A stretch of DNA of 62,038 bases, the filler included, from Coriobacteriales bacterium (GTDB lineage: Bacteria > Actinomycetota > Coriobacteriia > Coriobacteriales > UBA8131), in the NCBI GenBank assembly GCA_031263105.1. It is 6 parts of 6 records of this genome, joined end to end, with 100 filler letters (N's around TTAATTAATTAA, not from the genome) between each part and the next. Parts side by side here need not be neighbours in the genome. Positions count along the whole stretch, not along the records: positions 19,609 to 33,256 come from JAISGJ010000171.1; positions 33,357 to 53,891 come from JAISGJ010000244.1; 4 more parts are not named here. One strand, written 5' to 3'. The notes beneath the pieces are model-generated. The model was not told where the DNA came from, searched no databases, and was given only the letters and a program-made list of their open reading frames with translations. Positions 1 to 62,038 of this stretch are shown piece after piece; position 1 is the stretch's first letter, and each line of letters opens with the position of its first letter. Both the position numbers and the translations under genes were made by a program.

Positions 1-139
1 GATGGCAGTGGGGGGCCCGGGGTGGCAGTGGGGGGCCCGGGGTGGCAGTGGGGGGCCCGGGATGGCAGTGGGGGGCCCGGGATGGCAGTGGGGGGCCCGG
101 GATGGCAGTGGGGGTCGGGATGACAGCGGTGTCAGTAAC
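1..139. repeat. Tandem 20-bp array (GGGATGGCAGTGGGGGGCCC-like), variant right arm of the TGTCAT-family palindromic repeat
   Basis: About 6 near-identical 20-bp units ending in GGGATGACAGCGGTGTCAGTAAC, matching the right end of the repeat family seen throughout; contig starts here. Confidence 0.85.
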
Positions 140-248
140 CAAACTGTCCGGCTGCGTGGCAGTTTGCCCCGTCCCCTTCGTCCGGCATTCTCCCAGTCTG
201 CTACAATGGGGGAGACCTACCACGACACAACGCACAAAGGAACCCTCG

Positions 249-1595
249 ATGATAGAGCGTTACACGCGCGAGGAGATGGGGACGGTCTTCTCTCTGTACA
301 ACAAGTTCAGGCTCTGGCAGGAGATAGAGGTTCTCGCCTGCGAGGCGCAGGCAGAGCTTGGCGCGATCGGCATCACCGACGAGGACGCCGCCTGGATACG
401 TGCGCATGCGGGCTTCGACGTCGGTCGGATAGACGAGCTCGAGCGGGAGACGAACCACGACGTCATCGCCTTTTTGACGGACATGGCCGAGCATATCGAC
501 GCCGGCCTCGCCCCGGGCGCACCCAGGCCCTCGCGCTGGGTGCATTACGGCATGACCTCCAGCGACCTGGGGGACACGGCGCTCTGCTGCCAGATAACCC
601 AGGCGCTCGACTTGGTGCTACGCGGCGTCCGCTCCCTCGGAGCCACGGCGAAGCGGCGCGCCTTCGAGCACAGGGACACCCTCTGCGTAGGCAGGACGCA
701 CGGCATCCACGCCGAGCCCATGACCTTCGGCATGAAGTTCGCCAGCTGGGCCTGGGCGCTCAAGAGGACCGAGACGCGGCTCCTCGAGGCGCGCGCGCAC
801 ATTGCGACGGGTGCCATCAGCGGAGCAGTCGGCAGCTATTCGAGCATCGACCCGTATGTCGAGCGCTTCGTCTGCGAGCGCCTCGGCCTTGTGCCCGACC
901 CGCTCTCCACCCAGGTGGTCGCACGGGACCGCCACGCCCAGGTCGCCTCCGCGCTCGCGGTCACCGCAGCGGTCCTCGAGCAGATGGCGACCGAGGTGCG
1001 CTCCCTCCAAAGGAGCGACATCCTCGAGGCGGAGGAGCCCTTCACGGAGGGGCAGAAGGGCTCCTCGGCCATGCCCCACAAGCGCAACCCCGTCATCTGC
1101 GAGCGCATCTGCGGGCTGGCGCGCGTCGTCAAGGCCAACGCGCAGGTCGCCTTCGACAACGTGGCGCTGTGGCATGAGCGCGACATCTCGCACAGCGGGG
1201 CCGAGCGCGTCGCCCTCGTCGACAGCTTCGTCGCCACCGACTACCTCCTCTCCAAGGCCCAGTGGGTGCTCGACGGCCTCGCGGTCTATCCCGAGAGGTG
1301 CCGGGCGAACCTCGAGCGCACACGGGGGCTCATCTACTCGAGCAAGGTCCTTCTGGCCCTTGTCGATACCGGCGTCACGCGCGAGGAGGCCTACGCCGTC
1401 GTCAAGCGCAACGCCATGGCGGTATGGGAGGACATACAGCAGGGGAGGGAGGGCCTGGGCCTCCGGGGGCGCATCGAGCGCGACCCGGACGCTGCGCTCG
1501 ACGCCGCGACGCTCGACCGCCTGTTCGACCCTTGGCACTTCCTTGCCCGGCGCGCCCTGCTCTTCGAGCGCCTTGAGAAGTTGGAGTTCCTGTGA
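249..1595 (+). CDS. purB: Adenylosuccinate lyase
   Basis: MIERYTREEM start after AAAGGA RBS; HYGMTSSD, GRTHGIHAEP and GSSAMPHKRNP signature motifs. Confidence 0.97.
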   Translation: MIERYTREEMGTVFSLYNKFRLWQEIEVLACEAQAELGAIGITDEDAAWIRAHAGFDVGRIDELERETNHDVIAFLTDMAEHIDAGLAPGAPRPSRWVHYGMTSSDLGDTALCCQITQALDLVLRGVRSLGATAKRRAFEHRDTLCVGRTHGIHAEPMTFGMKFASWAWALKRTETRLLEARAHIATGAISGAVGSYSSIDPYVERFVCERLGLVPDPLSTQVVARDRHAQVASALAVTAAVLEQMATEVRSLQRSDILEAEEPFTEGQKGSSAMPHKRNPVICERICGLARVVKANAQVAFDNVALWHERDISHSGAERVALVDSFVATDYLLSKAQWVLDGLAVYPERCRANLERTRGLIYSSKVLLALVDTGVTREEAYAVVKRNAMAVWEDIQQGREGLGLRGRIERDPDAALDAATLDRLFDPWHFLARRALLFERLEKLEFL

Positions 1596-2920
1596 ACCCT
1601 GTGATCGTCATCCCCACCTATGTGGGGGCCAGGCGCAAGACGCCGAGCTACAACGTCGTTGCGACCTACGACCACACCACGCCGCTGACGCACCAGGGCG
1701 AGCTGCCGCGCTGCCTTGCGTCGCTGAGGGACAACGGCGTCGACGCGCCCATCCTCCTGCTCGTCGTCTCGGAGAACGGGGTCGAGCGCGAGGCGTCCGC
1801 CAAGATCCGCGCAATCGCCGCCGCCTACGTCGACGCGCTCGACCTCCGCGTCATCGACGCGGGGATACTGGAGCAGTTCCATGCCAGGGCCGAGCAGCTC
1901 GGCCTCGTGGCGGTCAGGGAGGGCATCTCGCTGACGGGCTACGGCGCGACGCGCAACCTCGGCCTCGTCATCGCCGCGACGCTCGGCTTCACGGAGGTCG
2001 TGTTCATCGACGACGACGAGCTCGTCGTCTCCCCCGACTTCCTCGAGCAGTCGCTGTACGGCCTGGGCAAGCTCTCCAAGAAGGGGATACCGGTGCTGGT
2101 GAAGTCGGGCTTCCACACCGACCGCACGGGCCGTTGGAAGTCGAAGGCGACCCATGCCTGGTACAACCGCTACTGGGAGCAGGGCGAGCTGTTCAACAAA
2201 TGGATAACCAAGGCCATGGGCGCCCCTCGCCTCTCGCGCTCCAACGTCTTGAGCGGCGGCCTGATGGCCCTGCACCGCGAGGCGTACCGCCGCGTCTCGT
2301 TCGACCCGTGGATACCCCGTGGCGAGGACCTCGACTACCTGCTCAACGTCCTCATGTACGGCGGCGGGGTATGGTTCGACAACCAATGGTCCGTCCAGCA
2401 CCTCCCTCCTGCCGAGCGCAACGAGGCCCAGCGCTTCAAGCAGGACATATACCGTTGGATATACGAGCATCGCAAGCTGGAGTTCTCGAAGACCCAGATC
2501 GACCTGCTCCAGATACAGCCGCACTCGCTCGACCCGTATCCCGGCCCCTTCCTCGAGAACTCGATAACGACCCGCGTGCTCGTGACGGCGCTTCTGCGCA
2601 CCATCGGGCGCACGGATCGCCAAGGGTACTTCCATGCCGCGCAGGTTGCCCGCCGCGAGGCGAAGGCGTATGCCGAGATGTTCTGCTCGAAGTACTTCGA
2701 GTTCCAGCTCGGCTGGGCGCAGGTGCTGGGGACCTTCGAGGTCGATCCGCACCTCAAGGCCCTCTTCGGCGAGGCCTCCCGCATCACGCCGGAGGAGGTC
2801 GCCCGTGCGACCGACGACGATGCGCCCCTCGACGGCCCGCCTGTCGCGCAGGGGGCGCCTGGCCCCGCCCCCGACATCGACCTCGGCTCCCTGGGAATCG
2901 GCCTTGGCGGGGACCGGTAA
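1592..2920 (+). CDS. Glycosyltransferase family 2-like (GT-A fold) protein
   Basis: N-terminal VIVIPTY, GYGATRNLG, VVFIDDD (DxD) and GEDLDY motifs; GTGA overlap with purB. Confidence 0.75.
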   Translation: MNPVIVIPTYVGARRKTPSYNVVATYDHTTPLTHQGELPRCLASLRDNGVDAPILLLVVSENGVEREASAKIRAIAAAYVDALDLRVIDAGILEQFHARAEQLGLVAVREGISLTGYGATRNLGLVIAATLGFTEVVFIDDDELVVSPDFLEQSLYGLGKLSKKGIPVLVKSGFHTDRTGRWKSKATHAWYNRYWEQGELFNKWITKAMGAPRLSRSNVLSGGLMALHREAYRRVSFDPWIPRGEDLDYLLNVLMYGGGVWFDNQWSVQHLPPAERNEAQRFKQDIYRWIYEHRKLEFSKTQIDLLQIQPHSLDPYPGPFLENSITTRVLVTALLRTIGRTDRQGYFHAAQVARREAKAYAEMFCSKYFEFQLGWAQVLGTFEVDPHLKALFGEASRITPEEVARATDDDAPLDGPPVAQGAPGPAPDIDLGSLGIGLGGDR

Positions 2921-2935
2921 GGGCGTCTCTGTGGC

Positions 2936-3727
2936 ATGACCCTCCTCATGTTCGTCGTGACCGCGCTCCTCGGCGTCGTCGTCGGCATCCTCTCGGGGAT
3001 GTTCGGCATCGGCGGCGGCACCGTGATGATACCGCTGCTCCACCTCCTGCTCCGCCAGCCCATCCTCACCTCGACGGCGACCTCGCTGTTCGTCATCGCG
3101 CCGACGGCGGCGTCCGGCACCTTCCGCCACATACGGCAGGGGAGCGTCGATGTGCGCGCGGCGGTCGTGATAGGGCTCGCAGGGGCCCTTGCCTGCACCG
3201 TGGGCTCGCTGGTGTCGGACATGCTGCCCGGGATCGCCGTCGCGGGCCTGGCGGCCTGCGTCATCCTCTACAGCGCCGTCTCCATCGTCCGCAGGCCGGT
3301 CGACGGGCCCCTTGGCGAAGAGGGCGCCGCGCCGCCCTCCCGCTTCGCCGCCGGACGCCTGCGCCTGCTCCTCTGCGCCGCCCTGGGCCTCGTCGCCGGG
3401 CTCGTCGCCGGCATCGTGGGTGTCGGGGGCGGCTTCGTCATCGTCCCCGTCGGCATCGCGTACCTGGGCTTCAGCTTCAAGGAGGCAAGCGGCACCTCCC
3501 TTCTCGCCATCGCCCTCATAGCGGTGCCGGGGACGGTCGCCCACGCCCTGCTGGGCCATGTCTGGTACCTTGGCGGCCTGGCGCTCATGATAGGCTCGAT
3601 ACCGGGCGCCTACCTCGGCGCGCGCCTTGTGGACAGGATGCCCGAGCGTGCGGCGCGCCTTGCGTTCGCCGGCCTCCTGGCGCTCTCTGCCTGCCTGGTC
3701 GTCTTCAACGAGCTGTCCGGATCCTAG
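2936..3727 (+). CDS. Sulfite exporter TauE/SafE family membrane protein
   Basis: Two repeats with GMFGIGGG and GIVGVGGG motifs, ATATSL/ASGTSL, multiple TM helices. Confidence 0.9.
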   Translation: MTLLMFVVTALLGVVVGILSGMFGIGGGTVMIPLLHLLLRQPILTSTATSLFVIAPTAASGTFRHIRQGSVDVRAAVVIGLAGALACTVGSLVSDMLPGIAVAGLAACVILYSAVSIVRRPVDGPLGEEGAAPPSRFAAGRLRLLLCAALGLVAGLVAGIVGVGGGFVIVPVGIAYLGFSFKEASGTSLLAIALIAVPGTVAHALLGHVWYLGGLALMIGSIPGAYLGARLVDRMPERAARLAFAGLLALSACLVVFNELSGS

Positions 3728-3763
3728 GGAAGTGCCGATTAATTGCCTGTGCGCCGCCTTCCG

Positions 3764-3911
3764 GCTACTGTTCACACCCCCACTGTCATTCCGAGCCTGC
3801 CGAGGAATCCTCGGCTGCGAAGCAGCCGACTGCGGGCAGATGCGCCTCCCGGTCGCAGTCGGTCGCTTCGCGACCAAGGATTCCTCGGCAGGCTCGGAAT
3901 GACAGTGGGGG
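3764..3911. repeat. Palindromic REP/MITE-like element (TGTCAT family)
   Basis: CCCCACTGTCATTCCGAGCCTGCCGAGGAATCCT ... AGGATTCCTCGGCAGGCTCGGAATGACAGTGGGG inverted arms. Confidence 0.9.
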
Positions 3912-4074
3912 CATTGATCATCGTCTCCCAAGGGAAGTGCCGCCCCGCTGCCGCCCGCCGCTGCCGCCCGCTGGCATCGCCTGCGCTGCCGCTCCCACTG
4001 TCGCCGTTGCTCGTGTATGATGACGCTTGGACAGGCGCGGTCGGTACCTGTCCCGGCGGGAAGGAAGGACCGTG

Positions 4075-5382
4075 ATGAACCGACAGCCCACCCTCATAGA
4101 GGTGCTCCTTGTCGGCGTAGCGGCACTTTTGGCGTTCGTGGCGGTGTTCGCCGTGCTCAGGGGCGGACACTGGGCGGTGCCGTCCCTCTGTGCGGTCGGC
4201 ATCACTGCCGTGGCGCTCCTCATGCTCCGTTTCTCCATAGACCCCGACCGCCTGCGGGCCCGTCAGTCCGAACGCATGCTCAAGCTGGCGGCGAACACCC
4301 TGACCCATATGCGCAAGGGCCTCAACATCGAGTCGGCCGAGGCGGTCTGCAGGCTCCTTCTGCCGGCCACCTCCGCCAACGCGGTCGCCATCACCGACTG
4401 CGTCAACATCCTCGGATTCTCGGGTGCGGAGAAGGACTCGCACCAGGTCGGCACCCCCATTCGGACCGAGTCGACCAAGGCCTCGCTGCACAGTGCCGAG
4501 ATGCAGGTGATAACCTCGCGCGAGGGGATAGGCTTCCCCGACGAGGGGACGGCGTTCCAGGCGGCGATAGTGGTGCCCATCATCCCGGACGACGAGGTGG
4601 CGGGGACGCTGAAGCTCTACTACCGTTCCGCGAAGAAGATAGACGAGACCGAGCAGGCCGTCGCCCTGGGGCTCTCCACCCTGCTCGCCATGCAGCTGGG
4701 CCTCGCCGAGCTCGAGGACCAGCGCGAGCTTGCGGCGAAGATGGAGCTGAAGGCGCTTCAGGCGCAGATCAAGCCGCACTTCCTCTTCAACACGATAAAC
4801 ACCATCGCCGCGCTCATACGGACCGACCCCGGCCAGGCGCGCATCCTCCTGCGGGAGTTCGCGACCTTCTACCGGCGCACGCTCGAAGGCACGCTCGACA
4901 GCATCACGCTCGAACAGGAGTACCTTCAGACCCTGCGCTACCTTGGGTTCGAGATCGCGCGTTTCGGGGCCGACCGCATAGCGCTCTCAAGCGACATCGA
5001 GAAGGGCTTGGAGACGGTACAGGTGCCCGCATTCATCATCCAGCCCTTGGTCGAGAACGCCGTCGGCCATGGGATGCGCGAGGACGCCCCGCTGCGCATC
5101 GAGATATCCGCCCGCACCCAGGAAGGAGAGGTCATCGTCGACATCCGCGACGACGGGCAGGGCATGCCGAAGGACACGCTGGCGCACATGTTCGAGCCGA
5201 GCGAGACGCACGCCGGCATCGCCCTGAAGAACGTCGATGACAGGCTGAGAGGCTTTTTTGGCAGACAGGCCCACTTAGAGGTACAATCTGAGCTGGGTAT
5301 CGGTACAACGGTATCCATGAATCTTGGACCGGTATTGGATTTGAAAGTAGAGACAGATGATCAAAGCAATAATAGTCGATGA
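4075..5382 (+). CDS. LytS/YehU-family sensor histidine kinase
   Basis: Two N-terminal TM helices, GAF-like region, ALQAQIKPHFLFNTIN H-box, QPLVENAVGHG, DDGQG. Confidence 0.93.
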   Translation: MNRQPTLIEVLLVGVAALLAFVAVFAVLRGGHWAVPSLCAVGITAVALLMLRFSIDPDRLRARQSERMLKLAANTLTHMRKGLNIESAEAVCRLLLPATSANAVAITDCVNILGFSGAEKDSHQVGTPIRTESTKASLHSAEMQVITSREGIGFPDEGTAFQAAIVVPIIPDDEVAGTLKLYYRSAKKIDETEQAVALGLSTLLAMQLGLAELEDQRELAAKMELKALQAQIKPHFLFNTINTIAALIRTDPGQARILLREFATFYRRTLEGTLDSITLEQEYLQTLRYLGFEIARFGADRIALSSDIEKGLETVQVPAFIIQPLVENAVGHGMREDAPLRIEISARTQEGEVIVDIRDDGQGMPKDTLAHMFEPSETHAGIALKNVDDRLRGFFGRQAHLEVQSELGIGTTVSMNLGPVLDLKVETDDQSNNSR

Positions 5383-6070
5383 CGAGGCCCCTTCCCGCTC
5401 CGAACTGAGGTTCCTGCTGGACGAGACCAGGCAGGTCGAGATCGTGGCGGAGGCCGCCAACGTCCGGGAGGCCATCGAGCGGCTCAAGGAGAAGGGCGCC
5501 GACGCCATGTTCCTTGACATAAACATGCCGGGGGCGAGCGGCCTGCAGCTCGCCGAGGCGCTCAACCGCCTCAAGTACCCCCCCGCCATCGTGTTCGTGA
5601 CCGCCTACAGCGAGCATGCCGCCAAGGCCTTCGACGTCAATGCCGTCGACTACCTCGTCAAGCCTGTCGAGACCGACCGCCTGCAGCAGGCGCTGACGAA
5701 GGTGCGGCACTACGTCTCCGCCTTCTCCAAGGACCAGCAGGCGGAGCGCATACCTGTCGAGAAGAGCGGGAAGAAGCTGCTGGTCTCGACCGACAAGATA
5801 CATTACATCATGGCAAAGGACGACTACTCCTACCTGCATACGGAGATGGACCGCTACCTCTCCACCGTCAGCCTCGCACAGCTCGAGACGCGCCTGGAGC
5901 CCTGCGGGTTCTTCCGCGTGCACCGCCGCTACCTGGTCAACCTCGCCTGTGTCGAGGAGGTCACCCCCGTCAGCGGCGGCACGCTGCTGCTCACCCTTTC
6001 GGGCGAGGAGGAGAGCATCCCCGTGTCGCGCCGCCGCGTGGCCTCCCTCAAGAAGGCCCTCGGCCTGTAG
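5357..6070 (+). CDS. LytTR-family response regulator
   Basis: REC domain (IIVDDE, FLDINMP, DYLVKP) plus LytTR FFRVHRRYLVN and IPVSRRR. Confidence 0.95.
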   Translation: MIKAIIVDDEAPSRSELRFLLDETRQVEIVAEAANVREAIERLKEKGADAMFLDINMPGASGLQLAEALNRLKYPPAIVFVTAYSEHAAKAFDVNAVDYLVKPVETDRLQQALTKVRHYVSAFSKDQQAERIPVEKSGKKLLVSTDKIHYIMAKDDYSYLHTEMDRYLSTVSLAQLETRLEPCGFFRVHRRYLVNLACVEEVTPVSGGTLLLTLSGEEESIPVSRRRVASLKKALGL

Positions 6071-6077
6071 GGCGAAG

Positions 6078-6251
6078 GCTACTGTTCGCGCCCTGTCATC
6101 CCGAGCGCAGCACGCCCCACTGTCATTCCGAGCCCGTCGAGGAATCTTCGATCGCACAAGCGGTCGACTGCGGGTCGAAGGGCCCCCGGACCTGCCGTTG
6201 AACACTGCGTGTCCAAAGATTCCTCGACGGGCTCGGAATGACAGTGGGGCG
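6078..6251. repeat. Palindromic REP/MITE-like element (TGTCAT family)
   Basis: CTGTCATTCCGAGCCCGTCGAGGAATCTT ... AAGATTCCTCGACGGGCTCGGAATGACAG inverted arms. Confidence 0.9.
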
Positions 6252-6388
6252 CCAGTGGGAGCGTGGGCAACAAGGTGCGAGGGCCTGTACGCGAAGGCTT
6301 GCTGCGAAGGCTTGCTGGGCGGTGCCGGTGCCGCAGGCCACCCTATCTGCTATCATAGTGACGCATGTCCCATGCCTTGAGGCCCTGT

Positions 6389-6473
6389 GGGGGCGTGGCG
6401 GAATCGGCATACGCAGCGGACTTAAAATCCGCCGCCGCAAGGCTTGTGAGTTCGAGTCTCACCGCCCCTACCA
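6389..6473 (+). tRNA. trnL: tRNA-Leu (anticodon TAA)
   Basis: GGGGGCG/CGCCCCT acceptor stem, GCGGA-CTTAAAA-TCCGC anticodon arm, long variable arm, GTTCGAGTC T-loop, encoded CCA. Confidence 0.96.
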
Positions 6474-6594
6474 TACCGGCCGTTCCCGAGGGAGGCGGTG
6501 CTTCCCGAGGGCCTCCCGAGGGGGGCGGCATGTCCTGCGGAGTCGCAGGGCCCTGCGGGAGCCGCAAGGCCTCGAAGGAGATGCCGGGCGGCGC

Positions 6595-7914
6595 TCAGCC
6601 GCCGTTTCCCACGGAATCGAATGCCTGCGCCAGGTCGGCCTTGAGGTCGTCGATGTGCTCGATGCCCACCGAAAGGCGCAGGAGCCGGTCGGTGATGCCC
6701 ATCTCGGCGCGCAGCGCGGCGGGGATGGAGGCATGCGTCATCGTTGCCGGATGGCAGATGAGCGACTCCACGGCACCAAGGCTCTCTGCAAGGGTTATGA
6801 GCCCCAATGCCTGCACGAACCCCTCCGTGTCCAGGCCTTTCGTGAGCTCGAAGGCAAGGAGCGCGCCTGCCCGCCGCGCCTGCCTCTGCTGGACCGCATA
6901 GCCGGGATGCCGAGGCAGCCCCGGATAGACGACCCGCCCGACAAGGGGGTGCGCATCGAGCCAGCGTGCCAGCTCCTCGGCGTTCGAGCAGGCGCGGTCG
7001 AGGCGCACCGCGAGCGTCCTGATGCCGCGCGTGAGCAGGTAGGAATCGAAGGGCGCAAGCGTCGCGCCCGTGGAGTAGTGGATGAAGTGCAGCCGCCGGT
7101 ACAGCCCCGGGTCCTTGACGGCGACGAGCCCGGCGAGCACGTCCGAGTGGCCGCCGAGGTACTTGGTGGCCGAGTGCAGGACTATGTCAGCCCCGAGGAC
7201 GAGCGGCTGTTGCAGGTAGGGGGAGAGGAACGTGTTGTCCACGATGGCGAGCGCCCCGTGCCGGTGGGCGACCTCCGAGAGCGCCGCGATGTCCGCGACC
7301 TCGAGCAGGGGATTGGTGGGGGACTCGAAGAGGAGGGCGGCGGGGCGGCCGGCGGCCGCAGAGGCATCGGCGGGACGGTCGGCGAGCGTCGGGGTAGCGG
7401 CGTCGCCGGAGCCAAAGGACGCCTCGTGCGAGAAGGCCGCCTCGACCGCCTCCGCGTCGGTCACGTCGACGAAGCGGTAGGAGAGCCCGTAGCGTTTGAA
7501 GTGCCGGTCGAGGACCCGGAAGGTCCCGCCGTAGATGTTCGTGGGGACCAGCAGCTCGTCCCCGGGCTCGAAGAGCGAGAGCACGGCGGTGATGGCCGCC
7601 ATGCCCGAGCTGAAGGCGAGGCCGCAGGTGCCTCCTTCGAGGGCGGCTATCTGGTCCTCCACCACCTGCCGCGAGGGATTGCCGCCGCGCGAGTAGTCGT
7701 AGCGCAGCGGCCTGCCGAAGGCGGCCTGCTCGTAGGTGGTGGTCAGATGGATGGGCGCGACCACGTCGCCGAAGCGGGGGTCGCCGTCGTCCGGGGCATG
7801 GACGAGCTGCGACTCGATACGGCGCCCCGCCCGCGCCCCGCCCGCGCCGCGTTCGTCTCCCGGTCTCCCCTCATGCCCCGTAGGGCCGTTCGCTTCCGTG
7901 GCACTCTTGCCCAT
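6595..7914 (-). CDS. PLP-dependent trans-sulfuration enzyme (cystathionine gamma-synthase/lyase, MetB/MccB family)
   Basis: YDYSRGGNP, AFSSGMAAI, ESPTNP, VDNTF, HSATKYLGGHSD (PLP lysine), AESLG, RLSVGIE; exact start uncertain. Confidence 0.92.
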   Translation of the reverse strand: MGKSATEANGPTGHEGRPGDERGAGGARAGRRIESQLVHAPDDGDPRFGDVVAPIHLTTTYEQAAFGRPLRYDYSRGGNPSRQVVEDQIAALEGGTCGLAFSSGMAAITAVLSLFEPGDELLVPTNIYGGTFRVLDRHFKRYGLSYRFVDVTDAEAVEAAFSHEASFGSGDAATPTLADRPADASAAAGRPAALLFESPTNPLLEVADIAALSEVAHRHGALAIVDNTFLSPYLQQPLVLGADIVLHSATKYLGGHSDVLAGLVAVKDPGLYRRLHFIHYSTGATLAPFDSYLLTRGIRTLAVRLDRACSNAEELARWLDAHPLVGRVVYPGLPRHPGYAVQQRQARRAGALLAFELTKGLDTEGFVQALGLITLAESLGAVESLICHPATMTHASIPAALRAEMGITDRLLRLSVGIEHIDDLKADLAQAFDSVGNGG

Positions 7915-8036
7915 TGCTCCTCCTCGTCGGTTCTGCAGCCTGAGACATTATATAACTTATAAGTTTGCATAGTAAAGGACTGTCTCCCGCGAGACATGCG
8001 TAGAGGCCACTGGCCGTTACCGGTCGGGGGGGGGGG

Positions 8037-8075
<39 letters not shown>

Positions 8076-8097
8076 CCCCCCACCCCCCCCCCCGCGC

Positions 8098-8197
8098 NNN
8101 NNNNNNNNNNNNNNNNNNNNNNNNNNNNNNNNNNNNNNNNNTTAATTAATTAANNNNNNNNNNNNNNNNNNNNNNNNNNNNNNNNNNNNNNNNNNNN
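8098..8197. other. Artificial contig linker
   Basis: N-run + TTAATTAATTAA (stops in six frames) + N-run, 100 bp. Confidence 0.99.
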
Positions 8198-8237
8198 GGG
8201 CGCAGGCCAGACAAGGCCATTTCCTCGCTTTCGTCTC

Positions 8238-8958
8238 GTGGAAGCGAGGAAATGGTCTACAGGCAAGGGTTTTCGAGGGGTTTATATAGTCTCACTCATT
8301 GGGAAAGTTCTATTTAAAGACAACTTTACGACTTACGGGAACTACGACTTTCCGCTCTTGCGCAAGCAGGAAGTCAGTGTTGACGCCCTCAAACTGATTC
8401 GGTTTAGCAGCATCGTGAAAAGCGAGACCAAGGACCTACCTGGATGCAACGGTTCATTTTTTTGAGGAAGACGATCGTTTTGATGAGGTATGGAATGACC
8501 CGAAGTCCTACATTATGGAGTTAGCGCAGTACGCTCAGGTCATGGCGCCGAATTTCAGCGTCTACGTGAACATGCCGAAAGTACTCCAGATTTTTAATAC
8601 GTTCAGGTCAAGATGGCTTGGCGCGTATTGGCAAGAATCTGGTCTGGTGGTCATCCCAACCATAACATGGGGCGATAGGTCCAGTTATGAATTCTGCTTT
8701 GATTCTGTTGAGCACGGCTCGACTGTGGCAGTTTCCACCTTGGGATGTGCCGATGTCGAGTGGTTATACCTGAAGGGCTTTGCGAAGATGTGCTCTCGCA
8801 TCGAACCGGAACGTGTCGTCTGCCACAACAAGCCCTTCTTGCGGATGCATAAGTCGGCTGAAATCATCGAGGTTCCTTATGAGCGGACAAAACGGGTTGC
8901 TGCTGCAATTTGCCTCGCAACTTCTGGCCTGGATTGGAGTAGTCATGGACATGCTTGA
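8238..8958 (+). pseudogene. DUF4417-like (phage/ICE-associated) gene, frameshifted
   Basis: Frame 1 ...KSETKDL continues in another frame as DATVHFFEEDDRFDEVWNDP...APNFSVY...VIPTITWG...VAVST; shift coincides with ACCT-ACCT duplication at 8434-8441. Confidence 0.7.
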
Positions 8959-9322
8959 CTCCTACATAATCATATACGGTTTTTTGGGTGACTATGCGGA
9001 AATAACAAAAAACCTGGATGTTGACTCCATTGTGTCCGAGATGACGCCGATGGTCTATGGGTCACCGGACGACCCGATCGGGTATAGCTCGTTTGATCCA
9101 GCGGTCTACGAAGAGGATTGGGTCGGTTCGTGGGCACAAATAGTGGGGAAGGGCAAACGGGCATCGACGCGACAGGTGTTTCAGGTGGCACGGGAGCTCT
9201 TGAAATACTATGAGCAAGAGCTCGGCTATGATTTGGATGATGCCGAGGAATTCCTGAAGGAAAGGCTCGGTGTCCTGCCGTTGACTGGCAGGAAGGACTG
9301 GGCAATACGGTTGTCGGCGTAG
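8945..9322 (+). CDS. Hypothetical acidic protein (immunity-protein-like)
   Basis: ATG after GGAG RBS, 125 aa, acidic, SFDPAVYEEDW motif; overlaps upstream gene end. Confidence 0.55.
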   Translation: MDMLDSYIIIYGFLGDYAEITKNLDVDSIVSEMTPMVYGSPDDPIGYSSFDPAVYEEDWVGSWAQIVGKGKRASTRQVFQVARELLKYYEQELGYDLDDAEEFLKERLGVLPLTGRKDWAIRLSA

Positions 9323-9562
9323 GGCCTGCTGTGCATCCGCCAGCCGAAACTACTGTCAACACGACAAACTGTCGGTATCATGACAAATGGAAATCAGTAG
9401 GAGGATGGCGAGTGGAAGCAGCAGGCCCCAGTTGCCCCAGTGGCTCATGGCGGGTGCGACCATGCTACCAAAACCCTTTGGCAGTCACCCATGTCAGCCT
9501 GTCAAAAGCTTTTGGCACGGCCATCGAACATGCTGCTTTTGAGGTACAGGGTGCAATCAAGA

Positions 9563-10264
9563 TCAGTCGTCCTGCTCCGGCTCAAAGCGATAGCCGAGGC
9601 CCCAGACCGTTTGGATGATGCAGGGGTTGGAGGGGTCGTCCTCTATCTTCTCACGGAGCTTCTTGATGAAGACGGTGATGCTTGAGGTCTCGCCGACGAA
9701 CTCCTTGCCCCACGCCGCTTCCACCAGCTGCTCCCTTGAGAGAACCATGCCCGGGTTTCCGGCAAGCGCATGCAATATCCTGAACTCCTTGACCGTGAGA
9801 GAGAGCACCTCGCCGTCCTTAGTGGCGCGAAAGCGTCCCGTGTCGAGCACAAAGTGCCCTGCGTGCAGCACGGTGTCCTGTTCCACTATACCCATCGGTG
9901 CCATCTGGGCGCGCCTCAAATGTGCCTCGATATGCATCAAGAGCTCGCGAGGGTCGAAGGGCTTGACGATATAATCGTCGCCCCCCGCCTCGAAGCCCAC
10001 GCCTTTGTCCACGATGTCGCCTTTTGCGGAGAGGAAGATAACGGGGACCGCGATGCCCCTTTTGCGTATCTCCCGACAGGCGGTGAACCCGTCCATCCTG
10101 GGCATCATCACGTCCATGATGATGAGAGCCGGGCAGTCGTCCTCAACCACTGACAAGGCCTTGAAGCCGTCCTCGGCGTACAGGAACGTGTGTCCTGCAT
10201 CGGCCATGAGGCTTGCAACGAGACGCCGGATGCTCTCTTCGTCGTCAATCAGCAGTATCTTCAT
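9563..10264 (-). CDS. OmpR-family response regulator
   Basis: ILLIDDE, MDVMMP, DDYIVKPF; winged-helix tail IQTVWGLGYRF. Confidence 0.95.
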   Translation of the reverse strand: MKILLIDDEESIRRLVASLMADAGHTFLYAEDGFKALSVVEDDCPALIIMDVMMPRMDGFTACREIRKRGIAVPVIFLSAKGDIVDKGVGFEAGGDDYIVKPFDPRELLMHIEAHLRRAQMAPMGIVEQDTVLHAGHFVLDTGRFRATKDGEVLSLTVKEFRILHALAGNPGMVLSREQLVEAAWGKEFVGETSSITVFIKKLREKIEDDPSNPCIIQTVWGLGYRFEPEQDD

Positions 10265-11981
10265 AGGGATCCTCGAAGTCTACGCGCACATAGGGTATCC
10301 GTACCACAAATGTGCTCCCTTGCTTCCTCGCCGACTCAACGGAGACCGAGCCTCCGTGCATCTCTGCGAGCTCCTTTACCACCGACAGGCCCAGCCCAGT
10401 GCCTCGGTACCGTCGATTGGGGGACTGGAACCCTTGGCGGTACCTCTCGAAGATGTCCTTTTGATCCTCTTCGGCAATGCCTATGCCGTCATCGGCCACG
10501 GAAATCACGATCATGCCCCCCTGTTCGAAGGCAACGCTCACACGTATCCGCCCCTTAGGATGTGTGTATTTGATGGCGTTGTCCACAAGGTTCTCGAGGA
10601 TGCGCCTGAGCTTCTCCCAGTCTGCCATCGTCACGGGCACGTCGGGGTCGATCCTTGTTGTGAAGGCGATGCCCTTGTTCTTGGCGAGTGGTTCGAGGGA
10701 GTTCTTGATAAACCCGATAAGATCGACGAAGTCCACCGGCTCCACCAAAAGCTCGTTGCGGCGGGCATCGATCTTGGAAAGGGTGAGCAGGTTGTTGACC
10801 ATGTTGAGCAGGAGTGTTGCGTTGGACTCTATCTCGTCTATCGCATGCACGACCTTCTCGTCTGCGACCTCGACATCTTGGAGGATGCGCGCAAAGGCAA
10901 GGACCGAGGTGAGCGGGGTGCGCAGCTCATGGCTCATGATTGCAAAGAACTCGCTTTTGTAGGCGGTTTCCTCGTTAAGCAGGTCGAGCGCTCCTCGCAG
11001 TTCCTCCTTTTGTTGCACAAGCTCTTCGTTGAGCTCCTGCAGTTCGTCTGTCTGGAGCTGCACTTCGCTCTCAAGATCTGCATACAGGCGTTTGAGGCGT
11101 TGCGCCATCTTGTCGAAGTCATGGGCAAACACCGATATCTCGTCGGAGTCTCCTACATCGGAGATGTCGATGGAATGCTCAAAATCGCCACCTCCGATCT
11201 TACCGGCGGCGGTCTGAAGTTTTGCCAGTGGCCGTAAGACCAGCTTGCTCATCGCAAAGTAGATACAGATACAGGCAAGCGCCAGCATCAGGAACACCAT
11301 GAACACCTGCTGCGTAACACTGAGCTGCATGCCCTGAATATAGATGTCCATAGGCTCAGTAATCGAGAGTGCCCCGCCGATGTCGCCCAACTGCATGCCT
11401 TCTTTGGGATAGCCGAACTGGTCAAGTTCCCCTACAGGTTCTCCGTGGCATTCAAGGCAGGTCTCGGTGACAAAAAGCGGCTCGGCATACCTGAACACGC
11501 TCTGGCCCTGTGCGTCGGTCTCCACTTCGTAATAGGCCTCCGTTGAGTCGGTCTTAAAGGAGGCAAAGGCTCGCTCCTCAAAGGCATCGGGAGTGCCTGC
11601 GGATTGCCGGGGAGTCTGGTTGACAAAGCGTATCGTGTAGTCGGAGCTGGCGGTAAAAAGCGTGCTTACCGATTTGGCCGCAACCACACAGACAAGGGTC
11701 TTGGTCCTGAATGTTCCGTCCGGATTGCGGTTGACGACATTTTGGTTCAAGTCAACGTAATTCCAGACAGCACGCATTTCCCCGGCAATGACCTCTGCCT
11801 TCTCGCGTGCCTCCTTCTCAGACTGTTGCCGTTGAAGGTATACGTTCCACCCGGCATCTATGACCATAAGGGCAAGTACAAGTGCGCCGATAAAAACGGC
11901 TAACTTAAACCGGATTCCATACCTGAATGGCTTTGAGCCTCGAATACCCATGTGCACCTCATCTATACGCTTGCTGCGCAA
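10245..11981 (-). CDS. Sensor histidine kinase with extracytoplasmic c-type heme (DUF3365-like) domain and HAMP
   Basis: Two TM helices flanking a domain with CLECH; SHELRTPL, NLVDNAIKY, DDGIG, GTGLGL; start may be slightly downstream. Confidence 0.9.
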   Translation of the reverse strand: MRSKRIDEVHMGIRGSKPFRYGIRFKLAVFIGALVLALMVIDAGWNVYLQRQQSEKEAREKAEVIAGEMRAVWNYVDLNQNVVNRNPDGTFRTKTLVCVVAAKSVSTLFTASSDYTIRFVNQTPRQSAGTPDAFEERAFASFKTDSTEAYYEVETDAQGQSVFRYAEPLFVTETCLECHGEPVGELDQFGYPKEGMQLGDIGGALSITEPMDIYIQGMQLSVTQQVFMVFLMLALACICIYFAMSKLVLRPLAKLQTAAGKIGGGDFEHSIDISDVGDSDEISVFAHDFDKMAQRLKRLYADLESEVQLQTDELQELNEELVQQKEELRGALDLLNEETAYKSEFFAIMSHELRTPLTSVLAFARILQDVEVADEKVVHAIDEIESNATLLLNMVNNLLTLSKIDARRNELLVEPVDFVDLIGFIKNSLEPLAKNKGIAFTTRIDPDVPVTMADWEKLRRILENLVDNAIKYTHPKGRIRVSVAFEQGGMIVISVADDGIGIAEEDQKDIFERYRQGFQSPNRRYRGTGLGLSVVKELAEMHGGSVSVESARKQGSTFVVRIPYVRVDFEDPYEDTAD

Positions 11982-12268
11982 GGCTTGCTCGGAGGTCTTG
12001 TGCGCATCCCGGCATACGTTTCGGCAGACAGCACTGTCTGTGTGCGATTGCTTGTCTCATTATCGGGCATGAACTGCCAAACGCAAAGCTAGCGGGGCAA
12101 ATGTAATTCTTTTTTAATGATTGGTGGGTCGAAAGTTAAGCAAAAGTTCTCCTGTTGAGCATTGAAGCCACTGTCGGCAGTGAGGATAATTCAAAACGTG
12201 CTGGAGAGCCAGAAGTGCAGAGGGGAACCAGCTGCTACTCTGCAAGGCAACAAGATGAGGAGGAAACG

Positions 12269-14626
12269 ATGGGACGATCCCAAAGACAGGTGCTGCCGTC
12301 ATTGACACGTAGAAGGTTCGTTGCGGTATCGGCTGCAACAACTGCCACTGCGCTCATGTCTGCGGGCCTTGCCGGATGCAGTCCAAGCGAGCCGGTCGAT
12401 GAGGGCGCAGGCACATCGCTCGACGCGTTTGCCGACTGCGACCTGGTGTATGGATGCTGCTCGCCGGAGTGCCAGCATCACCTGCTCAAAGGCTATGTTC
12501 GCGACGGCAGACTGGTGAAGGTCGAAAGCGCTGAGGTGAATGAATCGCCCGCATGTCTCAGAGGCATGGCCCGCGTAGAGCTGTGCAGCAGCGAGATGCG
12601 CCTCACCAAGCCCCTCAAGCTCGTAGGTGCAAAAGGCTCCGGTGAATTCGAGGAAATCAGCTGGGACGAGGCGTTCGACCTTTTGGAAGAGAAGATCAGA
12701 TACGCCCTCGACAACGGCGGGAGCAAGACCATCGTATACGACCGTGGGTCAGGTAATTTCAGCTCATTGGCGCGCGACTTGCCCGGCGCCTTCATGTCGT
12801 GGCTTGGCGGTGCGCAGAACTGTACAGGAAACACCTGCTGTGCCGGCATCGACGCAGCCGTAGCCACGATCCTCGGCAAGCGCACCCAGACGACACGAAA
12901 CGAGATTCCGAATTCCGATTACATCATTGCCTGGGGCAATAACCCCGTAGTCGGCATGACGGGCTATTTTGGGCGTTTTCAGGAGATGGTGAAGGCAGGG
13001 GGGACACTCTGCACCATCGACCCCTTCTATTCTGAGACGGCCGACCAGTCGCAGGAGTGGATACAGCCGTGGCCCGGCACCGATTCGGCCGTCGCCCTTG
13101 CAATGCTCAAGGTCATCATCGACGAGAACCTCCACGACGAAGAATATCTGTTGGCCCATACGACAGCGCCCTGCCTGATCGACAATGCCACCGATGCCCC
13201 GTATTTCTCTGATCCCGAGGACGATACGACCTATATGGTCTATGACCTTGGCTCCGGCGAGGTCGTAGCTCACGACAAGAAGGGCATTGGCGTTGCCCTG
13301 TCCGTTGCAGGCACCGACAGCGCAGACCGGTACACGACAATCTACGACCTTATCAAGGCCGAGGCCGACAAATGGGGCAAAGAGGCGATTGAGGCCGAGT
13401 CCGGCTGCTCATACGACGACATCGCCCGCATTGCACGTGGGTATGCAGCTGCCGAGCATGCGATGATCATTCAGAATATGGGTGGCTTCCAGCGAACGGA
13501 AAACGGCGCCTATGCAACTGCGGCACAAGTGTATCTGGCTCTGTTCACGGGCAACATCGGTCATACGGGCGACGGCATCTATGACGTCGGCGGCGCCTCA
13601 ACGATAGCCACAGTGAGCCCTGCCTTCGAAACGAACGCCGACGCCGAGACGACCAGTGGCATCCCCCGGGTCCATTTTGGCGAGTTCATCTTGGAGGACA
13701 GGCCCAACATCGTCAATCTCGCCTGGTTCTTCTGCGCCAACTTCGCGGCCCAGATGCCCAATACCAATAAGGTCAAAGAGGGGCTGGAGAAGATCCCCTT
13801 TGTGGTCACCAGCGATCAGTTCATGACTGCGACCGGGCTGTATTCCGACCTGGTGCTTCCGGTAACGGCAGTCTTCGAAACAGAAAACGTCACGGCGAAC
13901 TCGCGTTCCACGACCGTCTCCATCGGCGAGGCGCTCGTGACGCCGCCGGGCGAGGCCAAGTCAGACCTGCAGGTTTGCGCCGAACTCGCAGAGCGCTTCG
14001 GCTTCGGCGAGCAATTCAATAAGGCACCAAGAGACTACATTGCCCACGTAATCGAACCACTCGGGATCACCTATGAGGAGCTGTCGGAAAAGAAGGGTAT
14101 CGATGCGACTCCCGATGGGTATATCGCCTATAAGGACGCCCGGTTCTTCACTACGACCACAAAGGCACATCTGTGGGTTCAGAAGTGGGTCGATGAGGGC
14201 TATCCCGGCATTGCCTGCCATCAGCGTCCGGTAGAGCACCCGCTCAACATCGATGGTCTGGCAGCAAAGTACCCCTTGGCTTCCGTGCAACGCAAAACCC
14301 GACACCAGGTGCACACCACCTTCAACAACCTTGAGACGATGTTGGCCCTCGACGGCCACAAACCGCGTATCACCGTTCATCCCGTCGATGCCGAGGCACG
14401 TGGCATCGCCTCTGGCGACGAGGTGACGGCCTATAACGACCGCGGTGAGCATACGGGCACCGCCTACGTGACCGACCGCGTAAAGCAAGGCGTGGTTGTT
14501 CTGGAAAACGGCTGGAGCGACACGACGGCGTCTTCTTCGAGCAATGTGACCAATAATGCCTGGCCGACGCTCGGTGTGATGCACTGCTGCAATTCAACGT
14601 TGATCGAAGTCAGGAAGGGGGCATAA
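12269..14626 (+). CDS. Tat-exported molybdopterin oxidoreductase, DMSO-reductase superfamily catalytic subunit (lipoprotein)
   Basis: TRRRFV twin-arginine motif plus LAGC lipobox; EISWDEA, WGNNP, PGTDSA, SDLVLP, HPVDAEARGI motifs; GAGGAGG RBS. Confidence 0.92.
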   Translation: MGRSQRQVLPSLTRRRFVAVSAATTATALMSAGLAGCSPSEPVDEGAGTSLDAFADCDLVYGCCSPECQHHLLKGYVRDGRLVKVESAEVNESPACLRGMARVELCSSEMRLTKPLKLVGAKGSGEFEEISWDEAFDLLEEKIRYALDNGGSKTIVYDRGSGNFSSLARDLPGAFMSWLGGAQNCTGNTCCAGIDAAVATILGKRTQTTRNEIPNSDYIIAWGNNPVVGMTGYFGRFQEMVKAGGTLCTIDPFYSETADQSQEWIQPWPGTDSAVALAMLKVIIDENLHDEEYLLAHTTAPCLIDNATDAPYFSDPEDDTTYMVYDLGSGEVVAHDKKGIGVALSVAGTDSADRYTTIYDLIKAEADKWGKEAIEAESGCSYDDIARIARGYAAAEHAMIIQNMGGFQRTENGAYATAAQVYLALFTGNIGHTGDGIYDVGGASTIATVSPAFETNADAETTSGIPRVHFGEFILEDRPNIVNLAWFFCANFAAQMPNTNKVKEGLEKIPFVVTSDQFMTATGLYSDLVLPVTAVFETENVTANSRSTTVSIGEALVTPPGEAKSDLQVCAELAERFGFGEQFNKAPRDYIAHVIEPLGITYEELSEKKGIDATPDGYIAYKDARFFTTTTKAHLWVQKWVDEGYPGIACHQRPVEHPLNIDGLAAKYPLASVQRKTRHQVHTTFNNLETMLALDGHKPRITVHPVDAEARGIASGDEVTAYNDRGEHTGTAYVTDRVKQGVVVLENGWSDTTASSSSNVTNNAWPTLGVMHCCNSTLIEVRKGA

Positions 14627-14627
14627 C

Positions 14628-15221
14628 ATGGGACAAGGATTCCATGTAGCGACCGATCGTTGCTACGGCTGCAAGACCTGCACCGTTTCGTGCGCAGGTG
14701 AGAAAATGCTCAACCCGGGCGTCCTCATCCGTCGTGTTCGTCAGATAGACAGCCCAGACCCCGTGGGACTCGCCTTTGTATCCATGAGCTGCAATCATTG
14801 CGACGACCCGGTTTGCGTGGCAAACTGCCCGGTAGGCGCGTATGCCAAACAGGAGGACACGGGTCTGGTCATCCAGGATCACAGCCTCTGCATCGGCTGT
14901 AGGACCTGCATCGAGGTCTGCCCCTTCAGTGCACCGGCATACGACGAGGCATCTTCCCAAACCTATAAGTGCGACGGCTGCATAAGCCGCCAGCAGGCGG
15001 GCAGCCAACCGGTATGTACCCTGACCTGCCCAAGCATGAATATCTCACTGGATGAGTTCGGCAGCCTTTTGAGCTCATTCCCAGAGGCCGCCTCCCTCAA
15101 AGAGGGTGTCGTCACAAAACCCAACTATGCGGCAACGCTCGACCCTGACCTTACGATAGGCCTGCTCGAGGACCTCGACGGCACTGCGGGCACCGTGGAC
15201 CGTGGGGGAGAGGCCTACTGA
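14628..15221 (+). CDS. 4Fe-4S dicluster electron-transfer subunit (DmsB-like)
   Basis: CYGCKTCTVSC, CNHCDDPVCVANCP, CIGCRTCIEVCP, KCDGC...CTLTCP. Confidence 0.93.
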   Translation: MGQGFHVATDRCYGCKTCTVSCAGEKMLNPGVLIRRVRQIDSPDPVGLAFVSMSCNHCDDPVCVANCPVGAYAKQEDTGLVIQDHSLCIGCRTCIEVCPFSAPAYDEASSQTYKCDGCISRQQAGSQPVCTLTCPSMNISLDEFGSLLSSFPEAASLKEGVVTKPNYAATLDPDLTIGLLEDLDGTAGTVDRGGEAY

Positions 15222-15253
15222 ATGCGGTAGCAGCGTAGGTGCTCAGGCGAAGA

Positions 15254-15286
15254 AAGAGGGGCGACCGCTATAGGTCGCCCCTCTTG
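15254..15286. terminator. Probable bidirectional intrinsic terminator
   Basis: AAGAGGGGCGACC-loop-GGTCGCCCCTCTT hairpin between convergent genes. Confidence 0.7.
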
Positions 15287-15361
15287 TGACGCTGTGACGG
15301 CGGGTGCCTTGCGGGGCCGCCTCCGCGAGACCGTCCACGCGAGGCCCCTCCGCGAGGCCCC

Positions 15362-17068
15362 CTACGCGATGCCGAGGGCCTTGCGGATGCCGATGTAGCT
15401 CATCACGGCTCCGGAGCCCAGGGTCATGCCTGCGCCGCAGTACTGGCCGCCTGTGATGCCTGCCGTGCAGTTGCCCACCGCGAGCAGGCCGGGGATGACC
15501 TCGCCGTTGGTGTCGAGCACCTGCGCGTGCTCGTTGATCTTCAGGCCGCCGTTGGTGCCGCAGGTCCCCGGCACATAGAGCGCGGCGTAGAAGGGCGCCG
15601 TCGCCACGGGTGCGAGCACGGGGTTGGCAAGCTCGCTCAGGTAGGGGTGATAGGCGCCGATGCAACGGTCAACGGACTTCTCGCCCCGATGGAAGACGGG
15701 GTCTGTGCCCTGCTCGGCGTTCGTGTTGAAGGCGGCGACCTCGGCCTCGAGCGCAGCGGCGTCGATGTCGAAGTGCTCGGCTATCTCGGCGAGGCTGTCG
15801 GCGGTGAAGAAGGTCGCGGGCAGGGGGTCTTCGGGGGCGCTCATGCCGGGAAGCATGTTGCCGCCGCTGGCGAAGTAGTTGCTGTCGCAGATCCAGACCG
15901 CAGGCGTGTTGGCCCAGCCGGGGGTCTCGGTCGAGTAGTTGCCGAACGCGCGGTTGAACACCGCGTAGGCCGACGACTCGTTGGCGAAGCGCCTGCCGCT
16001 CTGGTTGACGATGAGGCTGCCGGCCCCGGCGCGGTAGATCCCCCAGTCGGGCAGCGAGATGTCGAAGAAGGCGTCCGCATGCGCGTCGAAGGGCTCGGGC
16101 AAGAACGAGGGGAGGCCCCAGTTGGTGTCCATGTTGCCCAGGGCCGCGCCGATGGCGTTGCCCATGAGGTGCGCGTCCCCGGTGTTGCCCACCGCCGCAT
16201 TGGTCACATAGATGGGAATGCTCTGGAAGGCGTGGACAAGTTCGGGGTTATGGTCGAAGCCGCCGGTCCCGAGCACGACGCAGGTGTTGGCCTTGATGGC
16301 GAGGGGCGCGCCTGCGCTCTCGGCCTGCACGCCGATGACGGCACCCGACTCGTCCACGACGAGCTCGGTCGCGGCGGTCTCCATGAGGACCTCCACGCCG
16401 ATATCGCCCAAGACCTCCTGCAAGGAGGCCCACATGCCCGCCCCGCCGTTGCCGAGGGAGGCCTGGCGCCCCTGTGCCCTAAAGCCCGTGAACGGCTCGT
16501 AGTAGTCCTTGAAGCCGGCACCGGGGGTGTCGGTGACCCAGTCCCAGTCGTAGGTGTCGCGCGTCCACTCGCAGAGCGCGTTGGCGTTGTCCACATAGGC
16601 CTCGATGGCCGCGTCGTTGCCCCGTCCGTCGGCGCAGAGCCTCATGTACTCGACGGCGTCCTCGCGCGTGTCGGCCATGCCGGCGTCCTGCCCGGCGAAG
16701 AACAGGGGAATCCACAGCGTGCCGCCCGAGGTCGCCGAGGTGCCGCCCCACATGTCGCTCTTCTCGATGACCATGACCCGCGCGGCCCCGTTGCCCTTGG
16801 CCACGAGAGCCGCAAAGGCAGCCGTGCCCGAGCCGACCACCAGCACGTCGACCTCCTCGTCCCATGCGACGTCCGTGTCGCCTGCATCGTTTGCGCCGCC
16901 TGCGTCGGACCCGCCGCCCGTGGCTTCCCCGCCGCTTGCGGGCGGCGAGCAGGCGGAGAGCACGCCCAGCCCCAGTGCCCCAAGGCCGGCCAGGCCTGCA
17001 CCACGGAGAAAGCCCCGCCTGTCAAGCTCGTGTTCGTCCTTGCCCAGATCGTGTTCGTTTGTGCCCAT
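15362..17068 (-). CDS. Tat-exported FAD-binding oxidoreductase (flavocytochrome c / 3-ketosteroid dehydrogenase-like), lipoprotein
   Basis: DRRGFL Tat motif, LSAC lipobox, DVLVVGSG, GGTSATSGG, LGTGGF, GTNGGLKIN, IPGLLAVGN. Confidence 0.9.
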   Translation of the reverse strand: MGTNEHDLGKDEHELDRRGFLRGAGLAGLGALGLGVLSACSPPASGGEATGGGSDAGGANDAGDTDVAWDEEVDVLVVGSGTAAFAALVAKGNGAARVMVIEKSDMWGGTSATSGGTLWIPLFFAGQDAGMADTREDAVEYMRLCADGRGNDAAIEAYVDNANALCEWTRDTYDWDWVTDTPGAGFKDYYEPFTGFRAQGRQASLGNGGAGMWASLQEVLGDIGVEVLMETAATELVVDESGAVIGVQAESAGAPLAIKANTCVVLGTGGFDHNPELVHAFQSIPIYVTNAAVGNTGDAHLMGNAIGAALGNMDTNWGLPSFLPEPFDAHADAFFDISLPDWGIYRAGAGSLIVNQSGRRFANESSAYAVFNRAFGNYSTETPGWANTPAVWICDSNYFASGGNMLPGMSAPEDPLPATFFTADSLAEIAEHFDIDAAALEAEVAAFNTNAEQGTDPVFHRGEKSVDRCIGAYHPYLSELANPVLAPVATAPFYAALYVPGTCGTNGGLKINEHAQVLDTNGEVIPGLLAVGNCTAGITGGQYCGAGMTLGSGAVMSYIGIRKALGIA

Positions 17069-17206
17069 GTCGAATCCTCCTTATGTCCAGCTCCTTGTCG
17101 CCCGCACCCCGATGATCCGGACGACCTCACCTGCTCAGTATGCAAGAGCGGAGGGAGATACGTGAAATAGGGGTTTCGGCATGCACCTGGCAAAAACAAG
17201 GAGCAC

Positions 17207-17252
17207 CATAAGAAAATCGAATACCCCTATAAAAATCAAATACCCGTATAAT
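17207..17252. promoter_or_regulatory. Putative LysR-type binding sites and -10 box in divergent promoter
   Basis: Direct repeats AAAATCGAATACCC and AAAATCAAATACCC, each in a T-N11-A context; TATAAT at 17247-17252. Confidence 0.5.
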
Positions 17253-17301
17253 GGGAAGCCGTAGAGGCCGGGATGCCTCTCAAAGGAGCGAGAGGGGACC
17301 C

Positions 17302-18198
17302 ATGCGCATCGAGACCCTGGACGAGTTCGTCGTGCTTGCGAAGCATCTGAACTTCACCGAAGCGGCCAAGGAGCTGTTCGTCTCACAGCCGAGCCTCAGC
17401 ACGCACATCGCGGGGCTTGAGAGGGAGCTGGGCTTCAACCTGTTCGTGCGCAGCGGCAGCATGCTCTATCTCACGCAGGCGGGCACCGTGTTTTTGGGCT
17501 GCGCCCAGGAGATGCTGAGCGTCCTGAGAAAAGGTCTGGAGGAGAGCGGGTCGGTGGCCACCGAGCTCCCACCTGTCTCGATGGCGGGCCTGTCCTTCGA
17601 CTCCCCCTACTACCGTGCCTTGATGCGGGTCAGGGACCAGCCCTTCGTTTTTGTCGACATGATCGAGGAGGTGACGGTGCTCAGGGCGCTCGAGAAGGGC
17701 ATCATCGACCTGGGCCTGCACTTCGACTACTCGGACATCCCGTCGATACGCGAGCGGGCCGAGTCGCACGGCATCGCCTTCATGCCCGCTGGCTCAGGGA
17801 CGCTCAACATCAGCGTGATGCGCTCGCATCCGCTGGCGGCGAAGGAACGGCTCACCCGCGAGGACCTCCGTGGCCTGCGCATAACCATCACGAGCGGGGC
17901 GCACTACGACACCTGGAAGCTCCTCGTGCTCCACACCCTCGGCGAGGACCTCAATTTCGAGTTCAACCTCTACCAGCTGCGGAGCATGCGCAACCTCGCC
18001 TTCCTCGACCTCGGCGACAGCGCCCACGTATGCGGTGCGGAAGCCACGGCCTGCTTCGGCGGGCGTCCCGACGTGGTGACCTTCGAGGAAGTGGACGGCA
18101 AGGTCCTCCATTACCCCGAAGGCTTCATCTGCCGCCAGTCGGACCACCAGGCCCGCACCCTGCTGGATGCCCTCCTCGAGCAGCTGGGGACTGGCTGA
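17302..18198 (+). CDS. LysR-family transcriptional regulator
   Basis: NFTEAAKELFVSQPSLSTHIAGLERELGFNLFVR HTH; divergent from the flavoprotein gene. Confidence 0.93.
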   Translation: MRIETLDEFVVLAKHLNFTEAAKELFVSQPSLSTHIAGLERELGFNLFVRSGSMLYLTQAGTVFLGCAQEMLSVLRKGLEESGSVATELPPVSMAGLSFDSPYYRALMRVRDQPFVFVDMIEEVTVLRALEKGIIDLGLHFDYSDIPSIRERAESHGIAFMPAGSGTLNISVMRSHPLAAKERLTREDLRGLRITITSGAHYDTWKLLVLHTLGEDLNFEFNLYQLRSMRNLAFLDLGDSAHVCGAEATACFGGRPDVVTFEEVDGKVLHYPEGFICRQSDHQARTLLDALLEQLGTG

Positions 18199-18247
18199 GA
18201 ACAAGCTGCAGTGCAGCTCCACGACCTGCGGGCCTGCAGGAAAGCCC

Positions 18248-18481
18248 CTATATCAGCTCGGAGAATACGGCTCCGATCCCGGAAGGGGTTTCGAGGAGCC
18301 GAAGCGCGAGGCGGGTGTTCCGGCGGATGACGCCGGTGGGGTCCCTGCGCAAGGCGTGCGCAAGCTTGTGCCAGTACTTCAGATGACCGCGCTCGAGGCA
18401 GGCGAGGATGCCCTCGACCCCCCACTGCTCGACGGGGTCGTCAGGGCTGGCCTGTATGTTCCTGAACTTCAGCTCGGTCAT
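18248..18481 (-). CDS. Small hypothetical protein, probable antitoxin partner
   Basis: MTELKFRNIQASPDDPVEQWGVEGILACLERG...; ATGA-coupled to the upstream nucleotidyltransferase gene. Confidence 0.65.
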   Translation of the reverse strand: MTELKFRNIQASPDDPVEQWGVEGILACLERGHLKYWHKLAHALRRDPTGVIRRNTRLALRLLETPSGIGAVFSELI

Positions 18482-19167
18482 GACCCGTCTCCAGCCATCC
18501 CGACCATCAGGCGGGCAAGGCCGACGCAGACGGCGGCCACGTTGCTCCAATCGGCGAGGTAGGGGTCGAGCCCTTTGTATCCGGTCAGATCGATTCCGGC
18601 AAGGTCCTTCGGCTTGGGGTCTCCCAAGAGCATGACGATCTGCGAGGCAACGGCATCCGGTACCGATTCGTCGTCAGCGTAATACCGGTCGATGCCGACC
18701 AGCACGTGGGCGGCCCACGTCTCTGTGAACCTCTTGGCAAGCGCGGCGACATCGAGGTAGTCACGGGTCTGGTTGCGCTTCACCAGCAGGAACGCCTTGA
18801 TACGCAGGGTCTCGTCCAACGTGGGGAGGGTCAGTCGCCTCCCCGAAGCCAACGTGACGACCTCGACCTCCAAGGGAGTCTTGCGGATCATCTGCCGCAC
18901 GCCCGCCTCGACGCCCCCGAGCTCGCCGAGGATCACCTTCCCGGGCAGCACACGGTTCGTCACCCAGTCGCCCTGTGACTCCAGCGCGTCAAGGACGATG
19001 TCGAAGCGGGAGCGCAGGTCGCGCAGCACATGGTCGTGATCCATCGAAAGCCGGTGCTCTGCATAATATGACGATGCCGACCCACCGACCAGGCAGATGT
19101 CCTCATCGTCCAGCAGGGCCTGCAGGCGCGCCGCCGATTCAAAGAGGTCGACCATATCCTCGCGCAT
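18478..19167 (-). CDS. AbiEii/DUF1814-like nucleotidyltransferase (putative toxin)
   Basis: LVGGSA...HRLSMDHD (GG..DxD) motif and C-terminal K...R...RDYLD motif. Confidence 0.72.
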   Translation of the reverse strand: MREDMVDLFESAARLQALLDDEDICLVGGSASSYYAEHRLSMDHDHVLRDLRSRFDIVLDALESQGDWVTNRVLPGKVILGELGGVEAGVRQMIRKTPLEVEVVTLASGRRLTLPTLDETLRIKAFLLVKRNQTRDYLDVAALAKRFTETWAAHVLVGIDRYYADDESVPDAVASQIVMLLGDPKPKDLAGIDLTGYKGLDPYLADWSNVAAVCVGLARLMVGMAGDGS

Positions 19168-19276
19168 GACTGCTCCTCATATCGAATCCCTCAAGCGAAG
19201 GGTCTGAAAATGGTACCACAGATCAAATCGCTCTCTCTTACGACAGGGGAACTCCTTGGCTCCTTGGCCCACCTCG

Positions 19277-19508
19277 GTTACTGTTCACACCCCACTGTCA
19301 TCCCGAACCCGCCCTCACTGTCATCCCGAGCCCGCCCTCACTGTCATCCCGAGCCCGCCCTCACTGTCATCCCGAGCCTGCCGCGGGCTCCGCGACCGCG
19401 TAAGCGGTCGACCGCAGGTCGAAGGGCCCCCGACCTGCCGTTGGACACTGCGTGTCCAAGGATTCCTCGGCTACGCTCGGAATGACAGTGAGGGCGGGTT
19501 CGGGATGA
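19277..19508. repeat. Palindromic REP/MITE element with tandem arm amplification (truncated by contig end)
   Basis: GTTACTGTTCACACCCC left end, tandem CACTGTCATCCCGAGCCCGCCCT units, right arm GCTCGGAATGACAGTG. Confidence 0.9.
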
Positions 19509-19608
19509 NNNNNNNNNNNNNNNNNNNNNNNNNNNNNNNNNNNNNNNNNNNNTTAATTAATTAANNNNNNNNNNNNNNNNNNNNNNNNNNNNNNNNNNNN
19601 NNNNNNNN
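19509..19608. other. Artificial contig linker
   Basis: N-TTAATTAATTAA-N. Confidence 0.99.
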
Positions 19609-19725
19609 GCTGCCAGCACCCCGCAGCCAACTCTTGCCGAATCACCGGCGAAACCGTGGATTTCCACACCAGCACGATGTGGAGCAGGATGCCAACGAAG
19701 TGGGGATTTTACTATTGACATAAAC

Positions 19726-19827
19726 ATACTGCGGAATACGACTTTCTCTACAAGGCCGCCTTTGACAAGCTCTATAAGCAGTTGGACTCGGCTCGCACTC
19801 AGGCGGACCGCGACGGATGGGTCAGCG
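19726..19827 (+). pseudogene. Orphan fragment of the Phd-type antitoxin gene
   Basis: 102 bp matching 23582-23683 with one visible mismatch. Confidence 0.85.
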
Positions 19828-19930
19828 TGGTGACAGGGGGACGTAGGTGGTGACAGGGGGGTGACAGGGGGACGTAGGTGACAGGGGGACGTAGGTGACA
19901 GGGGGACGTATAATCTGTCACCCCAGACGA
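19828..19930. repeat. Tandem GTGACAGGGGGACGTAG units (second, GGGGACG-type repeat family)
   Basis: 4-5 tandem units followed by an imperfect inverted TGTCACCCC. Confidence 0.75.
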
Positions 19931-19973
19931 CGAGAGCGCACAGGTGGGATGTTCATCAGGAAAACAGATAAAA

Positions 19974-20408
19974 TCAAACGGGGCGCTGCAATTCATCAGC
20001 AAGCATCGCAAGGCTGACCTTGGACATTTCCTCTCTTAACGCTGCTATTGAATCGTCCAAATGGTTTATGAGCAAGCTACGCAACTGGCTACCGACCGGA
20101 CAGGTATCAGATATGTTAGGGGGTATTTTGAATATCTCATCCGTTTGTGCGGTTTCAACTGCCGCATATATATCCCACAATGAAATATCTTCCAAATCCC
20201 TTGTGAGCGCAGTTGCTCCCTTGCCGGAACTGGTGCTGATTAAATCAGCATCTCGCAACTTCTTGTAAATGTTCCGAACAATTACCGCGTTACAGCCCGA
20301 ACTCTCGGCAATTTTCTCACTGGTTACTCGACTATTATTACCAAGTGATAGCAGTAGCAACGCATTTACAGCTATCGGAAATTGTAAACTTACTCTCATT
20401 TTCATCAC
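19974..20408 (-). CDS. Rrf2-family transcriptional regulator (YwnA/HypR-like)
   Basis: TSEKIAESSGCNAVIVR, G.GA..L, ISLWDIYAAVE, CPVG; low GC. Confidence 0.88.
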   Translation of the reverse strand: MMKMRVSLQFPIAVNALLLLSLGNNSRVTSEKIAESSGCNAVIVRNIYKKLRDADLISTSSGKGATALTRDLEDISLWDIYAAVETAQTDEIFKIPPNISDTCPVGSQLRSLLINHLDDSIAALREEMSKVSLAMLADELQRPV

Positions 20409-20423
20409 CTGTATTCAGTATAT

Positions 20424-20623
20424 GTTACAGTCCACACCCCCACTGTCATCCCGAGCCCCACTGTCATCCCGAGCCCCACTGTCATCCCGAGCCTGCCGAG
20501 GGATCCTCGGGCGTACAAGCGGTCGACCGCAGGTCGAGGGGCCCCCTGACCTGCCGTTGGACACTGCGTGTCCAAAGATTCCTCGGCGGGGCTCGGAATG
20601 ACAGTGGGGGTGTGGACTGTAAC
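20424..20623. mobile_element. MITE-like palindromic element with 8-bp target-site duplication
   Basis: Terminal inverted repeats GTTACAGTCCACACCCCC / GGGGGTGTGGACTGTAAC flanked by CAGTATAT at 20416-20423 and 20624-20631. Confidence 0.88.
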
Positions 20624-20654
20624 CAGTATATATAATTTTGCATGAAATTCAATC

Positions 20655-20710
20655 TGTAATACTTGACATTACGATTAGACTGAAATAGTATTGTAATACA
20701 AACTATTACG
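20655..20710 (+). promoter_or_regulatory. sigma70-type promoter with two Rrf2-type operator palindromes
   Basis: TTGACA (20663)-17 bp-TAGTAT; TGTAATACTTGACATTACG and TGTAATACAAACTATTACG overlap -35 and +1. Confidence 0.7.
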
Positions 20711-20725
20711 AAAAGAGGTATTCAG

Positions 20726-21307
20726 ATGACCAACGAGTTTTTAGAGCTAATAAAAAGCCGCCGCAGCACAAGGAAGTTCAAACCCGAACAAGTCAATCAA
20801 GATAAGCTGGACGCTATCATCGAAGCCGGGCTGTATGCACCAAGCGGTAACAATGCGCAATCATGGCACTTTACCGTAATACAGAATCAAGAAGTAATCA
20901 GCAAAATGAACCAAGATTTGAAAAAGGCTATCAGGTCTTCCGATAATCTGCCGGAATTCATGCTGTCAAAAATAAAAGCTGCTGCCAGCAATGATGCAAC
21001 GAACCTTTTTTATGGAGCGCCGACACTTATTCTGGTTTCACAACCGGAAGGTGGATTTTTTCCAATGGTTGACGCGGCTCTGGCATCTGAAAACATTATG
21101 CTTGCCGCCCATGCGCTTGAACTGGGTTCGTGTTGGATAGGTTCTGCTGGCTGGCTGTTTAACAGTGCCAAAAGAAATGAGTATTTGGAGATATTGCAGA
21201 TACCACAAGGGTATTTCCCCTCCCATATTATTTCAATCGGTAAAAGAGCCGGTAGTCCGGCGCAGGCAACAGCAAGAAAAGAAAATGCCGTTAATTATAT
21301 TAAGTAG
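20726..21307 (+). CDS. Nitroreductase family protein
   Basis: SRRSTRKF, APSGNNAQSWHF, LAAHALELGSCWIG; low GC. Confidence 0.93.
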   Translation: MTNEFLELIKSRRSTRKFKPEQVNQDKLDAIIEAGLYAPSGNNAQSWHFTVIQNQEVISKMNQDLKKAIRSSDNLPEFMLSKIKAAASNDATNLFYGAPTLILVSQPEGGFFPMVDAALASENIMLAAHALELGSCWIGSAGWLFNSAKRNEYLEILQIPQGYFPSHIISIGKRAGSPAQATARKENAVNYIK

Positions 21308-21326
21308 ACTATAGAAGCGTCTACAA

Positions 21327-21365
21327 GAAAGCCATTACCAGTGGCTTACCAATGGCTTTTCTCTT
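21327..21365 (+). terminator. Probable intrinsic terminator
   Basis: AAAGCCATT...AATGGCTTT hairpin followed by a T-rich tract. Confidence 0.55.
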
Positions 21366-21548
21366 GCGGAACTGGTTGAGTGTATGCCTTATATCAATCA
21401 TTCCGACTATTTCCCCCTTGCGAACGGCAATAAAGGTAGACGACACAACCCATTCAGGATCAGCGGTCTGCTCATTTGAGTTATTGCCTTGACAAACGCT
21501 TCTGAGTGGGATGATGACAGCCCATCAGACAGAGACCGCGAGTTATAG

Positions 21549-21692
21549 CTCGCCAAAAATGCTTCATGATGCTATATTTTGGCGAGGTATCATTGCACAA
21601 ATATTTTATTGACACACAAAATAGCCTGTCCTATACTCAAACTCAAGAAAATAGCTCGCCAAAACCACTATTGAATGCTAGATTTTGGCGAG
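21549..21692 (+). promoter_or_regulatory. sigma70 promoter bracketed by two palindromic operators
   Basis: CTCGCCAAAA-N18-TTTTGGCGAG at 21549-21586 and 21655-21692; TTGACA (21609)-17 bp-TATACT (21632) between them. Confidence 0.8.
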
Positions 21693-21727
21693 TTATCGTA
21701 GTCAAGTCAGAGAGCGCGGTGCATGCA

Positions 21728-23155
21728 ATGAAGATCGTCGGGCGAAAAAGGGAGCAAAGGGCGCTCAGGGAGTACCACGAGTCCGGGTTGCCGGAGTTCT
21801 TGGTGGTTTACGGTCGTCGCCGCGTGGGGAAGACCTTCCTTGTGAGAGAGTATTTCAAGAACGAGTTTACCTTCTACGCCACCGGCCTGGCCAGAAGCAG
21901 CAGGGAAGAGCAGCTGCAGTCCTTCTGTCTGGCGCTGCAAGAGCAGATGGACGGCTCAGAGGCGACGGCCCGCAACTGGCTCGAGGCGTTTGCCGCCTTG
22001 AGGCGCGGACTGGAAGAGATGCCCAAAGGCAGACGCAAGGTCGTCTTCTTGGACGAGCTGCCTTGGATGGACACCCCGAAATCCGGTTTTCTCACGGCCT
22101 TCGAGCACTTTTGGAACGGCTGGGGCGCCGGACGCGAAGACATCTTCCTCATCGTCTGCGGCTCCGCCACCTCCTGGATTGTGAAGAACCTCTTCAAAAA
22201 CAAAGGCGGCCTGCACAACAGGACCACCCGCAGGATGCGCATCGCCCCTTTCGACCTCTGCGAGACGGAGCAGTACCTCACGTACAAAGAGGTCGAGTTC
22301 GACCGCTTCCGCATCATCGAGGCCTACATGGCCTTCGGCGGCGTGCCCTACTACCTGAGTCTGATGGCAAAGGGACGCAGCCTGCCGCAGAACATCGACG
22401 ACCTCTGCTTCGCGGAGGACGCGCCCCTCAAAGGCGAGTTCGCCGAGGTCTACTCGACCCTCTTCAAGAACAGCGACAGCTACATCAGGGTGGTCGAGGC
22501 CCTCAGCACCAAGGCCAGAGGGCTCACTCGCAACGAGATAATCGCCGTCACCGGCCTTGCCTCCGGCGGCGGACTCACCAAGATCCTCGACGAGCTGGAG
22601 TTCTGCGGGTTCATCCGCTCCTTCCCCAGCTTCGCGTTGGACGACAATCTCTGCATGTACCAGCTTGTGGATCCCTTCAGCCTGTTCTACCTGCGCTTCA
22701 TGAAGGCGCGAAGGCCAAAAAACCCGCGTTACTGGTCCAGCAACCTGGACAACCCCAGCCTCAACGCCTGGCGCGGCTATGCCTTCGAGCAGGTCTGCCT
22801 GTCCCATACGGAGCAGATCAAGGAGGCCCTGGGGGTTGCGGCCATCTCGACCGAGATCTCTTCCTGGCGTAGCTCGAAATCGGTGCCCGGCGCACAGATC
22901 GACCTGCTCATCGACCGGCGGGACGGCATCATCAACCTCTGCGAGAGCAAGTACAGCAAAGGCCCCTTCGCCGTCGATGCCGCCTACGAGTCGAACCTGC
23001 TCAACAAGCTGTCGGCCTTCAGGTCCGAGAGCAGGACGAAAAAGGCCGTGCATCTCACGATGGTCACCACCTATGGGGTGACCAAAGGCAGGCACTCCGG
23101 CATCGTCCAAGCCGAGGTGACGATGGACGACCTGTTCACACCTGGCAGACTGTAA
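21728..23155 (+). CDS. AAA ATPase (archaeal-ATPase type) with winged helix and C-terminal PD-(D/E)XK-like domain
   Basis: YGRRRVGKT Walker A, FLDELPW Walker B, IVCGSA, QIDLLIDR...INLCESKY. Confidence 0.88.
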   Translation: MKIVGRKREQRALREYHESGLPEFLVVYGRRRVGKTFLVREYFKNEFTFYATGLARSSREEQLQSFCLALQEQMDGSEATARNWLEAFAALRRGLEEMPKGRRKVVFLDELPWMDTPKSGFLTAFEHFWNGWGAGREDIFLIVCGSATSWIVKNLFKNKGGLHNRTTRRMRIAPFDLCETEQYLTYKEVEFDRFRIIEAYMAFGGVPYYLSLMAKGRSLPQNIDDLCFAEDAPLKGEFAEVYSTLFKNSDSYIRVVEALSTKARGLTRNEIIAVTGLASGGGLTKILDELEFCGFIRSFPSFALDDNLCMYQLVDPFSLFYLRFMKARRPKNPRYWSSNLDNPSLNAWRGYAFEQVCLSHTEQIKEALGVAAISTEISSWRSSKSVPGAQIDLLIDRRDGIINLCESKYSKGPFAVDAAYESNLLNKLSAFRSESRTKKAVHLTMVTTYGVTKGRHSGIVQAEVTMDDLFTPGRL

Positions 23156-23463
23156 CAGTGTGACAAGCGTGACAGGGAGACGGCACTGTGACTGAGGGGA
23201 CGCGCAGCGGCACCAAACTACCCCTGCTCCCCGACGATCTCTCCTGCCTGCGCAGGGAACTTCCGGCAGAGCCACCTCAGGGCCTCCAGCTGGTCGGCAC
23301 CTGTGGCCCTGCGTATCGGGGCTGTGCCAGGGGGACGGTACGTTTTTGTCACGCGTTTTGTCACGCCCTGCTTGCCTTGTGCCCTTAGCCCCTTGTGCTC
23401 GTTTCCGCACTTGCTGTAGAATATGCAGCAGGTCAATCGCTGCAACCGCTGATGGAGGTCGTT

Positions 23464-23727
23464 ATGCCGACTATTGACAAGGTCTCGTCTCTGAGGAACT
23501 ATCAGGCCGTGTTGGGCAAGGTGCGGCCAGGCAATCCGGTCTTTCTCACCAAAAACGGGGCTGGGCGATACGCCATACTCGATACTGCGGAATACGACTT
23601 TCTCTACAAGGCCGCCTTTGACAAGCTCTTTAAGCAGTTGGACTCGGCTCGCACTCAGGCGGACCGCGACGGATGGGTCAGCGAGGAGGCCCTCAGAGAG
23701 CACTTCGGGATAGCAACCGATGCATAG
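23464..23727 (+). CDS. Phd/YefM-family antitoxin
   Basis: MPTIDKVSSLRNY...PVFLTKNG.GRYAILD; GGAGG RBS. Confidence 0.88.
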   Translation: MPTIDKVSSLRNYQAVLGKVRPGNPVFLTKNGAGRYAILDTAEYDFLYKAAFDKLFKQLDSARTQADRDGWVSEEALREHFGIATDA

Positions 23728-24064
23728 ACTCGTATTCTCTTTGGCGGCACAGGCCAAGCTGGGCGATGTTTTTGAATATGTCGCCGATACGCTGCGCGCG
23801 CCCCAAGCAGCCACCTCAACGATCGCAGGCATCGTCGACAGTTTGGGCATTCTTAAGAACAGCCCCGATGCCGGGCCAAGGCTGTCATCGCGCATCAGTC
23901 ATGTGCCTGCCCGTTTTGCCGAGACCCGGTTCTTGGTTTGCGGAAACTTCGTGGCAGCGTACGACCACGGTGACCACGAGGTCAAGATACTCAGAATCTA
24001 CCGTGGCCGAGAGGATGCATTCGGTCGTTTCTTCAGTGAAATCGATCGAGGGGGCGCTGGCTGA
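23720..24064 (+). CDS. RelE/ParE-family toxin
   Basis: SLAAQAKLGDVFEYVA...P.AG...RFLVCGNF...VKILRIYRG; overlaps the antitoxin. Confidence 0.85.
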   Translation: MHRLVFSLAAQAKLGDVFEYVADTLRAPQAATSTIAGIVDSLGILKNSPDAGPRLSSRISHVPARFAETRFLVCGNFVAAYDHGDHEVKILRIYRGREDAFGRFFSEIDRGGAG

Positions 24065-24168
24065 ACAGAGCGCGGATGTCGTTCAGGCAGGGGTTTAACC
24101 ACCCGCCCCTGCGAGAACACCCCTCAGAGGGAGGGGAATTAGGCACCATGCGACCGTAACAGCCATCG

Positions 24169-24310
24169 GTTACTGTTCAGACCTCATTGTCATTCCGAGC
24201 GAAGCCGAGGAATCTTTGGCTGCGGAGCAGCCAACTGACCCTGGTGGGCGCTGATGCGCCCAAAGATTCCTCGGCTGCGCTCGGAATGACAGTAGGGTGT
24301 GAACAGTAAC
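24169..24310. mobile_element. MITE-like palindromic element with 8-bp target-site duplication
   Basis: GTTACTGTTCA...TGAACAGTAAC flanked by AGCCATCG at 24161-24168 and 24311-24318. Confidence 0.88.
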
Positions 24311-24416
24311 AGCCATCGTATCACAAATTATACAGAGTATCTCTTCATTTGTAATAACATACAATAGCCTGTATAATTTGCGATAGCCTTTTGCAGTAAC
24401 CGTTCCTTACGATTGG

Positions 24417-25595
24417 ATGCCCATGGACAGCCGAACCAACCCTTACTCTCCCGGTGCCGGGCGGATACCCGTGTCGCTGGTCGGCCGCGACGAGCAGATC
24501 GACGAGTGGATGGCGTCCTTGCAGCGCATCGAGGACGGCCTAGACTCCCGGCCGATGGCCCTGTACGGGCTTCGCGGCGCAGGCAAGACCGTGCTGCTCA
24601 TGAAGCTGAACGACTTGGCCCTGCACAACGATTGGATCACGGCGTTCGTCGAGGCGACAAGCGGAAAATCCCTCAGGGAGCAGCTGAGCAGCGCCTTCGA
24701 GAGCAGACTCTACGACATCGCCAAACCCAGTGCGGGACAGAAGGTTCTCAACGCTTTGAAGACCGCGCTCTCGTTCTCGGCCACAGTCAGCGAGGCCCCC
24801 GCCCTCACCTTCGGCATCGACCTTTCCAAGGCAAGCGGATCCAACGCCTCCACCGGCAGCTTCTCGGGCGACCTGGAGCGCTATGTGCGAGATCTGTCCG
24901 ATGCCAGCGGCGAGTTGGGCGCGGGCGTTGCCATCCTCATCGACGAGGCGCAGGATCTGTCGGGTGGGGACATGGCGGCCTTGGTCGGTTTGGCACAAGC
25001 CGTTGCGGTGCGCAGGATGCGGGTGGCCATCGCCTTGACGGGGCTGCCGACGTTACCACGCCTGCTGGCGGAGGCGAAAAGCTATGCGGAAAGGCTGTTC
25101 GCCTATCAAGAGATCGGCAACCTGGGCACCCCCGAGGCGCTCGAGGCCCTCCTCGGGCCCGCGCAGTCGCGAGGCGTCAGCTGGACGGATGCCGCAGCTG
25201 CCAGGGTCGTGCGGGCCGCCGACGGCTATCCCTATTTTCTCCAAGAGTACGGCTCGGCCTGCTGGCTGCAAGCCGACGAGCCGCCGATCGGCGTATCGGA
25301 CGTGCGCAAGGCCGAGGGACTTGCCGGCCAGAGGCTGGATGCCGGCTTCTTCCGTTCCCGCTGGGAAAGGGCCACCGAGGCGGAGAAGCGCTATCTGCAG
25401 GCGATGGCCGAGGACGAGGATGGGCCAAGCCGCACGGCCGAGCTGGCCGCCAGGCTGAGGAGCAGCCAGTCCTCGCTCAGCTCGCTGCGCTCGCGCCTTA
25501 TCCAGAAAGGAATGATCTACGCTCCGGAAGCCGGGGCGGTCACCTTCACCGTCCCCCTCTTCGCCCGCTTCATAAAGCGCCAGGTCGTCCAATAA
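24417..25595 (+). CDS. AAA-family ATP-binding protein with C-terminal winged helix
   Basis: NPYSPGAG, YGLRGAGKT, ILIDEAQ, GYPYFLQ, RSRLIQKGMIY. Confidence 0.87.
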   Translation: MPMDSRTNPYSPGAGRIPVSLVGRDEQIDEWMASLQRIEDGLDSRPMALYGLRGAGKTVLLMKLNDLALHNDWITAFVEATSGKSLREQLSSAFESRLYDIAKPSAGQKVLNALKTALSFSATVSEAPALTFGIDLSKASGSNASTGSFSGDLERYVRDLSDASGELGAGVAILIDEAQDLSGGDMAALVGLAQAVAVRRMRVAIALTGLPTLPRLLAEAKSYAERLFAYQEIGNLGTPEALEALLGPAQSRGVSWTDAAAARVVRAADGYPYFLQEYGSACWLQADEPPIGVSDVRKAEGLAGQRLDAGFFRSRWERATEAEKRYLQAMAEDEDGPSRTAELAARLRSSQSSLSSLRSRLIQKGMIYAPEAGAVTFTVPLFARFIKRQVVQ

Positions 25596-25769
25596 CGAGC
25601 AGGCGGACGGAGTGCGACAAGGGGACGAGGGCGGCTCCAGAAACTTTGGAAGGTTGAGAGTTATCCTATGGAGAAGCAGGCTGTGCAGGTTCCAGACAGA
25701 GCATGGGCAACAACTCTGACAAAGACGGAGCTTGGGGGCAAGGCGCAACGTGGCGACACTCCGCCCCTG

Positions 25770-27194
25770 TCAACTCGGATTCGCAAAAAGGTCGTCGAGG
25801 GTTATCACCGATTGGATATCGTTGGCATAGGCATTGTGACCCAAGCCATACGTTGTGATCATGGTTTGATGCACGGCGCTGCGCGTGCCCGTCTCCTCGA
25901 TGAAGCGTTGGCGGCGAGCAGCGAGATGGGCAGCGTAAGCGGAATCGATGGCGAACTCGGACATCCTGTATTTTATCTCGCAGAGGTTGACTACCCTGTC
26001 GTTGCGGTCGAGGACCAGATCGATTTGCAGCGGCGAGGACCTGTCGGTCGAGCGCCAGGAGTAGGTGTTGGTGATAACGCCAGCGATGCCCAGCTTGGCC
26101 TTGATCTGCGCCGTGTGTGCCAGGCAAAGCCGCTCGAAAGCGTGGCCGCACCAGTTGTGATGCGCGGGGTCGAGCAGGTAGTTGGTCCAGAAGTGTTCGT
26201 CCTGTGATCGCTTGCCGGCGATGTATCTGAGGTGGAACTGGCTGAAGAAGTCCGCCAAACGGTAATATTCGCCATTGCGCCGCTTGTTGTAGTCGTCGGT
26301 GGCGGCGATCAGGCCGCACTGCTCCAACTCGCGCAGGATGTCGCTGAGCGCCCCGCCGTCAGCGATGCCGCTGGCTGCGACAATCTGCTGCCTACTGAGG
26401 CCGGAAGCGTTGGCGCCGAGTGCCTCAACAACACGCAGATGGTTTGCAGCTGAACGAAACAGTGAGGCATAGAGTCGCCTGAACTCGCCTTTGAGCTTGG
26501 CGCTTTGAGCGAAAAACAATGCGTCGATGTTCTGGTTAAGCCCAAAGGACTTGTCAACCTGCTCCAAGTAATACGGTATGCCACCGAGTATCATATAGGC
26601 CTCGGCGACTTGGCGGCGGTTGAATACCACTCCCCGGCTGCGAAAGAACTCCTCGCATTCGGCCAACGTGAACGGTTGCAGCTGAATTTGATGGGTGATG
26701 CGGTTGTGCAGCCCACCATAGCTGTCAATAAGGTTATTGATCATCCATGAGGCCGCGCTCCCACAGACGATAAGCAGGATGTCCGGTCGTGAGGAAGCAA
26801 AGCTGTTCCAGAAGTGCTCCAAAGCGGGCAGGAAGCGCGAGCGGCGCGTGTCGAACCAAGGCAACTCGTCAATAAATACAACCTTCTTCTCAGTCGTGGG
26901 CAGCGATTCGAGCAGTCGCTCGAGGTGCATGAAGGCCGCCAGCCAATTCTTGGGTACCGGGATGTCGCCTGTGAAGTGCTTCTGCAGCGCCGCATGAAAG
27001 ATAGCCATCTGCTCAGCCATCGGTGCGTCGGATTCGGCGCTGACATAGAAAGCAAAGCGGTTGTCGAAATGCTCTTTGACCAGGAAGGTCTTGCCTACGC
27101 GCCGCCGCCCATACACTGCCACAAACGCGGGACGGTCTGCCTGCGCACAGCTTCGTAGTATTTGGCGCTCATGGCGCCTACCGATGATTTCCAT
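25770..27194 (-). CDS. AAA ATPase with C-terminal PD-(D/E)XK-like domain (paralog of 21728-23155)
   Basis: YGRRRVGKT, FIDELPW, GGLHNR, QIDLVLDR...VNLCEIKY. Confidence 0.88.
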   Translation of the reverse strand: MEIIGRRHERQILRSCAQADRPAFVAVYGRRRVGKTFLVKEHFDNRFAFYVSAESDAPMAEQMAIFHAALQKHFTGDIPVPKNWLAAFMHLERLLESLPTTEKKVVFIDELPWFDTRRSRFLPALEHFWNSFASSRPDILLIVCGSAASWMINNLIDSYGGLHNRITHQIQLQPFTLAECEEFFRSRGVVFNRRQVAEAYMILGGIPYYLEQVDKSFGLNQNIDALFFAQSAKLKGEFRRLYASLFRSAANHLRVVEALGANASGLSRQQIVAASGIADGGALSDILRELEQCGLIAATDDYNKRRNGEYYRLADFFSQFHLRYIAGKRSQDEHFWTNYLLDPAHHNWCGHAFERLCLAHTAQIKAKLGIAGVITNTYSWRSTDRSSPLQIDLVLDRNDRVVNLCEIKYRMSEFAIDSAYAAHLAARRQRFIEETGTRSAVHQTMITTYGLGHNAYANDIQSVITLDDLFANPS

Positions 27195-27480
27195 TGCCTT
27201 TCCTGTCTGGTAAAAGTTTTATAACTCGCTGCAATACCTATAGTACTACAGAAAACAGCGCGGTAAAAGAAAATTTTGAGAATGAGGGGTTCAGACATCG
27301 CTATGGCAGACGGTTTCTTACGAGTATTCACCCAGTCTCTGGGACATTTTGACGAATACGTTTATAGTCGCTGAAACAGATAGAAATTTATCAAATTCAG
27401 CAACTTATTCACTTTCGGGGTGCTTGTTGCAAAACAGGTCGATATGCGCTCGTGCGTCTGCTCCCTGTAGGTTGTAAGGC

Positions 27481-28359
27481 CTATGCGTCGAGGAGCCAGG
27501 CGGGGATGAGGGGGGTGGCCTGTTTGACGGCGCGCTCGGCCTCCTGGGTGCTGCCTTCGTAGGAGTACAGCTCCTCGTAGAAGCGCACAGAGTGATCGAG
27601 ATGCATGAGGTGCGCCGCCTCGTGCAGGACGATCTGGCGCGCGAGGTCGGCGGGCAGGAACAGGACGCGGCGGTCGATGCGGATGTCGCCTGCATGTGTG
27701 CAGACGCCCCAGGCGGACTTGCGGTTGTTGACCGTGATGCTGCGCGGCGACGCCCCCACCTCGCGGCAGACCTCCCAGGCGAAGGGCGGGATCGCCTCCT
27801 TGGCACGACGGGCGACGAAGCGCACGAGGGCGCGGCGGCAAAGCCCCTCATCGGAGGTCGCGCCGCTGAGCCTGAGCGCGAACACCTGACGTATGCCCTG
27901 GATGCGCCGCAGCCCGTCCGGCTTGGCGGTGACGGAGCGTGCCTGCGTGGGGCGGTACTCCACGAGCCAGAGTTCCTTGCAGAGGGGGAAGTCGAGGCTC
28001 GCAGGCAACCCGGCGGCCCTGCTCTCCTCATACGCCTCGCGCTGAGAGGCCGTGCGCCGCGCCGTGCGCTCTATCCAAGCGCGGTGTCCCTCGACGAAGT
28101 CCCGAACGGCCCTGTCCTCCGGCGACAAGGCCCGTGCGTCGGCCCTGCACAGCAGCCCCCGTGCCGCGCCCTCGGGCACCACGACCTCCAGGACGCCCCG
28201 GTAGTCAAGCTGCAACCGCCAGCGCCTCGCTCGCGAAGAAGGGCGCACGCACAGGGAAAGACGAGTGCCGTCAGCACAGAGAAAGCCGTCCGCTGCGCCG
28301 GAGGCCGAGGCTGCCGCCGCGCCCGCCGCAGGTGCCCCGGGAGCGTCCCCGCCCTGCAT
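27481..28359 (-). CDS. YgjP/DUF45 (M48-like) zinc metallohydrolase
   Basis: KSAWGVC and IVLHEAAHLMHLDHS..FY (HExxH). Confidence 0.85.
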   Translation of the reverse strand: MQGGDAPGAPAAGAAAASASGAADGFLCADGTRLSLCVRPSSRARRWRLQLDYRGVLEVVVPEGAARGLLCRADARALSPEDRAVRDFVEGHRAWIERTARRTASQREAYEESRAAGLPASLDFPLCKELWLVEYRPTQARSVTAKPDGLRRIQGIRQVFALRLSGATSDEGLCRRALVRFVARRAKEAIPPFAWEVCREVGASPRSITVNNRKSAWGVCTHAGDIRIDRRVLFLPADLARQIVLHEAAHLMHLDHSVRFYEELYSYEGSTQEAERAVKQATPLIPAWLLDA

Positions 28360-29129
28360 CAGCCCGTGAAGCCCTCGACGACCCAGGTGCCGGACTTCTC
28401 ATCCTTGTACAGGGAGATGAAGCCGAGGTCCTGCGCCTCCTCGAGCAGGCGCGTGAAGGAACGGTAGCCGTAGTACTGCTCGGTGAACTGCGGCGCCTTG
28501 CGGCGGATGGTGTCCTTGATGAGCGACGCGTGCATGATGGGCACGTTCTCGCGCTGAAGCGCCTCGATGGACTCGAACAGCAGCTTGTACGCCTTGCGGT
28601 TCTCCTCCGGCAGGCTGTCCGGAACCTGCGGCGCGTCGGCGGGCATGCCGATGTCCTCGTAGAAGATGAACTCGTCGCAGTTCGCCGCGAGCAGATCGCT
28701 GGTGGAGTCGTACATGCCCACACCGATGACGGTCTTGCCGTTCTCCTTGAGCTTGGAGACCAGGGGGGTGAAGTCGCTGTCGCCCGAGACGATGACGAAG
28801 GTGTCGATGTAGTCCTTCGTGTGACACAGCTCGATGGCGTCCACCGCGAGCCGGATGTCGGCGGAGTTCTTGCCCGTGCGCCCACGATCGGGTATCTCGG
28901 TGAGCTCGATCCCGAGGGCGTGCAGGTCGCCTACCGCCGCCGGGAAGCGCTGCCAGTCGGAGTAGGCGCGCTTGGCGACGAGCTTGCCCTTCTCCACAAG
29001 GCGCTCGAGCACCTTGCCGATGTCGGGCGTGACCGCAGGCTTGCGCTTCCCGCCGCCTTTGGGGGTTGCGCCGAGCGCAAGGTTCTCGTAGTCGATAAAG
29101 ACCGCAAGTGAATGTTCGTAGTCAGGCAT
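28359..29129 (-). CDS. NYN-domain protein with OST-HTH/LOTUS domain
   Basis: AVFIDYEN, GKNSADIRLAVDA, VSGDSDF; C-terminal FTEQYYGYRSF. Confidence 0.9.
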   Translation of the reverse strand: MPDYEHSLAVFIDYENLALGATPKGGGKRKPAVTPDIGKVLERLVEKGKLVAKRAYSDWQRFPAAVGDLHALGIELTEIPDRGRTGKNSADIRLAVDAIELCHTKDYIDTFVIVSGDSDFTPLVSKLKENGKTVIGVGMYDSTSDLLAANCDEFIFYEDIGMPADAPQVPDSLPEENRKAYKLLFESIEALQRENVPIMHASLIKDTIRRKAPQFTEQYYGYRSFTRLLEEAQDLGFISLYKDEKSGTWVVEGFTG

Positions 29130-29162
29130 ACGTCCTCTGCTTTCCCGTTCCCGTTTAGGCCC

Positions 29163-30395
29163 TCAGTTCGACGAGAAGTAGCCGCCCATGAGGGGAATAT
29201 CGTCGTCGTCAGGGTGATGAGGAGAGGAGCGGGAGCGATGCGAATGGCCGCAGGCGTCCTCGTCGCAGTCCTCGTCGTCATCGTAGTCGTACTCGTAGTC
29301 GTCTCCGTAGGCGCAACCGGAACAGTTCTCGTTCGCGCGCTCGTAGACGTCCATCGCGCGCTGTGCGAGCTCCCAGTCGAGGCCGTGCGCCACACAGCGC
29401 TTCTCGTCGTAGTAGATGAGGGCGAGCGCATGGATGCCCTTCTTCCCTCCCCCGATGAGCACCAGCAGGTCGTAGAGCTGATGCGCGGTCTCAAGGCCCG
29501 GCAGCGCAAGGTCGAGGCTGTCGGCCACGTCAAGGGCGCTCGTCAGCTCGTTGAAGAAGAGGCGGAGGTCGCCCCCTTGGTAGAACTCCTCGTCGAGTAT
29601 CCTTTTGCCGAAGGCGCGCGCAACGACGGAGGATGCCGCACCGTGTTCGAGGACCTGGGGGATACGCGCAGGCTCGACGCCGACGAGCAGGGCGAAGGTG
29701 ACGGCCTCGACGACGCCCATGAGCGCACCGGCGACCGCTATCTGCGAGGCGAGCTTGCAGGCCACGCCGCAGCCGGGCAGGCCGGCATCGACGACCTCGG
29801 GCACCAGCAGGCCCAGGACGGGAAGCGCCCGTTGCAGGCTGTCGGGATCTCCCGCGGCAAAGGCCCTGAGGGCCGACGGGGCGAGGCCGTCTGCGGGCGG
29901 CTCCTGGAAGGAGAGCTCGAGGGGCGCCTCCACGAAGCACTGGTCGTGCACCGCAGCCAAGGCGTAGAGCTCCTTCGCCAGGCGGGGGCTCGAGGTGCCC
30001 AGGTCGATGAACAGGCCCGCATCGTGTGCCTTCTCGAAGACGCCGCCCTCCCCCAGATAGACGTCCTCGGCCTCCTGGGGGCTGCTCAGCAGGGTCAGGA
30101 CGACCTCGGCGCCCTTCACGGCGGACGCGAGCGTGGGTGCCTCCCGCAGCCGTGCGGCGCAGCTTCCGGGCTGAGGGCCGGACCGGGCCGCAGCCCCGGG
30201 CAGGGCCACAGCCCCGGACCGCGCTGCCCCGGACCGGGCCGCAGCAGGGGCCGGAAGGCCGGACGAGACGTTGGACAGGGCCCCTCGGACGAAACAGGAG
30301 ACCTCGTGACCGGCATCGAGCAGCCCTTGCGCGAGGGCGCGTCCAAGAGCATCCCGGTCGCGCTGCCAGACGAAGGCGATCGCAGGCCGATTCAT
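29163..30395 (-). CDS. 3-hydroxyisobutyrate/6-phosphogluconate dehydrogenase-family protein, divergent
   Basis: IDLGTSSP, FVEAP, G.GVACKLASQ motifs; no GxGxxG; acidic Cys/His-rich tail. Confidence 0.7.
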   Translation of the reverse strand: MNRPAIAFVWQRDRDALGRALAQGLLDAGHEVSCFVRGALSNVSSGLPAPAAARSGAARSGAVALPGAAARSGPQPGSCAARLREAPTLASAVKGAEVVLTLLSSPQEAEDVYLGEGGVFEKAHDAGLFIDLGTSSPRLAKELYALAAVHDQCFVEAPLELSFQEPPADGLAPSALRAFAAGDPDSLQRALPVLGLLVPEVVDAGLPGCGVACKLASQIAVAGALMGVVEAVTFALLVGVEPARIPQVLEHGAASSVVARAFGKRILDEEFYQGGDLRLFFNELTSALDVADSLDLALPGLETAHQLYDLLVLIGGGKKGIHALALIYYDEKRCVAHGLDWELAQRAMDVYERANENCSGCAYGDDYEYDYDDDEDCDEDACGHSHRSRSSPHHPDDDDIPLMGGYFSSN

Positions 30396-31345
30396 GAGCC
30401 GTCCCCGCCCTGCTTGCGCCCTGAGACGGCCCGTGCGATACGGTCCGTTAGCGACATGTGCTCACGCCGGTCGAAGCCCCAGAACACGACGGCTATCATA
30501 TCGGGCCCGACGTGCGATCCGATGACCGGCCCGACGCTCGTCTGCCAGATCGAGAGCTCGTAGGGCAGCTTGAGAAGCTGCTCGGTGAGGGCCTTCTGCT
30601 CCTTCTCCGCATCCGCCGAGGCCACCAGTATCGGATGCGAGGTCTGGTCCTTGAAGCGCTCTTGGAATATCTGGATCAGCTGCCGCAGCGACTTCTTGCG
30701 GCCGCGTGCCGCACCGAAGAAGGCCAAGCGCCCGTCGAGGTCGAAGGTGAGGATGGGCTTGATGTCGAGCTTCGCCCCCGCGACGGCCGCCATGTCGGGG
30801 ATGCGGCCTCCGCGCCGAAGCGTCTCAAGGCTTGCCAGGGTGAAGAAGCCATGCACGTAATACCGCGCCTCCCTCACCCAGTCCGCCAGCTCGGCGGCGC
30901 TCAGGCCTCGGTCGCACTGGCGCACCGCCTCCATGACGAGCAGGCCCTCGGCCGCCGAGGCCAGTTTGCTGTCGACGATGTGAAGCTCGGCGTCGGGGTA
31001 CTCCGCCTTCATCTCGTCCCACGTGGAGACGACGCTCTCGAAGGTGCCGGACAGACAGCTCGAGAAGCAGATGAACACCGTCGGCACCCCGCTTGTCGCG
31101 GCGCGCTCCAGCGTCGAGCGGACGGTTCCGTAGGGCACCTGCGACGTGGAGGACTGCTCGCCCTTGCGCAGGCGCGTGTAGAACTCGTGCGGCGTCATCG
31201 ACGTCCACAGGTCGTCCAGATGCTCCCCGTCCTCCATGACGTAGGAGAAGGGCATGACCTCCACATGGAAGGATGCCACGAGGTCGGCCGGCAGGTCGCA
31301 GCACGAGTCGAGGACGATGTTGCATATGCGGTTTCGGGTTGCCAC
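30392..31345 (-). CDS. DegV-family fatty-acid-binding protein
   Basis: DSCCDLP, STSQ, SSCLSGTF, VDSKLAS, RGGRI, IKPIL, GSHVGP; GTG start after AAGAAAGG. Confidence 0.93.
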   Translation of the reverse strand: MATRNRICNIVLDSCCDLPADLVASFHVEVMPFSYVMEDGEHLDDLWTSMTPHEFYTRLRKGEQSSTSQVPYGTVRSTLERAATSGVPTVFICFSSCLSGTFESVVSTWDEMKAEYPDAELHIVDSKLASAAEGLLVMEAVRQCDRGLSAAELADWVREARYYVHGFFTLASLETLRRGGRIPDMAAVAGAKLDIKPILTFDLDGRLAFFGAARGRKKSLRQLIQIFQERFKDQTSHPILVASADAEKEQKALTEQLLKLPYELSIWQTSVGPVIGSHVGPDMIAVVFWGFDRREHMSLTDRIARAVSGRKQGGDGS

Positions 31346-31516
31346 GTCTGTGCCTTTCTTGTAACCGTTCGTGTGCGCCGTGCGCCCCTTGGGGCATCGC
31401 CCGCAGGCCCCTTGCGCACAATGCCCTGTCGCGCACGCAGCTGCATGGGCGGATGCGGATGCGTGCACGCATGCGACCGCATGGGCGGATGCAGCCGCAT
31501 GCATGCACAGACCATC

Positions 31517-33028
31517 TTACCGCAACATGCGGTTCAATGCGTTGAGGTAGGCCTTGGCGCTGGAGACGATGATGTCGCCGTCGGCCCCACGACCGGAGCA
31601 GACCCTCCCGTCCGCATCCTCCACACGCACCGTGACCTCGCCGAGGGCGTCCATGCCGCGCGTGATGGCCTGCACCGTGAACTCCCTGAGGTCGCCTTTC
31701 GCCTGCACGACCTCGTCGATCGCGCGGTACGTCGCGTCGATGGGGCCGGTGCCCGTGGCGCTGGCAGGATGCTCGCCGCCCTCCCGGTCCACCAGGACGA
31801 CCGACGCCGCTGCCACGACCGGCATGCCGCAGCTCACCTGCAGGGCCTTGAGCGACCACAACGCGTCGTGGCCTCGGTCGTGCTCCGCCATGAGCGCCTC
31901 GAGGTCCTCGTCGTAGACCTCCTTCTTCCTGTCGGCCATCCCGAGGAAGCGCGCATACACCTGTCCAAAGGCCGCCTCCTCCAAGGGGAATCCCAGGTCG
32001 GCGAGGCGGCGCCGGAGCGCCGAGCGCCCGCTGCGGGCCGTCAGCACGATGCCCGAGCCGTCGGCGCCGACGCTTGCGGGGTCGAGTATCTCGTAGGTCG
32101 TGCGCTCCTTCATCACCCCGTCCTGATGCACCCCGCTCGAATGCGCGAAGGCGTTCGCCCCCACGATGGCCTTGTTCGGCTGCACCTTGATGCCCGTGAC
32201 GGCAGAGACCAGATGCGAGGCGCGCGTGAACTCGCGGGCATCGATGTCGCTGTGCGCGTCGAGCTCGGCCCCATGCACCCGGATCGCCATGACGACCTCC
32301 TCCATGGCCGTGTTGCCGGCACGCTCGCCAAGGCCGTTGAGGGTGCACTCGACCTGTTGTGCGCCGCATCTGATGCCGGCAAGGGAGAGCGCCGTGGCAA
32401 GCCCGAGGTCGTTGTGGCAGTGCACGGACAGGACGATGCGCTCGATGCCGCGCACCTCCTCCCTGATCCGGGCTATGCGCGCGCCGAAGGCCTCCGGCAG
32501 CGAGTAGCCCGTGGTGTCGGGGACGTTGACGACGGTCGCGCCCGCCGCGATGGCGGCCTCGAGGATGCGAATGAGGAAGGAGAGGTCCGCACGGCCTGCA
32601 TCTTCGGCATAGAACTGCACGTCGTCGCAGAGGGAGCGCGCGAGACGGACGGCGGCGACCGCACGGTCGACGGCCTCCTGCTCGGTGATGCGCAGCTTGT
32701 CGCGCAGGTGGGAGGGGCTTACGCCGAGCCCCGTCTGTATACGGGGGCGCGCGGCACCTGCAAGCGCCTCGGCCGCAGCCTCGATGTCGCGCGGCACCGC
32801 ACGGGCGAGCGCACAGACCACGGCCGCGTCCGCCACCTCGGCGGCGACGCGCTGCACGCTCTCGAAGTCGCCCGGGCTCGAGGCCGGAAACCCCGCCTCG
32901 ATGACATCGACGCCGAGCCTGAGCAGCTGACGCGCAACGATGAGCTTCTCGCTTGCGTTCATGCCCGCGCCGGGCGACTGCTCGCCGTCGCGCAGCGTGG
33001 TGTCGAATATGGCTATCCTCCGTGTCAT
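31517..33028 (-). CDS. leuA: 2-isopropylmalate synthase
   Basis: IFDTTLRDGEQSPG, HCHNDLGLA, GERAGN, AHSSGVHQDG, regulatory domain G.GPIDA. Confidence 0.97.
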   Translation of the reverse strand: MTRRIAIFDTTLRDGEQSPGAGMNASEKLIVARQLLRLGVDVIEAGFPASSPGDFESVQRVAAEVADAAVVCALARAVPRDIEAAAEALAGAARPRIQTGLGVSPSHLRDKLRITEQEAVDRAVAAVRLARSLCDDVQFYAEDAGRADLSFLIRILEAAIAAGATVVNVPDTTGYSLPEAFGARIARIREEVRGIERIVLSVHCHNDLGLATALSLAGIRCGAQQVECTLNGLGERAGNTAMEEVVMAIRVHGAELDAHSDIDAREFTRASHLVSAVTGIKVQPNKAIVGANAFAHSSGVHQDGVMKERTTYEILDPASVGADGSGIVLTARSGRSALRRRLADLGFPLEEAAFGQVYARFLGMADRKKEVYDEDLEALMAEHDRGHDALWSLKALQVSCGMPVVAAASVVLVDREGGEHPASATGTGPIDATYRAIDEVVQAKGDLREFTVQAITRGMDALGEVTVRVEDADGRVCSGRGADGDIIVSSAKAYLNALNRMLR

Positions 33029-33108
33029 AGAGAGTCATTCTACCCGATTTGCCGCAGGAACTTGTTGCTATTTACCGCCCTGGCCCCGGCCCCGGCCCCG
33101 GCCCCGGC

Positions 33109-33256
33109 CCCCCACTGTCACCCCGACCCCCACTGTCATCCCGAGCCCCCACTGTCATCCCGGCCCCCACTGTCATCCCGAGCCCCCACTGTCATCCCGA
33201 GCCCCCACTGTCATCCCGAGCGAAGCCGAGGGATCCTTGGGTCCGAGCGCCCGGAA
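33109..33256. repeat. Tandem left-arm array of TGTCAT-family repeat (truncated)
   Basis: 6 tandem CCCCCACTGTCATCCCGAG-like units, then GAAGCCGAGGGATCC. Confidence 0.9.
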
Positions 33257-33356
33257 NNNNNNNNNNNNNNNNNNNNNNNNNNNNNNNNNNNNNNNNNNNN
33301 TTAATTAATTAANNNNNNNNNNNNNNNNNNNNNNNNNNNNNNNNNNNNNNNNNNNN
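33257..33356. other. Artificial contig linker
   Basis: N-TTAATTAATTAA-N. Confidence 0.99.
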
Positions 33357-33445
33357 CGCAGTCGAGAGATCCCTCGGCCCAGGGTTGGCCGCTCCGCAGC
33401 CAAGGATTCCTCGGCTGCGCTGCGCTTCGCTCGGAATGACAGTGC
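33357..33445. repeat. Right arm of TGTCAT-family repeat (truncated)
   Basis: GGATTCCTCGGCTGCGCTGCGCTTCGCTCGGAATGACAGTG. Confidence 0.8.
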
Positions 33446-33565
33446 ACTGCGGGGCTTCGCCCCGGAGTCCACTCTGAGCGAGTGCAGCCGAAGAGTTCAG
33501 AGTGACAGGGGGTGTGTCTCGCAACCCCTTCGTTGCGGCAGAGATGTGACCAATAGCCCTTCGTC

Positions 33566-33600
33566 GCGTCTCACTTTGCGAATATCGCAGAATGAGACGC
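33566..33600. promoter_or_regulatory. Candidate upstream activator sequence (enhancer) for the sigma54 activator
   Basis: Inverted repeat GCGTCTCA-CTTTGCGA-ATA-TCGCAGAA-TGAGACGC about 85-120 bp upstream of the -24 element. Confidence 0.6.
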
Positions 33601-33684
33601 GACAGCTGTATCAGCATCCCCACACCACAAATCGATAACCGCAGTTCCACCGCCTGAGCGTCGTGCGCACAGCTCTGTGCAAAG

Positions 33685-33701
33685 TTGGCACGATTCTTGC
33701 A
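33685..33701 (+). promoter_or_regulatory. sigma54 (-24/-12) promoter
   Basis: TTGGCACGATTCTTGCA matches the TGGCACG-N4-TTGC(A/T) consensus with correct GG-N10-GC spacing. Confidence 0.88.
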
Positions 33702-33758
33702 TAAGGGGTTGTAGAGCGTACAAAGGCGCAGAGGCGACTTCAGGAAAGGAGGTTACCC

Positions 33759-33935
33759 ATGGCTGAGGAGCAGAAAGGCAAAACCCGACAGGTCAAGGCT
33801 GAAGAAGAGGAGAAGGACACCAAGGATCAGGCCCAGGCTCTGGACAAGGACACCGCATACGAAAAACAGGCACTCGATAAAACCGGTCGGGACTGGTCCA
33901 AGCGCAAGACGTTCAAGCCTAACGGCACGGTGTAA
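33759..33935 (+). CDS. Small charged hypothetical protein (58 aa), first gene of the sigma54 operon
   Basis: Strong RBS AGGAAAGGAGG; MAEEQKGKTRQVKAEEEEKDTKDQAQALDKDTAYEKQALDKTGRDWSKRKTFKPNGTV; absent from the supplied ORF track. Confidence 0.7.
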   Translation: MAEEQKGKTRQVKAEEEEKDTKDQAQALDKDTAYEKQALDKTGRDWSKRKTFKPNGTV

Positions 33936-33982
33936 GCAAAACGGGCGTCAGAGGCCCAAAGACCCGCGAAGGAGGTTGCGTA

Positions 33983-36316
33983 ATGAGAAATGAGCTGGAA
34001 GGCGTCAACAAAGACGTCTACAAGACCGATTGGCAATGGCAGGAGGGCGAATACACGGTCACGCGCACCAATATGTGGACGGCGCCCGGCTGCCATAACG
34101 GATGCAGCGTGCTGTATTACACCAAGGACGGCAAGGTCGAGAAGATCGAGGGCGACCCGCTGAGCCCCTACAACCAGGGCCGCCTGTGCATGCGCTGCAT
34201 CGACTACTGCGAGACCGCCAGCCACCCCGACCGCCTGAAGTACCCCCTCAAGCGCAGCGGCGAGCGTGGCGAGAACCAGTGGGAGCGCATCAGCTGGGAC
34301 GAGGCCTACGACATCATCGTCGAGCACGTCTATGAGATATGGGACAACTACGGGCCGGAATCCATCGTCGCCATGCAGGGCACTGGCCGCAACATCTGCT
34401 GGCAGACCCCGTATCTGTGTTACAGCGCCTTCGGCAGCCCCAACTTCGTGCTGGGCTTCCTCTCCGGCGACGCCTGCTATCTGCCCCGCACCACCATCGG
34501 GCACTGCTTCATGGGCGACTTCATGGTGGCCGACGTCTCCCAGCACCTTGAGCGCCGCTACGAGGATCCCGAGTACCGGTTGCCCGAGTACATCCTCATC
34601 CTCGGCAACAACCCGCTCATCTCCAACGGCGACGGTTTCTTCGGCCATTGGATCGTCGATGCGATGAAGGACGGAACCAAGCTGATCGTCGTCGATGCGT
34701 CGTGCACCTGGCTTGCCTCCAAGGCCGAGCACTGGCTGCGCGTGCGACCTGGCACCGATGCCGCCGTGGTCATCGCCATGCTCAACGTCATCATCAACGA
34801 GGACCTCTACGACCACGATTTCGTCGAGAACTGGACCTATGGCTTCGAGGAGCTCGCCGAGCGTGTGCAGGAGTATCCGCCCGAGCGCGCCGCCGAGATC
34901 GCTTGGATAACCGCCGACGAGATCCGTGCCGCCGCCCGCGCCTATGCCAGCGGCAATCCCTCGGCCATCCAATGGGGCCTCAAGGTCGATCAGACCGTCT
35001 GCGGCATCCCGCTGGCCCACGCCCTGCTCTGCATGGGCGCCATCTGCGGCGACATCGACGTCCCCGGCGGCTGCATGATCCCGCGCTGCGCCTACGACAT
35101 CTCGGACAGCTACGGCTGTGGGCTCTGGAACGTCCCCGACGAGATGATGCAGAAGATGCTCGGCGTGGAGACCTCGCCGCTGCATGCGCTGGGCTTCGAC
35201 CCCACCGCCAACGGGGACACGGTCCTTCAGGCGATCGAGACCGACGAGCCGTATCCCATCCGCATGCTCTTCATCCAGTCCACCAACCCCATCGCCAACA
35301 TGGCGGCCGACGCGCCGCGCGTCTACCGGGCGATGCGCAAGGTGCCCTTCAACGTGGTGGTCGACGTCTTCATGACCCCGACGGCCATCGCTTGCGCGGA
35401 CATCGTGCTGCCCTGCGGCATGAGCTCCGAGCGCAACAGCGGCCGCGTGTGGTGGTGGCCGCTGCGCTCCATCGTCAAGGTCAACGACTATTACGAGGCG
35501 AAGTCCGACGAGCAGATCATCCTCGAGCTCGGCAAGCGCCTCAACCCCGACCTCTTTCCCTGGGAAGACGACATCGAGCTGATGACCTGGTGGGTGCAGA
35601 GCGGGAACCGCTTCCATGCCGGCTGGCCCGCCAAGACCGACGAGACCTTCCCGGAACTGGTGGAGAAGGTCATCGACTGGCCGGACGACTGGGCGTACAA
35701 AAAGTACGAGAAAGGCCTGCTCCGTGACGACGGCGAGCCCGGCTTCAACACCACGACCGGTAAATGCGAGCTGTACCTCACGCTGTTCGAGGCCTGGGGC
35801 TTCGACCCTCTGCCGTATTACGAGGAGCCGCCCGAGAGCCCCATCAACACGCCCGAGCTGTTCGAGCAGTACCCGCTCGTGCTCACCACCGGTGCCCGCA
35901 CTTGGGAGTACTTCCATTCCGAGGAGCGCCAGGTGCCGCGTCTGCGCGAGTCGCATCCCGACCCGCTGACCGACCTGCACCCCAGCCTTGCTGCTGAGAT
36001 CGGTGTCGTCGCCGGCGACTGGATCTGGGTCGAGAACATGCGGGGCAAGTGTAAGCAGCGCGTCCGCCTCAACGCGTCGCTGCATCCCAAGGTCGTGCGG
36101 GCCGAGCACGGATGGTGGTTCCCCGAGCGCGAAGGCGCCGAGCCGAGCCTCTTTGGCGTCTTCGACTCGAACATCAACAACCTGACGGTCCAAGGCGTCA
36201 CCGGCCCCACGCTCTACGGGGCGCCGTATGCCAACCAGATATGCAAAGTCTATCCCGTCACGGCGGAAAACGACTGCTCGCCCAGCGAGATCGTCACACG
36301 GAAGGGAGGTTTTTAA
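33983..36316 (+). CDS. Cytoplasmic molybdopterin oxidoreductase catalytic subunit (acetylene-hydratase / catechol-dehydroxylase-like clade)
   Basis: No signal peptide; WTAPGCHNGC...GRLCMR Fe-S motif, RISWDEA, RPGTDAA, ADIVLP, YPLVLTTGAR, HGWWFPE. Confidence 0.9.
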   Translation: MRNELEGVNKDVYKTDWQWQEGEYTVTRTNMWTAPGCHNGCSVLYYTKDGKVEKIEGDPLSPYNQGRLCMRCIDYCETASHPDRLKYPLKRSGERGENQWERISWDEAYDIIVEHVYEIWDNYGPESIVAMQGTGRNICWQTPYLCYSAFGSPNFVLGFLSGDACYLPRTTIGHCFMGDFMVADVSQHLERRYEDPEYRLPEYILILGNNPLISNGDGFFGHWIVDAMKDGTKLIVVDASCTWLASKAEHWLRVRPGTDAAVVIAMLNVIINEDLYDHDFVENWTYGFEELAERVQEYPPERAAEIAWITADEIRAAARAYASGNPSAIQWGLKVDQTVCGIPLAHALLCMGAICGDIDVPGGCMIPRCAYDISDSYGCGLWNVPDEMMQKMLGVETSPLHALGFDPTANGDTVLQAIETDEPYPIRMLFIQSTNPIANMAADAPRVYRAMRKVPFNVVVDVFMTPTAIACADIVLPCGMSSERNSGRVWWWPLRSIVKVNDYYEAKSDEQIILELGKRLNPDLFPWEDDIELMTWWVQSGNRFHAGWPAKTDETFPELVEKVIDWPDDWAYKKYEKGLLRDDGEPGFNTTTGKCELYLTLFEAWGFDPLPYYEEPPESPINTPELFEQYPLVLTTGARTWEYFHSEERQVPRLRESHPDPLTDLHPSLAAEIGVVAGDWIWVENMRGKCKQRVRLNASLHPKVVRAEHGWWFPEREGAEPSLFGVFDSNINNLTVQGVTGPTLYGAPYANQICKVYPVTAENDCSPSEIVTRKGGF

Positions 36317-36317
36317 C

Positions 36318-36656
36318 ATGGCACATACCCATGGACTGCTGATCGACTACGAGTGGTGCACCGGCTGTCATTCCTGCGAGATGGCATGCAAGGTCGAACT
36401 GGGCCTTGGCGAGGGGCACTACGGCATCACCCTGCATGCGGACGGGCCGCGCATGATGCCCAACGGCGCCTACGAGTACCTCTATCTGCCCATCCCCACG
36501 TCGTTGTGCAACCTGTGCGAGGACCGCGTTGCTGCAGGCAAGCTGCCCACCTGCGTGCACCACTGCCAGGCGGCATGCATGACCTATGGGCCAGTCGACG
36601 AGTTGGCAAAAAAGGCGCAGGCCAAGCCTAAGAGTTGCCTGTTCGTCCCCTGCTGA
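36318..36656 (+). CDS. Small Fe-S subunit
   Basis: CTGCHSCEMAC, CNLC, CVHHCQA; GGGAGG RBS. Confidence 0.9.
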   Translation: MAHTHGLLIDYEWCTGCHSCEMACKVELGLGEGHYGITLHADGPRMMPNGAYEYLYLPIPTSLCNLCEDRVAAGKLPTCVHHCQAACMTYGPVDELAKKAQAKPKSCLFVPC

Positions 36657-36738
36657 GCGCAGACAGGGTTTGGAGGAGACAAGCGAGCAGACAGGGAACC
36701 GTCCCTGTCTGCTCCTACGAATCAAGAGGTGAACAGCC

Positions 36739-37086
36739 ATGTGTTTCAGACCAGCGGGCGTGGCTCGCGTCATGCAATGCCCCGAGTGCGGCGCATTCAA
36801 CAAACCGGGAAACGTGGTGTGCCAAAAGTGCGGTAAGGATTTCAGCGAGGAGATCGCAGCCGCCGAGGCTGCGGCCGCTGAGACCATGGTCGCCCCCGCG
36901 ATCCCGGGCAACGCCCCGACCGCCCCGGGCAACGCGCCAAGGCCGGGCAACGCCCCGGGCAACGCGCCAAGGCCGGGCAACGCGCCCGGGCCGGGCGGCC
37001 TGCGCTCCCCGAGCGCCCCGCCCCGCCCGCCATCCGCCCCGCCGCCCAAGGCATCGGGGCCTAAGGCACCGTCTAAGCCGGACTAA
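36739..37086 (+). CDS. Zinc-ribbon protein with Pro/Ala-rich tail (MCFRP-type small subunit candidate)
   Basis: MCFRP...CPECG...CQKCG, then PGNAP repeats; GAGGTG RBS. Confidence 0.75.
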   Translation: MCFRPAGVARVMQCPECGAFNKPGNVVCQKCGKDFSEEIAAAEAAAAETMVAPAIPGNAPTAPGNAPRPGNAPGNAPRPGNAPGPGGLRSPSAPPRPPSAPPPKASGPKAPSKPD

Positions 37087-37098
37087 CAGGAAGACTTC

Positions 37099-37440
37099 AT
37101 GCCTAGTTGCCGAAGCTGCAATCCGACCTGTCAACGCTGTCACAGGAAACCAGGGTTCAGATTGCCGGTCGAGTGTCCCGTGTGCGGTCGGTACAACCCC
37201 GCGCATTGGGAGGTCTGCAAGCGTTGTGGCACCGCAATTGTCCAGCCGGAACCAGGTGAAGTACGTACCCATTTGTCAACTGATACCAGGAAAAGCTGCT
37301 TTCGTTGCGACCCTCTGCAACAACCGCTCTGCCAGACGTGCGTGAAGCTGGGCAGGATAAAGGTATGCCCCGTCTGCACGGGTTATGTGTTAGGTACCCG
37401 CATGGCCTGCAAACACTGCGGCCATGTGTTCGAGGAGTGA
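37099..37440 (+). CDS. Cys-rich multi-zinc-ribbon protein
   Basis: Eight CxxC pairs in 113 aa; AGGAAG RBS. Confidence 0.7.
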   Translation: MPSCRSCNPTCQRCHRKPGFRLPVECPVCGRYNPAHWEVCKRCGTAIVQPEPGEVRTHLSTDTRKSCFRCDPLQQPLCQTCVKLGRIKVCPVCTGYVLGTRMACKHCGHVFEE

Positions 37441-37683
37441 ACGTGCTCTTGGAGGCTCTCTCTATGAGAGGAGGGAATCGTCAGGTGCGTCGCAGGCACG
37501 GAAGGGAAGCATGGTCCGTTTCCGGCGCATCGACCGAGGGAGACCTCTGGTTCCACAGGCAGAGCGACGAGAAAGGAGGCAGTGGGCAACGGAGCGAATG
37601 TGGGTCGAAGGTCAGTTTTGCAGCGAAACAGTACGGCAATGAATCAGTAAAGCGGATCGATGAATGAGGAGGCGGTACAGTTG

Positions 37684-38907
37684 ATGAATCAAATCAAGAA
37701 GTTCAACGGAAAAGCCTGGATAATCGTGCTTGCCATATTTGTTGCAGGCATTGCAATGGCTTGGACGCAGAACAAGATCATGCCGGTCATCGGCCTGGTG
37801 CAGGCGGACTTGAACGTCAGTGCGTTTACTGCCGGTTGGATCTCCGGGATCTTTAACGTGCTGGGCATCGTCCTTGCGTTCCCGGCGGTCGGCATGGTCA
37901 GGAAGTGGGGCGTCTTCAAGGGCGGCATCGTCTCCATCGCCGTGACCCTTGTCGGCTCGATCATTGGGTTCCTCGCCCCTAACGAGGGCGTGCTGTTTGC
38001 CAGCCGCATCTTGGAGGGCTTCGGCATCGGTCTTATCTCCATCATCGCGCCGTCCACTATCGCCATGTGGTTCCCCATCGAGAAACGCGGCTTCCCCATG
38101 GGCATCTGGAGCTCGTGGCAGATGGTGGCCATCGCCGGCAGCTTCCTGTTCACCGGCAACATCATCGGCCCGGAGGGCGCCTGGAAGCATATGTGGATCG
38201 TGGGCATCTTCCTGCTGGTGATCGGCCTGGTTCTGTTCGCATGGAAGGTCCGTCCGCCGGCGATCGAGGAGAACCATGCGAACGTCGAGGACTCCTCCGT
38301 CAAGGTGACCGAGGTCTTCAAGCACCGCTCCGTCTACATCATGTCCATCGGCGGCATCGGCTTCGGCATGGCCATCATGACCTTCGCCACGTGGATCGCC
38401 ACCTATTGGACCCAGACTATCGGCCTTGACCCCGGCACGGCGAACAGCATCGTCGGCTATGTCTATCTCGCCGAGATATTCACGGCCATGCTCGGCGGCT
38501 TTATCCTGGACAAGGTCAAGAACCGCAAGCGCTTCGTCTCCATCGACGGCATCCTGTACGCGCTCGTCTTCTTTGCGGCGTTCAACGTGACCTCGCTGCC
38601 CATCGTCGCCGTCGTGTGCGTCCTGTACTGCGTCATCGAGGGCGTCTTCGCTGCCGCCATGTGGTCGCTGATCACCCAGACGACCCCCGATCCGCGCCTC
38701 GCCGGCGCATCGACGGCGTTCTACTCGATGTTCCTCAACTTGGGGATGATGTTGGGCGCTCCCATCGCAGGCGCGATCCTGGATGCGACGAGCTTCCAAG
38801 GTTGGGGCTATCTTGCCATCTTCGCTGCCGTCTGCCAGCTTGTTGCCGGCGTCTGCTTCGGCCTCATGAAGCTCTACAACGAGAAGGGCGAGGAAGTCAA
38901 GGCATAG
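37684..38907 (+). CDS. MFS transporter
   Basis: About 12 TM helices, SRILEGFG, AMWFPIEKRGFPMGIW; start could be 37660. Confidence 0.92.
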   Translation: MNQIKKFNGKAWIIVLAIFVAGIAMAWTQNKIMPVIGLVQADLNVSAFTAGWISGIFNVLGIVLAFPAVGMVRKWGVFKGGIVSIAVTLVGSIIGFLAPNEGVLFASRILEGFGIGLISIIAPSTIAMWFPIEKRGFPMGIWSSWQMVAIAGSFLFTGNIIGPEGAWKHMWIVGIFLLVIGLVLFAWKVRPPAIEENHANVEDSSVKVTEVFKHRSVYIMSIGGIGFGMAIMTFATWIATYWTQTIGLDPGTANSIVGYVYLAEIFTAMLGGFILDKVKNRKRFVSIDGILYALVFFAAFNVTSLPIVAVVCVLYCVIEGVFAAAMWSLITQTTPDPRLAGASTAFYSMFLNLGMMLGAPIAGAILDATSFQGWGYLAIFAAVCQLVAGVCFGLMKLYNEKGEEVKA

Positions 38908-38946
38908 GGAGGGCAGCACTTCCCTAGCGAAAGAAAGGGTTGTCGT

Positions 38947-39223
38947 GTGTTCACACCTCCACTGTCATCCCGAGCCCCACTGTCATCTACCCGAGCCCCA
39001 CTGTCATCCCGAGCCCCACTGTCATCTACCCGAGCCCCACTGTCATCCCGAGCCCCACTGTCATCCCGAGCCCCACTGTCATCCCGAGCTTGCCGAGGGA
39101 TCCTCGACCGCGCAAACGGTCGACTGCGGCCAGTTGGACACTGCGGGTCCAAGGGTTCCTCGGCTGCGGCGCTGCCCCTGGCAGCGTCTCCACTCGGAAT
39201 GACAGTGGGGTGTGAACAGTAAC
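38947..39223. repeat. TGTCAT-family element with tandem left-arm amplification
   Basis: 7 tandem CCCCACTGTCATC(TA)CCCGAG units; right end GGGGTGTGAACAGTAAC. Confidence 0.9.
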
Positions 39224-39237
39224 CGGAAAGGAATGCT

Positions 39238-40902
39238 ATGAATCGTTGGTATCCAGAAGCCGACCTCGTGATCAGGCATCCCAAGATCTATACCGTTGCC
39301 CTCACGTGCGAGGAGGTGAAGCAGGGCAGGCGGGACTTCCCGATCATCGAGGACGGTGGGGTCGCGTCAAAGGACGGACGGATCATAGCCGTGGGCAAGG
39401 CTCTGGAGATGGAGCCGCTCATCGGGCAGCACACCCAAGTGATCGATGCTCCCGGCAAAATGCTGCTCCCCGGCTTTGTCGAAAGCCACATGCACTGCAC
39501 GTGGACCGGAAACAACCTGCGCAACATCGACTTCCGCCCCGTCGTCAGCCGCGAGGAGGTCAAGCGCCTCATCAAGGAGCACGCCGACAGGGCCCCGGAC
39601 GGGGAGTGGGTGGTGGGCAACAGCTGGAACGAGCTGGTCTGGGACGACCCGGAGCCGCTCACCCTGGCAGAGCTCGACGAGATCTGCCCGAGCAACCCGC
39701 TGTTCTGCATGCGGACCTGCTTCCATACCGCGATGGTCAATTCCGTGGCGCTTGCGTGTGCGGGCATAACCCGTGACACGCCCGACCCCGAGGGCGGCAG
39801 CATCGGGCACGAGCCCGACGGCGGTCTCGACGGCTATCTGTTCGAGAACTCCGCCATGAGCCTGGTCCAGCGCATCATCGCCCCGCTGAGTGCCGAGCAG
39901 CGCATCGAGAGCGTGGAGGCGGTGGGCGCATACCTGAACTCCCTCGGCATCACCAGCGCCATCGATGCGAACCTGTCGTTCGACGAGATGCGCACCTATC
40001 TTGAGGCGAAGAAGCAGGGGCGCCTCTCCTATCGCGCCAACCTGATGTTCTATCTGGACTCCGCATACGGAGACATGGAGACCCACCTGCGCCGCCTCGA
40101 GGAGATGGACTGCGTGACCGGCTTCGGCGACGAGATGCTGAAGCTCAACGGCGTCAAGGTCACGCTCGATGGCATCCCGGCCACCTATACCGCGCTCATG
40201 CGGGAAGGCTACAAGACCCGTCCCGACTATCTTGGATGCAGCGTATGGACCCAGGAGGAGATCACCCGCTTCGTCTGCAAGGCGCAGGAACTGGGCTGGC
40301 AGTTCGGCATACACGCCATCGGCGACGCCGCAGAGGACATGGCTCTCAACGCCTTTGAGGAGGCCGACAAGATAAGCCCCGTTTGGGACCGTCGCCACTA
40401 CCTTATCCACTACCAGTTCCCCCGCGACGACCAGTGGGAACGCATGAGGCGGCTCAACGTGGGCGTCACTGTGCAGCCCACGCTGGTCTCCACGATGGGC
40501 GAGGCCCCTCAGTTCTATGAGGAGCAGGCCGAGCGCATCCAGTCGCCGGGGCTGATGTTCAAGAACGGGATCATCTGCGGCGGCGGCTCCGATAGCCCCG
40601 TCGTCCCTCCCGATCCGGTGATGGGGATGTATTACGCCATCACGCGCCTCGACGAGACGACCGGAAACACTTTGTCCCGAGGCGACGAGTCGAAGGTGAG
40701 CCCGCTTGAGGCTTTGATCATGTGGACCAAGAACGCCGCGTTCTTCCTGCACGACGACGACAGACTGGGATCCATCGAAGTGGGGAACCTGGCCGACTTT
40801 GCCCTGTTCCCCAGCGACTTCATATCCGACGACGTAGAGGCGTATCGCACGGCGAAGGTTGAGAAGACGATCCTGGGCGGCACGGTCGTCTACGAGGCCT
40901 GA
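39238..40902 (+). CDS. Amidohydrolase family 3 (YtcJ-like) metallohydrolase
   Basis: LPGFVESHMH, GVKVTLDG, IHAIGD, GSDSPV, GSIEVGNLADF. Confidence 0.9.
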   Translation: MNRWYPEADLVIRHPKIYTVALTCEEVKQGRRDFPIIEDGGVASKDGRIIAVGKALEMEPLIGQHTQVIDAPGKMLLPGFVESHMHCTWTGNNLRNIDFRPVVSREEVKRLIKEHADRAPDGEWVVGNSWNELVWDDPEPLTLAELDEICPSNPLFCMRTCFHTAMVNSVALACAGITRDTPDPEGGSIGHEPDGGLDGYLFENSAMSLVQRIIAPLSAEQRIESVEAVGAYLNSLGITSAIDANLSFDEMRTYLEAKKQGRLSYRANLMFYLDSAYGDMETHLRRLEEMDCVTGFGDEMLKLNGVKVTLDGIPATYTALMREGYKTRPDYLGCSVWTQEEITRFVCKAQELGWQFGIHAIGDAAEDMALNAFEEADKISPVWDRRHYLIHYQFPRDDQWERMRRLNVGVTVQPTLVSTMGEAPQFYEEQAERIQSPGLMFKNGIICGGGSDSPVVPPDPVMGMYYAITRLDETTGNTLSRGDESKVSPLEALIMWTKNAAFFLHDDDRLGSIEVGNLADFALFPSDFISDDVEAYRTAKVEKTILGGTVVYEA

Positions 40903-40990
40903 GAGCAGAGTTCAAGAGAGGCTGTCCTTTCGGCGGCGTGCGCGGGAAGTCCCTGGGCGCATCGCGGAAGGGCGGTCTCATTGTTTTCCG

Positions 40991-41326
40991 GTTACCGTTC
41001 GCACCCCGCTGTCATCCCGAGCCTGCCGAGGGATCCTTGGGTTCGAGCGCCCGGAAAACACATCGCGTTTTCAGCGAGAACGGCGCGACAGTCCAGCGGG
41101 CTGTCGCGGGGCGAAGCTGCGTTGGGAAACAGCACAGTGTGCTGTTTCCGGGCGAAGCTGCGAAGCAGCGGGTGAGCCCCTGAGCGGGTGAACCCATGGA
41201 ACCGACAGGCCCACGGAACGCAAAGCAGCCGACCGCAGGCCGAGGCGCATCCGCCTACAGTCGACCGCTTGCGCGGCCGAAGATCCCGCGGCTGGTTCGG
41301 GATGACAGCGGGGTGCGAACGGTGAT
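40991..41326. repeat. Long composite TGTCAT-family element
   Basis: GTTACCGTTCGCACCCCGCTGTCATCCCGA ... TCGGGATGACAGCGGGGTGCGAACGGTGAT. Confidence 0.88.
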
Positions 41327-41349
41327 TTTTTTTGAGGAGTTTGTGACAC

Positions 41350-42540
41350 ATGAACGCAAGAAAGGCATGGGCCGTCGCACTGGCGACCATTTTCGCCGGC
41401 GTCGCGCTGGCCCTGGTCCAAAACAAGGTGGCCCCCTGCATGACGACCCTGATGGAGGCCTTCGACATCGACATGGCACAGGCGGGCTGGCTGAGCTCGC
41501 TGTTCTCCCTCGTCGGCATCGTCATGGCCATCCCGGCCTCCCTTGTCCTGAACAGGCTGGGACCCAAGAAAAGCGGCATCGGGGCCCTGGCGTGCGCGTT
41601 GGCGGGCTCGCTCATCGGTGTCTTCACCGAGAGCGCGGCGGTTCTCGCGGTGAGCCGCGTCATCGAGGGCGTCGGTGTCGGCCTTATCGCCGTCATCGGG
41701 CCCGCGCTTATCGCGATGTGGTTCCCCGAGGCAAAGCGCGGGCTCCCCATGAGCATCTGGGGCGCCTATCAGATGGGGGCCCAGGCGGCCATGTTCTTTC
41801 TCGGAGCCGTGCTTACGACGAGTTTTGGCTGGCAGGGCATGTGGTGGTTCGCCTTTGCCGTGAGCCTGGTCGCCCTGGTCTTCTATGTCCTCTGCGTCAG
41901 GAGCCCTCGCCCTGAGGACAGTCACGCCGATGTGGAGAACAGCGGCGTCTCGTTGGCCGAAGGCCTGAAGTCGAGGTCTGCATGGCTGCTCTCGCTGGTC
42001 ACGATGCTGTTCAGCCTCGGATGCTTCGGCTTCGTGAACTGGATCGCCACGTGTTGGACGGAGACCTTCGGCTGGAGCGAGGGCGAGGCCAACATGTGGG
42101 TAGGGTATTTCTCCATAGGAGGGGTCATCGCCGCCGTCATCATCGGGGCCTTGCTCAACAAAGTGAGGAATCGCAGGCGCTTCGGCATGGTCGCCCTTGT
42201 CGCCTATGGCATCATATCGCTTGTCGGCATGATGATGCCGGACCCGCTGCTCATCGTCGCCTTCGTCGTGGTCTATGCGTTCGCCGACGCCGGCTTCCCC
42301 TGTGTCCTGTGGACGATGACGGCCCAGAGCGTCGAGAGGCCCGAGTTCGTCGGCATCGCATTGGGCATCGTCTGCATCGGCTTCAATCTGGGGGTCCTGC
42401 TGGGCCCTCCGATCATCGGTGGTGTCGTGGAGGCCTTCGGCTGGAACGTCGGGGCCGCAGCGATCTGCGGCGTCTGCCTCCTTGCGACCGTGGCCCTGCG
42501 CTTCGTCAAGATATACCACGCCGACGAACCCGCCGCATGA
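41350..42540 (+). CDS. MFS transporter (paralog of 37684-38907)
   Basis: About 12 TM helices, SRVIEGVG, AMWFPEAKRGLPMSIW. Confidence 0.92.
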   Translation: MNARKAWAVALATIFAGVALALVQNKVAPCMTTLMEAFDIDMAQAGWLSSLFSLVGIVMAIPASLVLNRLGPKKSGIGALACALAGSLIGVFTESAAVLAVSRVIEGVGVGLIAVIGPALIAMWFPEAKRGLPMSIWGAYQMGAQAAMFFLGAVLTTSFGWQGMWWFAFAVSLVALVFYVLCVRSPRPEDSHADVENSGVSLAEGLKSRSAWLLSLVTMLFSLGCFGFVNWIATCWTETFGWSEGEANMWVGYFSIGGVIAAVIIGALLNKVRNRRRFGMVALVAYGIISLVGMMMPDPLLIVAFVVVYAFADAGFPCVLWTMTAQSVERPEFVGIALGIVCIGFNLGVLLGPPIIGGVVEAFGWNVGAAAICGVCLLATVALRFVKIYHADEPAA

Positions 42541-42576
42541 CCTGCGGGACGGGGGTGAGCGGGAGCGCCCCCGGGT

Positions 42577-42858
42577 GTTACTGTACACACCCCACTGTCA
42601 TTCCGAGTCCTTCGGCTGCGCTCAGGATAAACTCCGCCGAGGAATCTTCGGCTGCGAAGCAGCCGACTGCGGGCAGACGCGTCCCCCCCGGCCGCAGTTG
42701 GGCGCTGACGTGTTCCGTGGGCCTGTCGCGCCGTCCTCGCTGAAAACGCGGTGCGTTTTCCGGGCGCTCGGACCCAAGGATTCCTCGACGGAGTTTATCC
42801 TGAGCGCAGAGAAGGACCTTCGCTGCGCTCGAAACGACAGTGGGGTGTGTACAGTAAC
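42577..42858. mobile_element. MITE-like composite element
   Basis: GTTACTGTACACACCCC / GGGGTGTGTACAGTAAC ends; CCCCGGGT at 42569-42576 and 42860-42867 (1-nt offset). Confidence 0.8.
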
Positions 42859-42898
42859 ACCCCGGGTCGGCGGCTATCGTTCGGCCATCTGGCGGGAG

Positions 42899-44692
<1,794 letters not shown>

Positions 44693-44853
44693 AGAGACCA
44701 GCTCCTCTATTTACAAACGCGGATTTCGAGGATCGGAAAACCTCGTAAAATGGCCTATGAGCGATTGTAAATTCTACGTCTGAACAGTAGAATTGTACCA
44801 TAATCCAGACTCGTTGACAGCGTGCGCGCACAGCACTATCAGGGGCACCGCAC

Positions 44854-45124
44854 GGGAACGTTACTGGGAACGTTACTGGGAACGTTACTGTTCTCACCCC
44901 ACTGTCATCCCGAGCCTGTCGAGGGATCCTCGGCCGCGCAAGCGGTCGACCGCAGGCCGAAGGACCCACTGACCTGCCGTTGGACACTGCGTGTCCAAAG
45001 ATTCCTCGGCGGAGCTCGGAATGACAGTGGTGCGAACAGTAACACACGCCCACTGTCATTCCGAGCGCAGCGAAGCGGAGCCGAGGAATCTTCGGTTGCG
45101 AAGCAGTGGGGTGTGAGCTGTAAC
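44854..45124. repeat. Tandem GGGAACGTTACT x3 plus two TGTCAT-family elements
   Basis: Elements at 44884-45043 and 45044-45124, ending GGGGTGTGAGCTGTAAC. Confidence 0.85.
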
Positions 45125-45147
45125 TAGGCAGGAGCAGGGGGTATTCG

Positions 45148-46554
45148 TTGGCCGACGCGCATATGGGCATGACACAGGAGCCGCAGGTGCGGCTGCGCCT
45201 CTCGGTGGAGGCACGGCAGGGGATCGGCCTGCTTGCGCTCTCCGTCCTTGAGCTCAACGAGCATATCGCCAACAGCCTTGAGGAGAACGTGTTCTTAGAA
45301 CACGACGAGCGTGACCTGCGCAGGCATCCTCTTGACCCCGATGCCATCGAGATGAACGTCAGGACCGAGAGCCTGCTCGCCCGCATGCAGAGAAGCAATG
45401 TCGGCATCGCGGGAGGGAGCTACGGGGAGATACGCCGCGAGTTCCCCTTCGAGAAGTACATGACCGAACAGCAGACGCTCGAGGCGCATCTGGGCGGGCT
45501 GCTTGCGCAGGAGCTGCGCAACGGCCTGGACAGGACGATAGGGGAGTACCTCATCGGGAACATCGATGCGGCAGGCTATCTGCGCATCGGACTCGATGAG
45601 GTGGCGGCGCAGTTCGAGGTCTCAGGCGGACGTGTCGAGCAGGTGCTTCATGCCCTACAGGCCTGTGCGCCTGCGGGGATCGGGGCGCGCAGCGTCGAGG
45701 AGTGCCTGCTTCTGCAGCTTGAGGCCGCAGGGCAGGCGGATGCCACGACGCGCCGCATCGTTCAGGAACATCTGCAGGATCTCGCCGCTGGTCACGTCGC
45801 GCAGGTGGCGGCGAGGCTCGGGGTCGGGCCCGGGGACGTCCAACGGGCCTTCGACCTGATCCGCGCCTGCGACCCGCATCCGGGACTGCAGTTCTCCGAC
45901 GGGCACCGTCAGGCGCTCTGCCCCGAGGCCTTTGTCGAGCGCGACGGAGCGGCCTGGGTCGTGCGCATGCAGGACTTCGACCTGCCGCAGCTCAGGCTCA
46001 GCGAGGAATACCTCAAGATGATCGACGACCCGCACATCGACCCCCAGGCCGCGCACTATCTTGCGCGACAGCTGCGTGCCGCCCAAGGGCTGATGACGGG
46101 CATCGAGCAACGCAAATCGACCATCTTTCAGGTCGCGGCCTGTATCGTCGCGCGACAGCAGGAGTTCTTCGACAAGGGGATCGAGCACCTCCAGCCCCTG
46201 ACCATGGCCCAGGTGGCCGATCAGGCAGGGGTCTCGGAATCGACCGTCAGCCGTGTGGTCAACGGGAAGTACATCCAGACGCCTCATGGCACTTTGGAAA
46301 TGCGCTCGTTCTTCCACTCGGGGGTCGGCTCGACAGGGCGCGGCCCGACGGCGAGCGAGGACGTCTCGTCCCAGGCGGTCAAGCACCGCATCCAGACCCT
46401 GATAGCCGAGGAGGACCCGACGCACCCTTTGAGCGACCAGGCGCTACAGGACGCCCTCGCCGCCTGCGGTATCGAACTCTCCCGTCGCACGGTCAACAAG
46501 TATCGCAAAAGCCTGAACATCCCCTCCCGCGCCCAGCGCAGACGCGGCGGCTAG
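45148..46554 (+). CDS. rpoN: RNA polymerase sigma-54 factor
   Basis: Region I (LL.LS..EL...I...LEENVFLE), PAGIGARSVEECLLLQL, HTH GVSESTVSRVVNGKY, RpoN box SRRTVNKYR; start may be 45163 or 45170. Confidence 0.95.
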   Translation: MADAHMGMTQEPQVRLRLSVEARQGIGLLALSVLELNEHIANSLEENVFLEHDERDLRRHPLDPDAIEMNVRTESLLARMQRSNVGIAGGSYGEIRREFPFEKYMTEQQTLEAHLGGLLAQELRNGLDRTIGEYLIGNIDAAGYLRIGLDEVAAQFEVSGGRVEQVLHALQACAPAGIGARSVEECLLLQLEAAGQADATTRRIVQEHLQDLAAGHVAQVAARLGVGPGDVQRAFDLIRACDPHPGLQFSDGHRQALCPEAFVERDGAAWVVRMQDFDLPQLRLSEEYLKMIDDPHIDPQAAHYLARQLRAAQGLMTGIEQRKSTIFQVAACIVARQQEFFDKGIEHLQPLTMAQVADQAGVSESTVSRVVNGKYIQTPHGTLEMRSFFHSGVGSTGRGPTASEDVSSQAVKHRIQTLIAEEDPTHPLSDQALQDALAACGIELSRRTVNKYRKSLNIPSRAQRRRGG

Positions 46555-46780
46555 GTTACACGTCACACCCCACTCATTCCGGCCCCCACTGTAATCCCGG
46601 CCCCCACTGTAATCCCGAGCCCCACTGTAATCCCGAGCCCCACTGTCATTCCGAGCCTGTCGAGGAATCCTCGGCCGCGCAAGCGGCCGACCGCAGGTCG
46701 AAGGGCCCCCTGGCCTGCCGTTGGACACTGCGTGTCCAAGGATTCCTCGGCGGAGCTCGGAATGACAGTGGGGGTGTGAC
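46555..46780. repeat. TGTCAT-family element with tandem arm units
   Basis: GTTACACGTCACACCCC left end immediately after the rpoN stop; right arm GCTCGGAATGACAGTGGGGGTGTGACG. Confidence 0.88.
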
Positions 46781-46796
46781 GGCTGGCCCTGAACGC

Positions 46797-47045
46797 CAAA
46801 GCGGCCCTGCTGTCGCCTGATGAGGGAGGTAGAAGGCGAGAGAAGGGCCGCTCTGTTTTGCCGAGTCAGTCAGAAAGGGGAATACGACAAGGCATGGGGA
46901 AGGAGGTTCAGGAGTCGGGACGGAATGCAGGAAAGAAAGGATACGGGATGAATCACAAGGAGGAAGAACCAACCCAAGGGGACACGCTGCATTCCGACCC
47001 GACTTCAGTGAAAGGAGCAAAGAACCACGTTCCTTCCCACCAAGG
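46797..47045. ncRNA. Candidate structured non-coding RNA
   Basis: Nested stems 46897-46909/47022-47038 and 46911-46930/46987-47006, hairpin 46800-46852, strong purine/pyrimidine strand asymmetry; strand unresolved. Confidence 0.45.
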
Positions 47046-47167
47046 ACAATCTTACGCGCCCATTATCCGCTTGTGGTCAGGCAGATGTCAGGGACTTGTA
47101 AAAACCTGCGTCCTGCCTTCCTCCAGAACCACCGCTCTCTTTGTCCGACCTCCGCCCCGCCCCGGGC

Positions 47168-48514
47168 TCAGTAGCGCAGCAGGTTGAAGCCCATGCAGCG
47201 CAGGGTGTTGGGGTCGAGATAGAGGATAAAGCGCTCGCCGCTGGGGAGGTCGTAGATATAGAGCAGGAAGTCGGCCGTTGCGAACGGCACGGGGGTCAGC
47301 GCCGTGTATTCGACTTCGGGGAGCTCCTCGGCCTCCGCAGGCTGGAGGGGAAGCAGCGCCGTGTAGGGATAGCCGTAGCGGTGCTCGTAGGTCAGCTCCA
47401 GTTGTCTGAAGGCCAGGAACAGCTCAGGCTGGTCGAAGACCTTTGCCTCGCGCGCGGTCGCGTAGGAGAAGGACCAGAGATGTGCGTCCTCGGTCACCGG
47501 CGGATGGTCGAGGGCCGACTGGACGTCTCGTGCAACCAAGGTCGCCAGTGTGGCGAGCGCCCCACCGGATGCGCCGCCGTCCCGTCCAGAGCTGCCTGCC
47601 TCCTCTCCGTTTGCGGGCACGGCGTCCGTGCCTTGCCCTTCGGTGCCGGTCTGGGCGGCATCCCCTGTCTCCGTGTCGCCCTGCCCGGGGTCGCGTGTCT
47701 CGCCATCCGCGCCCGCGCCGTCCGTCCCGCTCCCGTCGGCCGTGCCGGCCCCGGCCCCTGCGTCCTCCGTGCCTCCGGTGCCCTCGCCCCCCTCGGCACC
47801 CCCGGTACCCCCGGTGCCCTCGCCCCCCTCGGTATCCTCAACAGGCTCATGCTCCTGCTCCTTCTCCGCAGGCGGGGCAGCGGCGACCCCTATCGGTTTC
47901 TCGACCGAGACGGAGTCCCATTGCGAGGAGACGAGGAGCAGGGAGATGAGGTTGCCCTCAAGGTCGGTCGCACAACGGATGTCCGCCCGCCCGTCAAGGT
48001 CGATGTCTGCGTCGACGAGCACATAACAGCCGGGTTCGGCGGTGTCGCGCGGCTCAAGGTACTGGAACAGGCCGAGGATCTGTGCGCGATAGGCCTCGTC
48101 GCTGGGCACGGCCCCGTCCTCGTCCGGCTCCGGCTGCATGCCGTGGTCGCGCAGGGTCGCGATGAGGAAGTCCGGGATCCCCCTCCTTTCGAGGACGTTG
48201 CGGTCCGCAGGCGAGAGGGGCGCGAGCAGCTCCTCCTCATAGAGGTTCCAAGGATACAGGGTCACCGGCTCCTCGAAGACATGTTGCGAGATCTCGTTCT
48301 CCGGTGGCGCGACGAGCTGGATCACCTCGTCGCGGTACAGGTCGAGATAGGGAAACAGCAGGGTCGGTAGCAGAAAGCCCGCCGCGATGATGACGCCGGC
48401 GACCAACAGGGTCATCAGGTTGCTGGTGAGGTTGTAGCGCCGTTGGCTGGGGCTTTTCGCAGCCACCTGTGCCCCCTCCGCCTGCGTGCCCCGCGTCTGC
48501 TCCTGCTCAGGCAT
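47168..48514 (-). CDS. Hypothetical membrane-anchored protein with G/T/E-rich linker
   Basis: Single N-terminal TM helix; coupled to the upstream kinase; GC-rich codon pattern. Confidence 0.75.
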   Translation of the reverse strand: MPEQEQTRGTQAEGAQVAAKSPSQRRYNLTSNLMTLLVAGVIIAAGFLLPTLLFPYLDLYRDEVIQLVAPPENEISQHVFEEPVTLYPWNLYEEELLAPLSPADRNVLERRGIPDFLIATLRDHGMQPEPDEDGAVPSDEAYRAQILGLFQYLEPRDTAEPGCYVLVDADIDLDGRADIRCATDLEGNLISLLLVSSQWDSVSVEKPIGVAAAPPAEKEQEHEPVEDTEGGEGTGGTGGAEGGEGTGGTEDAGAGAGTADGSGTDGAGADGETRDPGQGDTETGDAAQTGTEGQGTDAVPANGEEAGSSGRDGGASGGALATLATLVARDVQSALDHPPVTEDAHLWSFSYATAREAKVFDQPELFLAFRQLELTYEHRYGYPYTALLPLQPAEAEELPEVEYTALTPVPFATADFLLYIYDLPSGERFILYLDPNTLRCMGFNLLRY

Positions 48515-49937
48515 GGGCGCTCGCCGCCTGCAGGGCGATGCTCACGCGGGTGCCCTCGCCGGGTGCGCTGTCGATGCGCAGCTCCGTCCCGTGTGCACGC
48601 GCTATCTCCGAACAGAGGGCAAGACCGAGCCCTGCACCGCCATGCTTGCGGGTGCGTGCCTTGTCGAGCATGTAGAACGGCTCGGTGAGCAGGGGAATCT
48701 GCTCCTTGGGTATCCCCACGCCCTCGTCTGCGACCGTGACTGTGACCGTGTCCGCCTGCGCGTCGATGCGCAGGCGGATGGTGCTTCGCGGCCCTGATGC
48801 CTTGATGCTGTTGTCGACGAGGTTGAAGATGAGGGACTTGAGGAGCTCGTGGTCGACGGCCATCCAGACGTCCTCGGCGGGCAGCGTGTAGACGAGGTCG
48901 ATGCCCTGGTTCTTGAGGATGGGCTGCAAGGTGGTGGCCAGTTCCGTGACGAGGGCGTGGGCCTCGACGGCCTCGGTGCTTATCTGCATGCTCCCCACGG
49001 TGATCAGCTCCATCAGCTTCCCGGAGAGCCCTTGGAGCCGCTTGGTCTCGCTGACGATGACGTTCGCGTACTCGATGCGGTCGTCGTCGCTGACGTCGCG
49101 CTTGACGCGCAGGATGTCGGCGAAGCCGAGGATGGAGGTCAGCGGCGTGCGCATCTCGTGGGCGAGGTTGCCGATGAACATGCGGCGCGACTCGGCAAGC
49201 TGTTCCAGCTCGGTGATGTTGTGCTCGATCGAGTCCGCCATCGTGTTGAGATCGCGCGCGACCTCGGAAAGCTCGTCGTGCCCCTGCACGGTGGCGCGTT
49301 TGTCGAGGTCACCGCTCGCTATGCGGTGAGTGGTGCCGCTCAGGTTGCGCAGCGGCAGCAGCAGGCCCCTCACCAGCAGCAGGAGCAGCCCGGCGACGAT
49401 GAGCGCCGAGATGGTGCCGACGAAGCGCACTTGGCTGAAGTCTGCACGGAACAGGTCGTAGGTCGAGCTGACGTCGAAGGAGCTGAGGAGACGGAAGCTC
49501 CGCTCGCCCAAGGTGAGCGTCGAGACGAGCAGGAGCCTGGTCTGCTCGCCGTCCTCGGCGATCGAGGAAGCGTAGTCCGCCTCGCCAAGAAGCGCGGCAC
49601 TGCCTGCGGGCGTGCCCCGGCCTGCGGGGTACACGACCGTCTCCCCATCGAAGAGCGCAACCTCAAGGGCCTCGTCGCTGCCTTGGCGCTCAAGGACCTC
49701 CACGACGACGGCCATGGTCGCCTCGTCGGACAGCGAGATGATGCGCTCCACGAGCTGCGTGTAGATGAGGGTGTTCTGGATCTCGGTTATGAGGTAGCTG
49801 TGCCGCGCGAGCGCGTTCTGCTGCTCGCGCTCGATGGCGAGGCGGTGGTTGCTGGTGAGGAGGGCGAGCGAGGTCACGTTGACCACGATGATGACGAGGG
49901 CGAGCGCAAGCAGGAAGATCTTCTGCCAGAGCTTCAC
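48507..49937 (-). CDS. HAMP-domain sensor histidine kinase
   Basis: Two TM helices, HAMP, AHEMRTPL, NLVDNSIK, DEGVG, GAGLGL. Confidence 0.94.
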   Translation of the reverse strand: MKLWQKIFLLALALVIIVVNVTSLALLTSNHRLAIEREQQNALARHSYLITEIQNTLIYTQLVERIISLSDEATMAVVVEVLERQGSDEALEVALFDGETVVYPAGRGTPAGSAALLGEADYASSIAEDGEQTRLLLVSTLTLGERSFRLLSSFDVSSTYDLFRADFSQVRFVGTISALIVAGLLLLLVRGLLLPLRNLSGTTHRIASGDLDKRATVQGHDELSEVARDLNTMADSIEHNITELEQLAESRRMFIGNLAHEMRTPLTSILGFADILRVKRDVSDDDRIEYANVIVSETKRLQGLSGKLMELITVGSMQISTEAVEAHALVTELATTLQPILKNQGIDLVYTLPAEDVWMAVDHELLKSLIFNLVDNSIKASGPRSTIRLRIDAQADTVTVTVADEGVGIPKEQIPLLTEPFYMLDKARTRKHGGAGLGLALCSEIARAHGTELRIDSAPGEGTRVSIALQAASAHA

Positions 49938-49989
49938 GGCTCACACGTCCCTGCAGCCGGTTGTGTGCGTATGCAGGCATGAGGGTGTC

Positions 49990-50700
49990 TCACGAGTCCC
50001 CCGGGTTCTCGCAGGAGGGTTTCTGGCTTTCGAGCCGATAGCCGAGGCGCGGGATGGTGAGAAGGGAGTCATGGAGCCCGAGCTTCTTGCGCAGCTGCTG
50101 CACATGGGTATCGACCGTGCGCGTCTCCCCGCCGAAGCTGTAGCCCCAGACGGCGGAGAGCAGCCGCTCGCGCGTGAGGGCGATATCGACGTTGCGGATG
50201 AAGAACACGAGCAGGTCGAACTCTTTGGGCGTGAGTATGACGGCATCACCGTCGAGGGTGACCTCGTGCTTGTCCACCTCGACGGTGATGCCCTGGTAGC
50301 TCAAGGCGACCGTTCCATGGTGCGTGCGTCTGAGCGCGACCTCGATCCGCGCAAGCAGCTCGACCGCCTCGAAGGGCTTGACGATGTAGTCCTCCGCCCC
50401 CATCCGCAGGCCCTTGACCTTGCTCGGCACGTCGTCCATCGCGGTGAGGAAGATGACGGGCGTGGGGTTCTCCCCCTTGCCTTCGAAGACCTGGAAGCCG
50501 TCGAGTTTGGGGAGCATGACGTCGAGGAGGACAAGGTCGTAGTCCCCGCTCGATATCTCGGCAAGGGCGCTTTGCCCGTCGCCGCAGACGCTGCTCGTAT
50601 AGCCGCCTATGCTCAGCGTCGCCTCTATCATATGGGCGATGTTCTCGTCGTCCTCCACAATGAGGACATGCGGCTGTGTATGCGTATGTGGCTGCGGCAC
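49990..50700 (-). CDS. OmpR-family response regulator
   Basis: VLIVEDD, LDVMLP, DYIVKPF, RTVDTHV, GYRLE; GTG start after GAAGGGAG. Confidence 0.93.
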   Translation of the reverse strand: MPQPHTHTQPHVLIVEDDENIAHMIEATLSIGGYTSSVCGDGQSALAEISSGDYDLVLLDVMLPKLDGFQVFEGKGENPTPVIFLTAMDDVPSKVKGLRMGAEDYIVKPFEAVELLARIEVALRRTHHGTVALSYQGITVEVDKHEVTLDGDAVILTPKEFDLLVFFIRNVDIALTRERLLSAVWGYSFGGETRTVDTHVQQLRKKLGLHDSLLTIPRLGYRLESQKPSCENPGDS

Positions 50701-50796
50701 CAGAGGGCTCCCTTCATGGATGTCTCCATTGTAACCCAGCGCATGGCAAAAGCGCGTCGCGCCCTTGACAGTGGGGTGTGAACTGGAGCTCACAGA

Positions 50797-50958
50797 GTTG
50801 CTGTTCACGCCTCCACTGTCATTCTGAGCGGAGCGCCCGCAAGGGCGCGCAGCGTGAGAATCCTCGGGCACGCAGTGCCCGACTGGCCCGGTTGGGCGCT
50901 GGTGCGTCCAAAGATTCCTCGGCTTCGCTCGGAATGACAGTGGGGTGTGAACAGTATC
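50797..50958. mobile_element. MITE-like palindromic element with 8-bp target-site duplication
   Basis: GTTGCTGTTCACGCC...GGGGTGTGAACAGTATC flanked by CTCACAGA at 50789-50796 and 50959-50966. Confidence 0.85.
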
Positions 50959-50981
50959 CTCACAGAGAAGCCGAGAAGCTG

Positions 50982-51035
50982 TTATGAATAAATGTACTAT
51001 AAGTATTGACAATAATGAGAATTATGTGCTAGAAT
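50982..51035 (+). promoter_or_regulatory. arg operon promoter with possible ARG box
   Basis: TTGACA (51006)-18 bp-TAGAAT (51030); AT-rich TATGAATAAATGTACTA upstream resembles an ArgR box. Confidence 0.55.
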
Positions 51036-51099
51036 ACCAAAATATTGCGATTGAAGGAGCGACATGCACCTCACGGAAAAGAAGGGCGGGCAGAGGCAT

Positions 51100-52182
51100 A
51101 TGAAGAACGTTGCGGTCATTGGCGGCGCCGGCTATGCCGGCATCGAGCTGGTGCGCTATCTGCTGGGGCATCCTGGGTTCGACCTTGTCGCTGTGACCTC
51201 GGACCAAGACGCGGGCACGGCGCTTGCGGAGCTCTATCCCGCCTTGACGGGCCGGACGGACCTGGCGTTCGTCGGACACGGTGTTGTGGACGGCATGGCG
51301 GAGCTTGACGCGGCCTTTTTGGCCGTGCCCCATACGGCGGCCATGGAGATGGCCCCGGCCCTGCTCGGGCGCGGGATATGCGTGTTCGACCTCAGTGCCG
51401 ACTTCCGCCTGAAGGACGCTGCCGTCTACGAGCGCTTCTATGGCGCACGGCACAGCGCGCCCGAACTGCTCGCCCAGGCCGTCTATGGCCTTCCAGAGGT
51501 CAACCGCCCTTTGCTCAAGCAGCAGGCCCAAGGCCGGGAAGGCACCCCGGCATCCGTGCCCCGTTCTGCCTTGGTGGCCTGTCCCGGCTGCTATCCGACG
51601 GCCAGCACGCTCGCGCTCGCGCCCGCCCTTGCCGCCGGCTTCGCCGCAGAGGGCACGGCCGTCGTCAACGCCGTCTCGGGCGTCTCGGGCGCGGGACGCA
51701 CGCCCCGGCAGGGCAACCACTTCTGCAGCGCGAACGAGAACGTGAACGCCTACGGGGTCGCGACGCATCGGCATCTTCCCGAGATAGCCCAGGTGCTTGC
51801 CTGGCAGGCAGGCAGGCGCGTGCCGGTCGTGTTCACGCCTCATCTGGCGCCGCTCACGCGGGGGCTGCTCGCCACGGCGACGCTCCCGCTCGGGCCCGGC
51901 GCGTGCGCCCGAGCGCTCGAGGACGCCTATGGGGCGGCCTATGAGGAGGAGACGTTCGTGCAGCTTCTGCCCTATGGGACCATGCCGCGGACCGCAAGCG
52001 TCGTGGGAACCAACAACGCACAGGTCGGCATAGTGCTCGACGAGGGGAACAACGTGCTCGTCGCCAGTTGCGCCATCGACAACCTGGGCAAAGGGGCCGC
52101 CTCTCAGGCCGTCCAATGTGCGAACATCGTGTTTGGCTTCGAGGAGGCCCAGGGCCTCGTCACGAACCCTGGCGTGGTATGA
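51100..52182 (+). CDS. argC: N-acetyl-gamma-glutamyl-phosphate reductase
   Basis: GGAGYAG, FLAVPH, DLSADFRL, PGCYPT, SGVSGAG, HRHLPEI, DNLGKGAA. Confidence 0.97.
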   Translation: MKNVAVIGGAGYAGIELVRYLLGHPGFDLVAVTSDQDAGTALAELYPALTGRTDLAFVGHGVVDGMAELDAAFLAVPHTAAMEMAPALLGRGICVFDLSADFRLKDAAVYERFYGARHSAPELLAQAVYGLPEVNRPLLKQQAQGREGTPASVPRSALVACPGCYPTASTLALAPALAAGFAAEGTAVVNAVSGVSGAGRTPRQGNHFCSANENVNAYGVATHRHLPEIAQVLAWQAGRRVPVVFTPHLAPLTRGLLATATLPLGPGACARALEDAYGAAYEEETFVQLLPYGTMPRTASVVGTNNAQVGIVLDEGNNVLVASCAIDNLGKGAASQAVQCANIVFGFEEAQGLVTNPGVV

Positions 52183-52199
52183 GGGAATGTGACGAGGAT

Positions 52200-53783
52200 A
52201 TGACTGTGGAGACAAGCGTGGCGCTTGGGGCGGAGGGCCGCCCCGCCCCGCCTTCTCTGTCCCGCCCGCCCGCCCCGCCCGCCCTGTCCCCCGTCGAGGG
52301 CGGCCTTGGTGCGGTGCGCGGCCTGCGGTGCGCGGGGGTGTCTGCGGGCTTTCGTCGCAACCCCGAGCGCAAGGACCTCGCGCTTGTCGTCACGCAGCGG
52401 CCTGCCGTTGCCGCAGGGGTCTTCACGCAGAACCTGTTCTGCGCCGCGCCGGTCGTCGTGTCGCGGCGGCACCTTGAGCAGGCGGCCCTGCCTGCAGGCG
52501 ACGCGGCGAGTGCGGTCGCAGGCGGTGCCCCTGCCTTCGCCGTCTCTGCAAGCGGCGCGGCTGCTGCGGCCACACCCCCTGCTTCCGCAGGCGACGCTCC
52601 CGCAGACAGTTCCGCCGCCCCTGCTCCCGGCATCCGCGCCATCGTCCTCAACTCGGGCAACGCGAACGCGGCGACCGGCGAGGCAGGCATGCGCTGCGCC
52701 CTCGGCACCGCCCGTATCGTCGCGGAGCATCTGGGCTGCGAGCCGCATCAGGTGCTCGTCGCCTCGACGGGCGTCATCGGCGTCCCGCTCGTGGAGGCCC
52801 CCTTCGTCACCGGCATCCCGCTCGCCCTTGCCGCGCTGGGCGCTGCCGACGGCACGGCAGCGGAGGCAGGCCTCGCCGCCGCCTCGGCAATCATGACGAC
52901 CGACACGCACCCCAAGCAGGCGGCGCTCACCTTTACGGCACAGGGGACGGCACAGGGGGGGACAGCACAGGGGACAGCACAGGGGGACGGTTCTTTTGTG
53001 CTGCCGGAAGGGACTCGAAGCCGTTGTGGCAGCACAAAAGAACCGTCCCCCTGTGCTGTCCCGTCCGAGTCCTCCCGCACCTACACCATCGGCGGCATGG
53101 TCAAGGGCTCCGGCATGATACAGCCGGACATGGCGACCCTGCTCGGCGTGCTCGCGACCGATGCGCCCCTTACCCAGGAGGCGGCCCAACGTGCGCTCAG
53201 GCGGGCCGTGGACGTCACGTTCAACAAGGTGACCGTCGATTCCGACACCTCCACCAACGACAGCGTCTACCTGCTGGCGACAGGTGCGGCCGCAGGCCCG
53301 CCCGTCTCGGTGGACGGGCCGCTCTTCGAGCCTTTCGTCCTGGCGCTCACCGCGCTGTGCGAGGACCTTGCACGGCAGATCGCCGCCGACGGGGAGGGCG
53401 CCACCAAGCTCGTCACTGTGAACGTCACGGGCGCCTCCGACGACGCACAGGCGGACCGTGCGGGCCGGGCCGTCGCGAACTCGCCCTTGGTCAAGACCGC
53501 CATCGCCGGCCACGACGCCAACTGGGGGCGCATCGCCATGGCGATCGGCAAGAGCGGTGCGGCGTTTCGGCAGCAGGACGTGGGCATCACGGTCATGGGC
53601 ATCCCGGTGTGCGAAGGCGGCCTGCCCGTCCCCTTCGACGAGGACGAGGCGCTGCGTCGCTTCGAGGGCCGCCCGGAGGTCGTCATCGACATCGACCTCG
53701 GTGCCGGCGCAGGCAGCGCCCGCCTGTGGACCTGCGACTTGACGCACGGCTACGTCTCCATCAACGGGGACTACCGGACGTAG
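52200..53783 (+). CDS. argJ: Bifunctional glutamate N-acetyltransferase / ornithine acetyltransferase with two in-frame insertions
   Basis: FTQN.F.AAP, NSGNANA.TG, STGVIG, IMTTD, KGSGMIQPDMAT, DGEGATK, DANWGR, CDLT..YV.IN.DY; start may be 52179. Confidence 0.95.
   Translation: MTVETSVALGAEGRPAPPSLSRPPAPPALSPVEGGLGAVRGLRCAGVSAGFRRNPERKDLALVVTQRPAVAAGVFTQNLFCAAPVVVSRRHLEQAALPAGDAASAVAGGAPAFAVSASGAAAAATPPASAGDAPADSSAAPAPGIRAIVLNSGNANAATGEAGMRCALGTARIVAEHLGCEPHQVLVASTGVIGVPLVEAPFVTGIPLALAALGAADGTAAEAGLAAASAIMTTDTHPKQAALTFTAQGTAQGGTAQGTAQGDGSFVLPEGTRSRCGSTKEPSPCAVPSESSRTYTIGGMVKGSGMIQPDMATLLGVLATDAPLTQEAAQRALRRAVDVTFNKVTVDSDTSTNDSVYLLATGAAAGPPVSVDGPLFEPFVLALTALCEDLARQIAADGEGATKLVTVNVTGASDDAQADRAGRAVANSPLVKTAIAGHDANWGRIAMAIGKSGAAFRQQDVGITVMGIPVCEGGLPVPFDEDEALRRFEGRPEVVIDIDLGAGAGSARLWTCDLTHGYVSINGDYRT
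52938..53062. repeat. GGGGACGG-family palindromic element inside argJ
   Basis: Perfect 35-bp inverted repeat 52971-53005 / 53028-53062, preceded by tandem GCACAGGGGAC units. Confidence 0.9.
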
Positions 53784-53796
53784 GGAGACGATGGAT

Positions 53797-53891
53797 AACC
53801 ATCCCGAGCCCCCCCCCCCCCTGCCATCCCGGGCCGCAGTTGGTCGCTTCGCGACCAAGGATTCCTCGGCAGGCTCGGAATGACAGGGGGG
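53797..53891. repeat. Partial TGTCAT-family element
   Basis: GGATTCCTCGGCAGGCTCGGAATGACAG right arm at contig end. Confidence 0.8.
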
Positions 53892-53991
53892 NNNNNNNNN
53901 NNNNNNNNNNNNNNNNNNNNNNNNNNNNNNNNNNNTTAATTAATTAANNNNNNNNNNNNNNNNNNNNNNNNNNNNNNNNNNNNNNNNNNNN
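53892..53991. other. Artificial contig linker
   Basis: N-TTAATTAATTAA-N. Confidence 0.99.
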
Positions 53992-54264
53992 TCGGCAGGC
54001 TCGGGATGACAGTGGAGATGAAGGAATGCAGGAAAGGAGACTGAGACTTGGCACGTCGAGGATCCCTCGGCAGGCTCGGGATGACAGTGGAGATGAAGGA
54101 ATGCAGGAAAGGAGACTGAGACTTGGCACGTCGAGGATCCCTCGGCAGGCTCGGGATGACAGTGGGGCTCGGGTAGATGACAGTGGGGCTCGGGTAGATG
54201 ACAGTGGGGCTCGGGTAGATGACAGTGGGGCTCGGGTAGATGACAGTGGGGTGTGAACAGTAAC
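53992..54264. repeat. TGTCAT-family array: two 75-bp tandem units plus four 21-bp arm units
   Basis: TCGGCAGGCTCGGGATGACAGTGG... repeated; GGGGCTCGGGTAGATGACAGT x4; terminal GGGGTGTGAACAGTAAC. Confidence 0.88.
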
Positions 54265-54414
54265 GGCACAGCCGCGTCGCAGCCGCGTCGCAGCCGCGTC
54301 GCACGGGTAGACACATGTCATTTTGGGGCCGATATGCGATAATGGGACACAAGCTATCGACATCCCCAGGAGGGAGTGCCGAACCGAATGCTGTTGTTGA
54401 GGCAGGGTGTGAAT

Positions 54415-55218
54415 ATGGCAAACAACGGACTTCTCTCCATTCATGAGTTCTCGAAGCTTGCAGAGATCAAGGCCTCGTCGCTGCGCTACTATGACGAGCT
54501 GGGCCTGTTCGCCCCCTGTGAGCGCAGTGCAAGCAACTACCGCTACTATTCCCCCCAGCAGGTCACTGCCATCAAGGCCATCAACCTGCTGCAGGACATG
54601 GGTGTCTCCGTCAGGGACATCGCCCGGATTTCTCAGAACCGCAGCCCTGAGACCGTGCTGCACATTATCGGGCAGCATACGGACGACCTGCAGGCCCAGG
54701 CGGACGAGATCAGGCGGAAGTTGGGCGTCCTGCATACCTATGAGGACCTGATCCATACGGCCATGGCCGCCGACGAGGCCTTGATAGAGGTGCGTCGCTT
54801 GGAGGAGCATCCGTTGGCGCTGGGGTCTAAGACGGCGCATCCGCCCTCGTCGGACCGCTTCTACCCTGAGTTCGTCGACTTCTGTGCGGAGGCTTCGAGC
54901 CTGGGCATCGATCTGAGCTATCCGGTCGGCGGGCTGTTCGACAGCCTTGAGGATTTTCTGCAAGACCCTGACCGGCCGAACTGCTTTTTCTCCTACTGCC
55001 CCGATGGCGAGCAGGCAAGGCCTGCGGGCGACTATCTGGTCGCCTATCATCGCGGGCACTATGGGCAGGCTCAGAGCCTCCCTTCGCGCATCAGGGCGTA
55101 CATCGACACGCACCATATCGAGGTCACCGGCCCCGTGTACAACGTGTTCGTGCTCGACGAGATAACGATGATCGAGCGTGACGACTACCTGCTTCAGTTC
55201 TCCGTCCGTGTGATATAG
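54415..55218 (+). CDS. MerR-family regulator with GyrI-like effector domain (BmrR-like)
   Basis: LSIHEFSKL...SLRYYDELGLF.P...NYRYYS; C-terminal PAGDYLVAYHRG.Y. Confidence 0.9.
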   Translation: MANNGLLSIHEFSKLAEIKASSLRYYDELGLFAPCERSASNYRYYSPQQVTAIKAINLLQDMGVSVRDIARISQNRSPETVLHIIGQHTDDLQAQADEIRRKLGVLHTYEDLIHTAMAADEALIEVRRLEEHPLALGSKTAHPPSSDRFYPEFVDFCAEASSLGIDLSYPVGGLFDSLEDFLQDPDRPNCFFSYCPDGEQARPAGDYLVAYHRGHYGQAQSLPSRIRAYIDTHHIEVTGPVYNVFVLDEITMIERDDYLLQFSVRVI

Positions 55219-55413
55219 GCGTGCTGCAGGCTTTCGCCCTTTCGCGAATGACGAGGGTGTGGCGTTTTATGACGTTGGCCCGAGCGAATGGGGTGTGAAT
55301 GGAGTGCGAGTGGGGTTACGAAACCAGGTCCAATAGGTATAATAAGCTGTTCTGTAAAGCATGAAGCACGTGAAGCAAGCAACCGGCACTTCCCAGAGGA
55401 TCCAGGAAAAGCA

Positions 55414-58200
55414 GTGAAAGGAAAACCCCTTCGCTTACTGCTGTCCTTCCTTCTAGTCGCGCTACTGGTGCCGCAGACAGCGGCATACGCCGTAGACGAG
55501 GGGCAACTGTCACAGGTGCAGCCCTCCCAAGATGGGGAGGGCGGCTTCGCCACGCTCGCCGACGCCACGCTCGCCGACGCGGCCGCCGAGCTGCCCGACG
55601 ACCCTGCCTCCTACGTCGAGGGCGAGGTCATCGTCGTGCTGGCGGGGGAGGCCCCCGAGGCCGCCGAGACGGCCGCCGTCGAGGAGTCCGTGGCGGAGCT
55701 CTCCGGGCAGGGCGCCGAGGCGGTGGCCGTGGAGGTGATCTCCGAGGGGCCCGCCTCCGATGCCGCCCCCGCTCCCGGCACCGCCCCCGCCCCCGACGGC
55801 CCCACGGTGCTCGTCGGCCTCCCTGCGGACGTCCCGGTCGAGGACGCCCTCCTGCAGCTTGCCAACGACGAGAGCGTCGCCTTCGTGCAGCCGAACTACC
55901 TCTACACCCTCGTCGACGATGTTCCCGGCACCGGCGGCGGTGCTGCCGACGGCTCCGCTGGCGACCTCTCGCCGCTCGCCACGACGATCGACGACCCCTT
56001 TGCCCAGCCTACAGGCACCCCTGGTTCTGGCTGGTGGCTGCAGAACGTCAAGGCCTTCGATGCCTGGGATCTCCAGAAGGTCGAGGGTTCTGTCGCCATC
56101 GCCATATTCGATACCGGCATCCGCTTGGACCACAACGACCTCAAGGACAACGTCCTCACCAGCCTCGCCTGGGATGCAGTGGGCGAACAACCGCTCGCAG
56201 CCGTGGCAGGGACGGGGGACATAGACACAGAAAACGGCCACGGGACGCACGTCGCGGGCATCGCCGCAGCGCGGGCGAACAACGGCCATCTTGTCGCCGG
56301 TGTCTCGTACAACGCGAAGATACTGCCCGTCAAGGTGTTCTGTCGCAATGCGGAGAACAAGCTGGCTGGCTCGACGTCTGATGTGGTGAAGGCCTATGAC
56401 TACGTCATGGCGCGCAATGCGGACTCTGCCGCCAACGTCCGCGTCGTCAACCTGAGCCTCGGCAGCTCCTCTCCTGACACGGCACTTCACAACAAGATCG
56501 TCGCGGCCAAAAGCGCAGGCATACTCACTGTTGCCAGTGCGGGCAACGATGCCACTAAGCCGGAGAACATCGGCTCGGACGGCAATTCGCTTCCCAACTA
56601 CCCTTCCGACCATCCTGAGGTCACTGCGGTGACGGCTGTGGACAGGAACAACCAGCGGGCCTCTTTCAGCCAATACAACGATGCGAAGGACATAGCCGCA
56701 CCAGGGGTGAGCATCGCAAGCACCTCTGGCACGGGCGCGGATAACTCCGTCGAGAAATCAGGCACGTCGATGGCCGCCCCCGTCGTCTCAGGGGTTGCCG
56801 CCCTCCTGTTTGCGCAGGATCCCACACTGACCCCTGCCCAGGCTCAGCAGGTCCTCTACGGCACCGCCGTCGATCTTGGCGACCCCGGCAAGGACACGTA
56901 TTACGGTCATGGTCTCGTGGACGCGTATGCCGCGCTCGAAAGCCTCGTGGAGGTCATCGTTACGCATACGGTCACCTTCGATTCACAGGGCGGCAGCAGT
57001 ACGCCTTCGAGCGTTACGAGAGACCACGATACAGAGATCGGCGCCTTGCCCGTCGTCTCCCGCATCGGCCACAGCTTCCTCGGCTGGCACACGGAGGCCC
57101 AGGACGGCACGGAGGTCACCGCTGCCACGACGGTGACGGCAGACGTCACCTACTTTGCGCATTGGAAGGCCAACACCTATACGGTGACGTTCAAGGATTA
57201 CAACGGCATCGTCGACGTGCAGTCCGTCGCCTATGGCGCTGCGGCCACGGCACCCTCGGTGCCGCCCCGCACCGGCTATGCCTTCGAGGCGTGGGACAGG
57301 CCCTTCTCGAACGTGACCTCGTCTTTCGTCGTCAACGCGCGGTACAAGATACGTACCTGCACGGTGACCTTCGATGCCAACAGCGCCGACGTCGCGTCCC
57401 CGAGCCGCGAAAGGACCTACGGGTCGGCCTTGGGCAACCTGCCCACGCTCACCCGCGCCGGCTATACGTTCCAAGGCTGGTACCTCACGCGGACGGGCGG
57501 CTGGCAGATAGCGCCTACCGTGACGGTCACGGGGGACGTCACCTACTACGCCCACTGGGAGGCCAACACCTACACGGTCACCTTCAAGGGCTATGGCAAC
57601 AAGGTGCTCGGCACGCCGCAGAAGGTGGGCTACGGGGCTGCGGCACGTGCCCCCGCCGCATCGTCCGTCCCTGCTCCCACCGGCTATCGCTTCGCGAGTT
57701 GGGACAAGAGCTTCGTGCGCGTGACCTCAGACCTCACCGTCACCGCGAAGTATCAGAAAAGCATCTACACCGTGACCCTCAACGCCAACGGCGGCAAGGC
57801 CTCGATAACCTCTGCGAAGCGTGCCTACGCGTCGGCTTTGGGCAGGCTCCCCACGCCCAAGCGCACGGGCTACACGTTCCAGGGCTGGTACACCGGCAAG
57901 AAGCTCGGCCAGAAGGTCTCCGCCACCACGAGGGTCACGAAGAACGTCACGCTCTACGCCCATTGGGAGAAGAGCGTCTACATCGTAAAGCTCAACGCCA
58001 ACGGCGGCAAGGTGGGCAAGGCCTCGACCTCCTCCCTAAAGAGGACCCACGGCTCGAAGCTCGTCAAGCTCCCCGTTCCCAAGCGCACCGGCTACACGTT
58101 CCAGGGTTGGTACACCGGCAAGAAGGTCGGCCATAAGGTCGTCTCCACCACGAAGGTGACCAAGGGCGTCACGCTCTACGCCCACTGGAAGAAGCTGTGA
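55414..58200 (+). CDS. Secreted S8 subtilisin-like serine protease with C-terminal InlB B-type (Listeria-Bacteroides) repeats
   Basis: Signal peptide, AIFDTG / HGTHVAG / GTSMAAP triad, ASAGN; six VTF/L...P.RTGY.F.GW...LYAHW-type repeats. Confidence 0.93.
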   Translation: MKGKPLRLLLSFLLVALLVPQTAAYAVDEGQLSQVQPSQDGEGGFATLADATLADAAAELPDDPASYVEGEVIVVLAGEAPEAAETAAVEESVAELSGQGAEAVAVEVISEGPASDAAPAPGTAPAPDGPTVLVGLPADVPVEDALLQLANDESVAFVQPNYLYTLVDDVPGTGGGAADGSAGDLSPLATTIDDPFAQPTGTPGSGWWLQNVKAFDAWDLQKVEGSVAIAIFDTGIRLDHNDLKDNVLTSLAWDAVGEQPLAAVAGTGDIDTENGHGTHVAGIAAARANNGHLVAGVSYNAKILPVKVFCRNAENKLAGSTSDVVKAYDYVMARNADSAANVRVVNLSLGSSSPDTALHNKIVAAKSAGILTVASAGNDATKPENIGSDGNSLPNYPSDHPEVTAVTAVDRNNQRASFSQYNDAKDIAAPGVSIASTSGTGADNSVEKSGTSMAAPVVSGVAALLFAQDPTLTPAQAQQVLYGTAVDLGDPGKDTYYGHGLVDAYAALESLVEVIVTHTVTFDSQGGSSTPSSVTRDHDTEIGALPVVSRIGHSFLGWHTEAQDGTEVTAATTVTADVTYFAHWKANTYTVTFKDYNGIVDVQSVAYGAAATAPSVPPRTGYAFEAWDRPFSNVTSSFVVNARYKIRTCTVTFDANSADVASPSRERTYGSALGNLPTLTRAGYTFQGWYLTRTGGWQIAPTVTVTGDVTYYAHWEANTYTVTFKGYGNKVLGTPQKVGYGAAARAPAASSVPAPTGYRFASWDKSFVRVTSDLTVTAKYQKSIYTVTLNANGGKASITSAKRAYASALGRLPTPKRTGYTFQGWYTGKKLGQKVSATTRVTKNVTLYAHWEKSVYIVKLNANGGKVGKASTSSLKRTHGSKLVKLPVPKRTGYTFQGWYTGKKVGHKVVSTTKVTKGVTLYAHWKKL

Positions 58201-58213
58201 CAGTGGAAGGCCC

Positions 58214-58400
58214 GTTACCGTCCACGCCCCACTGTCATTCCGAGCGCAGCGAAGCGAAGCCGAGGAATCTGTTACTGTTCACACCCTACTGTCATTCCGA
58301 GCGAAGCCGAGGAATCTTTGGGCGCATCAGCGCCCAACCGGGCCAGTTGGCTGCTTCGCGTTCCGTGGGCCTGTCGGTTCCATGGGCTCACCCGCTGCTT
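58214..58400. repeat. Nested TGTCAT-family left arms (truncated)
   Basis: GTTACCGTCCACGCCCCACTGTCATTCCGAGCG followed by GTTACTGTTCACACCCTACTGTCATTCCGAGCG. Confidence 0.85.
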
Positions 58401-58500
58401 NNNNNNNNNNNNNNNNNNNNNNNNNNNNNNNNNNNNNNNNNNNNTTAATTAATTAANNNNNNNNNNNNNNNNNNNNNNNNNNNNNNNNNNNNNNNNNNNN
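58401..58500. other. Artificial contig linker
   Basis: N-TTAATTAATTAA-N. Confidence 0.99.
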
Positions 58501-60596
58501 TCGCGATCTGGGCCACGTCGGTCAACCAGGACACGAACGCCTACTACCAGAACCTGTACTACGCCATAGTGAACCCCGCCTCCACGGCCCCGAAGGCCAC
58601 CACCTGGATGTCGAACCCCATCGCCTCTTGGGGCGACTCCAACAACTCCCGGAGCAACAAGGGCAACGTCAGCACGGGCGCGCTCACCATAGCGGGCCTC
58701 GAGTACGGCCCCGAGATAATCTTCGGCGCCAACAAGCTCACCAACTGGCAGGACGAGGACCCGACCGGCGCGGGCTCGCAGACCTATATCAACAGCTACC
58801 TGGCGGGCGGCGCCGAGCCGGGCTACGCCCCCGTCTTCACGAGCAACGACGCCACGAACATCTGGGCGCAGGTCTACACGATGGGCCGCCTGGCCGACGT
58901 CGCCCGGGGCCTGATGGCCGCAGGCGACAAGGGGGTCCGCTACGGCAACACCCCCATGCCCTCGGCCGTGGACTACGAGAAGGCCGTCCGGGGCAACCTG
59001 CTCTGGGTGGCCTCCCGGATAGACTCCGGGGCCGCCCAGAGGAAGACCGTCGCCTACCTCTACTCCATCGACGGGATCGAGCCGGACGGCTCGGACGGCA
59101 CGGGCTACTTCCTCGCCCCCCAGGCCTCGGGCCTGCTCGAGGGAGACGACACGGGCGCCGACCCCGCCGTCCCCGGCCCCGGCTACGCCGCCAACAACGG
59201 CACCATAGGCTACGGCTACCGCGCGACCCTGCCCCTCGTCACCGACACCTTCGACTCCGGCGCCCCCTTCCCCGGCGGCATCGTCATGGCCGTCGAGAAC
59301 ATCTACAGGGCAAACCCCGCCTGCGTCGTGCCCTACGCCGACCAGACGGCGCTCGCGGGCGTGGACGCCGTCGTCTACAACTCCACGCAGCTCACCTCCC
59401 TCCACGGCACGACGGACGGCAGGAACAGCTCCGGCGTGGGCATCAACCCGAACTACCGGGCCAACGGCTTCGCGCTCGTGTCCGCCTGGCTCGCCGCCCA
59501 CGGCTTCACGGGCACCGCCATAGCAGGCGACGACTTCGCCACGAGCGCGAGCCAGGGCGTCGGCGCCGTCAACACGACCGCGGACGGCATGTCGCCCCTG
59601 CTGTACTGCCAGCGCAACTACACCGCCGACAAGAACGCCAAGGCCGCCTGGGCCTTCGCGCGGGTCTACCCCGAGCTCTACGGCGGCAACCCCGACGCCA
59701 CCTACTGCTGGTGGGTGGACAGGGTCTACCACGTGAACCTGGCCGACGTGCCGACGGTCGCGAGGTACATGCTCAACAAGACCGGCGCCGTCACCTACAC
59801 CCAGACCACCGCCGCATCCCTCGAAGAACGCTTCGAGGAGGGCCGCCAGTGGTGGGATGCCACAGGCTCCGCCGACCCCTACTGGTCGCAGTTCGCGTAC
59901 TACAACGGCTCCTCGCGCGCGTCCCTGTACTCGGACGAGCGCGACAGCGAGGAGGAGGAGGACGTCGTCGGCATCCTCGCCCCCTCGCAGTTCTGGACGG
60001 GTCCCGCGCTCCCGTCGTCGAACAGCGTCTCGGTCACACGCGTCGAGCAGGAGATGGACAACTGGTGCTGGGCCGCCTCGGCCGAGATGGTGGGGAGGTC
60101 CCTCTACCCGCAGGGCGCCAGGACGCAGTGGGACGTGGTGTTCGACAGGGCCGGCGTCACCGGGTGGCACGACCAGCTCCTCGAGCGCGCCTACGGCTAC
60201 ATCTACGACTTCCTGCTCGACGTCGGCATAGACGCCGGGTGGGCGCTGGACCAGGGGGGCACCCTCGCAGACATCGCTGCGGGCATCGAGCACGTCGCCT
60301 GCGGCACGGTGAGCGCAAGCTCGGGGGCCGTGCTGCCCATGTCCTCGCACTATGCCGAGATAGACTCGGGCCGGCCCGTGGTCGCCTTCGTGGAGTGGCA
60401 GAGCGGCGGCGCGCACGCCGTGGTGGTGAGCGGGTACAGGGGCCGGGGCACGAGCAACACGCGCCTCGTCCTCATCGACCCCGCAGAGGGCTGTGATGCG
60501 ATACTGCCTTTTTCATACGCCTCTCTGATTGCAGGCACGTGCACCCTTCTGAGCGGCAGCAACGCGGATTACACCCACAGCGTGTGGGTCTCCTGA
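58501..60596 (+). CDS. 5'-truncated large (probably surface) protein with C-terminal papain-fold cysteine peptidase-like (C39/C70-like) domain
   Basis: Frame open from the contig edge; EQEMDNWCWAAS (Q, C), GAHAVVVSGY (H), LIDP (D). Confidence 0.75.
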
Positions 60597-60611
60597 GAGG
60601 GGGTGGTCTGT

Positions 60612-61763
60612 ATGTGGCGCAAGCTCGTGTCCGCGCTCCTGCCGGTTGTGGCGGCAGCCATCCTGTGCCTCCCCGGCGCAGCCCACGCCGGGCAGGGCCT
60701 GGCCGCGCTGCCGGAAGACATCGACGAGTCCTGGCTGCGGGCGGAGATAGCGCAGTTCATCAACGAGTCCTACAGGACCGTGTACGAGGACGGGGAGCCG
60801 AAGGCCGTGCTGGCGGCCGACCTCAGCGCGGACGACATCGACCTGTCCCTGGCCGTGAGGATCTACGACGGGACCGACCTGTTCTCGGGGGACGCCCCCG
60901 ACCTCGCGGCGGCGGAGGGGCAGCTGGAGGAGGCTGGGTACATGCTGGTCATACAGATGTACTTCGGCGGGGACACCTATCAGGCCCAGGTCGTCAAGGG
61001 CAGGCAACCTGACTATTCAGGGCTGAGCGAGGAGGTGCTTGCTGAGCTGTCCGCCCATCCCGAGTGGACAGAGGACCTGGAAGGCAAAGTCGGCAAGTGG
61101 TACCTCCAGACCGTCGGCTACAGCGAGGGGGTGAAGCCGGGCTACGGGGAGCTCGCCGCCGAGGTGAGCGGCGTCCCCGACGGGGAGCCGCTGCTGGTGA
61201 ACGGCCTGCCCCACCTCCACTACCCTGTGGCAATCTACCCGGACGGCGAGGGCGGCCTCGGCGCCGTGGCCTTCCTGCACCCCGGCACCGTCCCCTGGAG
61301 GTCCCTGGGGCTCGAGCGGCCCGACGAGGGCGCAGGGGCCGTCTTCGACTACGGCTACGTCAAGGAGACGGTGAACTCCCTGCCTCCGGAGGAGACCCCA
61401 GAGGAGCCGGCAGCCACGACGGACGGGGACCAGACGAACCAAGAGCCCGCGACCACAGGCGCGGAAAGCCCCTCCTCCTCTCCGCCCGGCGCGCCGTCGT
61501 CCCCCTCGGGCACGGACGCGGCGATCGGCCCCGCCTCCGCCGACACGCCGGGCACCTCCGCCCCTCCGCCCTCAGGCGGCACAGAGCAGGACCCCGCCCT
61601 GCCCCCGCAAGACGCGCCCGGGCAGCCCTCCGCCCTCCTCCCCATCACCATCGCCGTCGCAGCCGCAGCTGCGGCCGTCGTCGCGGCCCTCGCCCTGCGC
61701 GCGAGGCGCCGCAAGGCGAAGGCCCCCTCCTCCGCCCAGGGGGACGGGCAGCCAAGCGAGTAG
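60612..61763 (+). CDS. Secreted protein with Pro/Ser/Thr linker and C-terminal membrane anchor
   Basis: Signal peptide ending AHA; PST-rich stalk, hydrophobic helix and RARRRK tail. Confidence 0.8.
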   Translation: MWRKLVSALLPVVAAAILCLPGAAHAGQGLAALPEDIDESWLRAEIAQFINESYRTVYEDGEPKAVLAADLSADDIDLSLAVRIYDGTDLFSGDAPDLAAAEGQLEEAGYMLVIQMYFGGDTYQAQVVKGRQPDYSGLSEEVLAELSAHPEWTEDLEGKVGKWYLQTVGYSEGVKPGYGELAAEVSGVPDGEPLLVNGLPHLHYPVAIYPDGEGGLGAVAFLHPGTVPWRSLGLERPDEGAGAVFDYGYVKETVNSLPPEETPEEPAATTDGDQTNQEPATTGAESPSSSPPGAPSSPSGTDAAIGPASADTPGTSAPPPSGGTEQDPALPPQDAPGQPSALLPITIAVAAAAAAVVAALALRARRRKAKAPSSAQGDGQPSE

Positions 61764-61980
61764 GAGGCCGGCAGGCATGCCGCCCCGCAAGCCGGCGCTC
61801 CGGCCCGGGCGGCGCCCCCGCACCCCCGTGCGCCGCGAGCAGCCGCCACTTCGCCTGTCGGTGCCGCACCGCACAATTTACTTTATGCTCTCTTGGCGGC
61901 GAGTGTGACGGCCGGTGGACGCTTCCCTAGGGAAGCGCCGATTTATTCCCCCTGAGCGCACCGCTTGCGTCAATCGTGTT

Positions 61981-62013
61981 ATGTGGCCCGCCTTGGCGGG
62001 CCACATTTTTTTT
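61981..62013 (+). terminator. Intrinsic terminator
   Basis: ATGTGGCCCGCC-TT-GGCGGGCCACAT hairpin followed by a T tract. Confidence 0.75.
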
Positions 62014-62038
62014 GATAGGCCCTGATATCGGCAAGAAC

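Follow-up and report, generated by a model that had tools for sequence, protein, structure and literature searches.

A palindromic MITE family with 8-bp target-site duplications and probable IS66-type tips in a termite-gut Coriobacteriales genome

REP-like palindromes recur along a 62,038-nt stretch of DNA from a Coriobacteriales bacterium (hereafter the window), and 8-bp direct repeats border some of them. This raises the question of which kind of transposition has spread them. According to the original prediction, they behave as a MITE family, in which REP hairpins of the TGTCAT type travel inside IS-like terminal repeats as a hybrid mobilised in trans by a DDE transposase. The window comprises six contigs, joined by N runs, of a 2.9-Mb termite-gut MAG, which is 86% complete, has a GC content of 65% and a smallest contig of 2502 bp.

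Copies and target-site duplications

The terminal inverted repeats of the family are 17 bp long (GTTACTGTTCACACCCC). With up to three mismatches the tip pattern is matched 21 times in the window, whereas 0.44 matches are expected from shuffles and the largest shuffle gave 3. Three copies had been described with exact, mutually different 8-bp flanks and a fourth with a duplication offset by 1 nt. All four were confirmed, and in the fourth a single base, A (42859), lies between the tip and the right 8-mer. Seven internal contig ends fall in repeat copies. The copies in the window are as follows.

20424..20623, unstranded: complete MITE copy of 200 bp, reading GTTACAGTCCACACCCC...GGGGTGTGGACTGTAAC; duplication CAGTATAT at 20416-20423 and 20624-20631
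24169..24310, unstranded: complete MITE copy of 142 bp; duplication AGCCATCG at 24161-24168 and 24311-24318
42577..42858, unstranded: complete MITE copy of 282 bp with additional internal hairpin modules; flanking 8-mer CCCCGGGT at 42569-42576 and 42860-42867 (one-base offset)
50797..50958, unstranded: complete MITE copy of 162 bp; duplication CTCACAGA at 50789-50796 and 50959-50966
40991..41326, unstranded: MITE copy of 336 bp; right tip degenerate (GGTGAT, not GTAAC), exact duplication absent
44884..45124: 160-bp copy (44884-45043) without duplication, then a partial copy with a second right tip at 45108-45124
46555..46787, unstranded: copy of the GTTACACGTCACACCCC tip sub-family; right end degenerate
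38948..39223: copy beginning TGTTCACACC, its left tip being truncated; right tip (39207-39223) intact
3751..3920, unstranded: copy with left tip at 3764-3780 and no tip at the right end
6078..6268, unstranded: degenerate copy
19277..19508, unstranded: left part of a copy, broken off at the end of contig C82
1..135, unstranded: contig C81 opens with a partial copy
33072..33256, unstranded: contig C83 closes with a partial copy
33357..33525, unstranded: contig C85 opens with a partial copy
53828..53891, unstranded: contig C85 closes with a partial copy
53992..54264: partial copies 53992-54020 and 54047-54264 at the start of contig C88; right tip at 54248-54264
58214..58400: two left tips (58214, 58271) and MITE body, broken off at the end of contig C88

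The 200-bp copy carries an 18-nt subterminal unit (CCCCACTGTCATCCCGAGC) three times at its left side, folds as DNA into a single long hairpin (-72.1 kcal/mol) and is inserted in a patch of low GC. Immediately upstream of the 162-bp copy, at 50773-50789, lies a lone right tip of a different copy.

The family makes up 3.7% of the 2.9-Mb assembly and is present at 176 of 500 contig ends. Genome-wide, GTTAC....CACACCCC tips and their complement give 284 and 312 matches with up to two mismatches, as against 12 and 11 in 1 Mb of shuffled sequence. Left and right tips form 153 pairs in the whole assembly (at most 1000 bp between the tips, each with no more than three mismatches), and the flanking 8-mers are identical in 56 of them. 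In a stricter set of 133 pairs (up to two mismatches per tip, at least 30 nt of flank), the 8-bp duplication is exact in 53, has one mismatch in 17 and two in 11. Eight controls in a shifted register yielded 0 or 1 exact match each among 133 pairs, 200 rounds with shuffled partners yielded no exact 8-bp match, and no pair among the 133 is duplicated at a register of 7 or 9 bp. The 53 exactly duplicated 8-mers all differ from one another. The scoring of flanks over all genomic copies, proposed with the original prediction, came out far beyond the controls, and genome-wide the repeats hold up as non-autonomous MITEs whose 8-bp target-site duplications are genuine.

Adjacent left and right tips are spaced by no more than 700 bp in 138 of 148 pairs (104-692 bp), with a mode at 162-164 bp. 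Members of the family are non-coding and form near-perfect long palindromes over their whole length. A stop-free frame of at least 300 aa spans 9 of 48 reconstructed empty sites compared with 1261 of 2000 random sites, a test that is only roughly informative at 65% GC.

The hairpin body

In 862 of its 1270 matches, the TGTCAT sub-motif has an outward-facing tip no more than 150 nt away. Hairpin bodies away from contig ends (n = 280) have the tip core on both sides in 177 cases, on one side in 81 and on neither in 22, so that the hairpins belong to the MITE itself, as its body, and do not form an independent REP population. Judged by eye, many of the 22 tipless bodies retain a truncated tip (TGTTCACACCCC). 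The bodies have a modular build: hairpin inserts are present in some copies only, and the 18-nt subterminal unit can multiply in tandem. In other genomes identical tips surround unrelated interiors, often AT-rich; what is conserved is the tips, not the hairpins. The TGTCAT/CCGAGC hairpins are a lineage-specific element body, with no separate REP/RAYT system. A hybrid REP-MITE, as originally conceived, is therefore not supported, since the hairpins are almost always inside tips and no protein reaches the RAYT cut-off (see below).

The same tips on IS66-family elements

At least 106 stretches of public genomes contain the exact tip pattern. Among the loci retrieved, a hand count gives about 24 short tip pairs (75-640 bp) with exact 8-bp duplications, and their interiors are unrelated. 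The 13-17-nt tip GTTACTGTTCACA(CCCC) also terminates insertion sequences of 2.2-2.4 kb in gut Firmicutes. A 2271-bp Oribacterium contig (L111) starts with GTTACTGTTCACAGGTG, ends with GGGGTGTGAACAGTAAC and encodes a protein of 547-558 aa; its left tip recurs with four different flanks on four contig-end fragments (L116, L117, L119 and L120). An Oribacterium copy split over two contigs (L073 and L118) adjoins ATGGAGAG at both ends, which is an 8-bp duplication. Exact 8-bp duplications border two of the six assessable full-length elements, L121 (2358 bp, GCCGGAAT on each side) and L129 (2201 bp, CACATAAC on each side), and are absent from the other four.

Tips of the form GTTACT(G/A)TTCA(C/G)A are present on L111, L121, L125, L129, L113 and L140. 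Proteins of L111, L121, L129 and L113 score 38.5-90.5 bits with Pfam PF03050 (DDE_Tnp_IS66; cut-off 23.1), and L125 and L140 were assigned by homology to these scored elements. The full-length-element proteins match the NCBIfam model transpos_IS66 with E-values of 5e-42 to 2e-32, at 112-144 bits, under its curated cut-off of 180. Each full-length element has one large ORF (a transposase of 536-558 aa) and an upstream ORF of 89-120 aa; scans of three of these small ORFs gave no Pfam family above its cut-off, and thus no TnpB_IS66. Another MAG, UBA10550, holds both a full-length copy and MITEs. Canonical IS66 tips typically begin with GTAA, and the GTTAC start of the tips here counts against the IS66 link.

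ISDge4 of Deinococcus geothermalis, a member of the ISBst12 group of the IS66 family, encodes a single 449-aa transposase, makes an 8-bp direct repeat, ends in GTGACTACTCAGCA and GTAACTGCTCAGCA and has been observed to transpose (PMC12898284). Another report tabulates two captured IS66-family elements with 8-bp direct repeats in Paracoccus (PMC3281130). The MITE family likewise has 8-bp direct repeats, and it shares with ISDge4 the tip form GT.ACTG.TCA (GTAACTGCTCAGCA in ISDge4, GTTACTGTTCACAC in the MITEs). One large DDE transposase is common to the ISBst12 group and the full-length relatives. The elements here differ in being non-coding derivatives of 100-540 bp, the full-length relatives being found in gut Firmicutes and not in this genome. 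No ISfinder name could be attached to these relatives, the close relatives of which are labelled only 'IS66 family transposase' in the sources.

As judged from 13-17 nt of tip identity and from the duplication length, the 17-bp tips are probably the ends of IS66-family insertion sequences with a putative single-large-ORF, ISBst12-like layout. Since the tips are common to PF03050-encoding elements that make 8-bp duplications, the enzyme that mobilises the family in trans is most likely an IS66-family (ISBst12-like) transposase. The copies are thus probably MITEs with IS66-family ends, mobilised in this way. Tips, duplications, copy number, differences in presence between strains and the identity of the tips with those of transposase-bearing elements are observed; movement of the copies by such an enzyme, and its location, are inferred. 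A trans-acting DDE transposase had been anticipated and is the best explanation, and IS66, one of the four families listed at that time, has the same tips. In the proposed mechanism, an IS66-family DDE transposase provided in trans would bind both tips, the element would be inserted at staggered cuts 8 bp apart, and gap repair would generate the 8-bp duplication. The source of the transposase may be an unassembled or unbinned insertion sequence of 2.2-2.4 kb, or it may have been lost.

Candidate mobilisers

The window was described as lacking a transposase, and this is the case; a transposase bounded by such ends, for which the original prediction looked to the genome, was not found in the MAG either. 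No protein of this 86%-complete MAG matches PF03050, and the L113 protein has no match at E <=1. In the search for an autonomous copy, tip pairs 450-8000 bp apart with flanking 8-mers of up to one mismatch were only non-coding copies of 541 and 557 bp. There are 104 tips without a partner within 900 nt, and the four with the least MITE-like inner sequence were translated; by inspection without family search, the products look like an ATPase of the AAA type, a radical-SAM protein, a membrane protease and a glycosyltransferase-like protein, and they were rejected. Among 401 genomes from this class, only one has a homologue of the transposase clade, at a locus (L139, GC 0.70) without a matching tip, and the transposase is absent from four of five other MITE-rich MAGs. 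The pattern of tip plus TGTCAT is present in none of 40 relatives from the family or order, and because none of them carries the MITE end, no orthologous empty sites are obtainable from them. A colinear 2873-nt contig from a strain diverged by ~5% lacks two copies of the window, as judged by length: it has only 78 nt and 10 nt at the copies 40991-41326 and 42577-42858, respectively, and is shorter there by ~354 nt and ~336 nt. Most joints in this strain-contig comparison are MITE-to-MITE chimeras and were ignored.

REP/REPIN-like elements might alternatively be moved by a genome-encoded tyrosine HUH transposase, either RAYT or an IS200-type TnpA. As in REP/REPIN-RAYT systems, the bodies are GC-rich imperfect intergenic palindromes and the genome has Y1 HUH genes, with four Y1_Tnp genes in all. 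Two of them belong to IS200-type HUH elements that are located outside the window inside tip-bounded MITE copies and joined at the TGTCATT motif, and for the other two proteins (250 and 286 aa) the RAYT model is the best match. However, all four proteins score only 31-65 bits with the RAYT model NF047646, under the NCBIfam cut-off of 80, whereas both nested proteins pass the IS200/IS605 model NF033573 (135-136 bits, cut-off 55). The nested elements bring subterminal hairpins of their own on the left and the right (CCACAGGC...GCCTGTGG and CCCCCGGC...GCCGGGGG), a composite minus its IS200 part is a whole MITE, the 8-bp duplication is absent from both composites, and the IS200 ends have only two copies in the assembly. 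RAYT genes beside the arrays, which had also been suggested as a thing to look for, were not found: neither tips nor the sub-motif occur within 2.5 kb of the RAYT-like gene on contig C191, and the one on C165 has a single MITE ~1.5 kb away. To our knowledge, HUH single-strand transposition leaves no target duplication, whereas the family here has exact 8-bp duplications together with 17-bp terminal inverted repeats of the DDE type, unlike REP/REPIN-RAYT systems. Movement by an HUH transposase is thus extremely unlikely.

The 8-bp duplication is not exclusive to IS66, and a different DDE family with this property (IS1595, IS256, ISL3 or IS6) might have moved the MITE; the tip may loosely resemble IS6-family ends (CTGTT core). 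It is very unlikely, however, given that the Pfam domains of ISL3, IS6 (IS240), IS256 and IS1595 are absent from the genome and that all full-length elements found with these tips encode an IS66-family protein. A different matter is whether the family is a fossil, its IS66-type transposase having come from gut Firmicutes and since been lost, so that the copies are immobile now. The failure to find the transposase in the MAG and its near absence from the class would fit such a history, as would the exact duplication missing in 60% of the pairs and the divergence of the copies, which have a median nearest-neighbour identity of 90.7%, a maximum of 98.1% and no identical pair (among 113 of 138 copies, those with a near-full-length partner). 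On the other hand, 53 perfect duplications persist, the presence of copies varies between strains only ~5% apart, and a repeat-flanked insertion sequence of 2.2-2.4 kb is expected to drop from a MAG of which the smallest contig is 2502 bp. A fossil family is therefore possible, yet on the unlikely side.

Bacterial MITEs include Correia/NEMIS, RUP and Nezha. Like bacterial MITEs such as MITEAba12, the IS66-type family is short and non-coding, with terminal inverted repeats, a duplication of fixed length and many copies, it is mostly located outside long reading frames, and it would be mobilised in trans. It differs from other bacterial MITEs in its probable IS66 parent family and its very high load. 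No description of an IS66- or ISBst12-derived MITE was found in the literature searched, and the word IS66 occurs zero times in a MITE review (PMC10969869) and a large MITE survey (PMC11602168).

It might even be, although this is doubtful, that the 17-bp IS66-type tip is a portable mobility tag that has taken up palindromic bodies, unrelated to one another, in two or more phyla, and that it has here captured a REP-like hairpin module whose TGTCATT is a specific landing site for IS200-type HUH elements. If so, an HUH element would ride in a DDE-mobilised MITE, two transposition chemistries would be nested in one repeat family, and the hybrid originally proposed would hold in a weaker but real form. 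What is new is the tie between the tips and IS66-family elements; the kind of element is ordinary, and the family adds modestly to the catalogue, with no new principle. A likely enzyme family is thereby named for a repeat that accounts for 3.7% of the genome of this Coriobacteriales bacterium from a termite gut and interrupts the assembly at about one third of the contig ends, and the 17-bp tips with an 8-bp duplication provide a signature for annotators. One 17-bp tip common to MITEs of gut Bacillota and Actinomycetota points to cross-phylum spread of a single IS66-type transposase clade.

Terminal repeats and anatomy of the MITE copies

The window joins contigs C81, C82, C83, C85, C88 and C90 by N runs; they are drawn from an assembly of 250 contigs (2.9 Mb, 64.5% GC; completeness 86%, contamination 6.5%), and all public runs containing this stretch are labelled termite gut metagenome. 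The four copies of the original prediction (20424-20623, 24169-24310, 42577-42858 and 50797-50958) and their flanking 8-mers match the sequence as given; at 42577-42858, CCCCGGGT flanks both sides with one additional A on the right. The tip pattern (17-bp terminal inverted repeat) occurs 21 times in the window versus 0.44 times by chance. Genome-wide, 153 left-right tip pairs are found, with identical flanking 8-mers in 56. Under a stricter count (tips with two mismatches or fewer, flank of at least 30 nt), the 8-bp duplication is exact in 53 of 133 pairs, with one mismatch in 17 and two in 11. Such scoring of all genomic copies had been proposed as a check on the duplications, and it upholds them: each of eight shifted-register controls gives 0 or 1 exact match, shuffling of partners gives none, and neither a 7-bp nor a 9-bp register gives a match in any of the 133 pairs. 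The 53 duplicated 8-mers all differ from one another, with a GC content of 0.60 and no evident target consensus.

Among 148 adjacent tip pairs, 138 are spaced by 104-692 bp, with a modal length of 162-164 bp. From each end inwards, a copy consists of the 17-bp tip, ACTGTCAT(T/C)CCGAGC, CCGAGGAATC and a central set of small hairpins, so arranged that the entire copy is a single long palindrome, found in both orientations. The four window copies fold as single-stranded DNA at -58 to -109 kcal/mol. Longer copies carry additional hairpin modules or an 18-nt subterminal unit repeated 2-10 times in tandem. This unit (CCCCACTGTCATCCCGAGC) is present in three copies at 20437-20490, in the first element of the window, and in up to 10 elsewhere; it is also tandem on contigs C176, C8, C117 and C73. 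A sub-family has GTTACACGTCACACCCC as its tips. By BLAST, the family covers 571 intervals and 108,323 bp (3.7%) of the assembly, of which 3427 bp in 18 intervals lie in the window, and it occupies 176 of 500 contig ends. A near-full-length partner is present for 113 of the 138 copies; their nearest-neighbour identities reach at most 98.1%, around a median of 90.7%.

The start of contig C83 (window 19609-22000) has a low GC content, 0.44-0.52 versus 0.65 for the genome, and may be foreign DNA; the GC-rich copy at 20424-20623 sits within this patch. Near several contig ends (L001:2085-2215, on C168; C51, C160 and C196 among others), tips adjoin degenerate GGGGTG repeats and long G or C runs, which are probably assembly artefacts at repeats.

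Hairpins, HUH genes and nested IS200 elements

The original prediction was of a hybrid REP-MITE moved by a DDE transposase. A MITE with 8-bp duplications is retained, while the REP part is not: the hairpins are no independent population, 862 of 1270 sub-motif hits having an outward tip no more than 150 nt away. Among 280 hairpin bodies away from contig ends, the tip core is present on both sides in 177, on one side in 81 and on neither in 22, and in many of these last a truncated tip is still visible by eye. Elsewhere, identical tips surround very different interiors, AT-rich in Lachnospiraceae and Christensenellaceae MAGs and of another GC-rich kind in Coriobacteriaceae MAGs. A termite-gut Peptococcaceae MAG (L011, minus strand) has the same 17-bp tip in front of another MITE body, whose start, TGTCATTC, is shared with the present genome. 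The end may therefore extend into a short part of this motif, and termite-gut lineages may have a functional end of more than 17 bp. A MITE of ~200 bp with these tips is present in several head-to-tail or nested copies in a Christensenellaceae MAG (L080:2389-3252); the copies share the flank ATCCGTTT, which suggests that insertions occurred more than once in or next to a single site.

The genome has four Y1_Tnp genes, none of them on the window contigs.

Y1_Tnp genes of the genome
L001:1067-2042 (C168): nested IS200/IS605-type tnpA, intact gene inside a tip-bounded MITE
L002:1334-2204 (C197): nested IS200/IS605-type tnpA, intact gene inside a tip-bounded MITE
L003:1111-1863 (C191): longer Y1 protein, 250 aa; best match RAYT model, 65 bits versus a cut-off of 80
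L004:1366-2226 (C165): longer Y1 protein, 286 aa; best match RAYT model, 57 bits versus a cut-off of 80

A search for RAYT genes next to the arrays had been proposed as a check. The MITE repeats do not flank the C191 and C165 genes, both of which fall below the RAYT cut-off, and the two nested tnpA products (138 and 152 aa) satisfy the IS200/IS605 model, not the RAYT model. With hairpins near tips, the RAYT cut-off unreached and RAYT-like genes unflanked by the repeats, the REP/RAYT reading was rejected. The C168 and C197 composites share the order tip, ACTGTCATTGCCAT, hairpin, tnpA, second hairpin ending in TTACT, CCGAGC and the remaining normal MITE to the other tip, and the junctions fall at identical points in both, ACTGTCATTGCCAT preceding the nested element and CCGAGC following it. 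The IS200 ends occur in the assembly in these two copies only, and both composites lack an 8-bp duplication. The simplest reading is that the bodies of two different MITE variants each received an IS200-type element by insertion; the common join points may reflect a target preference of the HUH element for the TGTCATT motif of the MITE.

IS66-family elements with the same tips

When one genome per species was scanned for the exact tip, at least 106 stretches matched. Among the matches listed, most are from gut Bacillota and a few from Coriobacteriaceae and Eggerthellaceae MAGs, and by our own count ~24 short tip pairs in them have exact 8-bp duplications. At two loci, a tip adjoins a large ORF in which the motif GRKPGGQPGHKG occurs; that of L067 (571 aa) matches Pfam DDE_Tnp_IS66 (E 4.4e-10) and DUF6444. 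More elements were obtained with the L067 protein as a query against five tip-bearing genomes.

Full-length elements
L111 (Oribacterium sp. NK2B42): 2271-bp contig, starts with GTTACTGTTCACAGGTG and finishes with GGGGTGTGAACAGTAAC
L113 (Faecalicatena contig): 2217-bp element, 17-bp tips perfect
L121: 2358 bp, exact 8-bp duplication GCCGGAAT
L129: 2201 bp, exact 8-bp duplication CACATAAC

The left tip of L111 recurs in the contig-end fragments L116, L117, L119 and L120 against four different flanks, and at contig ends L073 and L118, ATGGAGAG lies on either side of one copy. Homologues at E ≤1e-30 were found in 16 of 301 genomes of the bacterial family of Faecalicatena. Of 18 loci examined, 13 have at least one tip (two mismatches or fewer in 13 nt) and eight have both; those that are tipless are more distant homologues. 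Of six loci with judgeable flanks, two (L121 and L129) have an exact 8-bp duplication and four have none that is exact. The elements contain a single large ORF, preceded by a small ORF without a Pfam family. All four transposases tested pass PF03050 (38.5-90.5 bits versus a cut-off of 23.1); they match the NCBIfam IS66 model, yet under its strict cut-off. The clade is large, with 2529 proteins at E ≤1e-20 among those scored as candidates; contigs of 2-3 kb hold many of them, and one named relative is annotated as an IS66 family transposase.

ISDge4, which belongs to the IS66 family (ISBst12 group), encodes a single 449-aa transposase, has the tips GTGACTACTCAGCA and GTAACTGCTCAGCA with an 8-bp direct repeat, and has been observed to transpose (PMC12898284). 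Between the MITE tip GTTACTGTTCACAC and the right tip of ISDge4, 9 of 14 positions agree. A table of another study (PMC3281130) includes two captured IS66-family elements with 8-bp repeats. No description of an IS66-derived MITE was found in literature searches pairing IS66 or ISBst12 with MITEs, an absence that is not proof. The repeats form a true MITE family, and a DDE transposase of the IS66 family (ISBst12-like) acting in trans is its most likely mobiliser.

Copies missing in a related strain and possible source of the enzyme

A public run, X1, contains 0.96 of the sampled words and is probably the source sample. Another, X2, contains 0.25 and represents a relative differing at ~3-5% of letters. 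A 2873-nt contig of X2 aligns with window positions 40171-40902, 41335-42533 and 42880-43730, with just 78 nt and 10 nt between the pieces, and therefore lacks ~354 nt and ~336 nt. The missing stretches are exactly at the places of the copies 40991-41326 and 42577-42858.

A genome search for a transposase bounded by family tips had been proposed as a check, and it found none in this 86% complete MAG: no widely spaced tip pair carries a duplication, translation from the four unpaired tips with the least MITE-like inner sequence gave nothing that reads as a transposase, and no ISL3, IS66, IS6, IS256 or IS1595 domain is present. The MITE family is present in none of 40 relatives, and the transposase clade has a homologue in one of 401 genomes of the class. 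Since the enzyme was not found in an incomplete MAG and its clade is nearly absent from the class, the copies may rely on an IS missing from the assembly, or they may be remnants of an earlier invasion out of gut Firmicutes. The MITE family is an ordinary kind of element; what the analysis adds is its likely parent family, the rejection of the REP/RAYT reading, the two copies missing in a related strain and the nested IS200 elements.
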